A stretch of DNA of 64,000 bases from an uncultured Candidatus Rokubacteria bacterium (GTDB lineage Bacteria > Methylomirabilota > Methylomirabilia > Rokubacteriales > DASRDR01): the NCBI GenBank assembly GCA_963805625.1, contig CAWDVE010000011.1:1-64000 (forward strand). Reading direction: 5' to 3'. Positions 1-64,000 of this stretch are shown here, piece after piece. The notes under the pieces are model-generated. The model worked only from the letters and a program-made list of their open reading frames with translations. It had not been told where the DNA came from and ran no database searches. The translations under genes and the position numbers were made by a program. The stretch's first letter is position 1. The number at the start of each line of letters is the position of its first letter.

Positions 1-1441
<1,441 letters not shown>

Positions 1442-1445
1442 GATG

Positions 1446-2735
1446 TCAATTTCTTTCGATGTTGAGTTTCAGAAAGTGTGTCGCGCAGGAGATGCAGGGA
1501 TCATAATTGCGAATTGCGTGCTCACAGCGGCGGGTCAGCTTGTCCGCAGGCAGGTCGATGGATTGCTCCACGAATTTCAGGAGGTCATTCTCGATGCTTC
1601 TTTGATTTTGTGAAGTGGGCGGGACAATATTCGCCTCGAGGATCACACCATCGCCGTCGATCCGGTAGCGGTGGAAAAGAATGCCGCGCGGCGCCTCGGT
1701 GCAGGCACAACCGATTGCGGCGCGCGGAGGAACTTCCATGGCGGGCGTGGCGGGCGGTTCGTAATCGGCGATGATTTGCAAGGCTTCCTCGCAGGCGTGA
1801 AGCACTTCGACAGAGCGAATGATTATGCTTTTGAAGGGGTTGCGGCATGATCCGTCCAAACCGGCGTCGCGAGCAGCCTGGCGCGCGGCAGGCAAAAGCT
1901 GATCGAAGTTTAGGTTAAACCGCGCCATCGGTCCGACTTGATAGGCGTCCCGCCCTTGATGCAGGCAATGCAGGGCGCTGGAATACGGAACCTGTTCCTC
2001 AATAAAGTGCGTCTCGAACTCGCGGGCTTCGATCTCAAATCCCGCGCTCGAACGAATGCGGCCCTCGTTGAACGGATATTCGTTGGGGTGATGGAGCGCG
2101 ACGAATTCATAATCCCGCTCGAAATCCGGAAACGGAAAATCCGCCACCCAGCGAACGGTTTCAATCGCCGCATCGCGCGCCCATTTCAGTCGCTCGGCGA
2201 GCGCCTTGAAATCGGCCTTGTCAGGCAGTTTGTAGAATCCCCCGACTCGCACGTTGATGGGATGGATCTCCCGCCCGCCGAGCATGCGGAGGATTTCGTT
2301 GCCCGCCTTCTTGAGTTGCAAACCGCGCTGCACGACGTCTCGAAAGTCCTTCGCCATGTGCATCGCGCTCTCGTAGCCCAGGAAATCGGGCGCATGCAGC
2401 ATGTAGATGTGCAAAGCGTGGCTTTCGATCCATTCACCGCAGTAAATGAGTCTCCGGAGCGCGCGAAGCTGTCCGCCAACGCAAACGCCACATGCATCCT
2501 CCACCGCGTGGACGGCGCTCATCATGTAAGCAATTGGACAAATCCCGCAGATCCGTGCAGTGATATCGGGCGCCTCCCGCGAGTGACGGCCGCGCAGAAG
2601 CGCCTCAAAGAAACGGGGCGGCTCGAAGATCTTTAGCTTCACGCCGGCGACACGGCCGTTCGCGATTTTCACGCACACCGCGCCTTCGCCTTCGACACGC
2701 GCGAGGTAGTTAACGCTAATGGTGCGGGTTTTCAT
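1446..2735 (-). CDS. hydA: Group 3b [NiFe]-hydrogenase (sulfhydrogenase) large/alpha subunit
   Basis: ARVEGEG, L1 motif RICGIC, L2 motif DPCISCATH; ATG at 2735. Confidence 0.95.
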
Positions 2736-3506
2736 GGGCTTCGCTTTCTTTGCGAAAGGCTTCGGCATAAGCATTGAAGCTGCGGAAGGTTCTCACGAGA
2801 TCAGGTTTGCTCACGCCGAGCCGGGAGCCGAACCACTCGCTCACCGAGGCGGTATTCGGTGTTTCCTTCGGACCGTAGCAGCCGTAGCAACCCCGGTTGT
2901 AAGCGGGACAGATCGCACCACAGCCCGCGTGTGTAACCGGGCCGAGGCACGGCGTGCCGTGCGCGACCATCACGCAAACCGTCCCGCGCAGCTTGCACTC
3001 CACGCAGACGCTGTGCGGCGGGGTGTTTGGCTTGCGGTCGTGCAGAAAGGCGCTGATGACTTCGACAAGTTGATGCTTGTTGATCGGGCAACCGCGCAAC
3101 TCGAAATCGACGAAGACGTGGTCGGAGATCGGGGTCGATTTGTTCAGCGTTTCGATATACGCTGGGGTGGCGTAAACGATGCGCGCAAACTCCTTTACGT
3201 CCTTGAAGTTGCGCAGCGCCTGAATGCCGCCACTCGTGGCGCATGCGCCGATCGTCACAAGGTATTTGGACGCGCGCCGGATGTGATGGATGCGCTCCGC
3301 GTCGTGCGGCGTGGTGATCGAGCCTTCGACGAGCGATAGGTCGTAGGGCCCTTTGACGACCTCGCGCGAAGCCTCGGCGAAGTTGGCGATTTCCAGCTCC
3401 GCGGCGATTGCGAGCAATTCGTCCTCACAATCGAGGAGGCCAATTGGCAGCCGTCGCACGAGGCAAACTTCCAGACCGCAAGTTTCGGGAGGCGTTTTGG
3501 TTTCAT
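2716..3506 (-). CDS. hydD: Group 3b hydrogenase small/delta subunit (one frameshift ~3445)
   Basis: [15 protein letters not shown], then [12 protein letters not shown] and a Cys-rich C-terminus in another frame. Confidence 0.9.
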
Positions 3507-3507
3507 G

Positions 3508-4362
3508 TCAAAGTTCCTCGATTTTCAGCCATTTTCTGATGCGGTCGCAGCGGAAGACAGGCCCGTCTTTGCAGATAAACTCCGGTCCGAACTGGCAATG
3601 GCCGCAAAAGCCGACGGCGCACTTCATGTTTCGCTCCAGCGAGAGGAAGATTCTCTGCTCGGGCACGCCGCGCTTGATCAATTCTTCCATCGAAAAGCGC
3701 ATCATCAGCTCGGGTCCACATACCATGGCCGTGCAGTTGTGCGGATCGAAGGGCACGCGCGGTATGAGTGCGGTCACAACGCCAACGTTGCCGCGCCAGT
3801 TGCCGGTAGCGCGGTTCACCGTCGTGTAGAGCTGCAGACCGCCGTCGCACAGGCGTTGCAGTTCACTCCGGTAAAGCATGTCTTCTGCAGTGCGTATTCC
3901 GTAAATGAGCGTCACCCGGCGGTCTTGCCCTCGCCCCAGGAAGTATTCCATAGCTGCGCGCAGCGGCGCCAGTCCGATGCCCCCCGCGACCAGCACCACG
4001 TCCCGGCCGCCGGCTTCCCTGAGCGGCCAGCAGCTTCCAAAGGGACCACGCACGCCAAGAACATCTCCGCGTCGCAGCTTGCTCATCGCCATGGTAACGG
4101 TCCCGACCGTGCGCGTGGTATGCGCAAGGCCATTCCTCGTCTTCGCGCAAATTGAGATCGGCGCCTCGCCAACGCCGAACACATAGAGCATGTTGAACTG
4201 GCCCGGGGCAAATGAAAAGCTGTCGGTTGGATCTGACGCTTCGAGTTCGATCGTAAAGGTATCGGGATTCTCTCTGCGAATACGCCGAATCCGATACCGG
4301 CGCGGAAGCATCGGATCACCTTCCCCCGTGGAGACTTTTTCGTTTTCAACGAGGCTGACCAT
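3508..4362 (-). CDS. hydG: Group 3b hydrogenase gamma subunit (FAD/NAD-binding, 2Fe-2S)
   Basis: PGQF, GPFG, AGGIGLAP, MKCAVGFCGHCQ...CKDGPVF; ATG at 4362. Confidence 0.92.
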   Translation of the reverse strand: MVSLVENEKVSTGEGDPMLPRRYRIRRIRRENPDTFTIELEASDPTDSFSFAPGQFNMLYVFGVGEAPISICAKTRNGLAHTTRTVGTVTMAMSKLRRGDVLGVRGPFGSCWPLREAGGRDVVLVAGGIGLAPLRAAMEYFLGRGQDRRVTLIYGIRTAEDMLYRSELQRLCDGGLQLYTTVNRATGNWRGNVGVVTALIPRVPFDPHNCTAMVCGPELMMRFSMEELIKRGVPEQRIFLSLERNMKCAVGFCGHCQFGPEFICKDGPVFRCDRIRKWLKIEEL

Positions 4363-4807
4363 AGTCGAGAAGCTGGAGGCGCGTGGCCTGCAAGCGCTGG
4401 AGCATGATGCCGCCGACGCGCATCGCGAACTCGTAGCCGAATTCGTGGTCTTCATTCGCTTTGTCGCGAAGGATGGCGGCATCAAAAGCAACGACATCGG
4501 TTGGCTCGATCGCTCTCGCGCCAAAGTGCCAGACGAACGGCGGGAACAGCCAGGACCACCCAAGCGCCTCGCCTGCCTCGAGAGTTTGAATGGTCACAAC
4601 GCCATTGCCGGGGATAAAGGGTGTTTCAAGAGCAACCCGTCCCTGATAGATCAGATAGAAATGATCCGCTTCGGAACCTGTCTGGAAAATCTGCTGCCGC
4701 GGTCCGAAGTGCTGGAGAGTCGCACACTCTCGAAGCAAATGCGAGTAACGCTGATGGAGGTTTTCCAAAAACGGGTGTCGGGCTATGATGTCTTCAAGGG
4801 CTTCCAC
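4346..4807 (-). CDS. Cyclic-nucleotide-binding domain protein
   Basis: HPFL...[15 protein letters not shown]...GEALGWSWL; GTG start with AGGAGG RBS. Confidence 0.85.
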
Positions 4808-5440
4808 GGGAGGCCTCCTTTGGTGTTGATGAAGCTGAAATTTCCGACGCCCGGATGGCGCGAACTTCCTCGGTGATGTCAATGCCAACCGGGCACCACG
4901 TGATGCAACGCCCGCAGCCGACACAGCCCGATGTGCCAAACTGGTCAATCCACGTCGCCAGCTTGTGAGTCATCCACTGGCGATACCGCGACTTGGCAGA
5001 ATGCCGGGCGCTCCCCCCGACGACATGCGAATGGCTCATCGTGAAGCAAGAGTCCCACTTGCGCCACCGCTCGGCATGCTCGCCTTGGAGATCGGTAACA
5101 TCCTCAACCGTCGAGCAAAAGCACGTGGGACAAACCATGGTGCAATTCGCGCAGGTCAGGCAGCGGTCGGCCACGTCGTCCCACCGCGGATGCTCATAAT
5201 TTCGATAGAGAAGTTCTTTGATTCCGGCGGTGTCCATTGTCCGGCCCATTAGACCAGCAGCTCGTGCGACAACCTGCTTGGCGGCCTCCTCCTCAGCTTG
5301 GGTTGCGATACGGTGCTCGACTTGATCGAACACCCTCGCGCCCGCATCGCTGCCAATCTCCACGACAAAGTAATGCACGGAGTTCTCAATGACCTCCGTC
5401 AAGGCGAGGTCGAACCCGCTCGTTGCCTGTGGCCCGGTAT
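4794..5440 (-). pseudogene. hydB: Group 3b hydrogenase beta subunit (4Fe-4S), N-terminal part missing
   Basis: [16 protein letters not shown] and [12 protein letters not shown]. Homology stops at [15 protein letters not shown] (~5440). Confidence 0.85.
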
Positions 5441-7690
5441 TCCTGACGTCTTCGACGACGTGCGCAATGCTCTCCGTCTTGGCGAAACCCGATTCAGTTT
5501 CAGTCCCCCTGGCGCAGTACAATACTGGATTGCCGGGCTTCGAGGTAACACCGGATTCACCGATGCCGCCCAGTTTTGGCCATACGCAGGACTGCGCGGA
5601 TAGATCGTTCTGTCTTCCTTTGTCGCGCAACCTCAACACATTCGTTGGTGGCCGTGGTGCCGGCAAGAGCGCAGCAATCGAGGCGCTAAGTTTCGTCTGT
5701 CAGCCCCATGACTTCGATACGGCTGATCGGAAAGACTCTCCGGACTGGTACACACGTGCCAAGGCCACGCTGGCCGGCTGCAATGTTAGGCTGTGCATCC
5801 AGTTCCTGGGCGGCGACAAGGCTTCTAACATCCCCAAGAGGGCGTTGTTCGCGCGAAGGCATTTCTCGCAATCGGACGAACTTCGAGGCTGTTCACTTCT
5901 CGGACCTGGATGACCGCGAGCTTCTGCCGAATCAGCTTCCACCAAGATCGGTGCAGAGGTTTCGCTTGGGGGAGATCGAGAAGCATGCAGGGGCAAACGT
6001 TTCCGTGTCCTTGTTCGACGGGATATGTGGTCCGGAGATCGAGGACATCGAGACAGAGATCGAGCAGAAGAAGGAAGCTCTGCCGCAACCAACGCCGCGA
6101 CATGTTGGGAATCGCTAGGAACTCGCCACTCTCACTGCCGTCGAGTCGCCTCTACGTGACTACCTGCATACGGCAAGAGCTCCTGGCCGCCGTGGATCGC
6201 CCAGAAGTACGACAAGCGTATGAGAGGATTGACCAACTTGAAAAAGCCCAGAAGTCGGCGACAGCGGCCAAGGACGACTGGGACAGAGATAGAGACTTCG
6301 TTTGACTTGGACCGCCGCGTGTCGGAGGCAAAGGCGTTCTTCGAAAGATATCGTTCGGCCGCGCTGACCGACAGCGGAGAGGTGCTCGCCGACCATGAGG
6401 AACTTGTTCGAATAGTGGGGGAAAATGCCGGGGCTGCTGAAGCTGAGGAAGGGCGTCTCTATGGGATTACGGATGCTGTAGAAACATGAGGAGTCGGGTT
6501 GGGCTCGATCTCAAGCGGACTTGTCAAGTTTCCAGACCAATGTCGCGAACGGCTGTACGTGGGGCACGGGAGGCGTTGCACAGCAGGGACTTCCGAGTGG
6601 TGGAAAGACAGAGAGGCCAAGAAGAAAGCTCTCGAAGAGGCAGAAGAATCACTCAGCCGGTACCGTGACCTGTTGGTCCGATGCGGAGGGAGGAGTCCGC
6701 ACGGCGCGAACCATGGGGGTACTGCGGCAGATCGTCAACAGACGGTCACAGCTGAGAGAGCAGACTGCCACGATGATCAGCGAGCGACTCAAGCGGGACC
6801 TCGACAGTGAATTCTGGTTATCGAGGCTAACGCGCGCGCGCAGTCCGATACCCATGAGTTTCGCAATTGGCTTGAGACAAATTTTTCACATCAGAGCTTC
6901 AAAAGTACCGGGACAAGCGCATTTCGGCCTTGCTGCAGCAGGGATTGACAACCGCGGCTTTGCGGGCGTTACTCAGCAACACTGCGGCATCGGACATATC
7001 GCTCTTAGTCGTGCCTGGGTATGCGTTCTCAGGGGCGAGTGGACAGCGAGAACGCGCAGTCCCTGTATGACAAGTGCGTTGCCGTGAGATGGCTTCCTAG
7101 CCGAGAAGCAAGAGTCCCAGGTTAATGCAGAGGTCTGGGAGTCTTGCCCAGAAGAAATCCGAAGGGTCTATTAGATTTCCCTTCCGAGCTAGACGGAACT
7201 CTCTGCGTAGACGCCGTGCTAGAGCTCGACGAAATCCTTTTCGATGATGAGCCCGTTATTTTGCTGAATGATCGGCCGCAAGACGCCGACTCCAAGCTGC
7301 GTCCGCTTGAGGAGCTTTCTCCCGGGCCAGGTGCAGTGCGATTCTTCCGATTTTGCTGCTTACTGGTGAAGGGCCGCTCGTCATCGATCAACCGGAAGAC
7401 AATCTAGACAACCGCCTGAATACGCCAAGTTATTGTCAATATCCTTGCGAGCATCAAACTTCGGCGGCAGGTGATCGTGGCTACGCACAATCCAAATGTG
7501 CCTGTTCTCGGCGATGTGGAGAATGCCGTCGTTTTGCGTGGCGTGAGGGATCGTGAATGCGTTGTGGATGCTGTCGGCGACCTTGATGAAAGCAAAGTAG
7601 TCCACCAACTGACTCAGGTTATGGAAGGTGGCCGTGAAGCCTTCCGGTATTGTCAGACCACTCTACCAACTCCATTGGTCTGAGTCAGTC
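5440..7690 (+). pseudogene. PHP-associated (TrlF/Ppl-like) ABC/SMC-type ATPase, N-terminal PHP domain missing, multiple frameshifts
   Basis: [15 protein letters not shown] linker, Walker [16 protein letters not shown](Q), PLVIDQPEDNLDN, IVATHNPN, MEGGREAF. Confidence 0.75.
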
Positions 7691-7886
7691 GCCAGCAACG
7701 ACGCAAAAGTGGAAGCCTCGTCAACAAAACTGCAACGGTAGGATCAATGGCACATATGGAAAAAGTGCATTTTGATTACCCAAACAGAGATACATCAAAG
7801 TGGGTAGGGAATTAAATGGCTGGCCAAGGAAGGGTAGCCATAGAACACAGGTGGGACACAGGCTAAACCAAAGAACGCATCTGACG

Positions 7887-8100
7887 CTGTATGATCCCTG
7901 CTGTGGCTCTCGGGCATGTTTGTACAATCAGTAGAGCTCATCCGCGCACAAGCCAAGGCCAGGGCAACAGAGGCAAGAGCGGTACCGAAGCTAAGGCCGA
8001 CATCTCTATATACTGCCAGGAGTCGAACTAGACCACCTGGTGCTTCGCGCGCATGAATCTTGCGATCCGCGCCATCGATTCCGGCCAGATCGCGCAGGGA
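7887..8100 (+). pseudogene. Relic internal fragment of a second type I R-M methyltransferase (HsdM)
   Basis: Manual translation: LYDPCCGS / GMFVQSVELIRA / [35 protein letters not shown]. Confidence 0.75.
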
Positions 8101-8112
8101 AGCCCCTGAGCC

Positions 8113-10597
8113 ATGGCCATCAAGAAATCCGACCTCTACTCCTCGCTCTGGGCCTCGTGCGACGAGCTGCGCGGCGGCATGGATGCCAGCCAGTACAAGG
8201 ACTACGTCCTGTTCATGCTGTTCATCAAGTACATCACCGACAAGTACGGCAACAGCGACGACTTCGCCCCGCCGGTCACGATCCCCAAGGGCGCGAGCTT
8301 CAAGGACATGCTCGCGCTCACGCGGCAAGAGCGACATCGGCGACAAGATCAACACGCAGGTCATCGCGCCGCTCGTCGACGCCAATGCCCGGCTGGCCCG
8401 CAGCGACTTCCCCGACTTCAACGACTCCAACAAGCTCGGCGAAGGGCAGGCCATGGTCGAGCGGCTGACCAACCTGATCAACATCTTCGCAGAAGCCCGC
8501 AGCTCGACTTCTCGCAGAACCGCGCCGAGCACGACGACATCCTCGGCGACGCCTACGAGTACCTGATGCGGCACTTCGCCACCGAGAGCGGCAAGAGCAA
8601 GGGGCAGTTCTACACCCCCGCCGAGGTCAGCCGCGTCATCGCCAAGGTGATCGGCATCTCGCCGAAGAACACGAAGGCGTCCACCACCGCCTACGACCCG
8701 ACCTGCGGCTCGGGCTCGCTGCTGCTGAAGGTGGCCGCCGCAGGCGGGCAAGCACATCACGCTCGAAGGGCAGGAGAAGGACGTGACCACGGCGGGCCTG
8801 GCCCGCATGAACATGATCCTGCACGACTTCCCGACGGCCAACATCCTCTCGGGCAACACGCTGGCCGCGCCCAAGTTCAAGGACGGCGAGCAGCTCCGCA
8901 CCTACGACTACGTCGTCGCCAATCCGCCGTTCTCCGACAAGACCTGGACCACCGGCCTCACGCCATCGAACGACCCGTTCCAGCGCTTCGCCTGGGGCGA
9001 GCCGCCCGCCAAGCAGGGCGACTACGCCTACCTGCTGCACATCATCCGCTCGATGAAGGGCGCGGGCAAAGCCGCCTGCATCCTGCCCCACGGCGTGCTC
9101 TTCCGCGGCAATGCCGAGGCCACGATCCGCCAGCAGCTCGTCCGCTCCGGCTATCTCAAGGGCATCATCGGCCTGCCCGCCAACCTCTTCTACGGCACCG
9201 GCATCCCCGCCTGCATCGTGGTGCTCGACAAGGAGAACGCCGCCGGCCGCAAGGGCGTCTTCATGATCGACGCCTCCAAGGGCTTCATGAAGGACGGCAA
9301 CAAGAACCGCCTGCGCGAGCAGGACATCCACCGCATCGTCGACATCTTCACCAAGCAGGCCGACGTTCCGCGCTACGCCCGCATGGTGCCGCTGGACGAG
9401 ATCGCCGACCCGAAGAACGACTTCAACCTCAACCTGCCGCGCTACATCGACAGCACCGAGCCCGAGGACCTGCAGGACATCGACGGTCACCTGCGCGGCG
9501 GCATCCCGGAGCGCGATCTGGACGCGCTCGGCGCGTACTGGAAGGTGCTCCCCAGCGTGCGCGGCGTGCTGTTCGAGTCCGCGGGCCGCCCCGGCTACGC
9601 GCGCCTGAAGCTGCCGCTCACCGAGGTGAAGCCCGCCATCCTCGGCCACGCCGAGTTCGCCGCCTTCCAGCAGAAGGCGACCAAGGGCTTCGCCGACTGG
9701 CGCAAGGCCACGACGCCGCGCCTCACCGGCTTCGACAAGGACGGCCACCCCAAGGCGCTGATCGAGACCATCGCCGAGGATCTGCTGGCCGCGTTCCGCC
9801 AGGCGCCGCTGCTCGATGCCTACGACGTCTACCAGCACCTGATGGACTACTGGGCCGAGACCATGCAGGACGACGCCTACCTGATCGCCGCCGACGGCTG
9901 GGTGAAGGGCGCGCAGCCGCGCGAGATCGTTCAGGTCAAGAACAAGGACAACAAGCTCACCTGGCCGGAGCCGCACGATTACCTGAAGGGCAAGCGGCGC
10001 TTCAAGTCGGACCTCGTTCCCGCGCCGATTCTCGTCGCCCGCTACTTCGTCGCCGAACGCGATGCCATCGAAGCGCTCGACAACCAGCTCGCCACGCTGG
10101 AGCAACAACTCGACGAGATGCGCGAGGAGAACAGCGGCGAGGAAGGGCTGCTGGCCGAGGTGATCGAGGGCGAGGGCGACAAGCAGAAGATCGCCGCGAA
10201 GGCCGTGAAGGCGCGGCTGAAGGAGATCGGCAAAGACCCGCTCTACGCCGACGAGCGGGCGGCGCTCGAGGCGTACGCTGACCTGCTGGAGCAGCAGACC
10301 GAGGCCAAGGCCAAGCGCAAGGCCGCGCAAGAGGACCTGGACAAGAAGATCGACGCCAAGTACCCCAAGCTCACCGAGGCCGAGATCAAGACGCTGGTGG
10401 TGGACGACAAGTGGATGGCGCGCCTGTCGGCCGCCGTGCAGGGCGAGCTCGACCGCGTCTCGCAGACCCTCACCGGCCGCATCCGCGAGCTGGCCGAACG
10501 CTACGCCACGCCGCTGCCGAAGCTCACCGACGAAGTGGAGACGCTCGCCGCCCGGGTCGAGGAGCATCTGAAGAAGATGGGGGCGTCATGGAAGTGA
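8113..10597 (+). CDS. hsdM: Type I R-M methyltransferase HsdM (long form; ~3 frameshifts in first 650 bp)
   Basis: LWASCDELRGGMD, GQFYTP, YDPTCGSG, VANPPF. Confidence 0.93.
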
Positions 10598-11894
10598 GGC
10601 CCGGCTACAAGCAGACGGAGGTGGGCGTCATTCCGGAGGACTGGGATGTCAAGCCGCTCGGCGAACTGTCGACTTCGAACGGCGTCGGACGCACGAGCAT
10701 GGCCAATCCGGAGTATTCGAGAGCGGCGGTATCCCATTCGTCGAGCATCACGAACATCGAGAGTCGGCACGACTCGACTTGACGGACGACATTCGTCGAT
10801 CGTTACTGCAGAGCCTCGAGCAACGCATCCGACAGTGCCTACGAGCCAGGCGATGTGCTGTTCTGTCGTCGGAACGAGTCACTGGCGATCGTACTTGGCG
10901 AGCGCCGAGTCGACGATGGCGTGCAATCAGTCTCAGGCGTCGCTCGATCCGTTCGACCGACTGCGCAGTCGACGCGAGTATCTCTTCTAGCGATTGCTCA
11001 TCAGCGATCCTCGAGGCGGCAGTCATCGAGCATCGCGACGGAGTCGACGTCAGGCGAATCACCAGTCAACGTGAGCTCAGGAGCTTCGCGATTCCAGTTC
11101 CCTCCGCCATCCCCGAACAACGCGCCATCGCGACGGCATTGAGCGATGTGGATGCGCTGCTGGGCGGGCTGGATCGGCTCATCGCCAAGAAGCGCGACCT
11201 CAAACAGGCCGCCATGCAGCAGCTCCTGACCGGCCAGACCCGCCTCCCCGGCTTCCACGGCGAGTGGGAGGTGAAGCGGCTCGGCGACATCGTGAGCACG
11301 CGATTCGCAGACGGGATGCGCATCGGCCGATCGACGCGACGAGCGTCCGCGTATCTATCCGTGCAACGACTTGCGTCGATGACAAGTTGGATCGCAGCTC
11401 GCTGCGATCGACTCTCGAGCGCGATCAGCGACGAGTCTCGAAGCACAGTCGCAGGCTGCGGCAGGGCGACATCCTGTTCGACAGACAGCGTCGGTTGGCC
11501 AGGTGGCGCTGACGATACGGACGTCGAGCTGCAGCATGCGAGTCTGCTCGATCAGCGACTGATCGCGCGTTCGATCCCAAGGCGTCAGCGCGATCGCCGT
11601 GTTCGTGCTTCTATGCACTCGCTGATGCAGACCGGCATGATCGTCATGACTGCCAACGGCACTCGCTCAGGGCAACTCATACGCGATCGAGCTGGCGACT
11701 TCGCAGCATCGCGATTCCGCTCCCAGCTGTCGCCGAACAAACCGCCATCGCCGCCGTGCTCTCCGACATGGACGCCGAGCTGGCGGCGCTCGAAGCCCGG
11801 CGCGACAAGACCCGCGACCTCAAGCAGGCGATGATGCAGGAGCTGCTCACCGGCAAGACGCGGCTCGTTCCCGCCGGAGCGCGCCCATGCCTGA
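10588..11894 (+). CDS. hsdS: Type I R-M specificity subunit HsdS; conserved regions intact, both TRDs unreadable
   Basis: [14 protein letters not shown]; [14 protein letters not shown]...[11 protein letters not shown]; [12 protein letters not shown]...[11 protein letters not shown]. Confidence 0.88.
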
Positions 11895-14800
11895 GCAACC
11901 CCGCTCCGAGCGCAAGACGCAGAACCGCGTCATCGCCCTGTTCACCGACCCGGCGCGGCCCGACAACCTCGGCTACCGCTACCTCGGCGAGTGGAACAAG
12001 CGGGAGAACAACCGCGCCATCGAGACGGCGCTCCTGCGCGACAACCTGACGGCCCGCGGCTACTCCGCCGCCCACATCTCCGCCGCCCTGCAGAAGCTGG
12101 AGACCGCCGCCGACTCGACGGGCATCACGCTCTACCAGGCCAACCTGCGCACCTACCAGCTCCTGCGCTACGGCGTGCCGGTGCAGATCGCCGCGGGCCA
12201 GGCGCACGAGACGGTGCACCTGATCGACTGGGAGCACCCGGAGAAGAACGACTTCGCGCTGGCCGAGGAGGTGACGCTGAAGGGCGGCTACGAGCGCCGG
12301 CCGGACATCGTGCTCTACCTCAACGGCCTCGCCATCGCGGTGATCGAGCTCAAGCGCAGCTCGGTGGAGCTGGCCGACGGCGTGCGGCAGCTCATCACCA
12401 ACCAGGAGGAGATCTTCAACAAGGGCTTCTTCAGCACCGTGCAGCTCGTGCTGGCGGGCAGCGACTCGCAGGGGCTGCGCTACGGCACCACCGGCACGCC
12501 GGAGCAGTTCTTCGTGGAGTGGAAGGACGAGGCGCGCGGCGATGCCGGCGCGGCACCCGCCGCCGGAGCGCTGCTCGACCGGCCGCTGGCGCAGCTGTGC
12601 AACAAGGCCCGGCTGCTCGACCTGATCCGCAACTTCATCATCTTCGACGCCGGCCAGAAGAAGGTGCCGCGGCCGCACCAGTTCTTCGGCGTGAAGGCCG
12701 CGCAGGAGCGCATCGCCAGGCGCGAGGGCGGCGTCATCTGGCACACCCAGGGCAGCGGCAAGAGCATCCTGATGGTGCTGATCGCCAAGTGGCTGCTGGA
12801 GCACGACCCCGACGCGCGCATCCTCGTCATCACCGACCGCGACGAGCTGGACAAGCAGATCGAGGGGGTGATGAAGAACGCCGGGGTCATCGGCGCCGAG
12901 TCGCCCTCGCCGCGCATCACGTCGCGGGCGGAGTTCGTGGAGAAGCTCGGGGCGGCCACGCCGCGCCTGCTGTGCGCGCTCATCCACAAGTTCGACGTGG
13001 CCGACCTGAAGGGCGAGCCGCCGCCGGTGCAGCGGGCGCTTCTACGTGTTCGTGGACGAGTGCCACCGCACCCAGGGCGGCGACATGAACAAGCAGATGA
13101 AGCGCTGGCTGGAGGGCGCGATCTTCATCGGCTTCACCGGCACGCCGCTCCTGCGCAAGGACAAGCTGATGACGCGGGACGTCTTCGGCACCTACATCCA
13201 CACCTACAAGTTCCACGAGGGCGTGGCCGACGGCGTCATCCTCGACCTCAAGTACGAGGCCCGCGACGTGCCGCAGCGGCTGACCTCGCAGGCCGCCATC
13301 GACAAGTGGTTCGAGCAGAAGACCAAGGGCCTCAACAACTTCCAGAAGGCGGTGCTGCGCAAGCGCTGGGCGACGATGGAGGAGCTGATGAGCGCCGGCG
13401 AGCGCAAGCAGCGCATCATCGCCGACATCATCGAGGACTTCAGCCTCAAGCCGCGCCTGAACAACGACCGCGGCACGGCGATCCTGGTCGCGGCGTCGAT
13501 CTACGACGCCTGCCACTACTTCCGGCTGCTCCAGAACACGAGCTTCGGCCCGTACTGCGGGATCATCACGTCGTACGAGCCGAACCACAACGCGATCTCG
13601 CGCGAGCCCGCCAACAGCGACGAGCGCTACAAGTTCGACACCTACACGCAGCACGTCCTCAAGAAGGGCCAGACCACCAAGCAGTACGAGGACGAGGCCA
13701 AGCGCCGCTTCATCGAGGAGCCGGCGAACATGAAGCTGCTGATCGTCGTCAGCAAGCTGCTGACCGGCTTCGATGCGCCGAGCTGCACGTACATCTACCT
13801 CGACAACGAGCTGCGCGACCACAACCTGTTCCAGGCCATCTGCCGCACCAACCGGCTCGACGGCGACGACAAGGACTACGGCCACATCGTCGACTTCAAG
13901 GAGCTGTTCGGCGAGGTGCAGGAGGCGATCGCCGTCTACAGCTCCGACGAGCTGGACACCGACGAGGGCAACGGCGGCGACAACAACGTCCACCTCAAGG
14001 ACTGGCTGGACGAGGGCAAGAAGAAGCTCGACGAGGCCCGCGAGGCGCTGCGCTACCTGTGCGAGCCGGTGCCGCTGCCGCGCGAGGTGGAGCAGTTCCT
14101 GCACTACTTCTGCGGCGACGCCGCCAACCCGAACGCGCTGAACGAGACCGAGGCGCTGCGGGTGTCGTTCTACAAGGCCGTGGCCGTCTTCGTCCGCGCC
14201 TTCGCCGCCATCGCGCAGGACCTCACCGAAGCCGGGTACTCCGACGCCGAGGCGGCCGCGCTGCAGAAGGAGGTCGAGTTCTACGGCGAGATCCGTTCCG
14301 CCATCAAGAAGCACTCGGGCGAGGAGCTCGACATCAAGCCCTACGAGGCGGACATGCGCCACCTCCTCAACACCTACATCCAGGCCGACCCGGCGGCCGA
14401 CCTGGGCGAGCTGGGCGAGATGTCGCTGACCGAGCTCATCATCGAGACCGGCATCCACGACGCCATCGCCAGGAAGCTCAACGAGAAGGGCAAGCTCTCG
14501 AGGAACGCCATCGCCGAAGGGATCATCAACAACGTCCGCAAGACCATCATCCGCGAGCAGCTCACCGACCCGCGGTTCTACGAGCAGATGTCGAAGCTGC
14601 TCGACGACCTCATCAAGCAGAGCCGGGCGGATGCCGCCGCGTACGAGGAGTTCCTGCGGAAGGCCGAGGCGCTGGTGAAGCGGCTGGCCGCGAAGCAGCC
14701 CGACGAGGGCGTACCCGCGGCGCTGCACGGCAAGCGGGAGGCGACGGTGATCTACAACAACCTGCCGCGGATTCTCGCGGCGGGGCGCGCCGAGGCTGCC

Positions 14801-15013
14801 GGAGTCGCTGAGCCCCACGCCGAATACGGGGATGAGCGCCTCAGGTTGGCCTTGGAGATCGACCGCGTGATGCGCGAGCGGGCTCCCGCGGGCTGGAAGG
14901 GCGACCAGGCGCGCGAGGCGCAGGTCCTGAATGCGCTGTTCCCGCTGCTCGACCGCGACCGCGAGGCGACCCTCGCGCTGTTCGAGCTCGTCAAGAACCA
15001 GCCGGGATACTGA
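11887..15013 (+). CDS. hsdR: Type I R-M restriction subunit HsdR (frameshift ~13035)
   Basis: [15 protein letters not shown] nuclease motif, [36 protein letters not shown]. Confidence 0.93.
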
Positions 15014-15730
15014 TGGCAGAGACGATCCAGCTCGGCGAGATCGCCATCGCCGTGACGCGCAAGGACGTCAAGCATGTCCACCTGTCGGTGCACCCGCCGA
15101 GCGGACGCGTCACGCTTGTCGCACCCAAGGGAACGCGCCCTGAGGTGGCCCGCGCCTATGCGGTATCCAAGCTCGGCTGGATCCGTGATCAGCAGGCGAA
15201 GCTGCGTGGGCAGGCGCGGGAGACACCCCGCCAGTTCGTCGAGCGTGAGAGCCATTACCTCTGGGGAAGGCGCTATCTGCTCTCTGTGAGGGAAGAGGAG
15301 GCGAAGCCCTCCGTCCGCCTCAGTCATCGCAACATCACGCTCACCGTGCGCCCCGGCAGCAGCAGGGCGAAGCGTGAGGCCGTCGATGCACGAGTGGCAC
15401 AAGTCCCTCCTGCACGACGCGGTGCCCGAACTGATCCGGAAGTGGGAGCCGAAGCTGGGCGTCGAGGTGGCCGGCTACTTCCTCCAGCGCATGAAGACCA
15501 AGTGGGGCGGCTGCAACCACCGGGCGCGGAACATCCGCCTGAACACCGAACTCGTGAAGAAGCCGAAGGACCTGCTCGAGTACGTGGTCGTCCACGAGAT
15601 GCTTCACCTGATCGAACCCACCCATAGCGAGCGGTTCGTGACACTGCTGAGCAAACACTACCCAGCATGGCGCGAGGCCAGGGCGGAGCTGAACGAGTTG
15701 CCGCTGGGTGCGGAGACGTGGAGGCTATAG
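15013..15730 (+). CDS. M48/YgjP-family zinc metallopeptidase (frameshift ~15385)
   Basis: MKTKWGGC, YVVVHEMLHL (HExxH); TGATG-coupled to hsdR. Confidence 0.88.
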
Positions 15731-15889
15731 GTCTGTGTCCAAGACGGGGAATTGGCGGGTCACGCGATGTGGAAAGGAAACTAGCTTGGCTCTCGGTTAC
15801 GTCGGATCTCGGAAATACCCCTTCGAAACCGACCGGACAGACCGGAGAGGCGGGCGCTTACTCGTCCTTGAATTGAAAGCCGAGCGCCG

Positions 15890-16300
15890 ATGAGATCGTT
15901 CATCTTCCTGTGTGACATGAGTACCGAGCAAGAGTGCCTCGATCGACATCTCTTCGGCACGAACCCAGGTGAGAATCACCAGCTTCACTACAGCAAGGTC
16001 GCCGTGGGTGACCGTCTCTTTCTGTACAACTTCGAGACTGGAATCCTCCGTGGTCCGTTCACTGCCTTGACACCGTGCACGTGTGGTCTGGAGCCTAAGG
16101 CGTGGAAGAAGACGCGGCGGAGCTTCCCGTGGCAAGTGCGCGTCGACCGCAGCGGCGTATCCCCCGTCACGTTGCGAGCTGACGACTTCGCAGCATTCAT
16201 CCCTCTGGCTCGAACGACGATCGGGCTCTTGCCTCCACCAGAGCTCACCGATGAGCAGGCCGCTCAACTACTGACCCTGTTGCATGCCTCTTCGTTATGA
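15890..16300 (+). CDS. Stand-alone DCD (development and cell death; PUA/EVE-like) domain protein
   Basis: FIFLC...ECLDRHLFG...GDRLFLYNF...LRGPFTA...EPKAW...FPWQVRV matches the DCD consensus pattern. Confidence 0.72.
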   Translation: MRSFIFLCDMSTEQECLDRHLFGTNPGENHQLHYSKVAVGDRLFLYNFETGILRGPFTALTPCTCGLEPKAWKKTRRSFPWQVRVDRSGVSPVTLRADDFAAFIPLARTTIGLLPPPELTDEQAAQLLTLLHASSL

Positions 16301-16394
16301 TGCGGCTGGCTCGTGCGAGCGGGACCAACCTGTAGGCGGTACGTTTATCTGCGCGGCGGCACCTGTAGATCGAATGGACGGCTCCCCGCGTTCG

Positions 16395-16590
16395 CTAGGT
16401 GGGCGCAAGCACGCCATGGTAGAGGAGCAAGTTGATCTCGGGCCGGGGCGTCAGCGCGGCGAGCTTCGCGAGGAACTCGAGGGGCTCGAACACGACGTGC
16501 GTCGTCCCATCGCGCCAGGCCGCCTTCAGCTTGACCACCACTCGCCCATCCGCCCGGAGCCGCACGCGGTCCTGGACCAGCGGGGGCGGT
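16395..16590 (-). mobile_element. IS91-family (Y2) transposase fragment
   Basis: PLVQDRVRLRADGRVVVKLKAAWRDGTTHVVFEPLEFLAKLAALTPRPEINLLLYHGVLAP. Confidence 0.85.
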
Positions 16591-16947
16591 CAATACATCA
16601 AGAAGGATCGAAACCACAGCAGCCTGGAGTTGACCTGCCATGTTGGATCCACACACCGAACTCGAGCCAGACACTTGTTCTGCTGGGAGAGACCACTCTC
16701 CGGAATGACGATTATTTCCAGAATGACGATGATGCCCGCGTGGAGGGGCCGTACAAGTATATCGTAATCGGCACACCATACTCAGTGCACTCGCCGTCGC
16801 ACGCTCGGTAGAGGAGAGCCCATGGCCAAGTTCGATCCTAGTCCGGCGTGAAGGGCGCGGACGGCAGCACCGGGCGGCCGCGCCGAGCCATCTCGATAGC
16901 CCGAAGCACTCTCAGCCCGATCCGTCCGCCGAGACTACGAATCGACC

Positions 16948-17793
16948 TCAAGTCGCGTCGCCACCGGGCTGCCGATAGTCGACCTCTATCGGGCAGTGAT
17001 CGCTCAGTCTCGCGAGTCGCGGGTCATGATGGTAGAGACAGCGCGCCGGCATCAGGCTGGCCGAGGAAAACACGTGATCGAATCGTCGCTGTGGGACCCG
17101 ACCCGTGAACGCCCAACTGAAGTCGGTGTTCTCGTACCCGTGTAGAGCGCGGTATGTGTCCCGCAGGTCGTATTCCGCCAGACGACAGAGGACTGACCGT
17201 TCGCCTGCATCCCATCTCTCCCCCGGTTGACCTCTAATCCTGCTGCGAACGTAGACCCTTCCGTTCTTTCGTACCCGCTGTCCCCAAGTGACCACGGTTC
17301 CATCCGGGAACTCTCTCTGAGGACTATTCAAGTCTCCGCATAGGATTCGCGGAAGGATGCTCGGGCGGGCCAGCCGGGCATGGATGCCCTCGAAGGTTTC
17401 AATCTTGATCCAGCCGTTCGTTGCCCCAGGCGGGACATGAACGGTGTGAATCTCAACCTCTTCGCCTCGAATTCGCACCTTGACCGAGAGCATCCGCTCG
17501 GGCCACACGAGGTCCGTTGGCTCATGTTCGAGAGGAGATGCCTGTGCACGCGCAGCGAGGAGGAGGCCGTATTTCCGAGGTCCCCTGCTGACGGTCACGC
17601 CCTGGCTGCGGTCGAATGTGTCGACCTGGTGGATGAAGCCCACCGCTTCCAGGGCTGCTCGCAGCTGATCCCTGGAAGCCGGGGTCACCTCTTGAAGTGC
17701 CACTACATCCGGTGATCGACTCTCCAACCACTCGACTTGTTTATCGGCACGGGTTCTCCGGCCAGCGGTATTCCAAGAGATGAGTCGCCACAC
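16948..17793 (-). CDS. Endonuclease/exonuclease/phosphatase (EEP) family protein
   Basis: ISWN, VALQE, CGDLNS, FDHVF, LSDHCP. Confidence 0.88.
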   Translation of the reverse strand: MWRLISWNTAGRRTRADKQVEWLESRSPDVVALQEVTPASRDQLRAALEAVGFIHQVDTFDRSQGVTVSRGPRKYGLLLAARAQASPLEHEPTDLVWPERMLSVKVRIRGEEVEIHTVHVPPGATNGWIKIETFEGIHARLARPSILPRILCGDLNSPQREFPDGTVVTWGQRVRKNGRVYVRSRIRGQPGERWDAGERSVLCRLAEYDLRDTYRALHGYENTDFSWAFTGRVPQRRFDHVFSSASLMPARCLYHHDPRLARLSDHCPIEVDYRQPGGDAT

Positions 17794-17951
17794 GAGCTGT
17801 CCTTTGCCTTAGCGATTTTAGCACCGGGTGAAGCTCTGTCTAAGGCCGGCTCTCTCCGGCCGGGCCTTCGCGCCATCCCGAGTCTCCTAGCAGCCGGAGG
17901 AGAATCGGTTGCTGAGCGGGTAGGCGTCAGCGGCTTGCCATAAGGCGCCAA

Positions 17952-18456
17952 CTAGGCGCCGAGGTCCTGCAACTCGCGAGTCGCGGTCTCAATCCGCTGA
18001 CGCAACCTTCCCAAACCTGGCCGCCATCCCGCGGCGTCCGCCTCCGCCTTCGCAATGTCACGTTCCAGCTGGCGGGCATCCGCTTCGTCGCGCGCGATGT
18101 GCTGGCGGAGCCTGAGCGGCCTGGTTGCGGATGGTGTCGATGGCCGCTGTCGCTGTCGTCACGTTGGCCTGTCGCCGTCGATGACGAGCTCCTGGGCGGC
18201 GATGTCCTTGCCCACCTCGGCCCGTTCGTGCTCGACGGCCGCCCGCTGTTCCTGAGCGGCTCGGATCGTTGCGCGGTCATCCGCCTGCTGCACGGTGGCC
18301 TGGAGCCGCTGGGCTTCCTGAGCCAGCTGTCGATCCTTGACCTGAAACGCGGCGAGTACGGTCTGTTCGTCGCGGACGGCACGCTCGGCCTCGGCGAGAG
18401 CTGCGCCTCGCCTTGGCCAGCGGGGTCTCGACGCTCTCTGTTCCTGTGGTGTCCAT
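17952..18456 (-). CDS. Coiled-coil protein, module copy A (frameshifted)
   Basis: Homologous to 56066-56584 (LAKAR, AAQ.LVI, GWR.GL motifs), spread over several frames. Confidence 0.65.
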
Positions 18457-19059
18457 CAATGATCTCCTCGCCTGGCTATGACCGGCGTGATCCGGTGGGC
18501 AAGGGCACGCCGGACCCCCAGCTCAATGCCGCGTCGAACGGCCTCCATCAGGTCGCGGGGCGGACCCATCGGAGCCAAGCCCAGGGCCTTGAGTTGCCGC
18601 GTGGCCTCGGCGTTGGCGGGAATGGCCACGAGCGAGATCTCCATGAGTTCCCACCGTCGATGGTCGTACCCTCGCGAGCTCATTGGGCGTGCTTTCGAGC
18701 GGCAGAAACCCGATCGACGCCGCCCGAATGATCCCCTGATCCCACGCGTTCTTGACACGGTCGGCAAACGGGTCGCCGGCCAGCCACCGCCACCGCGCCC
18801 GCAACCCGCGGCGCGGCTCCACGGTCAGCTGGGTCACGGTCCCGATCGGCAATGCGTAGGCATCGTGCCCCCACAGCAGGACGGGGTTACGCCGGAAGCG
18901 ATCCAGTTCAACGCCCTCGGGCAATATGCGATCCCCTTCGGAGTCGCGCCCCGATGTGCTCACCACCATCTCGGCCTCGGCGGTCTTCACGTCGCCAGGC
19001 ACGGTGGCCGTGACCGTATCGACCACGATCCGCTGCAGCAGGTCCGCTGTGGTGTTCAT
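18456..19059 (-). CDS. HK97-type prohead protease, copy A (frameshift ~18675)
   Basis: RDSEGD, NPVLLWGHD, ASIGF, ELMEISLVAIPAN. Confidence 0.88.
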
Positions 19060-19170
19060 CCCTTGGTCACCATCCTTTCGAGGACAGTTCGGTCGGGATG
19101 CGGCCGGAGGCTTGCGCGGAGTCCGAGGCTTCCGCGGCTTGCGTTTCGGTTTGTCGGGAGACTTCGGCAT
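19060..19170 (-). CDS. Small Lys/Arg/Pro-rich peptide, copy A (in frame with protease in this copy)
   Basis: MPKSPDKPKRKPRKPRTPRKPP after GAAAGGAG RBS; conserved in copy B. Confidence 0.55.
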
Positions 19171-19195
19171 CACGGATCGCTCCTTTCTCGCTGCG

Positions 19196-20710
19196 CTACC
19201 CAGTGGTCCAGCCACGGGCGGTCCACAGGGCGAAGCGTTGACGCTGCTCGAGTTCCGCCCACTCGTCGCGTGTCCGGACGGGGGCGGGGTCCGGGTTCAG
19301 GTCCAGGACGGCCATGGGCAGGCCCGAGGTGCGCCGCCGCGCGGCGAGGACCAGCGCCCCGGCGGCGGCATTGGCCAGGTCGTCGTGCGCTCCCGGCGGG
19401 TGGTCGATCGTGTCGCGGCCGGCCCGCCCTGTGCGGCGCTCCAAGCTGCAGAGCTGGGTCACCAAGCGCGGGTGGTCCAGCAGCGCGACCTGCTGCGAGG
19501 TGATGAGGGGCAGCAGGTCTCGGTACAGATCGGAGCGTGGGGTGTCGGCCACCTCGTAGGCGATGCCGTGCCGGCGGAATGCCTCGCGCGGCCACTCGCC
19601 CGCGTAGCGATCGCCGACGACGGTCGTGACCTGGTACGTCGACAACAGCCGGGCGAAGTCCTCGACCACCGCTTCGGGGCTGAACGGGGGCCGGTGCTCG
19701 GCGACGGCGTCGAGCACGACCCGTCGATCGTCGGAGTGCGTGATGGCGAGGGTCATCGCGTCGGCGGCCCCGCCCGACGGATCGACGAACGCGATGTACT
19801 GCACGTCCGACCGCGGGGCACGTTCGCGGCAGTCGACGTCGACGCAGGCGTCGATCGCCTCGCGCGTGAGGAATCCTTCGATGTCTCGTCGGAACTCCGC
19901 CCCGTACTCGGCGGCGGCCGCAGCTTCGTCAGCAGCATAGGCGGCCCGCACCACGGCCGCATCCAACTGGGGGTTCATGACCCGGGACGGCGCCTGCCAG
20001 ACCAGGACCGGGTCACCCTCCTGGCCGTAGTGCTGCCGATAGGCCTCCCACAGCGCCCCACGGCGCGCGTAGGGCGAGCTGATGCACAAGAGCAAGGCGC
20101 CCGGCACCGTGGCCATGGCGGGACGCAGGGCGGCGAGGATCTCGGTGTCAGGGTTGGCACTCTCGTCGGACCGCCAGAAGGCGATCTCGTCGCAGATCGC
20201 CGCGGCCACCGTGTACCCCCGCACGGCCCGGAAGGACGCCGTGTGCACCTCAATCGTGACGCGCGAGGTCAGGTGAATGGCTTCGGCGGTGCGGCGGTGA
20301 ATGAGGGGCCGCAAGAGCGGCGTGCTCTCGAAGAAGCCTGCGATGTAGCGGAGTACCACCCGGGCCTGGCGTCGATCGGCGGCAATGACCATCACGGTCG
20401 CTCGCTCGCCCGGAGCCAGCGACGAACGATAGTCCCGGAAGCAAGCGAGGTACACCGCCACGAGGGCGGCGATGCGGGACTTGCCGCCCCGGCGGCCCAC
20501 GGCCAACCACGCCTCGCGGGCCGGGGTGGCGGGCCACGTGCGGCGGCCCGTGTGGGCGCCGTACCGGTCGGCATCATCGGGCGCGGGCGGAAGCGCGAAG
20601 AGCGCCCGGAGTACAGTGCGCCAGGCCGTCCAAGTGTCTCGGGGCGCGAACGTGCCGGCGAACAGCTCTGGATCGTCCAGAATGTCGAGAATGGTCATGG
20701 CCATGGCCAC
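19196..20710 (-). CDS. Phage terminase large subunit, copy A
   Basis: Walker A GRRGGKS, Walker B AAICDE, coupling motif ISSP, nuclease motifs FVDPSGG and HDDLAN. Confidence 0.88.
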   Translation of the reverse strand: MAMAMTILDILDDPELFAGTFAPRDTWTAWRTVLRALFALPPAPDDADRYGAHTGRRTWPATPAREAWLAVGRRGGKSRIAALVAVYLACFRDYRSSLAPGERATVMVIAADRRQARVVLRYIAGFFESTPLLRPLIHRRTAEAIHLTSRVTIEVHTASFRAVRGYTVAAAICDEIAFWRSDESANPDTEILAALRPAMATVPGALLLCISSPYARRGALWEAYRQHYGQEGDPVLVWQAPSRVMNPQLDAAVVRAAYAADEAAAAAEYGAEFRRDIEGFLTREAIDACVDVDCRERAPRSDVQYIAFVDPSGGAADAMTLAITHSDDRRVVLDAVAEHRPPFSPEAVVEDFARLLSTYQVTTVVGDRYAGEWPREAFRRHGIAYEVADTPRSDLYRDLLPLITSQQVALLDHPRLVTQLCSLERRTGRAGRDTIDHPPGAHDDLANAAAGALVLAARRRTSGLPMAVLDLNPDPAPVRTRDEWAELEQRQRFALWTARGWTTG

Positions 20711-20978
20711 CCCCGACGCCCGGCTAGCCGGGCTCTCCCTACCTCTACATGGGTCTGTATGGCCACCCGGGGCGCGTGTAGGGCCGGTGCGTGGCCCCCC
20801 GCCAGCGGGGCCAGGCGCCCGCCCAGCGCGGCGGCGAGGCCGGGGGGGTTACAAACCCGCCGCGTTTGGTGGCCCGTGGCGCTATCCTCATGGCGACCCG
20901 CGGCTTGACCCAAGAGCCGATCACCGTTCCACGGAACTCGGGGGAACTCCATGAAGCTGAAGCACGGGGGCTGATCCG

Positions 20979-21614
20979 ATGAGCGCTGGCTCCTCCACTC
21001 CGCTATTTGCTGCGCCCATTGCCGCGCCGGTCGAGTCACTGCCTCAGACGCTTCCGGCTTTGCTCGACGACGTATGGAGGCGCATCGTTGCAGGTCTGAA
21101 CGGTCGTTGGCCACCCTGGGCGCTACCAATGCTCGCCACGCTGTCGCCGCACGGGCCGCGTGCCCGGGTCCTCGCGTTGCGCAGCGTCGATCCCGCCGAG
21201 CGACTGTTCGTCTTCCACACCGACGCCCGCTCCGACAAGGTGCGAGAGTTGAGAGCGGATGGTCGCGTATCGGTGGTCTTCTGGGATCCTGGAGATGCGA
21301 TAGAGGCACGCTTTACCGGAACGGCGAGCGTGCATTGTCGAGACCACGTCGCGCGCGAGGCGTGGCAACAGGTTTCGCTGCTTCGTCGCATGGCCAGCGC
21401 GATCGAATACGCGCCTGGCGCCGTGCTCTCCGCGCCGTCGCGCTTTGATGCGCTTCCTACCACGGCCGACGACGATGTTGCGCTGAGTCATTTCGCGGTC
21501 GTGCTTATCCGCGCGACTGCGCTGGACTGGTTCTGGCTCGGCCCGGGCGATATGCGCCGCGCCTTCATCCATTGGACCGACTCCGGACCCTCCGCCGAAT
21601 GGGTCGTGCCATGA
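20979..21614 (+). CDS. Pyridoxamine 5'-phosphate oxidase-family FMN-binding protein
   Basis: LATL...PRARVLALR...FHTDARSDK; close paralogue at 44983-45615. Confidence 0.85.
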   Translation: MSAGSSTPLFAAPIAAPVESLPQTLPALLDDVWRRIVAGLNGRWPPWALPMLATLSPHGPRARVLALRSVDPAERLFVFHTDARSDKVRELRADGRVSVVFWDPGDAIEARFTGTASVHCRDHVAREAWQQVSLLRRMASAIEYAPGAVLSAPSRFDALPTTADDDVALSHFAVVLIRATALDWFWLGPGDMRRAFIHWTDSGPSAEWVVP

Positions 21615-21805
21615 GCATGTTCCATGGCGGCGCATGGCGCAGCACTCCTGCGCGTGTGCCCAGCTCCTTAGCCGGTTCTTAGCCGTTTGCATCCGGGGGC
21701 ACCCGGGGTTATCGGGGTAGGGTGGGCCCCCGGGGGCGGGCGTAAGTAGCGGCAGTGCCGCGGATTGCCGCGGATAGCCCCGCGTCGCGGGGCGCGGACG
21801 TGGGC

Positions 21806-21861
21806 CCTTAAAATCCGCTACGTCGCAAGATGTGCGCGGGTTCGACCCCCTCCCCCAGTAC
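21806..21861 (+). pseudogene. Degenerate 3' half of tRNA-Leu(TAA) (att-site relic)
   Basis: CTTAAAATCC anticodon arm, long variable arm ACGTC-GCAA-GATGT, GGGTTCGACCCC T-arm; no 5' half. Confidence 0.6.
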
Positions 21862-21903
21862 GAACTATCGCCGTCACTCACGACCCTGGCGGTCATGGTG
21901 CAA

Positions 21904-22293
21904 TCAACCCTCGAGCGCCCGCACTAGATGGCGCGATACCGTTGCGGGGCTGGTTAGGTTGAGTGTCTGGCTGACCTGGTCGGTGCCCGCGCGGGCGGTT
22001 GGGGTGGATGGGGTGGTTGCCGGGGGTATGGGGACCGGCCCAAGCCCGGCACACGGCACCGCGCCCCGTTGGCGTGATGGGGCGCCCCCTGCGGGCCCCT
22101 GGGGGGTCTCCCTTGTCTCCACGTAGCGGCCCGGGCACCACCCCCGTGCGGCACGAGCGTAGACAAGTAGAGAGGGCGCCTTGGCGCCCAGGTGGGGCAC
22201 GTAGCGCCGCCGTGGCCCGGCTGGCACGGCGGACATGCCAGTTAACCCGTTAACGGCCCTAACCGGCGGCAACGCCTCATGCCGTGTGTTCAC
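21904..22293 (-). CDS. Hypothetical Pro/Gly-rich protein between TerS-like gene and TerL, copy A
   Basis: GTGA overlap with upstream gene; homologue at 58802-59173 with frame-preserving indels. Confidence 0.45.
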   Translation of the reverse strand: MNTRHEALPPVRAVNGLTGMSAVPAGPRRRYVPHLGAKAPSLLVYARAARGWCPGRYVETRETPQGPAGGAPSRQRGAVPCAGLGPVPIPPATTPSTPTARAGTDQVSQTLNLTSPATVSRHLVRALEG

Positions 22294-22874
22294 GGCGAGG
22301 GACTCTCTGATTCGGAATCGCGTGACGTTGTCGTGTGCGCGAGAGACGCATCCCGGGAGCGTCCGGTTGGACTAGTGTCGGACGCGGTTCGATGCAAGAG
22401 ATATTCGCGCAGGTCCAGAGGCGCCGACGTGCGGCGTTCCAGACCCAACTGCCCGAGCAGCCGAGCGAGACTTTCGGCGAGGCGTTGACGTTGCTCCACG
22501 AGAGGCAGGAGTCGACCTCGAAGCCGAGCGCGCTTGATGATCAGCGTTGGCTGTGACATCAGAAATGCGTCTACGTGATCGAGGTAGAGCCGCGTGCGTA
22601 CGGCCATGTCCACCAGAGCGAGTCGGGCTGCCGAGATGGAGGGCTCGCCGCCGAGGTCGTCGAGCAACTCGCGACGGAAGTCGAGTAGGGTGCGTGCCGC
22701 CGTGGTGCGGCGGTCGATGGCGGCCAACCCCCGCACGGTCACGCGGCTTTTCAGGGCCCGTAGCCCCGTACGGGTACGGGCGGGTCCCCCCGGGGTACCG
22801 CCCGTAGCGCGGGTTTTGCGCTTTGTGGGCTCGGGGTTAGCACCTACGGGGGTGCTGGCGGGTGGGTTCGGCAT
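22290..22874 (-). CDS. Putative terminase small subunit-like protein, copy A
   Basis: IDRRTTAAR...DLGG...SAARLALV helical core; position upstream of TerL. Function inferred from position. Confidence 0.6.
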   Translation of the reverse strand: MPNPPASTPVGANPEPTKRKTRATGGTPGGPARTRTGLRALKSRVTVRGLAAIDRRTTAARTLLDFRRELLDDLGGEPSISAARLALVDMAVRTRLYLDHVDAFLMSQPTLIIKRARLRGRLLPLVEQRQRLAESLARLLGQLGLERRTSAPLDLREYLLHRTASDTSPTGRSRDASLAHTTTSRDSESESPSP

Positions 22875-22927
22875 GTTAGGCCGCCTTCACCCGCCCCCGT
22901 AGGGGTACGGTCAAGCTAAAGCGGGCG

Positions 22928-22973
22928 TGGCTCCAACGGGATTCGAACCCGTGTTTCAGCCTTGAGAGGGCCG
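22928..22973 (-). repeat. att site: 46-bp exact duplicate of the 3' part of tRNA-Glu(CTC)
   Basis: TGGCTCCAACGGGATTCGAACCCGTGTTTCAGCCTTGAGAGGGCCG identical to 59808-59853. Confidence 0.95.
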
Positions 22974-23149
22974 CGCGCCACCTGACGGGGATTCGCTGAA
23001 CTGAGTCCGCGTAAACCCGCGAAAACAGCGTCGGAAGCGGCTCTGAGCGCACTGATAAGCATCACAATCCTGAAACAGCGCGAGTGCCCTCGAGCGCCCT
23101 CGAGAACCCCCGAGCGCCCATCGCAATGGCAACAAAGTGGCAACGGCCC

Positions 23150-23706
23150 AGCCCGTGACGAGCTGGCTGCGGACGCGGGCTCGCGGTCGCCGGGACGGCT
23201 GCCGTGGGCCACGTTGCTCCGCCGCGTGTTCGCGATCGACGTCCTCGTGTGCCCGCGCTGTGCCAGCCGCGCCGGATCCTGGGCACGGTGACCGAGCCCC
23301 AAGCTGTGCGGCGCCTGCTCGGCGCGCTCGGGCTGGCGGCCCAGCCGCCGCCGGGACGGCCCGGCTCCGCCGCCTGACCTCCCGCGCGTCGATCGCGCCC
23401 CCCCGGCGCCGCCGGTCCCGTCTGCTTGCCCATCTCGCGGACGACGTGCGGGCCGATCTCTCCGCCGATCTCTCCGTCCGCCCGATGCTCCGCGGCGGCC
23501 GTTGCCGGGCGGGCGGGGGCGGCGCTACAGTCTGGGTGCGAGCGGCCAAGCCGAAGCGGGCGATGCGGGGCCAGGGAGACGACGAGAAAGTATCGCTAGC
23601 GTTTCCTACGTTCTCCGCGGCGGCCGAGGGGGCCGGCATGACGGGGGGCGGGCAAGGGGGCCGGGGTAACGGGGCCGAGAAACGTGCCTAGCGCTTCCTA
23701 CGTTCT
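23150..23706 (+). mobile_element. IS91-family 3' remnant with duplicated oriIS-like end
   Basis: PWATLLRRVFAIDVLVCPRC..RILGTVTEPQAVRRLLGALGL; imperfect repeats CGAGAAA...CTAGCG(T/C)TTCCTACGTTCT at 23583-23614 and 23676-23706. Confidence 0.75.
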
Positions 23707-23821
23707 GGGTCGACTCATCCTCCGTGGTAAACGCGACGCTCCCAAACTCCGTGCTTGAAGGCTCTTCTCCCTGAACTCCCTCACGCCCGGCAAGGTAGAC
23801 GACTACCCGGCTGCCGAGCGA

Positions 23822-25318
23822 TCAGCGCTTGCGCTTCGCGACGGGCTTCCTGCTCTTGCGAGCGGCGGGACGGCGGCGCGGCGCCGCCACTAGGCTGGCG
23901 AGCACGGCGCCCACACGCTTTCCCGATGCTTTCCCGAGGTGCTGGCGAACCGTCGCGAGATCGCGGCGGATGGCGCTGGACGCGGTCCGATAGAGTGCGT
24001 CCACGAAACCCAGCGCACGGGTCACGTCGCGATCGCTCACGATGGCGGCGTCGTCTTCGAGCAGCGCCTGCGCCCGCTCGAGCAACCCGGCCGCCTCGCG
24101 CGCGAGCGACTCGTCGGCGAGCACCTTCGTGAGCAGCGGCGTCTGCACGCGCTCGAACAGCGCGATCAGCTTGCGGCCCGCAGTGGTTGTCGCTAGACGC
24201 TGATCCCGTACGTTGCGCACCGCGGCCACCCGGGATCGAGCGAGCGAGGCCCCGATGACCTCGATCGCGCAGACCGACTGCTGCAACAGGGAAAGGATGC
24301 CAGCTTTGGTGTCCCGTTTGATGAGCGTCGGGTCGGCGGGATGGAACGACTCGGCCTCGTTTCCCGTATTCGGACCGGTTTCGAACGCGAATCCGTACGT
24401 CTTTCGAAGACCGGGATTGGCAATGTGCCTGCTGTAGACGTAGTCGGTACTGGTGCCTGTGGCCGCATAGACGATGTCGTGGATCGTCCCGGTCCTGTAG
24501 GTCCGGCCCCGCACCGCCTTGATGTCGTCGGCAATCTGCCTGGCCACCGCTTCGTAGCGCCGCTTGTCCCGTGGCGTCATGTATTCCTGATGGCCGGAGG
24601 GATTCAGCGGCGCACACGTTCCTGTCGCGAGGCTCGTGAAGCGTTTGGTCGGGTCGTTGGTCTGGGTGCGCGTGTGACCCCACGGAAACATCACGAGCTC
24701 GCTGTACGAATGAACGTCCAGGTACACGTTCACGTGATGCGCATCGCAGAAGGCCCTGATGTTCAGCGATTCGGGCTCCGAGAAGCGCGCCGTCCCACAG
24801 TATTGGATGCTGGCGGGGAAGCAGGACGTGTTGGGATTGGTCACGCCCCACACGATGTCGGAGTTGCGGTTGGTGTCCACGCCGTCCTTGTCATCCGGAG
24901 TGTCCGGGTGGTCCCGGCGATTCTTTCGCCATAGGTCGTCGACGGTCTGGCAGTATTCGCGGCCGTCGGGGTTGGCGCACGGCAGCGTCCACACGTCCAG
25001 CGACTCGAGCATCACCCGGATCTCGTCCGCCGACCAGCGCCGGTTGCCGAACCTGAGGCCCGTCTCGTTCAGGTAGGCCTGCACCAGGCCAAGCTGAAGC
25101 TCGACGATCGCATCCGGATTCATCAGCTCGCGGGCGTGCATGCCTCCGACGATCAGGACGGCGCGCCGGTTTGTGGCGGTGCCCGCATGAATCCTGAGCG
25201 CGAAAATGGGCCGGCCCAGCACCGAGCGGTGCGGCAACTCTTCTCTCGTACAGATGTCCGGGAAGAAAGTCGCCAGAAACTGCATCACCGAGTCCAGCTG
25301 TGCGACCGTGCGATACAT
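23822..25318 (-). CDS. M14 zinc carboxypeptidase with C-terminal extension
   Basis: GGMHARE, NPDG, WRKNR, GVDTNRN, DVHSYS. Confidence 0.9.
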   Translation of the reverse strand: MYRTVAQLDSVMQFLATFFPDICTREELPHRSVLGRPIFALRIHAGTATNRRAVLIVGGMHARELMNPDAIVELQLGLVQAYLNETGLRFGNRRWSADEIRVMLESLDVWTLPCANPDGREYCQTVDDLWRKNRRDHPDTPDDKDGVDTNRNSDIVWGVTNPNTSCFPASIQYCGTARFSEPESLNIRAFCDAHHVNVYLDVHSYSELVMFPWGHTRTQTNDPTKRFTSLATGTCAPLNPSGHQEYMTPRDKRRYEAVARQIADDIKAVRGRTYRTGTIHDIVYAATGTSTDYVYSRHIANPGLRKTYGFAFETGPNTGNEAESFHPADPTLIKRDTKAGILSLLQQSVCAIEVIGASLARSRVAAVRNVRDQRLATTTAGRKLIALFERVQTPLLTKVLADESLAREAAGLLERAQALLEDDAAIVSDRDVTRALGFVDALYRTASSAIRRDLATVRQHLGKASGKRVGAVLASLVAAPRRRPAARKSRKPVAKRKR

Positions 25319-25342
25319 CAGGCGTCCTCTCGTGCGCGTACG

Positions 25343-25717
25343 TTACTGGCCGGACCGTTTGATCTTCGTCAGTTCGGCGTCGATCCAGCGTCGAAAGGAT
25401 TCGTCGGTTTCGATCAGCGAGGGGTCGAGCGGTTGGATGGGATGTGCGTAGGTGAGATGGAGCTCGAGTCCGTGCTCGAGCACACGCACGCAGTCGTCCG
25501 CGGTGAGCAGGGCTCGAATGGTGCCTCTGGTATCGGGCAGGCGGTCGATCGCCAGCCGCGTGAGCAGATCGTCCGTCAGGGCCTCGCGTCCCGCGTGGAT
25601 CGTCGCCTGGAAGCGGACCGCCCCGCCCGACGTTTCACGAGTCGGCGTGGACGCGTCTCGTGGCCCCTGTCCCAGGCGTTTCGTACTTCGCCGAATCTTG
25701 CTTTTCCGGGCGGCCAT
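25343..25717 (-). CDS. Hypothetical protein upstream of M14 peptidase (possible separate pro-domain)
   Basis: ATG with GGAGG RBS; directly precedes the peptidase. Confidence 0.6.
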   Translation of the reverse strand: MAARKSKIRRSTKRLGQGPRDASTPTRETSGGAVRFQATIHAGREALTDDLLTRLAIDRLPDTRGTIRALLTADDCVRVLEHGLELHLTYAHPIQPLDPSLIETDESFRRWIDAELTKIKRSGQ

Positions 25718-25748
25718 ATTGTTGCGCCTCCGAGGCCGTGCTGCGTGC

Positions 25749-26072
25749 TTACGCGAGGTGGGCGCGGATCTGGCGGTTGAGCCGGTGACGCTCGCGCCTG
25801 ATCCGGTGCAGCGCATCGCTGTCGTGCGCGACCAACGCTTCATCCCGCTGTTTCTTGAGATCTCGCATCTGCTGCTTGATGGCCGGCTTGTCGATGCCCG
25901 TGGCCATGTGGTGGTCCATCGTATCGATGCCGAGCGCCTTGCAGATGGCCGGCAGCAGGTGGTCCTTGTTCATCTGCGAGTACCCCTGCACGGCCTCGTG
26001 CTGGAGCCCCTTCGCCATGTCGCGCAGCTGCGCGACTGTCATCAGCTTCAAGTCATGGTACGTCGGCGCCAT
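25749..26072 (-). CDS. Rho-N-terminal-like small helical protein
   Basis: DLKLMTVAQLRDMAK...GYSQMNKDHLL; GGAGG RBS. Confidence 0.7.
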   Translation of the reverse strand: MAPTYHDLKLMTVAQLRDMAKGLQHEAVQGYSQMNKDHLLPAICKALGIDTMDHHMATGIDKPAIKQQMRDLKKQRDEALVAHDSDALHRIRRERHRLNRQIRAHLA

Positions 26073-26189
26073 CTGAACCTCCGATAAGCCGGATTCTAGC
26101 GAATGCAATCCCCGTCGTCCACAGTCGATTCGACGAGCGCAGAACGCTCGGATTGGCCTCGTTCGTGCCTTGTTGAGGCGGCGAAGGAG

Positions 26190-26397
26190 TGCCAAACGCC
26201 TTCAGGTCAGCCCCGGCGCAAAACGTGCCCCCGGCCCCCGTCAGGACAGCCACGCTCAGCGTGTCGTCGCGGTCGTACGCCTCGAACGCATGGAGGAGCG
26301 CCTCCGCCGTCGGGACGTCGACGGCGTTCCGGACCTCGGGCCGGTCGATGGTGACCACCAGGACGCTGCCGTCTCGCTCGATCCGCACGGTGCTCAC
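26190..26397 (-). pseudogene. Enoyl-CoA hydratase N-terminal fragment
   Basis: VTIDRPEVRNAVD...VLTGAGGTFCAGADLK, then homology is lost. Confidence 0.85.
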
Positions 26398-26512
26398 TGG
26401 CTTGCCCCCGGTAGGAGAAGTGGGGTGGAGAGGCTGAGCCTGTGTCCCATGGTAGTGTCCCCGGTTTGGTGGAAAATGCCGGGGCAAGCTCCCGGGTTCC
26501 TCAGCGTGCTCA

Positions 26513-27481
26513 CTACTCGATAACCTCGTCTGCCCGCGCCAGCACCGCCGGCGGGATCGTGAGGCCGAGGGCCTTCGCGGTCCTAAGGTTGATGATCAGG
26601 GCGACCTTGGTCGGACGCTCGACCGGAAGGTCTCCGGCGTTCGCTCCCTTCAGCACCTTGTCCACTAACCGAGCCACCTCACGGGCGATGTCGGCATCAT
26701 TCACGCCGTAGGTGATCAAGGCATCCTGGGTGCTCCCGGTGCGCGCGTGGAGGATCGTGGGGCGGCGCTTGGCGTTCGCTGCGCGGATCATCGCCGCGTA
26801 GTGGCTCGATGGCGCCCCACCGGGGACCTCCAGCAGCGCGTCGACCTGCTCAAGCTCGGTCAGAGCACGGGTAACGTCCTCCTCATTCCGCACCTCGCGC
26901 TCCACCAAGATGAGGTGGAGTTTGGCGGCGGCCTCGCGGGCGGCCGCGGCACCCTGTCGAGGCGAGGCGTCCCGGGGGTCGTACAGCATCAAGACTCGAC
27001 GGGCCCGCGGCACAATCTCCGTCAGGAGCTCGAGCCGCTTGCCTGAGAGCTCGGGGTACTCGAACGTCATGGCGGTCATGTTTCTGCCCGGACGGGCGAG
27101 GCTCGCCACCAAACCGGCCGCCACGGGATCACCCGGTGTGATAAACACGATCGGAACCGTTGGCGCCGCCTCTCGAGCGACGCGGGCTAAAACGGACCCG
27201 ACGGCAAGGATGACCCCGACGCGCCGGCTCATGAACGCTTGGACGGCCGCCCGTGCCGCCGGGGAATCCCCGCGGGGCACCCGGCCCTCCAACACCTCGA
27301 AGGCATCGTCTCGATAGCCCTGCTCCCGAAGGCCACGCTTCAGATTGGATGCGATCTCTGAGAAGCGAGGCTCTTCGTCGGGGCCCAGAAGGCCGACACG
27401 GACCAACTGGGTCTCGGCCTCGACGGCGAGCGGTGTCGCGAGGAGAGCGATGGTGCCAGCGAAGAGCGCCCGCCTGTCCAC
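26513..27481 (-). CDS. ABC transporter substrate-binding protein (PF04392-like)
   Basis: [50 protein letters not shown]. Confidence 0.92.
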   Translation of the reverse strand: MDRRALFAGTIALLATPLAVEAETQLVRVGLLGPDEEPRFSEIASNLKRGLREQGYRDDAFEVLEGRVPRGDSPAARAAVQAFMSRRVGVILAVGSVLARVAREAAPTVPIVFITPGDPVAAGLVASLARPGRNMTAMTFEYPELSGKRLELLTEIVPRARRVLMLYDPRDASPRQGAAAAREAAAKLHLILVEREVRNEEDVTRALTELEQVDALLEVPGGAPSSHYAAMIRAANAKRRPTILHARTGSTQDALITYGVNDADIAREVARLVDKVLKGANAGDLPVERPTKVALIINLRTAKALGLTIPPAVLARADEVIE

Positions 27482-28470
27482 TATTGGATCACTTCATCCG
27501 CCCGCGCGAGCACCGCCGGCGGGATCGTGAGGCCGATCGTTTTCGCCGTCCTGAGGTTGATCACCAACTCTAGCTGCCCCGCACGCTCCACGGGTAGCTC
27601 GGAAGGTTTGGCGCCCTTCAGGATCTTGTCGACGTAGGCCGCGGTGCGCTGGTAGAGGGCGAAGACATTCGAGCCGTACACCATAAGGCCGCCCGCATCG
27701 ACGAATTCGCGGCTCGCGTACATGGCGGGGAGTCGATGCTCGGCGGCGAGCACGATGATCCGCGGGCGGAGCGTGTTCGTCAGCGGATCCCGGATCACGA
27801 TGAGTCCTTGGGCACGATCTCGGACCGCGGCATCGAACAAACCGGCGAGCTGACCCGCGTTGGTCACGTCCAACGCGTGCAGCTGAAGACCGAGGGCGCG
27901 CGCGGCGGCGGTCGTCTCGGACCAAAGGGTTTGGCGATCCGGACTGGCGGGGTTTCGCAGCACCGCCACTCGAGACATTCCGGGCACCGCTTCCTTGAGC
28001 AGCTCCATCCGCTTCGCGGTGACGTCCGGCGACAGACCGGCCAAGCCGATCACGTTGCCCCCGGGGTGCGCATAGCTGGTGACGTAGCCGGCGTCCACCG
28101 GGTCGGCATTGTCCGCGACCATCACGATGGGGATGGTCGTCGTCGCCTGCATCGCCGGCCGGCTTGATGCCGACCCTGCGGTGACGATGACGTCCACACC
28201 GAGACGGACGAGCTCGGCCGCAAGCGCGAACAGGTCAGCCTCCGTCCTCGCCTCTCGGTATTCGATGACGAATGTCTGACCCTCGACGTAGCCGCGCTCG
28301 CGCATCCCCTGGCGGAATGCGTCGATCATTGCCTGGGCTATGGGAATCTCAGCGGGAGCGATCTCTAGGTAACCTATCCGGGGCACGTTCCTCGCCTGCT
28401 GCGCCTCGGCAAAGAACGGTGCGGCGAGGACGGCCAGAATTGCCAGGGCGGCGAGCCGTATATACGCCAT
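27481..28470 (-). CDS. ABC transporter substrate-binding protein (PF04392-like)
   Basis: Same family motifs; signal peptide from ATG 28470. Confidence 0.92.
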   Translation of the reverse strand: MAYIRLAALAILAVLAAPFFAEAQQARNVPRIGYLEIAPAEIPIAQAMIDAFRQGMRERGYVEGQTFVIEYREARTEADLFALAAELVRLGVDVIVTAGSASSRPAMQATTTIPIVMVADNADPVDAGYVTSYAHPGGNVIGLAGLSPDVTAKRMELLKEAVPGMSRVAVLRNPASPDRQTLWSETTAAARALGLQLHALDVTNAGQLAGLFDAAVRDRAQGLIVIRDPLTNTLRPRIIVLAAEHRLPAMYASREFVDAGGLMVYGSNVFALYQRTAAYVDKILKGAKPSELPVERAGQLELVINLRTAKTIGLTIPPAVLARADEVIQ

Positions 28471-28769
28471 GCAGCCTCCCATGGCTTCGGGCACCAGATG
28501 CGGCGGCCATTCCAGGGGGAACGCCTCCCCGACCCTACCAAGAGCCCGCCCCAGGCGCCAGACGGGCGCCCCGGTCCTGGTGGGACGCCCGTCCGGGCCA
28601 TGCCCGGCAAGCAAATTGCCCCACCACATTGGGCAATGGGGTGCACTCCGGTCGACGTACGCGCGTGGCCATCCGCTGGCGACGCCTGTATGCGCGCGTA
28701 CTTCGGAAAGCCCGACCGGTCAGCCTCGCCTGGTCCGGTACTTGCTCCGTCTTGTCCAGAGGAGCTCGC

Positions 28770-28991
28770 ATGAGCACGCTGACGTGCTTCGATGCCGATC
28801 CTGACCTGCGCACCATGGTTCAGCGCATTGCCGATTGCGCCCGACACCAAGGCGGTCACCAGACCTCCGACTACCTTGCTCGCAAGCTCGCCCGCCTCCA
28901 TGACGACGCAGTGGGGGCTCGTGATGCGGAGTCCGAGCGGGCGGCCGCAGATTCTCGACATGGATCCCGAGACACACTCTCTGGAGACTGA
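28770..28991 (+). CDS. Small hypothetical protein
   Basis: GAGGAG RBS before ATG; no recognised domain. Confidence 0.4.
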   Translation: MSTLTCFDADPDLRTMVQRIADCARHQGGHQTSDYLARKLARLHDDAVGARDAESERAAADSRHGSRDTLSGD

Positions 28992-29183
28992 GGGCTCCAC
29001 CCCAACCCACCGCCGAGACACGGGCGGCCGGATTCTTCTCCCGACCGGATGGCGGCTCCTCTGGGCGCCGGCGTGGTGGGCGGTGTGGCGGGCGATGGCA
29101 TGGGACGAGCTGTCGGGCGAGAGGAGCAGCGAGAGCACGGAAAGGTCCGCCCGGCGCCTAGCCCAAGCGGAAGGAGAATTCCC

Positions 29184-29471
29184 ATGACGACCGAAGCCAA
29201 GACCAAGGCCCTCCTCAATGCGATGGAGCGCCGGCTCATCGACATCTCGGCGCAACAGCACGCGCTCGCCGTGGAGAAAGCCCGCCTCCTGGAGCAGCTC
29301 ACGCCGTTGCGGCTGGGGATCGTGGCGCCGGAGACCGCCGTGGTCCAGCTCAAGGCCAAAGGTGTCACGCTCCGAGGACTGACGGCCGCGCGGTCCACCG
29401 CCCGACCCCCGCGGCCCGCGGTGCTGAAGGCGGTCGCCCCCCTCCGCCCCGCGGTGTCGCTCGCCCGCTGA
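29184..29471 (+). CDS. Small coiled-coil hypothetical protein
   Basis: AAGGAG RBS; high-GC codon usage; helical sequence. Confidence 0.6.
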   Translation: MTTEAKTKALLNAMERRLIDISAQQHALAVEKARLLEQLTPLRLGIVAPETAVVQLKAKGVTLRGLTAARSTARPPRPAVLKAVAPLRPAVSLAR

Positions 29472-29638
29472 CCTGTTCCGAGATGGGCACCGAGGCGGAA
29501 TCCTCAGCCAATTCTCAGATTCCTCCGTCAGGATGCCGGTGGGAGGGGGCTTCCGGAGACGACTCACCAGGAAGTGAGGCACGTGAGCTTGGATGTCCGA
29601 CAGCCCGAGACGAGGGGAAAGGAATGGGAGGAATAGCC

Positions 29639-30361
29639 ATGGCGAAATACACGCGCCTACGGTCCGTCTTTCTGCTGGGAGCGCTCGCGCTCGGCCTCGG
29701 GGCTGCCGACCGAGCCAACAGCGCCAAAAATCCGATCCCATTCGACATCGCGATGGTGTTTTTGGAGCTAAACAACGGGACAGGCGATCCAGTGGATTTG
29801 GGGTTTCACATCAAGGCCGACGGGGAATCCTGGAGATTTCTCAAGATTAGTGGCCCGGGCGGTCTCAAGGTCCTCGACCTCCAGAACAAACAGTCTATGA
29901 GACAGACCGGAGGCTCCGAGTTTTTCCTGGAGGGCGCGGAGCCGGAGATCAGCGAGGTCCCGATCGCGGAGACCCTGGCCAAGTTCCCGGCGGGGATCTA
30001 TTCATTCGTGGGCCAGACGGTGGACGGCGAGCACATGCAGAGCAACGCGACACTCACGCACGTGGTGCCGGCTGGGCCTGAGATTGTCGGCGTAAGCGTC
30101 GGCCCACCCTTCGTCATCACGTGGAATGGGGTGACAACCCGACACCCCGACTTTCCGAATCCGACTGGACCGATCACGATGTTCGCCTACCAGGTCATCG
30201 TGGGCTCGTTTCAGGTCACCCTCCCGCACACGGGGCCCGGCCCGTATACAGTGACGCTTCCGCCCCAATTTGTTGCAACCCTCGGTCCACAGGAGCCGTT
30301 CGAGGTGCTGGCGATAGAACAAGGGGGGAATCAAACAATCACTGAAGGCACGCTTCCGTAA
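29639..30361 (+). CDS. Secreted hypothetical protein (beta-rich), paralogue of 41339-42028
   Basis: Signal peptide; shared motifs LGFH, EGAEP, H.VPAGP, FEVLAI...GNQTITEG. Confidence 0.8.
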   Translation: MAKYTRLRSVFLLGALALGLGAADRANSAKNPIPFDIAMVFLELNNGTGDPVDLGFHIKADGESWRFLKISGPGGLKVLDLQNKQSMRQTGGSEFFLEGAEPEISEVPIAETLAKFPAGIYSFVGQTVDGEHMQSNATLTHVVPAGPEIVGVSVGPPFVITWNGVTTRHPDFPNPTGPITMFAYQVIVGSFQVTLPHTGPGPYTVTLPPQFVATLGPQEPFEVLAIEQGGNQTITEGTLP

Positions 30362-30484
30362 CGCGCGAACGCGACCTGCGGGGGATGATCCGACGGGCCG
30401 CGCCGGACCGGTGCGATTGACCACAGGTCCAGCCGGCGAGCGTGGGGCGCCGTCGGCCGTAGGCGTCGAGCCAGGAGCGCGGGG

Positions 30485-31411
30485 TCATGGGCGTCGACTG
30501 CGTCGGGTGGCATTGCGCCGACCGCTCACCACCCAGGCGCATCCTGGCAACCTCACCAGTCTGCCATCCAGATAAGGCCGGATCCCGCGACTCAGGCGAC
30601 GGCGCAGGGCTTCGCGCTGGCGACGCGTGAGGGTATCGTAGAGATCCCTCATCGGCCCCGGTACCCTGAAGGTGATCTCGAAATACTCGTCCAGGCCACC
30701 GAGGACGATCGGCACGTGCGCCTCGCGCGCGCGCACGCTCTGGAAGCCCGCCTTCCGCAGCAAGCGAGCCATCAACCCGGGCCGAGCCAGCCGCAGCGCA
30801 CCCGGGGAGCGCTCGGGATCGGGAGGCGGTGCCTTCAGGAACGGCTGCGCCGCCGCCGCGCGCACCTGGAAGAACGGGTTGCGCTCGATCGGTCCCCACA
30901 CGGCCAACGCGATCCGCCCGCCGGGCTTGAGCGCGTGCCGCAGACGCTCGAGGGTGAGCGGGACGTCGTCCACGAACATCAGTCCATAGCGGGCCACCAC
31001 GCGGTCGAATCGTCCGGGCAGGCGACTGCGCGCGACATCGCCACGGGAAAAGCGGACGTTGGCGGCACGGCGTAGCCGGGCGCGCTTTCGCGCGATCGCC
31101 AGCATGGGCGCCGAGAGGTCCACGCCGACCACCTGGCCGGGAGCCACCAGCGGCGCGATCGCAAGCGTCGGTTCGCCCGAACCGCAGGCGAAGTCGAGCA
31201 CCCGGTGTCCAGGCCCGAGCTCGAGGGCGCGGATCAGGTGAGGGTCCACCGCAGCCAGCGAATAGAGCAGCTGCGGCTCCCAACTCTCCCACGCCTCGGC
31301 CGCAGTCGCCCAGTCGCGGCGTACTTGACTCACCCACGCCCGCCCTTTCAACAATCTCGCATCCCCGTCTCCCCGGAGCGAGCGCGCCTGCGGGGCTCGG
31401 CGCCCAGTCAC
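30485..31411 (-). CDS. Class I SAM-dependent methyltransferase
   Basis: VLDFACGSG, GVDLS..ML, LKPGGR. Confidence 0.88.
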   Translation of the reverse strand: MTGRRAPQARSLRGDGDARLLKGRAWVSQVRRDWATAAEAWESWEPQLLYSLAAVDPHLIRALELGPGHRVLDFACGSGEPTLAIAPLVAPGQVVGVDLSAPMLAIARKRARLRRAANVRFSRGDVARSRLPGRFDRVVARYGLMFVDDVPLTLERLRHALKPGGRIALAVWGPIERNPFFQVRAAAAQPFLKAPPPDPERSPGALRLARPGLMARLLRKAGFQSVRAREAHVPIVLGGLDEYFEITFRVPGPMRDLYDTLTRRQREALRRRLSRGIRPYLDGRLVRLPGCAWVVSGRRNATRRSRRP

Positions 31412-32391
31412 TGTATGATCTCGTCCGCCCGCGCGAGCACCGCCGGCGGGATCGTCAGCCCAATCTGCTTCGCCGCCTTCAGATTGATGATGAACTCGAA
31501 CTTCGTCGGCTGTTCGACGGGGAGGTCGCCGGGCTTCGCTCCTTTCAGGATCTTATCGACGAACGTGGCCGCGCGCTGGAAGAGATCCTTCACGTCTGCA
31601 CCATAGGACATGAGCCCACCTGCCTCCGCGTACTCGCGCCCGTCGACCATTGACGGCAGTCGGTTGCTGAGCGCCATCCCGGCGATCTGTGCACGATACG
31701 TCAACGTCAGCGGGTTGTTCAGCACAACCAGACCCTGGGCTCGTCCTCTGCTGGCCGCGCCGAAAGCGCCCTCTAGGTTAGGATGAGGGGCCCGCACCTC
31801 CAGGGATTGAAGCTGCAGTCCCAGCGCTGGCGCGATAGCTTCCGCCTCTTTGAATTCGAGGCGCTTGGACGGGCCCTCCGAATCCCAGAGCACGGCCACC
31901 CGCACGAGCGACGGGACGGCTTGCTTGAGCAGCTCCAGCCGCTTTCCCACGAGATCGGGAGAGAACGCCGTCAACCCCGTCACGTTACCGCCAGGACGCG
32001 CCAGGCTGGCGACCAGGCCGGTCCCGACCGGATCACCGCTGGTCATCACGATGGGAATGGTAGGGGTTGCTCTCTTGGCCGGCAGCGCCGCGAGCGTACT
32101 GAGCGCCACGATCACATCAACCTTGAGACGGACCAGCTCGCCGGCCAGCTCAGGAAGCCGGTCACGCTTCCCGTCAGCATAGCGGTACTCGATGACGATG
32201 TTCTTGCCTTCGGTATAGCCGAGATCACGCAAGCCCTGGCGGAATGCCTCCACGCGAGGCGAAGGGCCCGAATCGGGCCACAATACCCCGACCTGTGGGA
32301 TCCTCCGCGCCGGCTGCGCCTGGACCACAAGCGGCGCGGCGAGGAGGCTGAGGGTACCCACAATGAACGCTCGTCGTTCCACGCGCGTCAT
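31408..32391 (-). CDS. ABC transporter substrate-binding protein (PF04392-like)
   Basis: Family motifs; ATGA overlap with the cyclase stop. Confidence 0.92.
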   Translation of the reverse strand: MTRVERRAFIVGTLSLLAAPLVVQAQPARRIPQVGVLWPDSGPSPRVEAFRQGLRDLGYTEGKNIVIEYRYADGKRDRLPELAGELVRLKVDVIVALSTLAALPAKRATPTIPIVMTSGDPVGTGLVASLARPGGNVTGLTAFSPDLVGKRLELLKQAVPSLVRVAVLWDSEGPSKRLEFKEAEAIAPALGLQLQSLEVRAPHPNLEGAFGAASRGRAQGLVVLNNPLTLTYRAQIAGMALSNRLPSMVDGREYAEAGGLMSYGADVKDLFQRAATFVDKILKGAKPGDLPVEQPTKFEFIINLKAAKQIGLTIPPAVLARADEIIQ

Positions 32392-35300
32392 CGCTCGACT
32401 CCACCCAGCTCCGCGTCGGCCTTCTCCAGCCAGAAGGTCATGCCCATCTCGCGGTACATCGTTGTGGCGGTGGTGAGGTGCTCCTCGGCCTTCGCGCGGG
32501 GACCGGTGCGCCGATAGAGCGTGCCGAGGCCGAGGTGGCAGTGGGCGGCGAGGGGACGCATGCCGAGCTCCTCGGCCAGCGCCGAGGCCTCGCGGAACCA
32601 CCGCTCGGTCTCTCGCGAGTCCGGTGGATCGGAATGCGCGGCAACCTCCCCGAGGAGGCGGAGCGTCCAGGCCTCGACCCCGCGCTCGCCCCTGACCCGC
32701 GCCGGCTCCAGCGTCCGCGTAGCCTCCCGCCCGGCCTCGACCGGACGGCCCGCTAGAAGGTATCCCTCGCCGAGGCAGGCGAACGGTAGTAGGTGCGTCC
32801 AGCTTCGCGTGCGCTCCTCGACCGCCTCGCTCAGGAGCGGGAGGGCTTCGGCCTGCCGGCCCGCCAGCGCGTAGGCGAGGCCCAGCGTGGAGGCGAGGGG
32901 CGTGAGGAAGAGCGGCGCCATGGCGCGACTGCGCTCGAGGGCCGGCTCGAGCACCCGGGCGGCTTCTGCCAGGTCGCCTCGGCGAACGCTGGTGAAGCCT
33001 GCGCTCCAGGCCGCGAACACGTGGCTGTATCGCGGCTCGACGGCCTCGGCGCGGCGGAGGGCCTCCCGGGTCACCGCGATCGCCTCGCCGAACTCACCCC
33101 GCTCGGCCAGCGCCCATCCGAGGAAGCCGAGTGCCCCGACTGACATCCGGATGAGCCCGAAGAAGTGTGGCGTCGGTCCCTCGTCGGCCAGCTTGGATGC
33201 AATCCGCCGCAGGGTGTTGGATGCCCGGTGGTATTCGCCGCGCGTGATGTGAAGGATCGCCAGCCCGATCCGCGTCTCCAGTTGGAGAGCCGCATCCCCG
33301 CTCGACTCGGCGGCCTGCACGGCGCGCTGCCCGATCTCATCCGCGCGCGCGCAGTCCCCGAGAAACATGAACTCGGTGGACACGTAGCGGAGCACCCGCG
33401 CTAGCCGGGTGGGGTCTCCCCGCTCCACTGCCAACGGCTCGGCCGCCTCGAGATGGGCGAGGGCACGCTCGTGCTCGCCGAGGGCGTAGAGGGCGTTTCG
33501 CAGGCTCAGCCGCAGATCGATGGCCTCGTCTAGCGTGTCCGGCGCGCGCGGGAGATGCCCGAGCGCCGCGAGGGCCTGCTCGAGGTGGGTCACCGCTTCC
33601 CGGAGCGCCCCGCGGCCCAGAGCCTTCTCTCCCGCCTGGCGCAGGTAGCCGGGGGCCTTCTCCCACACCTCGCCGCAGAGGGCATGGTGGGCGAGATGCT
33701 CGATCTGCTCCACGACGCGGTCGGCAGCCCGTCGCTCGATGACCTTGACAATGCGGGCGTGCAGGGCGCGGCGCTGGTCGTGCATCAGGCTCTGGTAAGC
33801 CACCACATGGGTCAGCGCATGCTTGAAGGTGTATTCGACCTCGGGGAAGAGCGCGGTCTCGTACAGGAACTCCCGGGCCTGGAGCCGTGCCAGCCCGGCG
33901 CGAAGCCGGTCCGGAAGCAGATTGCTGGCTCCTTCCAGGATCGGCAATGGCACGCTCGTGCCGACGACCGCGGCCTCCTGGAGGAGTCGCTTGTCGTCGG
34001 CCTCGAGTCGGTCGATGCGGGCCGCGAGCACGGCCTGGACCGTCGCCGGCACCTGGAGGTCCTGAAGCAGGCGCGTCAGACGGTGGGCGCCGCGCTCCCC
34101 CGCGAGCACGCCGGTCTCGATCAGGGCGCGCACGCCCTCCTCCAGGAAGAACGGGTTGCCCTCGGTCCGCTGGATCAAGGCCCGCTTGAGCAGCTCGAGG
34201 GATCGATCCCTCCCCAGCAGGGCGTCGAGCAGGGCCTCGGCGCTTTCCGCCGGCAGCGGGTCCAGTCGGAGCTGGGTATAGAAGGTCTTGCCCCCCCAGT
34301 GGTGCTCGTACTCGGGCCGGTAGTTCACCAGGACCAGCAGCCGGGCCGTGGGCGCGCTCTCCACCAGGCTGTCGAGCAGCGCCTGGCTCTCGGAGTCGAT
34401 CCAATGGAGATCCTCGAGGACCACGAGCACTGGCTGGACCTGGCTCTCCCGGAGCAGCAGGCGCTTGATGCCATCGAGGGTGCGCTGCCGGCGTTGGGAC
34501 GGATGGAGCGCGTGCCACTCGGGTTCCTCGACGGGCACGTCGAGGAGCGCCAGGAGCGCGGGCATGGTCGGCTTGAGCGTCTCGTCCAGCGTGAGGAGCT
34601 TGCCGGTGACCTTCTCCCGGATCTTCCGGTGCTCGTCCCGCTCGTCGACTTGGAAGTAGCCTTTGAGGAGGTCGATGACCGGGAGGTAGGCCGTGGCCTT
34701 TCCGTAGGAGACCGAGCCGGCCTGGACAATCCGCCAGCCGTGGGTGCGATGGGAGTGCGTCACCTCCCAGACGAGGCGGGACTTGCCGACACCCGGCTCC
34801 CCCACGATGGCCACGACCTGGCCGTGTCCCGCCGCCGCCCGCCCCAGGGCTTGTCGGAGCTGTTCCAGCTCGATGTCGCGACCGACGAACCGGGTCAGCC
34901 CCCGCGCCACCGCCGCGTGCATACGCGAGCGAAGCGACCCGGCTCCGACCATCTCGTAGACCTCGACCGGCGCGTCGAGCCCCTTGACCGGCACCGGTCC
35001 GAGTGGCTTGACCTCGACGTACCCTTCAGCGAGCCGCAGCGTGTCCGCCGTGAGCCGGATGCTGCCCGGCGGGGCGAGCTGCTCCATCCGCCCCGCCAGG
35101 TGGGTGGTCTGGCCCACCGCGGTGTAATCCATGTGGAGGTCGCTCCCGATGGCCCGGACAACCACCTCCCCCGAGTTCAGACCGACCCGGATCTGTACCT
35201 CGATGCCGTGGGAGCGGCGGACCCCCTCGGCATAGCGCCGAAGCGAGGCCTGCATGTCGTGCGCGGCGTAGCACGCCCGCACGGCGTGGTCTTCGTGGGC

Positions 35301-35743
35301 GACCGGCGCCCCGAACAGCGCCATGATCCCGTCGCCCATGACCTGGTTGACCGTGCCCTCGTAGCGGTGGACGGCCTCCATCATCCGCTCGAGGACCGGG
35401 TCGAGCAGCTTGCGCGCTTCCTCGGGATCTCGATCTGCCAACAGCTCCATCGAGCCCTTCAGGTCGGCGAAGAGCACGGTGACCTGCTTACGCTCGCCCT
35501 CGAGGGCCGCCTTTGATGTGAGGATCTTCTCGGCGAGATGCTTGGGCGTGTATGACTGTGGAGACGCGAACCGCGCTTCGACGGGATGGCTTGCCGCGGC
35601 GAGCGGTGCGGCGCACCCTCCGCAGAAGTCCTCGCCCGGCTCGTTCGAGAACCCGCAGGATGGGCAAGCCACGGCCAGGGGCGCCGCGCACTTGGCGCAG
35701 AACCGACGCCCTTCGCGGTTCTCCGCGTGGCACCGAGGACAGG

Positions 35744-35747
<4 letters not shown>
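32388..35747 (-). CDS. Double zinc ribbon - adenylate/guanylate cyclase - AAA ATPase - TPR protein
   Basis: CxxC ribbons, ERKQVTVLFADLKGS, GDGIMALFG, GEPGVGKS, EDLHWID. Confidence 0.93.
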
Positions 35748-39913
<4,166 letters not shown>

Positions 39914-40269
39914 CGCGCGATGGTCGGCGCCAGGCTACGCCAAGGCGTTAGTGGGGGCAAGTACGAGTGGCCGTGCTAGAGGAGCACGTCTGGGCTGGAC
40001 TGGGCATCGGTCCCAAGGAGACCCATTGGGGCGCCAAGGCGTCGCCGCCTTCACACTGCGCGTCCTTCCTGATCTCGTTTCGCCTGCGGCGCGGGAAACC
40101 CTGGGCCTCCAGTGCGATGCTTCCCCACCCTGCGAACTCCCGCGGGTGTCGTCCTATCCACCTACCGCGGAGGCGGCCACCGTGAAGTCCGCTTCAATAG
40201 GCGCTGGTCACTCAAGCCTGCCTCGCGCCACTCGTGTATGTATCGACACTGAACCACTCGCAGCTCCGG

Positions 40270-40731
40270 TCATTGAGCCGGGGAGTGGCGCTTCCAGTGC
40301 GCAACTAAGGCACGCATCTGGTCCCGCATCTCCTCCACTGGCCAACTGCGCGATGTCGTGTACCGTAGCTGGGTCGGATGTGCGAGAAACTTGTTCAGCT
40401 TTCGTCCCCACTTCGCTTCGAGGGTTGCCGCAAGCTTCTCGACCGATTGCAGCGTCTCGCCCGCGGGCGAGATCTCACATGTCAACGGAAGCTGAAAATA
40501 CACGTTGTCCTTGTATCGCTCGTTCGGCTTTCCGAAGAACTCGAGCAAAATCCGAAAGTGCAATAGGAACGCCTCCAAGAACGCGAATTGATCATGGTTA
40601 CCGGCGTCCTGCCCGCCAGCCAAAACACGCGTGGCGCAGTGCTCCATCATGTCAATCTCGTAGTCGACTACATCCTTCGCACTGCCCTTGGGCGGGCGCT
40701 CATAGTGCCGCATCAGCACCTCATGCACCAC
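40270..40731 (-). CDS. Hypothetical protein, possible HEPN-like fold
   Basis: LEAFLLHFRILLEFF and LNKFLAHPT..R; lower GC. Confidence 0.55.
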   Translation of the reverse strand: MVHEVLMRHYERPPKGSAKDVVDYEIDMMEHCATRVLAGGQDAGNHDQFAFLEAFLLHFRILLEFFGKPNERYKDNVYFQLPLTCEISPAGETLQSVEKLAATLEAKWGRKLNKFLAHPTQLRYTTSRSWPVEEMRDQMRALVAHWKRHSPAQ

Positions 40732-40828
40732 ATTGGGCCGTGCTCACTGAGTTCCTGGATCGGTCTGATCCAGGGAAGGCTCGGGTCTCGGACACCGAGA
40801 CCCGAGCACAGGCCCGACGAGACGTCCT

Positions 40829-41161
40829 CTACCGAGCGGGACGGTACTGGGCGCTAACCGCAGGAGCCTTCTTGAGCGCCGCCACCCACTGAGAGCCGTT
40901 CAGCAGCGGGGTGGTCTTCGCGGCTTTGACGGCACCGCCGGCCGCGATAGCTAGCGCCACCGCCGCCATCGTGACGTCGTCCGGAGCTTCGACGATAACC
41001 GAGACGTCATACTCGCCATAGGAAAAGCCGCCAGCGAGAATCTTCGCGCCGACAGTGTCGGTCAACTGCTTCCCGACGATCTGAAGCCGATCCTGGGGGT
41101 TTTTGATCTGGGCGGCAAGAGATTCCGGTGTGTAGGCGACCTGATACAAGTACTGCGGCAT
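40829..41161 (-). CDS. GYD domain protein
   Basis: YLYQVAYTPE...SYGEYDVSVIVEAPD. Confidence 0.85.
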   Translation of the reverse strand: MPQYLYQVAYTPESLAAQIKNPQDRLQIVGKQLTDTVGAKILAGGFSYGEYDVSVIVEAPDDVTMAAVALAIAAGGAVKAAKTTPLLNGSQWVAALKKAPAVSAQYRPAR

Positions 41162-41338
41162 CTAGTTCTCCTTTGCGCATCTGCGGTGCGTGCTACGACC
41201 AGAAGTCAGGGCCTCTAGCAATATGCTAGGTCCGGAACGCTGCCTCCTTTTCCGTTCCTGGATCGCTCTCATCCAGGGCCTCAAGCCGATCATACCCACT
41301 GCACTGGAAAGCTCACCGCTGTCGGAGAGAACGCTCGG

Positions 41339-42028
41339 CTAATGCGCCTGGAAGGAGCCTTCGGTGATGGTCTGGTTTCCGCTAATGTCTATCGCCAGCA
41401 CTTCGAAGGCCTGCTTCCCGCCCCCGAGGGACCGTACGAACTCGGGCGGAAGCGTCACTGCCGTGCTCGATGCCGGGAGAGTGACCTGAAACGCGCCGAC
41501 GATGACCTGATAGCCGACGATGGTGACGCTCTTGTCCGGAAGGATGTCCGCCGGACCAGTGACGGGCTCCCAGCGGATGACGACGGTGTCGCCATTGACC
41601 TCTGCGGACACGGCGGGTCCGGCCGGAACGGCATGCGAGAGCGTCGGCTTGCTCATTAGCTGGGTTCCCCCCACCGTAACGCCGATGAACGTGTACTTCC
41701 CCTCCGGGAAGCGGGCCAGGAGCTGGCTGAGCAGGAACTCGTCGAGCGATGGCTCCGCGCCCTCGAAGAACAATTCGGTCAGGCCGAGACCCACGTAGCC
41801 CCCCTTGCCCTCGACGAAGAAGATCTCGGTCCCGGCTGGGTCGAGGATGCGGAGCGTCTCCCAGTCTTCGGCATCGAGGGAGACATGAAAGCCAAGGTCG
41901 TTCGCCGAGGAGTTGTACTCGATGTAGATCCGCGCTTCTTTGAACGGCGCGGCCCATGCAGGAGCCACCAGGCCGAGAGCGATCGCTCCTAGCAGAAAGC
42001 CGGGCAACAGACGCGTATGTCGTCTCAT
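41339..42028 (-). CDS. Secreted hypothetical protein, paralogue of 29639-30361
   Basis: Signal peptide; shared motifs; GAGGAGG RBS. Confidence 0.8.
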   Translation of the reverse strand: MRRHTRLLPGFLLGAIALGLVAPAWAAPFKEARIYIEYNSSANDLGFHVSLDAEDWETLRILDPAGTEIFFVEGKGGYVGLGLTELFFEGAEPSLDEFLLSQLLARFPEGKYTFIGVTVGGTQLMSKPTLSHAVPAGPAVSAEVNGDTVVIRWEPVTGPADILPDKSVTIVGYQVIVGAFQVTLPASSTAVTLPPEFVRSLGGGKQAFEVLAIDISGNQTITEGSFQAH

Positions 42029-42277
42029 TTCTCATTCCTCCTCTTGCTCGCTGATCAGTCCTTGGGGGGCGCCGAGTTCTCTCCGAGCCACGGTGTGAAC
42101 TCTGACGCCTCGCTTGGCCAGACTTCCCGCAGATCCACCCACTTCAGCACACCGAACTCCGGCATCGTCTGTCCCCCTGAGAGTCCGCCGCTCGCCCCGC
42201 CCAGCGCTGCCCTCCGGCCTCCCTCCGTCACGGGCCAAGAAATATCGAATCAGCCACAGTTCCTGGATCGCCCGCTT

Positions 42278-43153
42278 CTAGGAACTCCTTCTCGAACCCG
42301 CAACGTGGGCAGGTCGGCTGGTCACGACATTCAGGCACACTCCAGGGATGGCATAGCCGCCGTTCCTACGGAACGAGCCCAAGCGATCCTGTAGCGTCTG
42401 CCGCATGGAATCCTGGCGATCCTCGGATAGCCCGGTGATCACCGCCGCCAACGCGCCTGCAACCTCTCGTAGAAGCGACCAGTACTGATCGGCGCTCTCA
42501 AAGCTCCAGACGATGGGAACCTCTTCAATCCGGGGAAGCCCGAACCCGGCATCCGAAAGGAGTCGCTTGATCCGGTCCGGGTTCGCGAGTGCGAGGATTC
42601 CCGGCGCCTCCGGGGCGGGGGGCGCCATGTGGCCTCCCTCGATCAGGACCCGGGCAGGTATCGCGGCCCACGGGTTGCGCTCCGCGCTCGCAAAGACTGA
42701 AAAGCAGAGATGGCCGTCTGGGCGGAGAACTCGTCGAGTCTCTCGAAGCGCCACCGCCGGGTCTGCCATGAGCATGTAGCCCCAGCGGCAGACCACCCCA
42801 TCCACGGTGCCATCGGGGAGGTCAAGTCGCTCCGCGTCCATCACCCGATACTCCACGTTGGTGAGCCCCAGTTCGGCCCCACGACGTCGAGCCGCCTCCA
42901 CCATTCTCGGCGCGAAATCGGTCAGGATCAGTCGTCCAGTAGAGCCAAGGAGTGGCGCGGCGGCGAAGCCCGTGTCCCCAGGGCCACACGCAAGCTCGAG
43001 GACCGTCTGTCCCGGCCGCACGTCCAGGTTCGCGATGAGCCACTCGCTGATGTGCCTCGACACACCCCAGAGGTAGGCACGTTTCGTCTCCCAACCGGCA
43101 GCCATCGCGTCCCAGACGGCTTTGCTCCTCTGGCGGAAGTCATCAGGGTTCAT
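42278..43153 (-). CDS. Class I SAM-dependent methyltransferase
   Basis: VLELACGPG, RRVLRPDG. Confidence 0.88.
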   Translation of the reverse strand: MNPDDFRQRSKAVWDAMAAGWETKRAYLWGVSRHISEWLIANLDVRPGQTVLELACGPGDTGFAAAPLLGSTGRLILTDFAPRMVEAARRRGAELGLTNVEYRVMDAERLDLPDGTVDGVVCRWGYMLMADPAVALRETRRVLRPDGHLCFSVFASAERNPWAAIPARVLIEGGHMAPPAPEAPGILALANPDRIKRLLSDAGFGLPRIEEVPIVWSFESADQYWSLLREVAGALAAVITGLSEDRQDSMRQTLQDRLGSFRRNGGYAIPGVCLNVVTSRPAHVAGSRRSS

Positions 43154-43178
43154 GCCATTCCCCCGTGACGAGCTTGGA

Positions 43179-43343
43179 TCAGCTCTTCTTCGACGTCTGC
43201 GTTGTAAAGCTTCCAAGCTGCGCGACGACCCTCGTGCTCTTACACGTCGGGCACCGCACCTTCTCCTTCTCGTGCTCCGAGATGGTCATGGTGAGTTCGA
43301 ACGACTTCTGGCACTTCTCGCAGAGGTACTCGTAGCGCGGCAT
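43179..43343 (-). CDS. FmdB-family zinc-ribbon protein (54 aa, below the ORF track size)
   Basis: MPRYEYLCEKC...RCPTCKS...TSKKS; AAGGAGG RBS. Confidence 0.85.
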   Translation of the reverse strand: MPRYEYLCEKCQKSFELTMTISEHEKEKVRCPTCKSTRVVAQLGSFTTQTSKKS

Positions 43344-43444
43344 CGATCTCCTCCTTGAAGACGGAGGTGATCCGAAAATGTAGGGCGACGAAGGGCCTCC
43401 GTCAACCCGACGTATCGGTAGGGATACGCTTAGAGGTGGGCACC

Positions 43445-43600
43445 TTACTTTCCTTCCGCCTTGCTCCGGCGTTTGATATCTTGCCCGTGCGCCCGCTTGT
43501 AGGTCTGAATGTCCTTGAATTGGCCTTTCGCGTCACGCTTGGCGTAGAGCTTCGTCCCGGAGACGCTCTTATGCGTTGTGCGCTGTCCCTTCTGGGCCAT
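43445..43600 (-). CDS. Small basic hypothetical protein
   Basis: MAQKGQR...YAKRDAKGQFKD. Confidence 0.65.
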   Translation of the reverse strand: MAQKGQRTTHKSVSGTKLYAKRDAKGQFKDIQTYKRAHGQDIKRRSKAEGK

Positions 43601-43692
43601 TAGCCCGCCCTCTCGCCTAAGAGGTCGCCTTCGGCCGCCCGCAGCGTTTCGGAGTCGTGGTGCCCTACCATCCGGGTCGTCTCGGGTGTGGC

Positions 43693-43971
43693 TCACACCG
43701 CCTTCGCGAACCGGTTGTAGAGCCACGCCCACGCGTACCCGAGGACCCACGCCATGCCGATCATGAGTACCAGCGTGACGAGCGATGCGGCGGACGGTTG
43801 AATCTTCGGGAACAACGAGGCGACATTCGCCCCGAAGAACTGGGCATCGAACAGAATCCCGAACGCCCGCGTCGACACGAGAGCGATGATGGCAAACAGA
43901 ACGTAGAGCGCCGCCGTCAGAACGGCCAGCGAATTCGCGAAGGCCAGCTTGTTCAGCATTACCCACTCCAC
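43693..43971 (-). CDS. Small two-TM membrane protein (DUF5676-like)
   Basis: AFANSLA...YVL...AWLYNRF. Confidence 0.7.
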   Translation of the reverse strand: MEWVMLNKLAFANSLAVLTAALYVLFAIIALVSTRAFGILFDAQFFGANVASLFPKIQPSAASLVTLVLMIGMAWVLGYAWAWLYNRFAKAV

Positions 43972-44041
43972 CGATTATTTGGTTTTAGAGATTCCCACAG
44001 GCATTGGACGAATAGATTCAAGGCTCTCGCACGAAACTCTC

Positions 44042-44851
44042 TCAGGCGCGCGCGGTCAGGAGATTGTTGCCCATCGGGAATTTGATTCCGCCATCCGCCT
44101 GGCGAAACGGTCGAACCTCTGCCTCAACTTCGGCCGTGATTTCCGCGAGCACTGCGTCACCTTGCTCTGCGAGGGAGCCTAGCATAGTCGGCGCAGAAAC
44201 CGCGGTCGCTCGAACGAACAAGTTCGTTGATGGCCACTCGACCATTTTCGTCTTGCTCTCAACTTCGACCTGTCGAAAGCCTGCTCCCTCGATGAGTGTC
44301 CGCAACTGCCCCGCGTCGCTCAGCGAGAACGGCGGCAGCTTGCCTCGCTCAGATCCGAGACGACGCGCAAGCGCATGCTCGATGGCCGCGTAGGCCGGAC
44401 TCTCGGCAGAGGTGCGCCAGCAAGATACGCCAAGCCGCCCGCCTGGAACCAGCACCCGTCGCATCTGTCGAAGGGCCAATGGTTGATCGGGAAAGAACTG
44501 TAGACCCTGCTGACAGATTACAAGGTCGAATGACCGATCGCCAAATGGGAGCTCGAGGACGCTCGCCTCTCGCCATTGAATGTTCGGCGCAGAGACCAGC
44601 GATCGAGCGACTGCGAGCATGCCGGCATTGACGTCGAGGCCAACAACCCTGCCTTCCGGCGCGACTCGCTCTGCAACCAAGCGTGTCACGGCGCCCGTGC
44701 CGCAGGCGACATCCAATGCACGCTCGCCGGGTTTCGGAGCAACGAGGTCAACGAGATCACGTGCCCACGGCAGGAAAAATCGTGGGACAAGGTGCCGTTC
44801 ATAGATCTCAGCCGGTGCGCCAGTAAGGTCGAGCCTCTCGGTGTCTTCCAT
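44042..44851 (-). CDS. Class I SAM-dependent methyltransferase
   Basis: ALDVACGTG, CQQGLQFFPD, RVLVPGGR. Confidence 0.9.
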   Translation of the reverse strand: MEDTERLDLTGAPAEIYERHLVPRFFLPWARDLVDLVAPKPGERALDVACGTGAVTRLVAERVAPEGRVVGLDVNAGMLAVARSLVSAPNIQWREASVLELPFGDRSFDLVICQQGLQFFPDQPLALRQMRRVLVPGGRLGVSCWRTSAESPAYAAIEHALARRLGSERGKLPPFSLSDAGQLRTLIEGAGFRQVEVESKTKMVEWPSTNLFVRATAVSAPTMLGSLAEQGDAVLAEITAEVEAEVRPFRQADGGIKFPMGNNLLTARA

Positions 44852-44982
44852 GCCCGTTCTCCCCAGCTACCGCCACCCCGTCGGCGATTACTTACGTTCC
44901 TGGATCACTTGGTTCTAGGAACCGTCGGCACACCTTCCTTGCCACGCGCAGGAGTGGTGCGCCACGCCCCAGTGAAGGATGC

Positions 44983-45615
44983 TCATGGAGCGACCCATGC
45001 AGCGGAGAGGCCGGACTCGGTCCAACGGATGAAGGCGCGACGCATATCGCCCGGACCGAGCCAGAACCAGTCCAACGCAGTCGCGTGGACACGCACGACC
45101 GCGAAATGGCTCAGGGCGACCTCGTCGTCAGTCGTGGTAGGAAGCGCATCGAAGCGCGACGGCGCAGAGAGCACGGCGCCAGGCGCGTATTCGATCTCGC
45201 TGGCCATGCGACGAAGCGGCGAAACCTGTTGCCATGCCTCGCGTGCGACCTGGTCTCGACAATGCACGCTCGCCGTTCCGGTAAAGCGCGCCTCTATCGC
45301 ATCTCCGGGATCCCAGAAGACCACCGACACGCGACCATCCGCTCTCAGCTCTCGCACCTTATCCGAGCGGACGTCGGTGTGGAACACGAACAGTCGTTCG
45401 CCGGGCTCGACGCTGCGCAACGCGAGGACCCGGGCCCGCGGCCCGTGCGGCGACAGCGTGGCGAGCATCGGTAGCGCCCAGGCTGGCCAGCGACCGTTCA
45501 GACCTCCAGAGATGCGCCTCCACACATCGTCGAGCAAAGCCGGAAGCGTCTGAGGCAGTGACTCGACCGGCGCAGCAATGGGTGCAGTGAAAGAGCGGGA
45601 GGAGCCAGTGCTCAT
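44983..45615 (-). CDS. Pyridoxamine 5'-phosphate oxidase-family protein (paralogue of 20979-21614)
   Basis: Near-collinear protein with few substitutions. Confidence 0.85.
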   Translation of the reverse strand: MSTGSSRSFTAPIAAPVESLPQTLPALLDDVWRRISGGLNGRWPAWALPMLATLSPHGPRARVLALRSVEPGERLFVFHTDVRSDKVRELRADGRVSVVFWDPGDAIEARFTGTASVHCRDQVAREAWQQVSPLRRMASEIEYAPGAVLSAPSRFDALPTTTDDEVALSHFAVVRVHATALDWFWLGPGDMRRAFIRWTESGLSAAWVAP

Positions 45616-45660
45616 CGGATCAGCCCCCGTATTTCAGCTTCATTTGTATACCTAGATCAC

Positions 45661-46353
45661 TTAGTTCTCCGACCTTTCCGTGATGACAATCTCCTTGAAC
45701 ATGTCCCTCTCGTCGGGTCTCCATGTTCCAGACCAATCTATTCTGAACCGTCGTCTCACGTGGCCACAGTTCTCTCCATACAGAACAACCACGATCTCAT
45801 ATGATCCGGGGCCGACATAGCTCCGCTGCACAAATGGAAGTACCTCTTGGCCAAAAAAGAAACTGGGTACGTTTCGATCACCAGGCTGGAACTCGGGCCG
45901 TCCCTGCTGGAAGTACACAGCTTGCTTGGCCGGCTCTGGGATAAAGCCGATATCGCAGTAGATCCTACGCTCGGGATTCAGATCAATGAATTGACCACCG
46001 ACAACACTCCACACGAGGTACACCCCAAAGAAGTTTGCCTCTCGAATGTACCGTCCAGCACTATCGCGTACCCACAACTCCTCGAGTATCATCTCGCAAC
46101 GTCGCGCTTGAGTACCTCCTCTGTTCTGGACCGAGAGCCGAAAGTAGTATACAGGCCACCCACCTCCCGTCCCGGTCCGGTGACTCCATGGTGGCTCGAG
46201 ACGAAATTCGATTCGCAAATCCGGCCCGAACCATCTTCGCTTAATCCATTCGGCCCCAGCCGGTCCAAGAAGCGCACCGACGAGGCCCGAAAGTAAGGCA
46301 ATCACAACATTCGTAATGATCATCCCCCCTCCCGCTATCACCCGCTCGAGCAA
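45661..46353 (-). CDS. Low-GC hypothetical protein with N-terminal TM anchor
   Basis: 230-aa ORF; bounded by 10-bp inverted repeats. Confidence 0.7.
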   Translation of the reverse strand: MLERVIAGGGMIITNVVIALLSGLVGALLGPAGAEWIKRRWFGPDLRIEFRLEPPWSHRTGTGGGWPVYYFRLSVQNRGGTQARRCEMILEELWVRDSAGRYIREANFFGVYLVWSVVGGQFIDLNPERRIYCDIGFIPEPAKQAVYFQQGRPEFQPGDRNVPSFFFGQEVLPFVQRSYVGPGSYEIVVVLYGENCGHVRRRFRIDWSGTWRPDERDMFKEIVITERSEN

Positions 46354-46479
46354 GCCTTAGATCACCGTGATCTAGGGTCATATCTTCTGAGGAGCGGAAT
46401 CAGCCACTGGGGCAACCTCGTCATGCTCGAAGCACCGTACCATCACGCTTCCGCCGCAGCTCGACGCGAGTTCACGTCG

Positions 46480-46715
46480 TCTGGCCTGCGCCTGGGCGGC
46501 GAGCGGCGCGGCGAGGAGGCCGCCTGCCATGCCCGTGATGAAGGCCCGCCGGTCCACTATTGAATCACCTCATCCGCCCGCGCGAGCACCGCCGGGGGAA
46601 TCGTGAGGCCGAGGGCCTTGGCCGTCTTGAGGTTGATGACCAGCTGGGGCTTTCTGGGCTGCTCCACGGGGAGATCGGCCGGCTTCGCGCCCTTGAGGAT
46701 CTTGTCCACGAAACC
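46480..46715 (-). pseudogene. Relic junction of two tandem ABC substrate-binding genes
   Basis: C-terminus [18 protein letters not shown]...ADEVIQ* joined to next N-terminus MDRRAFITGMAGGLLAAPLAAQAQ. Confidence 0.8.
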
Positions 46716-46901
46716 GCTGCATGCCAGTAGTTGGCAACGGTGCTCCAAGCACTTCCTAGGTTCCAGAGGACCGGCCCGTCCACTGGTAGCTGTTACGGCT
46801 CTTACTTCTATCACACCATCCCGACGCCCGAGCCCTGGCGGCAGCGCTAGGCAACCGGCGCGCACGCCTGCTGCCCAGGCCCTGGCACAACGGCTCTATT
46901 C

Positions 46902-47684
46902 CTACGGGGTGGTGCCGCTCAAGGAGAAACTGCCGTTAAACCTCGGGCCCGACGCTGGGGTGGGGCCGACGATATCGCCGCCAACCCGCAGCCAGTCCGG
47001 ATCCAGGTCCGCGTTGCGGATCCACATCTGCAGGTCGCCGGTAAACAACGGCGGGACAGGTCCAGGTGCGGACAGCCACAGGAAGTTGCCAGCCCGACCT
47101 TGCAACTGCACCTGGGGCACGAAGAAGTAGTGATCGGCGGGCAGGTTCAGGGGCGGCTCGAATACCACATCGAAGAGAACCTCCTGCCCCGCCACCGGCC
47201 CTTCGCCCCCCGTAGTTTGATCCGGAGATGGATGGATGCCATCGATCACCGAGTTGGCGGCCTCGAAATGGGGATTGATGACCGTGGCCGTGAACCGCAG
47301 GGTTCCAGCCGCGCTGCGGCGGTCGGCAAACGCATCATCCGAAGGCGAGTTCGTCCGGGTGGGTACCTGCCCCGACGGTGGATCGGTCGAGTCGTTCGGG
47401 AACACGCGGTAGATCTCCACGACCACGTCGCGTATCTCCCCGTGCCCACCATGGGACAGGAGCCCGGTAAAGGTGGCTCCACTGATGGTCGTGGGCGACG
47501 TGAGGATAAAGTCATCGGCGGCCTCAATCTCAATCTTGTGGCGGCTTTCGGGGCGGGAGGCAGCGGCCATTCGGCCATCCGGGTCGCCCGTGGTGAAGAA
47601 GAAATCGGCTGCGGAGGCCGTGGCGCCCAGCATCAGCACCAGTGCCAAGGTCGTCAAGAAGCAAGGCATCCGTCGCATCGTCAT
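46902..47684 (-). CDS. Secreted hypothetical protein
   Basis: Signal peptide (ASA-A), GAGGAG RBS, beta-rich mature part. Confidence 0.8.
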   Translation of the reverse strand: MTMRRMPCFLTTLALVLMLGATASAADFFFTTGDPDGRMAAASRPESRHKIEIEAADDFILTSPTTISGATFTGLLSHGGHGEIRDVVVEIYRVFPNDSTDPPSGQVPTRTNSPSDDAFADRRSAAGTLRFTATVINPHFEAANSVIDGIHPSPDQTTGGEGPVAGQEVLFDVVFEPPLNLPADHYFFVPQVQLQGRAGNFLWLSAPGPVPPLFTGDLQMWIRNADLDPDWLRVGGDIVGPTPASGPRFNGSFSLSGTTP

Positions 47685-48734
47685 TCTCCTCTTGGAGGAT
47701 TGGGAATTACTGTCTGTCTGCCGGTACACACCGGCAGGCTGCTGGACTGTTCGAACAATACTGTATTGCTGCGGGCTGGGCGGTGTCCCGATCGATGTGG
47801 GAATTGACAGGCGCTCTTCCGCCCTGATGCCGTGACGATCGCATCGGGTGGTTCATCACGGGGCCTCCGGTGCGCCAAGGCTAGCATGGCGAAAGGGCGT
47901 CAAGCACTGCGCCTCCTTCTGCTCGGCCGGCTGGTGCCGGCGCGACGATCGTGGTGACGGCCGACACTCCTGCTGGCTCGAGGTGTGGCGCCGCACAACC
48001 GGGCCGGCCTGGAGGATCATTGTCGACGATCTGCGAGCAAGTCAACGAGGTCCGCTTCGTCCACTACTCCGAGAGGTACACCCCAACCTAACTTAGACCA
48101 GGACGAAGCAGAGCGGCTGCTTAACTCGAACGAACTTGTGTTCAAGGACAACCTATCTGCATGCCGCGGGGATCTCTTGCCGGCAGCTGCCCGCCACTTC
48201 TAACTGACAATCTGTTGCCTAGCTCCGCACATTTGGGCGGCGGGACGCCGACATGAGCCGCTCGCTAGCCGCGCGGGTGCTTTCTTTCCCCGATTCCAGA
48301 ATTGCGAGGCGTCCGGCAGCACGTGGCGCCAGACGCGGAAATGCGCCCGGGATTTTCAGTCGTGCGGACAATGGTTCGCGAATGGAACGAGATCGGACGG
48401 AATCGTTGTGCATTGCAGTACTCGCCGTGTCGGGCGCTGGGTTGTGTTCACCGATCGTATGTGATCCCGCCCGATGATTCGGTCAAAGCTGGGTCAAAGC
48501 AACCGCAGCGCCCCCCCCCCGGCACCGCCGCCGCCGCAGTCCCAGTCTACCCGCCGACCCGCGGAGGCCTGTCCACACCCACGTCTCCCCGAGTCCACCC
48601 CGGCGCGCTCTGGCCCTTGCCGGGCCGGCCTGCCGCGCGCGAGAGTCCGGTCACCGGTCACCCTGGGAATGCGCCCGCTGGGCTGACGGCGGGATCGCGG
48701 CGCGGGCGGGAATCAGGCTTTGCACCGCCTACGA

Positions 48735-48958
48735 TCTGGGAGCGACAAGCGAGCTCCGAACAGCATTCGGCTGAAGGTGTCGCGCCCGAGCCGGTCAGTA
48801 CCCATCAGATGCGCCCATGTCGGTGGAGAGAGCGGTGACGCCGTGCCCGTGATGTAGGGGTCATAGGGTGCGAGGCGATCGGCGACGAGGGCCGAGACCG
48901 TCACGAGCACAAAAAAGATGGCCGACGCCAGGGCCGCCGGACTCCATACGAGTCGCAA
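48735..48958 (-). pseudogene. DppC/OppC-type ABC permease fragment
   Basis: LAPYDP...PPTWAHLMGTDRLGRDTFSRMLFGARLSL. Confidence 0.8.
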
Positions 48959-49244
48959 GAAGCCGCGCGCAAATCCCCGCGCCCATTGGCTCAGCCTTGA
49001 CTCAGGCCCAGTCCAGAATCCCGCGCTTTTGCATGTTCGTGCAACACCCCATCGCTTCCTCGGCGACTGACCTTCCTCCCCTGCTTCCTCCTTGTCTGCT
49101 GTCGGGTCACGTCATCGTTGACAGTGCCCGTGCCGCTGAGTATGATCGCCTGCAGGTCAGGCGGGCGGGCTTTTCTGTCTCGACCAGCAGGCTTTGTCGG
49201 CCCGACGCTGGGGGTAGTACTCTAGTCTCATAAGGGAGGTACCT

Positions 49245-49511
49245 ATGAAACGCTATTTTATAGTAGCTCTTTCGATTTTCGCCGCGGCGGCAACCGTGGG
49301 ATGGAAGCTCGCAAGTCTTCCGGAAATCTCGGTGGAGCTTCAGGACATCAGCCTGATCCAGAACTCCGAACACTCGCAGCCTGGCCCGACCAACGCACTG
49401 GCAGGTATCCGTATTCGCATAAGTCCCAGCGATTTCGGCTACGACATCGGGGCGACGGCCGACGCCGTTCCGCAAATCTCCTTGGCTGCCCTTAGTGCCA
49501 CGGGGTCTTGA
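49245..49511 (+). CDS. Small exported hypothetical protein
   Basis: AGGGAGG RBS; signal-like N-terminus. Confidence 0.55.
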   Translation: MKRYFIVALSIFAAAATVGWKLASLPEISVELQDISLIQNSEHSQPGPTNALAGIRIRISPSDFGYDIGATADAVPQISLAALSATGS

Positions 49512-49519
49512 GCGTTACG

Positions 49520-49665
49520 AGGGATGCGTCCGTCGGGCCGAAACTCCACGCGGTCCTGCGCCAGCGGCGGGCGGAGCAGATACCGGTAGAGTCCGTCCAG
49601 CCCAGCGCGATCGTGGGCCGCCACCCGCACCTGGGCGTGCAGATCGAAACCCGCCAGGTGCGGAG
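49520..49665 (-). mobile_element. IS91-family transposase fragment
   Basis: GFDLHAQVRVAAHDRAGLDGLYRYLLRPPLAQDRVEFRPDGR. Confidence 0.85.
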
Positions 49666-49703
49666 TTCGTCCGAGCTTCGCGTCCCAAAAATGGAGGTAC
49701 TCT

Positions 49704-50270
49704 ATGTTATTCAAAAAACTCGCAGTTGTGTTCATGCCCTCCTTCTTTGCCGCAGCGGCGCTCGTCGGCAACTCGGCCGAGGTTAGCGGAGCGGAAGACA
49801 AGCCCAATTTGGAGCGGGCATTGTCGGTCCTGCACGCGACCAGTCAGGCCGGCGTCAATGTCAGTAATTTGGCGGACAAGAGCGCCAAGTCGGATCTCGT
49901 GAAAGAATACGCCCGCACAGTGTCAAGCGGTAATGCTAAGTTCGACGCACAGCTCATGCTCATCGCCCAAAAACAGGGAATCAAGGTCCTTCCGCTGGAT
50001 CCGAAAACCGAAGCGGGTAAGAGCCTGATCGACCGACTCAAAGCTGAAGCGGTAATGCTGCGCTCTCTCAAGGGTGATGCCTTCGACAAACAGTATATGA
50101 CCCTCGTAACCAACACCCAGCAAAGCATCATGAATTTGGCGAACGCGCACATTGCGTCGGCCACGGATCCTGAGGTCAAAGCTTTCTTCACTGACTTGAA
50201 GACCATTATCGAGAAGCGTTTGACGACTGCCCAAGACATCTTGGCGAAGGTCTACGGCGACGACATCTAA
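49704..50270 (+). CDS. DUF4142-like exported protein
   Basis: VKEYA...LRSLKGDAFDKQYM...DPEVKAF. Confidence 0.75.
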   Translation: MLFKKLAVVFMPSFFAAAALVGNSAEVSGAEDKPNLERALSVLHATSQAGVNVSNLADKSAKSDLVKEYARTVSSGNAKFDAQLMLIAQKQGIKVLPLDPKTEAGKSLIDRLKAEAVMLRSLKGDAFDKQYMTLVTNTQQSIMNLANAHIASATDPEVKAFFTDLKTIIEKRLTTAQDILAKVYGDDI

Positions 50271-50286
50271 CTTCCACGCTTCACAC

Positions 50287-50316
50287 TCACCTCCTCGCTT
50301 ACCGGTGGGGAGGTGA
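50287..50316. terminator. Hairpin between convergent genes
   Basis: TCACCTCCTCGC...GTGGGGAGGTGA stem. Confidence 0.45.
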
Positions 50317-50319
50317 CAC

Positions 50320-51774
50320 CTACCTCACGCGGGTGAAGACCTGCACCGGGTCGTCCAAATCGAAGTTGAACGGAACGAAGAGCTGTTGAGACTCGTCTAG
50401 CCTCGGGTTCGAGAATCGAACCGAAATCTGCGGCCCCCCGTCGAGAATGGGTTCTCGGCTGAGAAACCCCAGTTTGCCCTGATAAACTAGCGTGAAACGA
50501 AGGTTCCGAAACTGCATCAAGAGTTGGTCCCCGTTGGCACGAACCGTGAGCGGCCCGTACGCGCGATGCTCGTATCTTCCCGCCACCTTGCTCAGCGGAA
50601 AGTCGAGCGGGACGGCAGGGACATCCTGCAACGGTGGCTGCGTTTCTTCGACGAGTCTCGTCTCCCAGTCGAGCGGCTCGAGCCCTAGAAGGTGATCATA
50701 GGCGCTGTAGGCAAGCGCCATCAGAGTCGCGGTCGCGACATCTCGGTTCATCAGGAGAATGAGCCCTTGTCCCGTTTCGGGAAGAAACCCCAGATGCACC
50801 GTATAGCCGTCGATGGCCCCGTTGTGGACCACCAGGGGATGGCCGCGGTAGCTTTCGTGAATCCACGCCAAAGCGTAGTAGGGCTGCTGGACTTCGGGCT
50901 GGTCCGGCGCCGGCATTTCCGCTTGCGGGCGATGAAGGTCACGCCAATGATCCTCCCCGAGAAGACCCGGTGATCTCGTCGCGTGAAATGTGAGCCAGCG
51001 GGCGAGATCCCGTACGCTCGAGCTCACGGCTCCGGCGGGCGCGATGGCACTCAATTGTTTCAGCATCGGTATTTTTTGTACGCTCCCCTCGTGAATAGCA
51101 TAGGGGGACGCATGATCGGAGTCGGTCGCCATCTCTTCCGCCGAAAGGACGGTGCGTCGCATTTTGAGGGAAGAGAGTATCCGGGCCTGCACGAAGCTCT
51201 CCCAGCTCTCGCCGGTGACTTGCTCGACGATGCGACCGGCGACGACGTACATCAGGCTGTTGTACCGCCACTGCGCGTGAGGGGGGCCGGCGGGCTCGAG
51301 GAAGCGAAGGCGGCGGTAGAGCTCATCTCGCGAGAATGGCGCCTGGTACCAGAAGAGATCATGCCGCGGTAATCCGCTGCGGTGGGTGAGAAGATCCCGC
51401 GTCGTCAGGGTCGCCGTCGCCACCGGATCTTCGAGGGCAAAGTCGGGAAGGTAAGTGCGTACGGGAGAGTCGAGCGCGATTTTTCCCTCGTCCGCAAGCA
51501 GAGCGATCGCCGTCGCCGTGAAAGCCTTCGAACAGGATCCGAGAGCAAAGAGCGTGTCGGGCGTTACTGGTAGGTGAGTGTACGCGTCGCGGTAGCCGAA
51601 GCCGCGGGCGAAGACGAGGCGCCCCCGCTCGACGAGTCCCACGGCCAAGCCCGGAATCTGGTCGCGTGCCATGAGACGGCGGACAAGGGGCGTAAAATCG
51701 TCGGACAACCCCGATGCACCTTTTGCCTCGAGTCCGAGAGGCAAAAGGCAAATGGCCACGAGGGGCGGGCTCAA
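50320..51774 (-). CDS. Beta-lactamase-related serine hydrolase; 5' end abuts or is interrupted by IS256
   Basis: SCSK, LLTHRSG, YNS, HNG. Confidence 0.88.
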   Translation of the reverse strand: MSPPLVAICLLPLGLEAKGASGLSDDFTPLVRRLMARDQIPGLAVGLVERGRLVFARGFGYRDAYTHLPVTPDTLFALGSCSKAFTATAIALLADEGKIALDSPVRTYLPDFALEDPVATATLTTRDLLTHRSGLPRHDLFWYQAPFSRDELYRRLRFLEPAGPPHAQWRYNSLMYVVAGRIVEQVTGESWESFVQARILSSLKMRRTVLSAEEMATDSDHASPYAIHEGSVQKIPMLKQLSAIAPAGAVSSSVRDLARWLTFHATRSPGLLGEDHWRDLHRPQAEMPAPDQPEVQQPYYALAWIHESYRGHPLVVHNGAIDGYTVHLGFLPETGQGLILLMNRDVATATLMALAYSAYDHLLGLEPLDWETRLVEETQPPLQDVPAVPLDFPLSKVAGRYEHRAYGPLTVRANGDQLLMQFRNLRFTLVYQGKLGFLSREPILDGGPQISVRFSNPRLDESQQLFVPFNFDLDDPVQVFTRVR

Positions 51775-53156
51775 GTCCGAGCCTTGCTGGATAATCTGAC
51801 GGGGGACGCACTCACGGTCGGGCGAACCGCCGGAGTGGTGCGCTCGGCGTGAGCCCGGTCCAATTCGGCGCGAATCGCCTTGAGCTGCCGCCGCTCGAAC
51901 TCGCCGACGGTGAGACCCCGCCAGCGATCGGCCGCGCGGATCACCGCGGCGTACATGAGCTTCAACACCGGCCGTTCGCCGAAGACATGGGGGAGGACCT
52001 TGGTGCGGCGCCGTTCCTCGCCGAAGAGGCGCTCAAGAGATTCGTGGTCCGGATGACCTTGCGGTGCTGGAGCGGAAACCGCAGGTGGGCGACGCATGCG
52101 TCAAAGTCCTCGAGGAAGCAGCGGACGGCCGCGGGTAGGTCCCGCTCGTAGGTCTGCACGACATCGTCCCGGAGCACGGCGGCCAGGCGGGCGACGCGGC
52201 CTCGTAGCAAGCGCGGGCGCGGAGGCCACCTCCGGCCAGGTCGCCTCCGGCACCTTGCCACGCAGGTTCCGCATCCGATGGGCCAGGCAGCGTTCGCGCA
52301 GCGCCCGCGGGAAACACGTCTCGACCGCGCGAATCAGCCCCGGCGCGCCATCGGTCACCGTCAGCAGCGGGTCCGGCAGGCCCCGGCGCTTGAGGTCTTC
52401 GAAGAAGGCGGTACAGCTTGCGGTGTCCTCCTTCGTGCCCGATGCCAGATGTAGCAGCACCTTCCGCCTGTCCTCGGTGATCCCCCAGGCGCAGAGCACC
52501 GCCTCCCGCGGCATCCCGGCATGGAGCCGCTCGGCGACGCCATCGACGAACAGGTAGGCGACCACGAACTCGCTCAGGTCCCGGGGTGGCGAACGCTTCG
52601 TATTCCTGCCACAACCGCTCCGTCACCTGACTCACGGGCGTCCGACTGAGGAGGGGCTGCCCGGCCGGCCCCTGGAAGGCCGCCTCGATGTCCCGAGTGC
52701 TCAGACCGCGCGCGTACATCTCGACGGCCAGCCGTTCGAGCTCCGCCGTGCGCCCGGGCAGACGGGCGCGGATCCGCGAGACGAAGGGATCGGGCCGATC
52801 AGCCACCTGGGAGACTCCATACTCGATGCGGCCTTCGCCCGTCTGGAGGCGGCTCCGGCGGTACCCATTGCGGTAACCGGTCCCGGGGGCTGCGCCGTTC
52901 TCGTAGTACCCGCGGCCCAGGACCTCACTGACTTCGGCTTCCAAGGCCTCCTCCACGATCTTCCGCACCGCCAGCTTGATCAGCTCGGTCTGGTCATGCT
53001 ACGCCCTGCCCCAAGAACTCCTGCAGCCCCTGGTGCGTCTGCTCCGACGCGGGTACCCTCTGTCCCATCGGGGATGCTCCTCTCGGCGTCTCGGGTTTCG
53101 AGTTCGAAGCAAGAGTGCATCCCCCATCTGTTTTCCAGTAAGTCTAGGACTTCACC
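51769..53156 (-). mobile_element. IS256-family element (frameshifted transposase ~51771-53068)
   Basis: YRNGY, MYARGLSTRDI, YLFVDG, VTDGAPGL, RCLAH, IRTTN; imperfect IRs TCAAGTCCGAGCCTTGCTGGA / TCCAGTAAGTCTAGGACTTCA. Confidence 0.9.
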
Positions 53157-54100
53157 CGGTGCGGCGCCAGGAGCGGCTCTAGTTGCCTTGGTGCTGCGGG
53201 CTGCTCCTGGATTTCCTCCGGGATCTTTTCGGGAATCAGAAAGAGACAGCCCGTCAGGAGAATCATCACGCTCGAAAAAAAGACGAGCCCCATGCAAAGA
53301 GCAATGCCCAAATGCAGTCCGATCGTCGCGAAGCCCCAGATCTTCCGGGTGCGGCGTAGACAGATGAAAAACGGATAGCCGATCTCCACCACCAAAGTGC
53401 CCCAGCCAGCGAGCATCGGGATCAAGGAATACTTCGCGAGCCAGCTTAGATCGAAAGTGCTAAAGGCGGGTTGAGAAATCACCTGCCAGATTGCCTCGCC
53501 GTTCCACCATTGTCTCCCCATTGCTTTATCTAAACCGGCGGCAAAATAGATGACGCAGAGGTGGACTTGCATCGCCCTCAGACAACCGACTGGAATCGTG
53601 TCCTCTCGGTCGGCGGCGGCAGGACGAGACGCGAACGTCCAGGCACGCCCGGACGGAAAGAGAAAGAGATAGAAAAGGAACGTATTGGCTAACTGATCCA
53701 CTCCATAAAAAGAAGCAGAACCGCTCGTCATGAGGCTGCGGTGAAGGCCCCATACGAGAAACGCCGCGAGGCGGGTGTGAAATCCCAGTGCGAGACTGAG
53801 GAGGCTTCCGGCGTAGCTCGAGAGCAAAAGGATAATGGCGGTGTGCGTACTGATGCCGAGAGGCAGAAAGGCCTTAGCTAGAGTCGGGAGGCCTGGCACC
53901 CAAGGATCACGCAGCAGGTCCGTGAGCTCCCAGGGAATGATTCCCCGACTGCCGTGCAGTGCGAGGATATCGCTCGAGAGCCAGACCAGATGAATGAGCA
54001 GCAGCAGCGCCAACCCCACTCTGAGTCCCGCGAGTGGGCGAGCCGACACCGGCCGAAACCACGTGTCGCACTCAATGCATCGGTAATTCCACGACCTCAT
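53144..54100 (-). CDS. HTTM-domain membrane protein (SdpB / gamma-carboxylase-like)
   Basis: LALGFHTR, QVHLCVIYFAAGLDK...WWNGEA, LHLGIALCMGLVFFS. Confidence 0.8.
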   Translation of the reverse strand: MRSWNYRCIECDTWFRPVSARPLAGLRVGLALLLLIHLVWLSSDILALHGSRGIIPWELTDLLRDPWVPGLPTLAKAFLPLGISTHTAIILLLSSYAGSLLSLALGFHTRLAAFLVWGLHRSLMTSGSASFYGVDQLANTFLFYLFLFPSGRAWTFASRPAAADREDTIPVGCLRAMQVHLCVIYFAAGLDKAMGRQWWNGEAIWQVISQPAFSTFDLSWLAKYSLIPMLAGWGTLVVEIGYPFFICLRRTRKIWGFATIGLHLGIALCMGLVFFSSVMILLTGCLFLIPEKIPEEIQEQPAAPRQLEPLLAPHRVKS

Positions 54101-54600
54101 GGCTGGCTTCTCTTTGTGCGCACGAACGTCGCGTCGTTCAGCACGCGCCACCGCGGCCGTACCCCCGCGCGGTAGTCGGCCATCGTGGGCATTACCCACT
54201 CCTCGATATTCACCTGCACATGGCTCGCTTCAGGATGTGCGCCGAAGCTACTCGCCGCGAGCGCACCGAGAAACGCCCGTCGCAGGTCGGTGCGCTTGGC
54301 CGCGATATAGATTGTTCCGGCGAGATTTCCGAGACGGAAGCCGACCTCGCGACTCTTCCCGGTTTCCAGTGTTTCCTCGGAGCGTTCTCCCTGCGGCGAA
54401 GAAAGGATAAACCGAGCGCGCAACTGGGGACCTACCGTCGGAGCGAAGAAAGAATAGGAGTCGCCAGCACCCGACAGTGCACTATAAAAGCGAAGTCCTC
54501 TTCCTACAGGCCCATGCACGTTTGAAGTGAGATGAGCGGCCCCTGCGACGACGAGCGCGATGTGGCAACTGAAAAAACCCACCAAGAACATGCGTTGCAT
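54097..54600 (-). CDS. HTTM partner protein (SdpA/DUF5819-like)
   Basis: N-terminal TM containing His, YSFFAP motif; ATGA-coupled to the HTTM gene. Confidence 0.6.
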   Translation of the reverse strand: MQRMFLVGFFSCHIALVVAGAAHLTSNVHGPVGRGLRFYSALSGAGDSYSFFAPTVGPQLRARFILSSPQGERSEETLETGKSREVGFRLGNLAGTIYIAAKRTDLRRAFLGALAASSFGAHPEASHVQVNIEEWVMPTMADYRAGVRPRWRVLNDATFVRTKRSQP

Positions 54601-54647
54601 GCGTCGTTTGCCTAGCACAGGGGCTCCACCCAATCCGATCTATCCCA

Positions 54648-54760
54648 CACCACGCACCTGGTGTTCGACCCCCTCGAACTGCTGGAGAAGCTCGCCGCCC
54701 TGACGGCCCGGCCAGAGATCAATTTGCTCATCTATCATGGGGTCCTGGCCCCGCACGGTG
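54648..54760 (+). mobile_element. IS91-family transposase fragment
   Basis: TTHLVFDPLELLEKLAALTARPEINLLIYHGVLAPH. Confidence 0.85.
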
Positions 54761-54914
54761 CAGTGACATTGTGCATCCTTTCGTCAAATACCTGCAATCT
54801 CGAGGTTGGGCGAATCGCCGATGCGACCCCGTGAGCGACGATGGCGACCCTGCACCCCGTCCTTTGTGGCGGCGCGAATGGCGTCGGTGTCGAGCACCGC
54901 AGGATCGAGCTGCG

Positions 54915-55019
54915 GTGGCCGACGGCTCGACCGCGCTGCTCTTGGAGCCGTTGGAGTTGCTCGAGCGCTTGGCGGCCCTCGTGCCGCCGCCGCGCCGGCC
55001 CTTGCTCGCGTATCACGGC
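54915..55019 (+). mobile_element. IS91-family transposase fragment (second subtype)
   Basis: DGSTALLLEPLELLERLAALVPPPRRPLLAYHG. Confidence 0.8.
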
Positions 55020-55116
55020 TTCAGTCTCTTCTCAACTTGATCGGACGGCCTTCGGCCTGTGGCGGCCTGTGGGCGAATCGGAGGCGCAGCGACCACGTCG
55101 CGCGCAAGGAGTGCGG

Positions 55117-55578
55117 ATGGACTCGCTGATCTGGACGGGCAACTGGGCGTGGGGCGTGCCCCTGATCGTGCTGACCTCGGTGGTCCACGTCCTCGGGCTC
55201 AGTCTCATTAACGACGCGGTCACGGGTGCGCTGGTTCGCAGAGCAGCCCGCCGCCAATTCATGGCGATGTTTGCGGCAGCCCTCAGCCTGACGGTCCTGC
55301 TGGTCACGTCGCTTCACGCCCTCGAGGCCGCAATCTGGGCGGTCGCATACCGTCTTCTCGGTGCCCTCCCTGATGCCAAGGCCGCGATGCTCTACTCGGT
55401 GAGCGCGCTGACGACCTACGGGCACGCCAGCGCCCTCCTTCCGGAGCACTGGAGGATGCTCGGGGCCCTGGAGGCTCTGAACGGGATGATCCTGTTCGGT
55501 TTGACGACGGCGTTTCTCTTCGCCATGATCCAGGAGGTCTGGCGACCCGGCAGCCGGCCCGGGCACGTGCTTGCATAG
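55117..55578 (+). CDS. Small ion-channel (Ion_trans_2-like) membrane protein
   Basis: LYSVSALTTYGH...WRMLGALEALNGMILFG. Confidence 0.8.
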   Translation: MDSLIWTGNWAWGVPLIVLTSVVHVLGLSLINDAVTGALVRRAARRQFMAMFAAALSLTVLLVTSLHALEAAIWAVAYRLLGALPDAKAAMLYSVSALTTYGHASALLPEHWRMLGALEALNGMILFGLTTAFLFAMIQEVWRPGSRPGHVLA

Positions 55579-56065
55579 GTTTCGCCCGCGGAGGGGCACG
55601 TCGCGGCAGTGATGGTCCCAAGCCTGGGGCGCCTGCGCGTTGAACTCGATGCGGAACCGCCCCGTGCAGGGTGGGTGATAGCGGGCCGGTGGAAATAGTG
55701 ACCGGTGCCGAGAATAGCAACCCGTCCTCTCCGTGGTCCCGTTCCCTTCAAGACATGCGCGCGCTCTGCGCTGGCGTTTCTGTAATAAAGGTGCTTCCCG
55801 CGAATCGAGATTCCGAGCCGAACGGGTTCTCTTTTAAACGGTTTTCCTCAGAAAATCCCCCGCCGGCCAATGCTCGCGCCCAGGCTGCGGCCGATGCGTT
55901 TCAGACTCGGCCAGCCGTGGCGTCTGGCAGCCGGGTGCTTCCAGTACCACCTCGGGCCGCAGCCGGTATTTCCAATCCCGTTACCTTCAGAGTTCCCCAG
56001 CGTCCTTCCTCGTACACCAGGCTTAGGATCGGGCTCAGTGATTCCAAGAGCTCTCGGCAACTACC

Positions 56066-56584
56066 CTAAGTCCCAAGCTCCCGCAGCTGGCTCGACGCTG
56101 CTGCGATCCGCCGATGCAGCACGGCGAGCCCTCGTCGCCACCCTTCCACATCGGCCTCGGACCTCGCGATGTCCCCTTCGAGCTGGCGTGCTTCCACTTG
56201 GTCGAGGGCGATGCCTTGGCGGAGGCGGAGGGCCTGGTTCCGGATGTCATCGATCGCCATCGTCGCGGCGGTCACGGTGGCCTTCCGGCGTTCGATGACC
56301 AGGTCCTGGGCGGCGATCTCTTTGGCCAGGTCGGCCCGCTGGGTGTCGATGGCGGCCATCCGCTCCTGGCCAGAGCGAATGGCGGCCCGATCATCTGCCT
56401 GGCGCAGGGTGGCGTGCACGCGCCGGGTTTCGAGGGCCAGCTGTTGATCCCGGGCGTGGATCTCGGCCAGCTGTGCCTGTTCATGCCGAACGGCATGCTC
56501 GGCCTCGGCGAGCACCAGCCTCGCTTTGGCCAGCTGGGTGTCAACGATCGGCGGTGTCGTCGTCGTGGTGGCGTCGTCCTCCAT
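56066..56584 (-). CDS. Coiled-coil protein, module copy B
   Basis: ~172 aa, heptad-like helical; GGGAGG RBS. Confidence 0.75.
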   Translation of the reverse strand: MEDDATTTTTPPIVDTQLAKARLVLAEAEHAVRHEQAQLAEIHARDQQLALETRRVHATLRQADDRAAIRSGQERMAAIDTQRADLAKEIAAQDLVIERRKATVTAATMAIDDIRNQALRLRQGIALDQVEARQLEGDIARSEADVEGWRRGLAVLHRRIAAASSQLRELGT

Positions 56585-56597
56585 GATGACCCTCCCC

Positions 56598-57173
56598 CTA
56601 AGGGGTGTGCATTGCGCGCTGGACCCCGAGCACGATCGCCCGGCGCACGACGGCGAGCACATCCGGCGGCAGCAACCCGGCGGGCGTCAGCCCCAGGGCC
56701 TTCAGCCGCCGGGTGGCCTCGGCGTTGGCGGGGATGGGGACGAGGGAGATCTCCATCAATTCCCATCGCTGGTGGTCGTATCCGTCCCACTGGTTCAGCG
56801 TGCTCTCCAGCGGCATGAACCCGATCGAGGCGGCCCGAATGATCCCCTGGTCCCAGGCGTTCTTCACCCGGTCGGCAAAGGCGTCCCCCACCAGCCAGCG
56901 CCACCGCGCCCGCAGTCCACGAGCGGGCTCGAGGGTGAGCTGCGTCACCGTGCCAATGGGCAAGGCGTAGGCATCGTGGCCCCAGAGGAGAACGGGATTG
57001 CGCCGAAAGCGAGTTAGGTCGGCCCCGTCCAGCAACACGCGATCCCCTTCGGAGTCGCGTCCCGGGGTGCTGACGACCATTTCGGCCTCGGGGGCGTTGG
57101 CCCCACCGGGGACCGACGCGGTAACTGTGTCGAACACCATGTGTTGCAGCGGCGCTCGTGTGGTGTTCATCAC
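56598..57173 (-). CDS. HK97-type prohead protease, copy B
   Basis: NPVLLWGHD, ASIGF, EISLVPIPAN; intact. Confidence 0.9.
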   Translation of the reverse strand: MMNTTRAPLQHMVFDTVTASVPGGANAPEAEMVVSTPGRDSEGDRVLLDGADLTRFRRNPVLLWGHDAYALPIGTVTQLTLEPARGLRARWRWLVGDAFADRVKNAWDQGIIRAASIGFMPLESTLNQWDGYDHQRWELMEISLVPIPANAEATRRLKALGLTPAGLLPPDVLAVVRRAIVLGVQRAMHTP

Positions 57174-57283
57174 TTGGTGACCATCCTTTCGAGGAAGCTC
57201 GGTCGGGATGCGGCCGGCGGCTTGCGGGGTTTACGGGGTTTGCGGGGCTTCCGTTTCGGTTTGTCGGGAGACTTCGGCATCAT
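57170..57283 (-). CDS. Small Lys/Arg/Pro-rich peptide, copy B
   Basis: MMPKSPDKPKRKPRKPRKPRKPP; GAAAGGAG RBS; stop overlaps the protease start. Confidence 0.6.
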   Translation of the reverse strand: MMPKSPDKPKRKPRKPRKPRKPPAASRPSFLERMVTK

Positions 57284-57302
57284 GCAGCTCCTTTCTCTAT
57301 GG

Positions 57303-58805
57303 CTACTCGGTCCACCACCCGCGCCCCGTCCACAAGGCGTGGCGTTCGCGCCGCGCAAGCTCCGCTAACTCGGCGGCCGTGTTCGGCGCGGCGGGGTCCA
57401 GAATGGCCATGGGCAGGCCCGAGGTGCGCCGCCGCGCCGCCAGCACCAAGGCCCCGGCGGCGGCATTGGCTAGGTCATCGTGGGCCCCCGGGGGGTGATC
57501 GATTTGGTCGCGCCCGCCACGGCCGGTGCGGCGCTCCAAGCGGCAGAGCTGGGTCACCACGCGGGGGTGGTCCAGTAGCGCGACCTGCTGCGAGGTGATG
57601 AGGGGCAGCAGGTCCCGGTACAGATCGGAACGCACCGTGTCCGCCACCTCATAGGCGATGCCGTGCCGGCGGAATGCCTCGCGCGGCCACTCGCCGGCGT
57701 AGCGATCGCCGACGACGGTCGTGACCTGGTAGGTGGACAACAACCGGGCAAAGTCCTCGACCACCGCTTCGGGGCTGAACGGGGGCCGGCGCTCGGCCAC
57801 GGCGTCGAGCGTGACCCGTCGATCGTCGGAGTGAGTGATGGCGAGGGTCATCGCGTCGGCCGCCCCGCCCGAGGGGTCGACGAACGCGATGTACTGCACG
57901 TCCGGCAGCGGGGCACGTTCGCGGCAGTCGACGTCGACGCAGGCGTCGATCGCCTCGCGCGTGAGGAATCCTTCGATGTCTCGGCGGAACTCCGCCCCGT
58001 ACTCGGCGGCCGCCGCACTCTCATCGGCGGCATAGGCGGCCCGCACCACGCCTGCATCCAACTGGGGGTTCATGACGCGGGACGGCGCTTGCCAGACCAG
58101 GACCGGATCACCCTCCTGGCCGTAGTGCTGCCGATAGGCCTCCCACAGCGCTCCGCGGCGTGCGTAGGGCGAGCTGATGCACAAGAGCAACGCGCCTGGC
58201 ACCGTAGCCATGGCGGGGCGCAATGCGGCGAGAATCTCGGTATCAGGGTTGGCGCTCTCGTCGGAACGCCAGAAGGCGATCTCGTCGCAGATCGCCGCGG
58301 CCACCGTGTACCCGCGCACGGCCCGGAAGCTTGCGGTGTGCACCTCGATCGTCACGCGACTAGTCAGGTGAATGGCTTCGGCCGTGCGGCGCTGAATGAG
58401 CGGCCGGAGGAGCGGGATGCTCTCGAAGAAACCTGCGATGTAGCGGAGTACCACCCGGGCCTGGCGTCGGTCGGCCGCAATCACCATGACCGTGGCTCGC
58501 TCGCCCGGAGCCAGCGACGAACGATAATCGCGGAAGCATGCGAGGTACACCGCCACGAGGGCGGCGATGCGGCTCTTCCCACCGCGTCGGCCAACGACGA
58601 ACCAGGCTTCACGTGCCGGTGTGGTCGGCCAACTGAGACGGCCAGTATGTGCGGTGTAGACGGCGACATCGTCGGCCGTCATGGGCAGACCGAATAGCGC
58701 CCGGAGCACTGTCCGCCACGCCCTCCAGGTCTCGTGAGAAGTGAACTGGCTGGCGAAGAGGTTGGGATCATCCAGGACGTCAAGGATGGTCAGCGTGGCG
58801 TTCAT
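57303..58805 (-). CDS. Phage terminase large subunit, copy B
   Basis: Same motifs as copy A; ATG at 58805; intact 500 aa. Confidence 0.9.
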   Translation of the reverse strand: MNATLTILDVLDDPNLFASQFTSHETWRAWRTVLRALFGLPMTADDVAVYTAHTGRLSWPTTPAREAWFVVGRRGGKSRIAALVAVYLACFRDYRSSLAPGERATVMVIAADRRQARVVLRYIAGFFESIPLLRPLIQRRTAEAIHLTSRVTIEVHTASFRAVRGYTVAAAICDEIAFWRSDESANPDTEILAALRPAMATVPGALLLCISSPYARRGALWEAYRQHYGQEGDPVLVWQAPSRVMNPQLDAGVVRAAYAADESAAAAEYGAEFRRDIEGFLTREAIDACVDVDCRERAPLPDVQYIAFVDPSGGAADAMTLAITHSDDRRVTLDAVAERRPPFSPEAVVEDFARLLSTYQVTTVVGDRYAGEWPREAFRRHGIAYEVADTVRSDLYRDLLPLITSQQVALLDHPRVVTQLCRLERRTGRGGRDQIDHPPGAHDDLANAAAGALVLAARRRTSGLPMAILDPAAPNTAAELAELARRERHALWTGRGWWTE

Positions 58806-59173
58806 AGCGTGGCCATGCCGGCACGCTGGGCGGGAAGGCGGGAAACGTATGGGCGCGGCGGGCCGACCGTGGTGCCGCACCCCCGGGCGGTTGGGGTGGA
58901 TGGGGTGGTTGCCGGGGGCACACGGGCCGGTCCACGCGCACCGCACGGCACCCCGGGGTGGCGTGGTGGGGCGCCCCCTGCGGGCCCCTGGGGGCTCTCC
59001 CCCGTCTCCACGTACCCGGCCGGGCACCCACCCCATGCGGCAAGAACGTAGACAAGGCGAGAGGGCGCCTTGGCGCCCACGTAGCGCCGCCGTGGCCCGG
59101 CCGGCACGGCGGGCGTGCCGGTTAACCCGTTAACGGCCCTAACCGGCGGCAGCGCCTCATGCCGTGTGTTCAC
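58802..59173 (-). CDS. Hypothetical Pro/Gly-rich protein coupled to TerS-like gene and TerL, copy B
   Basis: GTGA overlap at start and ATGA overlap at stop. Confidence 0.5.
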   Translation of the reverse strand: MNTRHEALPPVRAVNGLTGTPAVPAGPRRRYVGAKAPSRLVYVLAAWGGCPAGYVETGESPQGPAGGAPPRHPGVPCGARGPARVPPATTPSTPTARGCGTTVGPPRPYVSRLPAQRAGMATL

Positions 59174-59754
59174 GGGGTGGCTCTCTCTGATTCCGAATCG
59201 CGTGAGGTCGTCGTGGGCGCGAGAGACCCATCCGGAGGTTGTGCTGTTCGAGTAATGTCGGACGCGGTTCGACGCGAGAGATATTCGCGCAGGTCGAGAG
59301 GCTCCGGCGTGCGACGTTCTAGGCCCAACTGCCCGAGCAGCCGAGCGAGACTCTCGGCCAGCCGCTGCCGTTGCTCCACGAGGGGCAAGAGTCGACCTCG
59401 AAGCCGAGCACGCTTCATGATCAGCGACGGCTGCGACATCAGGAATGCGTCGACGTGATCGAGGTAGAGCCGCGTGCGCACCGCCATCTCCACCAGAGCG
59501 AGTCGGGCTGCCGAGATGGAGGGCTCGCCGCCAAGGTCGTCGAGCAACTCGCGACGGAAGTCGAGTAGGGTGCGTGCCGCCGTGGTGCGGCGGTCGATGG
59601 CGGCCAATCCCCGCACGGCCACGCGGCTTTTCAGGGCCCGTAGCCCCGTACGGGTACGGGCGGGTCCCCCCGGGGTACCGCCCGTAGTGCGGCCTTTGTG
59701 CTTTGGCAGCTCGGGTTTAGGCCCTACGGCGGGGTTGTGGGGCAAGGTCGGCAT
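59170..59754 (-). CDS. Putative terminase small subunit-like protein, copy B
   Basis: 194 aa; core nearly identical to copy A; upstream of TerL. Confidence 0.6.
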   Translation of the reverse strand: MPTLPHNPAVGPKPELPKHKGRTTGGTPGGPARTRTGLRALKSRVAVRGLAAIDRRTTAARTLLDFRRELLDDLGGEPSISAARLALVEMAVRTRLYLDHVDAFLMSQPSLIMKRARLRGRLLPLVEQRQRLAESLARLLGQLGLERRTPEPLDLREYLSRRTASDITRTAQPPDGSLAPTTTSRDSESERATP

Positions 59755-59807
59755 GCTAGGCCGCCTTTACCCGCCCACGTAGGGGTACGGTCAAGCTAAA
59801 GCGGGCG

Positions 59808-59882
59808 TGGCTCCAACGGGATTCGAACCCGTGTTTCAGCCTTGAGAGGGCCGTGTCCTAGGCCGGGCTAGACGATGGAGCC
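59808..59882 (-). tRNA. tRNA-Glu(CTC)
   Basis: GGCTCCATCGTCTAGCCCGGCCTAGGACACGGCCCT-CTC-AAGGCTGAAACACGGGTTCGAATCCCGTTGGAGCCA cloverleaf. Confidence 0.95.
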
Positions 59883-59912
59883 GGCACCACCACCCATAAC
59901 AAACAATGAAAA

Positions 59913-59986
59913 TGGCTGGGAGAGGAGGAGTCGAACCTCCGCTACGTGGTCCAGAGCCACGCGTCCTACCACTAGACGATCTCCCA
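59913..59986 (-). tRNA. tRNA-Gln(CTG)
   Basis: TGGGAGATCGTCTAGTGGTAGGACGCGTGGCT-CTG-GACCACG...GGTTCGACTCC...CCCAGCCA. Confidence 0.95.
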
Positions 59987-59996
59987 GCGCGCGGCC

Positions 59997-60025
59997 ATTG
60001 TAGCGGCCGGGCCCGGGGGCGTCAA
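59997..60025 (-). promoter_or_regulatory. Sigma70 promoter of the tRNA-Gln/tRNA-Glu operon
   Basis: TTGACG-17 bp-TACAAT, 10 bp upstream of tRNA-Gln. Confidence 0.85.
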
Positions 60026-60032
60026 GGAAGCG

Positions 60033-61397
60033 CATCGACTCAAAACTTCGGTTACCGAGAGAGGCCCCCCTGCTCAAAAGTCAGGGTTACCGAATCCACC
60101 CAGGAGGTGACGGTGACCCGAGCGAGCCTGCGGGAGTACGCGGCCAAGCAACGCGAGCGGGACCAAGGCGCCACCCGAGCCGAGAAGCACCGGCTGCTGG
60201 ACGAGGTGGTGGCCGTGACCGGCATCCACCGCAAAGCGGCCATCCGGCTGCTCCGCCGCGCGCCGCGGCCCCGGGCTCGGCCCGGGCCCGGCGGCCGCCC
60301 ACGCCGGTACGGGCCGGAGGTGGCCGCCGCCGCCGAGGTCCTCTGGCAGGCCAGTGGGCGGATCGGCGCCCACCGCCTCCAGCCCTTCGTGCCGGAACTC
60401 TTGGACCGCCTCCTCCGGTGCGGCGAACTCACCCTCGCCCCGGCGGTCGACAAGCTCGTGCGGCAGGCGAGCCGGCCGACCCTCGCCCGCCTGCTGGGCC
60501 CGGCCCGCGCGCAGTACCCGCTGCGCGGGGCCACGATCACGCGGCCCGGGACCGTGCTCCGGCACGAGATCCCGATCCGCACCTTCACCGAGTGGACCGA
60601 TGCCCGGCCCGGCTTCCTCGAAGTCGACCTCGTCGCCCACCGTGGCTCCAGCACCGAGGGCTTCTACCTGTGTACCCTTTGCGCGGTGGACATCGCGACC
60701 GCGTGGGTCGAGCTGGAGCCCGTCTGGGGCAAGGGCCAGATCCGCGTCGGGGGGGCCGTCGATCACGTCCGGACACGCCTGCCCATACCGATGCTCGGCC
60801 TGGACAGCGACAACGGCTCCGAGTTCATCAACCGCTCCCTGCGGGATTACTGCCGCCGCCACGGCGTGACCTTCACCCGCAGTCGCCCGTGGAAGAAGAA
60901 CGACAGTGCCCATGTCGAGCAGAAGAACGGCGCCGTCGTCCGGCAGCTCATCGGCTATGATCGCTTCGCCTCCCGGGCGGCCTATGCACAACTTACCCGC
61001 GTCTATCGCCTCGCCCGTCTGCACGTCAACTTCTTCCAACCCGTGGAGAAACTCGTGAGCAAGACCCGCCAGGGCGCTCGGAGCCGCCGGATCTACGATC
61101 GCGCCCAGACGCCCTACCAGCGCCTCTGCGCCGCTGGCGTCCTGGCGGCTGACGTCCGCCGTGAGCTCGACGCCCTCTACCAATCGCTCAACCCGCTCCA
61201 GCTCCGTCGGCAGCTCGAGCGCGAACTGGAGCGGCTCTGGACCCTCGCCGCACCCGACCCCCGCCGCGCCCCAGGCAATATCCAGCTAGCCACCCCCCCT
61301 GACGTCGCCTCCTGGAGGCTCCTAGACAATGGCTCTGGTAACCCTGAGTTTTGAGCTGACGAGAACCGGAGGGTAACCCTCAGTTATGAGCGGCGAC
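60033..61397 (+). mobile_element. IS element with rve-type DDE transposase (ISNCY-like; CDS ~60113-61354)
   Basis: EVDLVAH, DSDNGSEF, SRPWKKNDSAHVEQKN; CTCAAAA..CAGGGTTACC-like motif twice at each end, inverted. Exact ends are approximate. Confidence 0.85.
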
Positions 61398-61652
61398 GGG
61401 AAGGTGCCGCCAAGACGCGCCAATCGACGCCAGCACGCGAGGCTGAGGTCCCCGGAACCCGCCAGCCAAGGGCGCGCCAGCCCGACGTGGGCCGAGTCCG
61501 AGACGAACCCGCGTCACGACGCCCCTGACGCAGGCCATCCCCGTCCGGCTCGCCGCCAAGGCCCTCGGCACGGCGATCCCCGTCCAGCCCTCCCCGGCAA
61601 ACCCAGCGCGCCAGCGCCTCCCGCACCTCCCCCCTGGGGTAACATCCCCGCC

Positions 61653-62834
61653 ATGGCCGACAGCGCGGACGGCCGTCCCCACCCCCTCGACCGCGTCTGG
61701 CAGCTCGCCCCACTGATCGAGGCCTCCGCGGCCGAGGGCGAGCGAGCGCGCCGGCTGCCGGAACCCCTGGTCACGGCACTCGTCGACGCGGGGCTCTACC
61801 GCCTCCTCCTCCCCCGCTCGCTCGACGGGGCGGAGCTCGATCCCGCAACCTTCGTGCGCGTCCTGGAGCAGGTGAGCCGGGCGGACGCCAGCACCGCCTG
61901 GTGCCTCTGCCAGGCCGCGGGCTGCACCATGATCTCCGGGTACGTGGCGCCCGCCGTGGCGCAGGAGATCTTCGGCGACTGGCGGGCGATCCTGGCCTGG
62001 GGGCCGAGCCCCGATGGGCGCGCGGTCCCGGTCGACGGCGGCTACCGCGTGTCGGGTACCTTCACCTTCGCCAGCGGCTGCCGCCAGGCGACGTGGCTCG
62101 GCGGCCAGTGCACGATCTACGGGTCCGATGGCACAATGCGAAGACGGCCGGACGGATCCGCCGAGACGCGCTGGATGCTGTTTCCGGCTGCGCGCGCGAC
62201 CCTCTTCGACACCTGGAACGTGATCGGCCTCCGGGCGACGGGCAGCGACTCGTTCACAGCCTCGGACCTCTTCGTGCCGCGCGAGCACTCGGCGGCGCGG
62301 GACGACCCCGCGGAGCGCCGCGACGGCGGGCCTCTCTACTGCTTCCCGACGACGAGCCTTTACGCGTCGGGCTTCGCCGGGGTCGCCCTCGGCAACGCCC
62401 GGAGCGCGCTCGACGCCTTCGTCGCCCTCGCGCAGACGAAGACGCCGCGCGGGCTCCGCCAGCCGCTCCGCGAGAGCGCGGTGGTCCAGTCGAAGCTCGC
62501 CAGGACCGAAGCGCGGGTCGGTGCCGCCCGGGCGCTCCTCCTCGGCTCGCTGGAGGAGGTCTGGCGCGGCGTCGTGGAAACGGGCACGCTCGGGCTCGAC
62601 CAGCGCGTCCGGATCCGGATGGCGGCGACCCACGCGATCACCGAGGCGACGGCGGCCGTCGACTTCGCCTACCAGACGGCCGGCGCGACCGCGATCTTCG
62701 ACGAGAACCCCTTCGAGCGGCGCTTCCGGGACGCGCACACGGTGGCCCAGCAGGTGCAGGGCCGCCAGACGCACTTCGAGACCGTGGGCCGCTTCCTCCT
62801 GGGGCTCGAGCCCGACACGACGACTTTCCTGTAA
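61653..62834 (+). CDS. Acyl-CoA dehydrogenase-family flavin monooxygenase-like protein
   Basis: ADASTAW, FASGC..ATW, WNVIGLRATGS, ERRFRDAH. Confidence 0.88.
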   Translation: MADSADGRPHPLDRVWQLAPLIEASAAEGERARRLPEPLVTALVDAGLYRLLLPRSLDGAELDPATFVRVLEQVSRADASTAWCLCQAAGCTMISGYVAPAVAQEIFGDWRAILAWGPSPDGRAVPVDGGYRVSGTFTFASGCRQATWLGGQCTIYGSDGTMRRRPDGSAETRWMLFPAARATLFDTWNVIGLRATGSDSFTASDLFVPREHSAARDDPAERRDGGPLYCFPTTSLYASGFAGVALGNARSALDAFVALAQTKTPRGLRQPLRESAVVQSKLARTEARVGAARALLLGSLEEVWRGVVETGTLGLDQRVRIRMAATHAITEATAAVDFAYQTAGATAIFDENPFERRFRDAHTVAQQVQGRQTHFETVGRFLLGLEPDTTTFL

Positions 62835-63001
62835 GTCGCGCCCAGAACGTGCGACAGGCCTCCAGGTCGCATCAAGCAGCCAAGAACGTGCGACTGGTCT
62901 CCGAACCGCCCCGCGGCTATACTGGCGCCGCCTTGGCGCGCGCCACCGTCGCCCGCAGCGCGAGCTCCCCGGAACCCCCCGCCCAGAGGAGCTGGCTCCG
63001 C

Positions 63002-63492
63002 ATGCACGGCTTCGACTTCATCACCTATGGCCTCGCGGCCGCGGTCACGGTCGCCGCGTACCTCCGGGACCCGAGCTTGCCGGGCGTCGGCCTCCGCGCC
63101 GGCGGCCAGCTCCTCCTGGACGTCCTGCTGCGCCTGGTCGCCGCGCTCATCCTAACGGGGATGATCCAGCTAACGGGGATGATCCAGGCCATGATCTCGC
63201 CCGAGTGGATCCAGCACTGGCTCGGCCGGGGCTCGACCCACCGCGCCATCTTCCCCTCACACCGGGCGGGCTGCTGGTGAGCGTCCCGATCATGGCGGTC
63301 TTCTACAAGGGCGGCGCGTCCCTGTCGGCCCTCGTCGTCTACATGACGAGCTGGTCGCTCTTCGGGTTCCAGCGGGTGCTCGCGTGGGAGCTGCCGTTCA
63401 TGGGGACGCGCTTCCTCCTCGCGCGCGTGCTGCCGACGCTCGTGTTCCCGATCGTCGCGGGCTACCTCGTCCGCTTCATCTCTAACGACTAG
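63002..63492 (+). pseudogene. Permease (DUF318-like half), disrupted
   Basis: ISPEWIQHWLG and TPGGLLVSVPI in different frames; 18-bp tandem duplication. Confidence 0.65.
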
Positions 63493-63496
63493 CGCA

Positions 63497-64000
63497 ATGA
63501 GCTTTCTGGATCTGCGGGAGTTCATGCAGCTCCTGGAGGACCGGGGGCAGCTCCGCCGCGTCGGCGCGCCCGTCAAGCGCGAGCTCGAGATCACGGAGAT
63601 CGCCGACCGGCTCGTCAAGGGTCCGAAGGACCAGAACCACGCCCTCCTCTTCGAGCACGTCGAGGGCACCGCCATGCCGGTCCTGATCAATGCGTTCGGC
63701 ACCGAGGAGCGGATGGCGTGGGCCCTCGGGGTTAAGCGCCTCGACGAGCTCGGCGAGAAGATCAAGGGGCTCCTCGACCTCAAGATGCCGGGCTCGCTCC
63801 TCGACAAGATGCGGAAGGGGCTCGAGCTCCTCGACGTTGCCCGCGCAGGGCCGAAGTCGGTCAAGAGCGGCCCCTGCCAGGAGATCGTCGAGACCGACCG
63901 CCCCTCGGTCGCCGCGCTCCCGATCCTCTGGTGCTGGCCGAAGGACGCGGGCTACTACATCACCCTCCCACTCGTCATCACGCGGGACCCCGTCACTGGC
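63497..64000 (+). CDS. UbiD-family decarboxylase (partial, runs off window)
   Basis: MSFLDLREF...ELEITEIADR...ALLFE...PVLINAFG...LPILWCWPKDAG.YITLPLVITRDP. Confidence 0.9.
   Translation, partial: MSFLDLREFMQLLEDRGQLRRVGAPVKRELEITEIADRLVKGPKDQNHALLFEHVEGTAMPVLINAFGTEERMAWALGVKRLDELGEKIKGLLDLKMPGSLLDKMRKGLELLDVARAGPKSVKSGPCQEIVETDRPSVAALPILWCWPKDAGYYITLPLVITRDPVTG

Follow-up and report, generated by a model that had tools for sequence, protein, structure and literature searches.

Two diverged terminase-protease modules at a tRNA-Glu site probably belong to a widespread family of integrated elements without capsid or portal genes

The window, a stretch of 64,000 nucleotides at the start of contig C11 of a Candidatus Rokubacteria genome, holds two diverged copies of one gene module at a single tRNA site (Table 1). 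Copy A (56066-59754) encodes a small terminase subunit (TerS), a doubtful reading frame (ORF2), a large terminase subunit (TerL), a basic peptide, a prohead protease of the S78 type and a long helical protein. An earlier, sequence-only reading had described the same six-gene cassette twice; copy A has it intact, whereas copy B carries an insertion of ~1.3 kb and five frameshifting indels. The same reading placed the start of each cassette 53 bp past tRNA-Glu sequence, and the distance is indeed the same after the intact gene (copy A) and after a 46-bp att copy (copy B), with TerS starting in both 52 bases past the tRNA end as drawn by ARAGORN, or 53 as drawn by Rfam.

Table 1. Features of the two module copies and their surroundings, from the intact tRNA-Glu gene to the far side of copy B.
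Feature	Position	Strand	Basis or remark
Intact tRNA-Glu(CTC) gene at the left junction of copy A	59807..59882	-	ARAGORN; Rfam gives 59808-59882
Conserved ~53-bp element end, tRNA 3' end to TerS; imperfect inverted repeat	59755..59806	-	
TerS, copy A, 194 aa with a helical core at 38-143	59170..59754	-	position, language-model features, fold
ORF2, copy A, 123 aa, G/P/A/R-rich	58802..59173	-	overlaps each neighbor by 4 bases
TerL, copy A, 500 aa, ATPase and nuclease motifs intact	57303..58805	-	PHROG 2 E 1e-22; PHROG 9
Basic peptide, copy A, 37 aa	57170..57283	-	dN/dS 0.11
Stand-alone prohead protease, copy A, S78/HK97 type, 190 aa	56598..57170	-	PF04586 35.1 bits, cut-off 21
Helical protein, copy A, 172 aa, candidate scaffold-like factor	56066..56584	-	AlphaFold
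Cargo stretch between the module of copy A and the att copy	22974..56065	.	Pfam
TGGCAAC-N4-TGGCAAC direct repeat, right junction	23127..23144	+	repeat count in genome
att copy, tRNA-Glu 3' half from the anticodon stem	22927..22973	-	
TerS, copy B, intact, 83% identical to copy A	22290..22874	-	
Insertion in copy B between ORF2 and TerL	20710..21991	.	~1.3 kb in place of 80 bp of copy A
TerL, copy B, uninterrupted frame of 502 aa	19196..20704	-	
Basic peptide and protease, copy B, each frameshifted	18501..19173	-	protease break near 18680-18710
Helical protein, copy B, three single-base indels	17952..18456	-	

Position, language-model features and fold together identify the gene upstream of TerL as the small terminase subunit. 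Its family lies directly upstream of TerL in 94 loci, and the protein falls in the Terminase_4 cluster of the Atlas (score 0.91). The top PDB match is HK97 TerS (8pop; Z 7.3, rmsd 3.5 over 87 residues), tied with an unrelated chain; seven of the ten best BFVD rows are named TerS, none at E<=0.001, and a profile search of PDB sequences returned nothing better than E 0.006. ORF2, which may be either a gene or cis-acting DNA, stays doubtful: a search of 132 other loci gave no homologue and its dN/dS between the copies is 0.57, yet in copy A it overlaps its neighbors, and both of its indels preserve the frame.

The identities first given to TerL and the protease hold. TerL retains the invariant residues G72, R73, G76, K77, D310, D367, D443 and D444, which we take to be those of the ATPase and nuclease motifs. 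The protease of copy A keeps His65, which is invariant, and Ser115, presumably the catalytic residues by HK97 numbering. Most of its best relatives (138 of 150) are no longer than 350 aa, and it is similar to the N-terminal domain found in fusions of protease and capsid (PHROG 617). Searches of IMG/VR with TerS and with the protease gave no confirmed relative. A basic peptide of similar look, judged by eye, precedes the protease in the sister locus L171. The helical protein is predicted to form one continuous helix over residues 12-171 (160 residues, ~24 nm; AlphaFold pLDDT 92 from 3 sequences); it has two homologues at 74-77% and belongs to no family in Pfam, PHROG or the Atlas (best Atlas score 0.85).

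In copy B, the insertion contains a PNPOx-like gene (20979-21614, plus strand) that is 90% identical to 44943-45643. Five single-base indels in total break the peptide, protease and helical protein, and they are probably real, since just one of 22 matched core genes of the source genome is split. Nucleotide identity between the copies is 88.4% over one block (982 bp) and 80.7% over another (2695 bp), dS grades between 0.2 and 1.2 along them, and the resemblance fades out at the stop codon of the helical protein, where the homology had been said to end. The TerL cores had been called nearly identical as proteins with many synonymous differences; the TerL copies are 90% identical, with dS 0.43. 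Values of dN/dS are 0.08 for the TerS core, 0.16 for TerL, 0.11 for the peptide, 0.11-0.14 for the protease and 0.21-0.35 for blocks of the helical protein, so that five of the six genes lie between 0.08 and 0.35, not near 1, indicating purifying selection.

A direct tRNA-Glu repeat of 46-47 bp bounds the region 22927-59853; the att copy shares 47 identical bases with the gene if the C after the discriminator is included, and 46 without it. The ~53-bp end motif also follows tRNA-Glu 3' ends in genomes G008 and G009 and in locus L153. At the right junction, TGGCAAC-N4-TGGCAAC is one of 12 such repeats in the genome, seven of which directly adjoin tRNA-Glu 3' pieces, and it is likely an integrase arm site. 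The cargo encodes a GAF histidine kinase, a cyclase/TPR protein, three ABC-binding proteins, methyltransferases, an M14 peptidase and a beta-lactamase-fold protein, with IS remnants, and no recombinase was found in it. Pfam also places a type I restriction system in the same island array. A search for a short att core inside copy A or beyond copy B yielded nothing above chance (five matches against 4.0 expected), the far end of copy B was not found, and neither was a join of the start of contig C11 to the end of C10 that would give one long tRNA-Glu array.

As had been claimed, profile and tblastn searches found no capsid, portal, integrase or primase gene in the window. The major capsid profile PF05065 had no match in the source genome (control positive in 4 of 14), capsid queries by tblastn were empty, and the module ORFs lack a capsid domain. 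The portal profile PF04860 had no match in the source genome, and portal queries from four families were empty both there and in 80 GTDB loci, although capsids or portals of strongly diverged sequence might go unrecognized by PHROG and Pfam. Absence of PF05065 and PF04860 also means that no helper phage was seen in this genome. General Pfam and PHROG scans of the module ORFs matched no HNH nuclease or head-tail connector, the integrase profiles PF00589 and PF07508 had no match in the window, queries from family loci gave no credible tblastn match there to a primase or an AlpA-type regulator, and tape-measure queries found nothing in window or genome. One weak integrase match (48377-48472, E 0.005) was rejected, as it lies inside what by eye is a remnant resembling a dipeptide transporter.

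The TerL family is widespread, with 359 matches in GTDB, cultured strains included; among its hosts are Methylobacterium, Shinella, Roseomonas and Pseudomonas. Across 80 GTDB loci, whose contents include a PHROG scan of 82 further large ORFs, we tabulated TerS in 77, a tyrosine integrase in 56, a primase in 47, a tape measure in 14, a capsid in 3 and a portal in none. Where at least 6 kb was available on both sides, 32 of 60 loci have a recombinase, primase and TerS and neither portal nor capsid; five well-flanked loci lack both integrase and primase. The S78 protease is rarer (just one of the 80 loci, and six of 251 genomes of the class, one of the six being a prophage protease-capsid fusion). 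Several sisters are bounded by att sites: L169 (13.1 kb), L023 (12.3 kb), L022 (13.5 kb), L084 (11.4 kb) and L094 (10.7 kb), and the scanned ORFs of L169 and L023 contain no capsid or portal domain. L169 reads helicase-TerS-TerL-protease-helix-HTH-integrase, and L171, whose left end is cut by the contig, reads xis-TerS-TerL-helix-peptide-protease-helix-HTH-integrase-tRNA-Thr; the helical proteins of the sisters have no detectable homology to each other. In a FastTree phylogeny with mostly open forks, which left out TerL proteins shorter than 390 aa (except that of L171) and L082 as a duplicate of L021, the TerL of the window falls together with those of L049 (primase-TerS-ORF-TerL-protease-helix) and L133 (TerS-TerL-helix-protease). 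Members of the same family also stand next to portals in phage contigs of IMG/VR (identity 28-56%; 14 rows of the tree, plus L036 and L047); none of 16 whole IMG/VR contigs has exact terminal repeats. The nearest TerL of a cultured phage is merely 24% identical.

The missing portals, the complete att-bounded sisters and the purifying selection support the view, already advanced from the sequence, that capsid and portal are absent as a characteristic of the family and not through random prophage decay. The proposal that the lack of integrase and primase is likewise a selected architecture is not supported as it was put, as most relatives have both; for the same reason, the window copies are reduced derivatives, copy A non-autonomous and copy B decayed, and without either gene in the window neither copy is a complete satellite. 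We therefore think it likely that the cassettes are the packaging module of widespread tRNA-integrated elements without capsid or portal, likely phage satellites, with copy A intact and copy B broken. Such a satellite family, bringing its own terminase, probably fills the capsids of a helper on which it presumably depends. For a complete member, a helper phage would infect first; the element would then excise and replicate by its own integrase and primase, its TerS would choose a site within the element, and its TerL, perhaps docked on the helper portal, would pump the element DNA into procapsids of the helper. A satellite-supplied pair for maturation and scaffolding, namely the protease and the 24-nm helix, could process or resize these procapsids. 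The earlier proposal that such a module redirects helper procapsids to large cargo islands would here concern the 37-kb island and is conjectural. Copy A would move only with recombinase and replication provided in trans, and may no longer move, and copy B would be an older member, now in decay, that a later insertion has separated from the tRNA end.

A different possibility is that the cassette works in place, starting headful packaging from the chromosome into helper capsids and thereby moving the downstream island array, as in lateral transduction. The junction of tRNA-Glu end, 53-bp motif and TerS does recur in G008, G009 (interrupted) and a soil metagenome contig; in G008 TerS is 57% identical, TerL is intact and no primase or integrase lies within 8-9 kb. 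Both window copies are oriented into cargo, and the five well-flanked GTDB loci mentioned above offer a parallel. We nevertheless hold this to be unlikely: several of the copies in G008 are broken, like copy B and the one in G009, as relics would be, at least five of the 53-bp ends in G008 lack a TerS, and the dN/dS between copies A and B may reflect selection that preceded loss of the left arm. Similarly doubtful is the proposal that a reduced satellite lineage dropped excision and replication and retained, at the tRNA-Glu end, only TerS, TerL, protease and a scaffold-like helix as a self-encoded lateral-transduction device for large cargo islands, with helper procapsids receiving the downstream array directly from the chromosome.

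Decay of an ordinary prophage that integrated twice and lost its portal, capsid and tail genes would accord with the state of copy B, with the portal-bearing phages that share the TerL family and with the likeness of the protease to one half of a protease-capsid fusion. This origin is weakened by the complete sisters, which are too small for a prophage, and by the portal count in GTDB. Moreover, TerL, peptide, protease and helix abut, leaving neither room nor scar for a portal, and an intact 192-aa relative of the protease and intact relatives of the helix exist elsewhere, making this route quite improbable. Also improbable, to much the same degree, is that an orphan terminase and protease are kept for host defense, poisoning phage assembly through mis-cut DNA and mis-processed procapsids. 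The catalytic residues kept in both enzymes, the restriction system in the island array and the interference of satellites with helpers, as described in available parts of the literature (PMC9618062), are consistent with such a role, but most relatives have a cognate TerS and TerL next to a primase and integrase, which accords better with self-packaging. An assembly chimera of two strains, which the 6.3% contamination of the genome and the public runs (at most 27% of the words, none spanning the region, with contigs that miss the frameshifts of copy B) might allow, is very improbable given copies 10-20% apart with a dS gradient, different flanks, a shared att-type repeat, and contigs from two other sequencing runs in which the tRNA half is continuous with the DNA at 22974-23129.

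If the satellite reading is correct, the family would hijack helpers in a new way and offer a natural test of how specific terminases are for portals. As far as the accessible descriptions go, known satellites are of two sorts: PICI, VEIME and tycheposons borrow the helper's TerL, and cf-PICI carry capsid, portal and terminase as a matched set. In a family with its own TerL, sometimes a protease, and no portal, a foreign motor would have to dock on the helper portal and a foreign protease would have to act on the helper procapsid. The window contributes a variant with protease and helix, as well as a reduced form that is fixed at tRNA-Glu, and the family is testable now, since its GTDB matches include cultured strains.

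In HK97, the portal lies between TerL and the protease, and the capsid follows; the module resembles HK97 in the helical core of TerS, which aligns with 8pop, and in a protease above the PF04586 cut-off, and differs in missing both portal and capsid. An element of similar build is the virus Rctr16k (KX853514.1), which encodes an integrase, Rep, DnaC, TerL, a helical protein, a Mu-type protease and a tape measure, with no capsid or portal match and no exact terminal repeats in the deposited sequence. According to the portion of its description available, this is 'phage genome 5', a 16.7-kb circle at depth 219 from a virus concentrate of which only part was DNase-treated, and its authors annotated no head proteins on it (PMC5099504). 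Like the family it combines an integrase and replication genes with TerL, a helical protein and a protease and has no capsid or portal match; unlike the window module it was published as a phage genome rather than a satellite, and its protease type, its tape measure and its distant TerL (just 32.5% identical over 159 residues) set it apart.

Among described satellites, the EPIPs of Mycolicibacterium are similar in size (11 kb) and in having TerS, a scaffold and a tape measure (the last in 14 of our 80 loci), but in the part of the report at hand they use a serine integrase, head-tail and major capsid proteins are named, and the gene list has neither TerL nor protease (PMC12822802). VEIMEs and the PICI-like tycheposons, which carry cargo at tRNA sites, are likewise integrative and packaged in helper capsids; in the accessible text they bring TerS or a capsid protein at most, and the large terminases are presumed to be the helper's (PMC9618062, 10.1101/2020.12.28.424599). 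No paper defining a satellite class with TerL but without capsid and portal was found in mostly non-subscription literature covered as titles and abstract openings; such elements might be present in the supplements of PMC9618062 or PMC10085698.

Classical PICIs and SaPIs share with the family integration at tRNA genes, a size of ~10-13 kb, the order integrase-regulator-primase-TerS and the lack of a portal, but the available description has them using the helper TerL and names terL as a component that sets cf-PICIs apart from PICIs (PMC10085698). Both window copies, by contrast, have their own intact TerL, and no integrase, primase or AlpA-type regulator. The cf-PICIs, in turn, are small integrative elements with an integrase, regulator, primase, TerS, TerL and head protease, which as described in the accessible text have their own genes for capsid, portal and head-tail connectors, so that tails are all they steal (10.1101/2022.09.08.507074, PMC10085698). 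The window module shares their TerS, TerL and head maturation protease (frameshifted in copy B) but has no major capsid or portal gene, and the TerL family, with no portal and mostly no capsid, would need to steal whole procapsids. The family thus falls outside the membership of both the PICIs and the cf-PICIs.

On balance we favor assigning copies A and B, the two diverged packaging modules of the window, to a family of satellites that encode a terminase themselves, joined in some branches by a protease and a scaffold-like helix, and that would fill helper procapsids; copy A is a non-autonomous derivative and copy B a decaying one. That the module is a packaging cassette acting in place is an unlikely alternative reading of the same genes. 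TerL of copy A matches PHROG terminase families (E 1e-22) and keeps the residues that are invariant over 58 aligned relatives, which we take to be the Walker A motif and the nuclease acids. The S78 prohead protease scores above the PF04586 cut-off, retains His65 and Ser115, and stands alone, as do most relatives (median 254 aa; at least 450 aa in 4 of the 150 best relatives). The gene upstream of TerL has no Pfam or PHROG match, but is likely TerS when position, cluster score and fold, each weak singly, are taken jointly: its family directly precedes TerL in 94 loci, it scores 0.91 against the Terminase_4 cluster, and its model (pLDDT 79) has HK97 TerS as top PDB match (Z 7.3, tied with another chain) and mainly TerS among its BFVD matches. 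The last module gene encodes a predicted single helix of 160 residues, with two homologues at 74-77%. ORF2 is a doubtful ORF.

Features of the window
Feature	Position	Strand	Remarks
tRNA-Glu(CTC)	59807-59882	minus	
TerS (likely), copy A	59170-59754		
ORF2 (doubtful), copy A	58802-59173		
TerL, copy A	57303-58805		
Basic peptide, copy A	57170-57283		
Prohead protease, copy A	56598-57170		
Helical protein, copy A	56066-56584		
PNPOx-like gene, twice	20979-21614; 44983-45615		90% identity
Type I restriction-modification operon	8113-15627		downstream of copy B; HsdM, HsdS, HsdR, YgjP; apparent frameshifts
NiFe hydrogenase-type operon	1446-5666		beyond copy B
Mutator-family transposase	51771-52968		frameshifted
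rve-domain transposase	60107-61354		upstream of tRNA-Gln
Repeated fragments	16395-16541; 23249-23377; 49439-49735; 54661-55040		no Pfam match in the two scanned; presumably IS91-type transposase-like

Self-comparison of the window revealed two blocks (80.7% and 88.4% identical) shared by 56130-59853 and 18016-22973, and an exact repeat of the tRNA-Glu 3' half, from the anticodon stem, at 22927-22973. As the sequence-only reading had stated, TerS begins at equal distance past the intact tRNA-Glu and past this partial copy. Its description of the same six-gene cassette occurring twice holds for copy A, which is intact, and not for copy B, in which ~1.3 kb with a PNPOx-like gene is inserted between ORF2 and TerL and the peptide, protease and helix genes are disrupted by five single-base indels. 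This damage is probably genuine rather than assembly error, because 23 core-gene queries found 22 matches, of which the assembly splits just one. A PNPOx-like homologue also lies close to TerL remnants in locus L033. The earlier proposal of a selected architecture, as opposed to prophage decay, called for dN/dS between the copies, which outside ORF2 (0.57) runs from 0.08 (TerS core; 0.45 over the whole gene) to 0.35: TerL 0.16, peptide 0.11, protease 0.11-0.14 and helix 0.21-0.35. Decay of a prophage is quite improbable. dS climbs from 0.2 beside the att site to ~1.2 in the protease and helix genes.

Capsid, portal, integrase and primase had been reported missing from both copies, and Pfam profiles and related-locus queries bear this out across the window. 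PF05065 and PF04860 have zero matches in the whole 99.9%-complete genome; PF00589 and PF07508 have 24 and 6, none inside the window, where sequences from related loci, used as queries for primase, integrase, tape measure, capsid and portal, likewise gave no credible match. The 33 kb separating copy A from the att copy is cargo.

A protease search over 251 genomes of the class gave matches in six. Among related elements, L169 (G062), complete and bordered by tRNA-Pro repeats 13.1 kb apart, contains a helicase, TerS candidate, TerL, protease, helix, HTH protein and integrase; L171 (G228), its left end cut off, has two excisionases, TerS candidate, frameshifted TerL, helix, basic peptide, protease, helix, HTH protein, integrase and tRNA-Thr; and L023 (G015) carries primase, TerS candidate, TerL, helix and integrase, and no protease, between tRNA-Cys repeats. 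Their TerLs are distant from that of the window in the tree, which points to a common build rather than close kinship, and their helices are alike in kind, unlike in sequence. Nearest tree neighbors of the window TerL include L049 and L133, each with protease and helix adjoining TerL. Small S21-like ORFs occur in L171 (7180-7377; ribosomal protein S21 Pfam, E 5e-4, below cut-off) and L023 (6973-7230; labelled by eye). Rctr16k (KX853514.1, L259), reached via its TerL, has the same build, its protease being Mu-type, together with a tape measure (TerL, helix, protease and tape measure at 11526-15391 and 16-3018; no capsid or portal match). Deposited as a phage genome, it looks like a satellite of this kind. 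In the part of its description available (PMC5099504), it is a circular contig of depth 219 from a virus concentrate, with head proteins not annotated; this origin is the sole hint of packaging for the family.

The TerL family yielded 359 confirmed GTDB matches, of which 80 were kept, and 37 IMG/VR matches; 8 of 41 close genomes have matches, many broken. Maps from a purpose-made codon-score gene caller (86 of 150 family representatives annotated) give the order integrase, Xis/AlpA, primase, TerS, TerL, variable small genes. Counts over the 80 GTDB loci, in which positives include self-matches, are TerS 77, tyrosine integrase 56, primase 47, tape measure 14, DUF2213 or related protease 7, capsid 3, serine recombinase 2, S78 protease 1 and portal 0, the portal queries being drawn from IMG/VR loci. 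When 82 of the 87 listed unassigned large ORFs were compared with PHROG, portals turned up solely in IMG/VR loci L036, L046, L047 and L051; L086 and L100 proved to have capsids, and L148 a Mu F-type head protein. Portal-bearing phages use the same TerL family, which counts against the satellite reading and implies that the family moves between phages and elements; cultured phages offered no TerL above 24% identity. That the module serves interference only we hold to be about as improbable as prophage decay. A major capsid gene directly follows TerL, with no portal, in L086 (11508-12641), L100 (9139-10125) and L134. Alphaproteobacterial members (L075, L076, L116, L127, L130, L099, L104 and others) combine DUF2213 with tape-measure or lysozyme-bearing proteins and no capsid or portal, which suggests tail or ejection hijacking. 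IMG/VR contig L053 (7034-13369) has the module in shuffled order (TerS, helix, protease, TerL, HTH, integrase, tRNA-Arg), and a third, partial TerS homologue (45%; no TerL nearby) lies in the window's own genome, G000 (C3:5732-5965, L035).

The tRNA-Glu region is a hot spot, with 19 matches in G000 and many across the genus. Serine-recombinase genes terminate at tRNA-Glu in G013, G008, G003 and contig C10, and paired TGGCAAC repeats lie beside many tRNA halves; one pair ~150 bp from the window att copy fits a true right junction. The 46-bp copy may derive from copy A or from some other element. A conserved 53-bp end runs into TerS in both copies, in metagenome contig L153, in G008 (C75) and in G009 (C1; broken 12 bases in); elsewhere in G008 the same end is present without TerS. 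Since this junction recurs in G008 (TerS 57% identical), G009 and L153, it is old and not peculiar to this assembly. That the two copies are an assembly chimera of two strains is very improbable. Scattered tRNA-Glu 3' halves, several preceded by paired TGGCAAC, are present on G000 contigs C10, C13, C14, C16, C17, C19 and C24, one inside a groEL-like fragment (C10:2122870; label by eye). In L246, L248 and L252 (G013, G003, G000:C10 1973599-1975305) the reading frames of large serine recombinase genes seem to continue across the reverse-complemented tRNA-Glu 3' end, and the C10 element's cargo, labelled by eye as GAF kinase, cyclase/TPR and ABC-binding, resembles that of the island of copy A.

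Our literature search, mostly outside subscription papers, found none that defines a satellite class with TerL but no capsid or portal, and the available parts of two archaeal satellite preprints do not describe the family. Going by the portions available of the sources cited, the proposed satellite family is separated from cf-PICIs by capsid and portal (10.1101/2022.09.08.507074, PMC10085698) and from PICIs by having its own TerL (PMC10085698); its TerL likewise distinguishes it from EPIPs (PMC12822802) and from VEIMEs and tycheposons (PMC9618062, 10.1101/2020.12.28.424599), which are described there as being without one.
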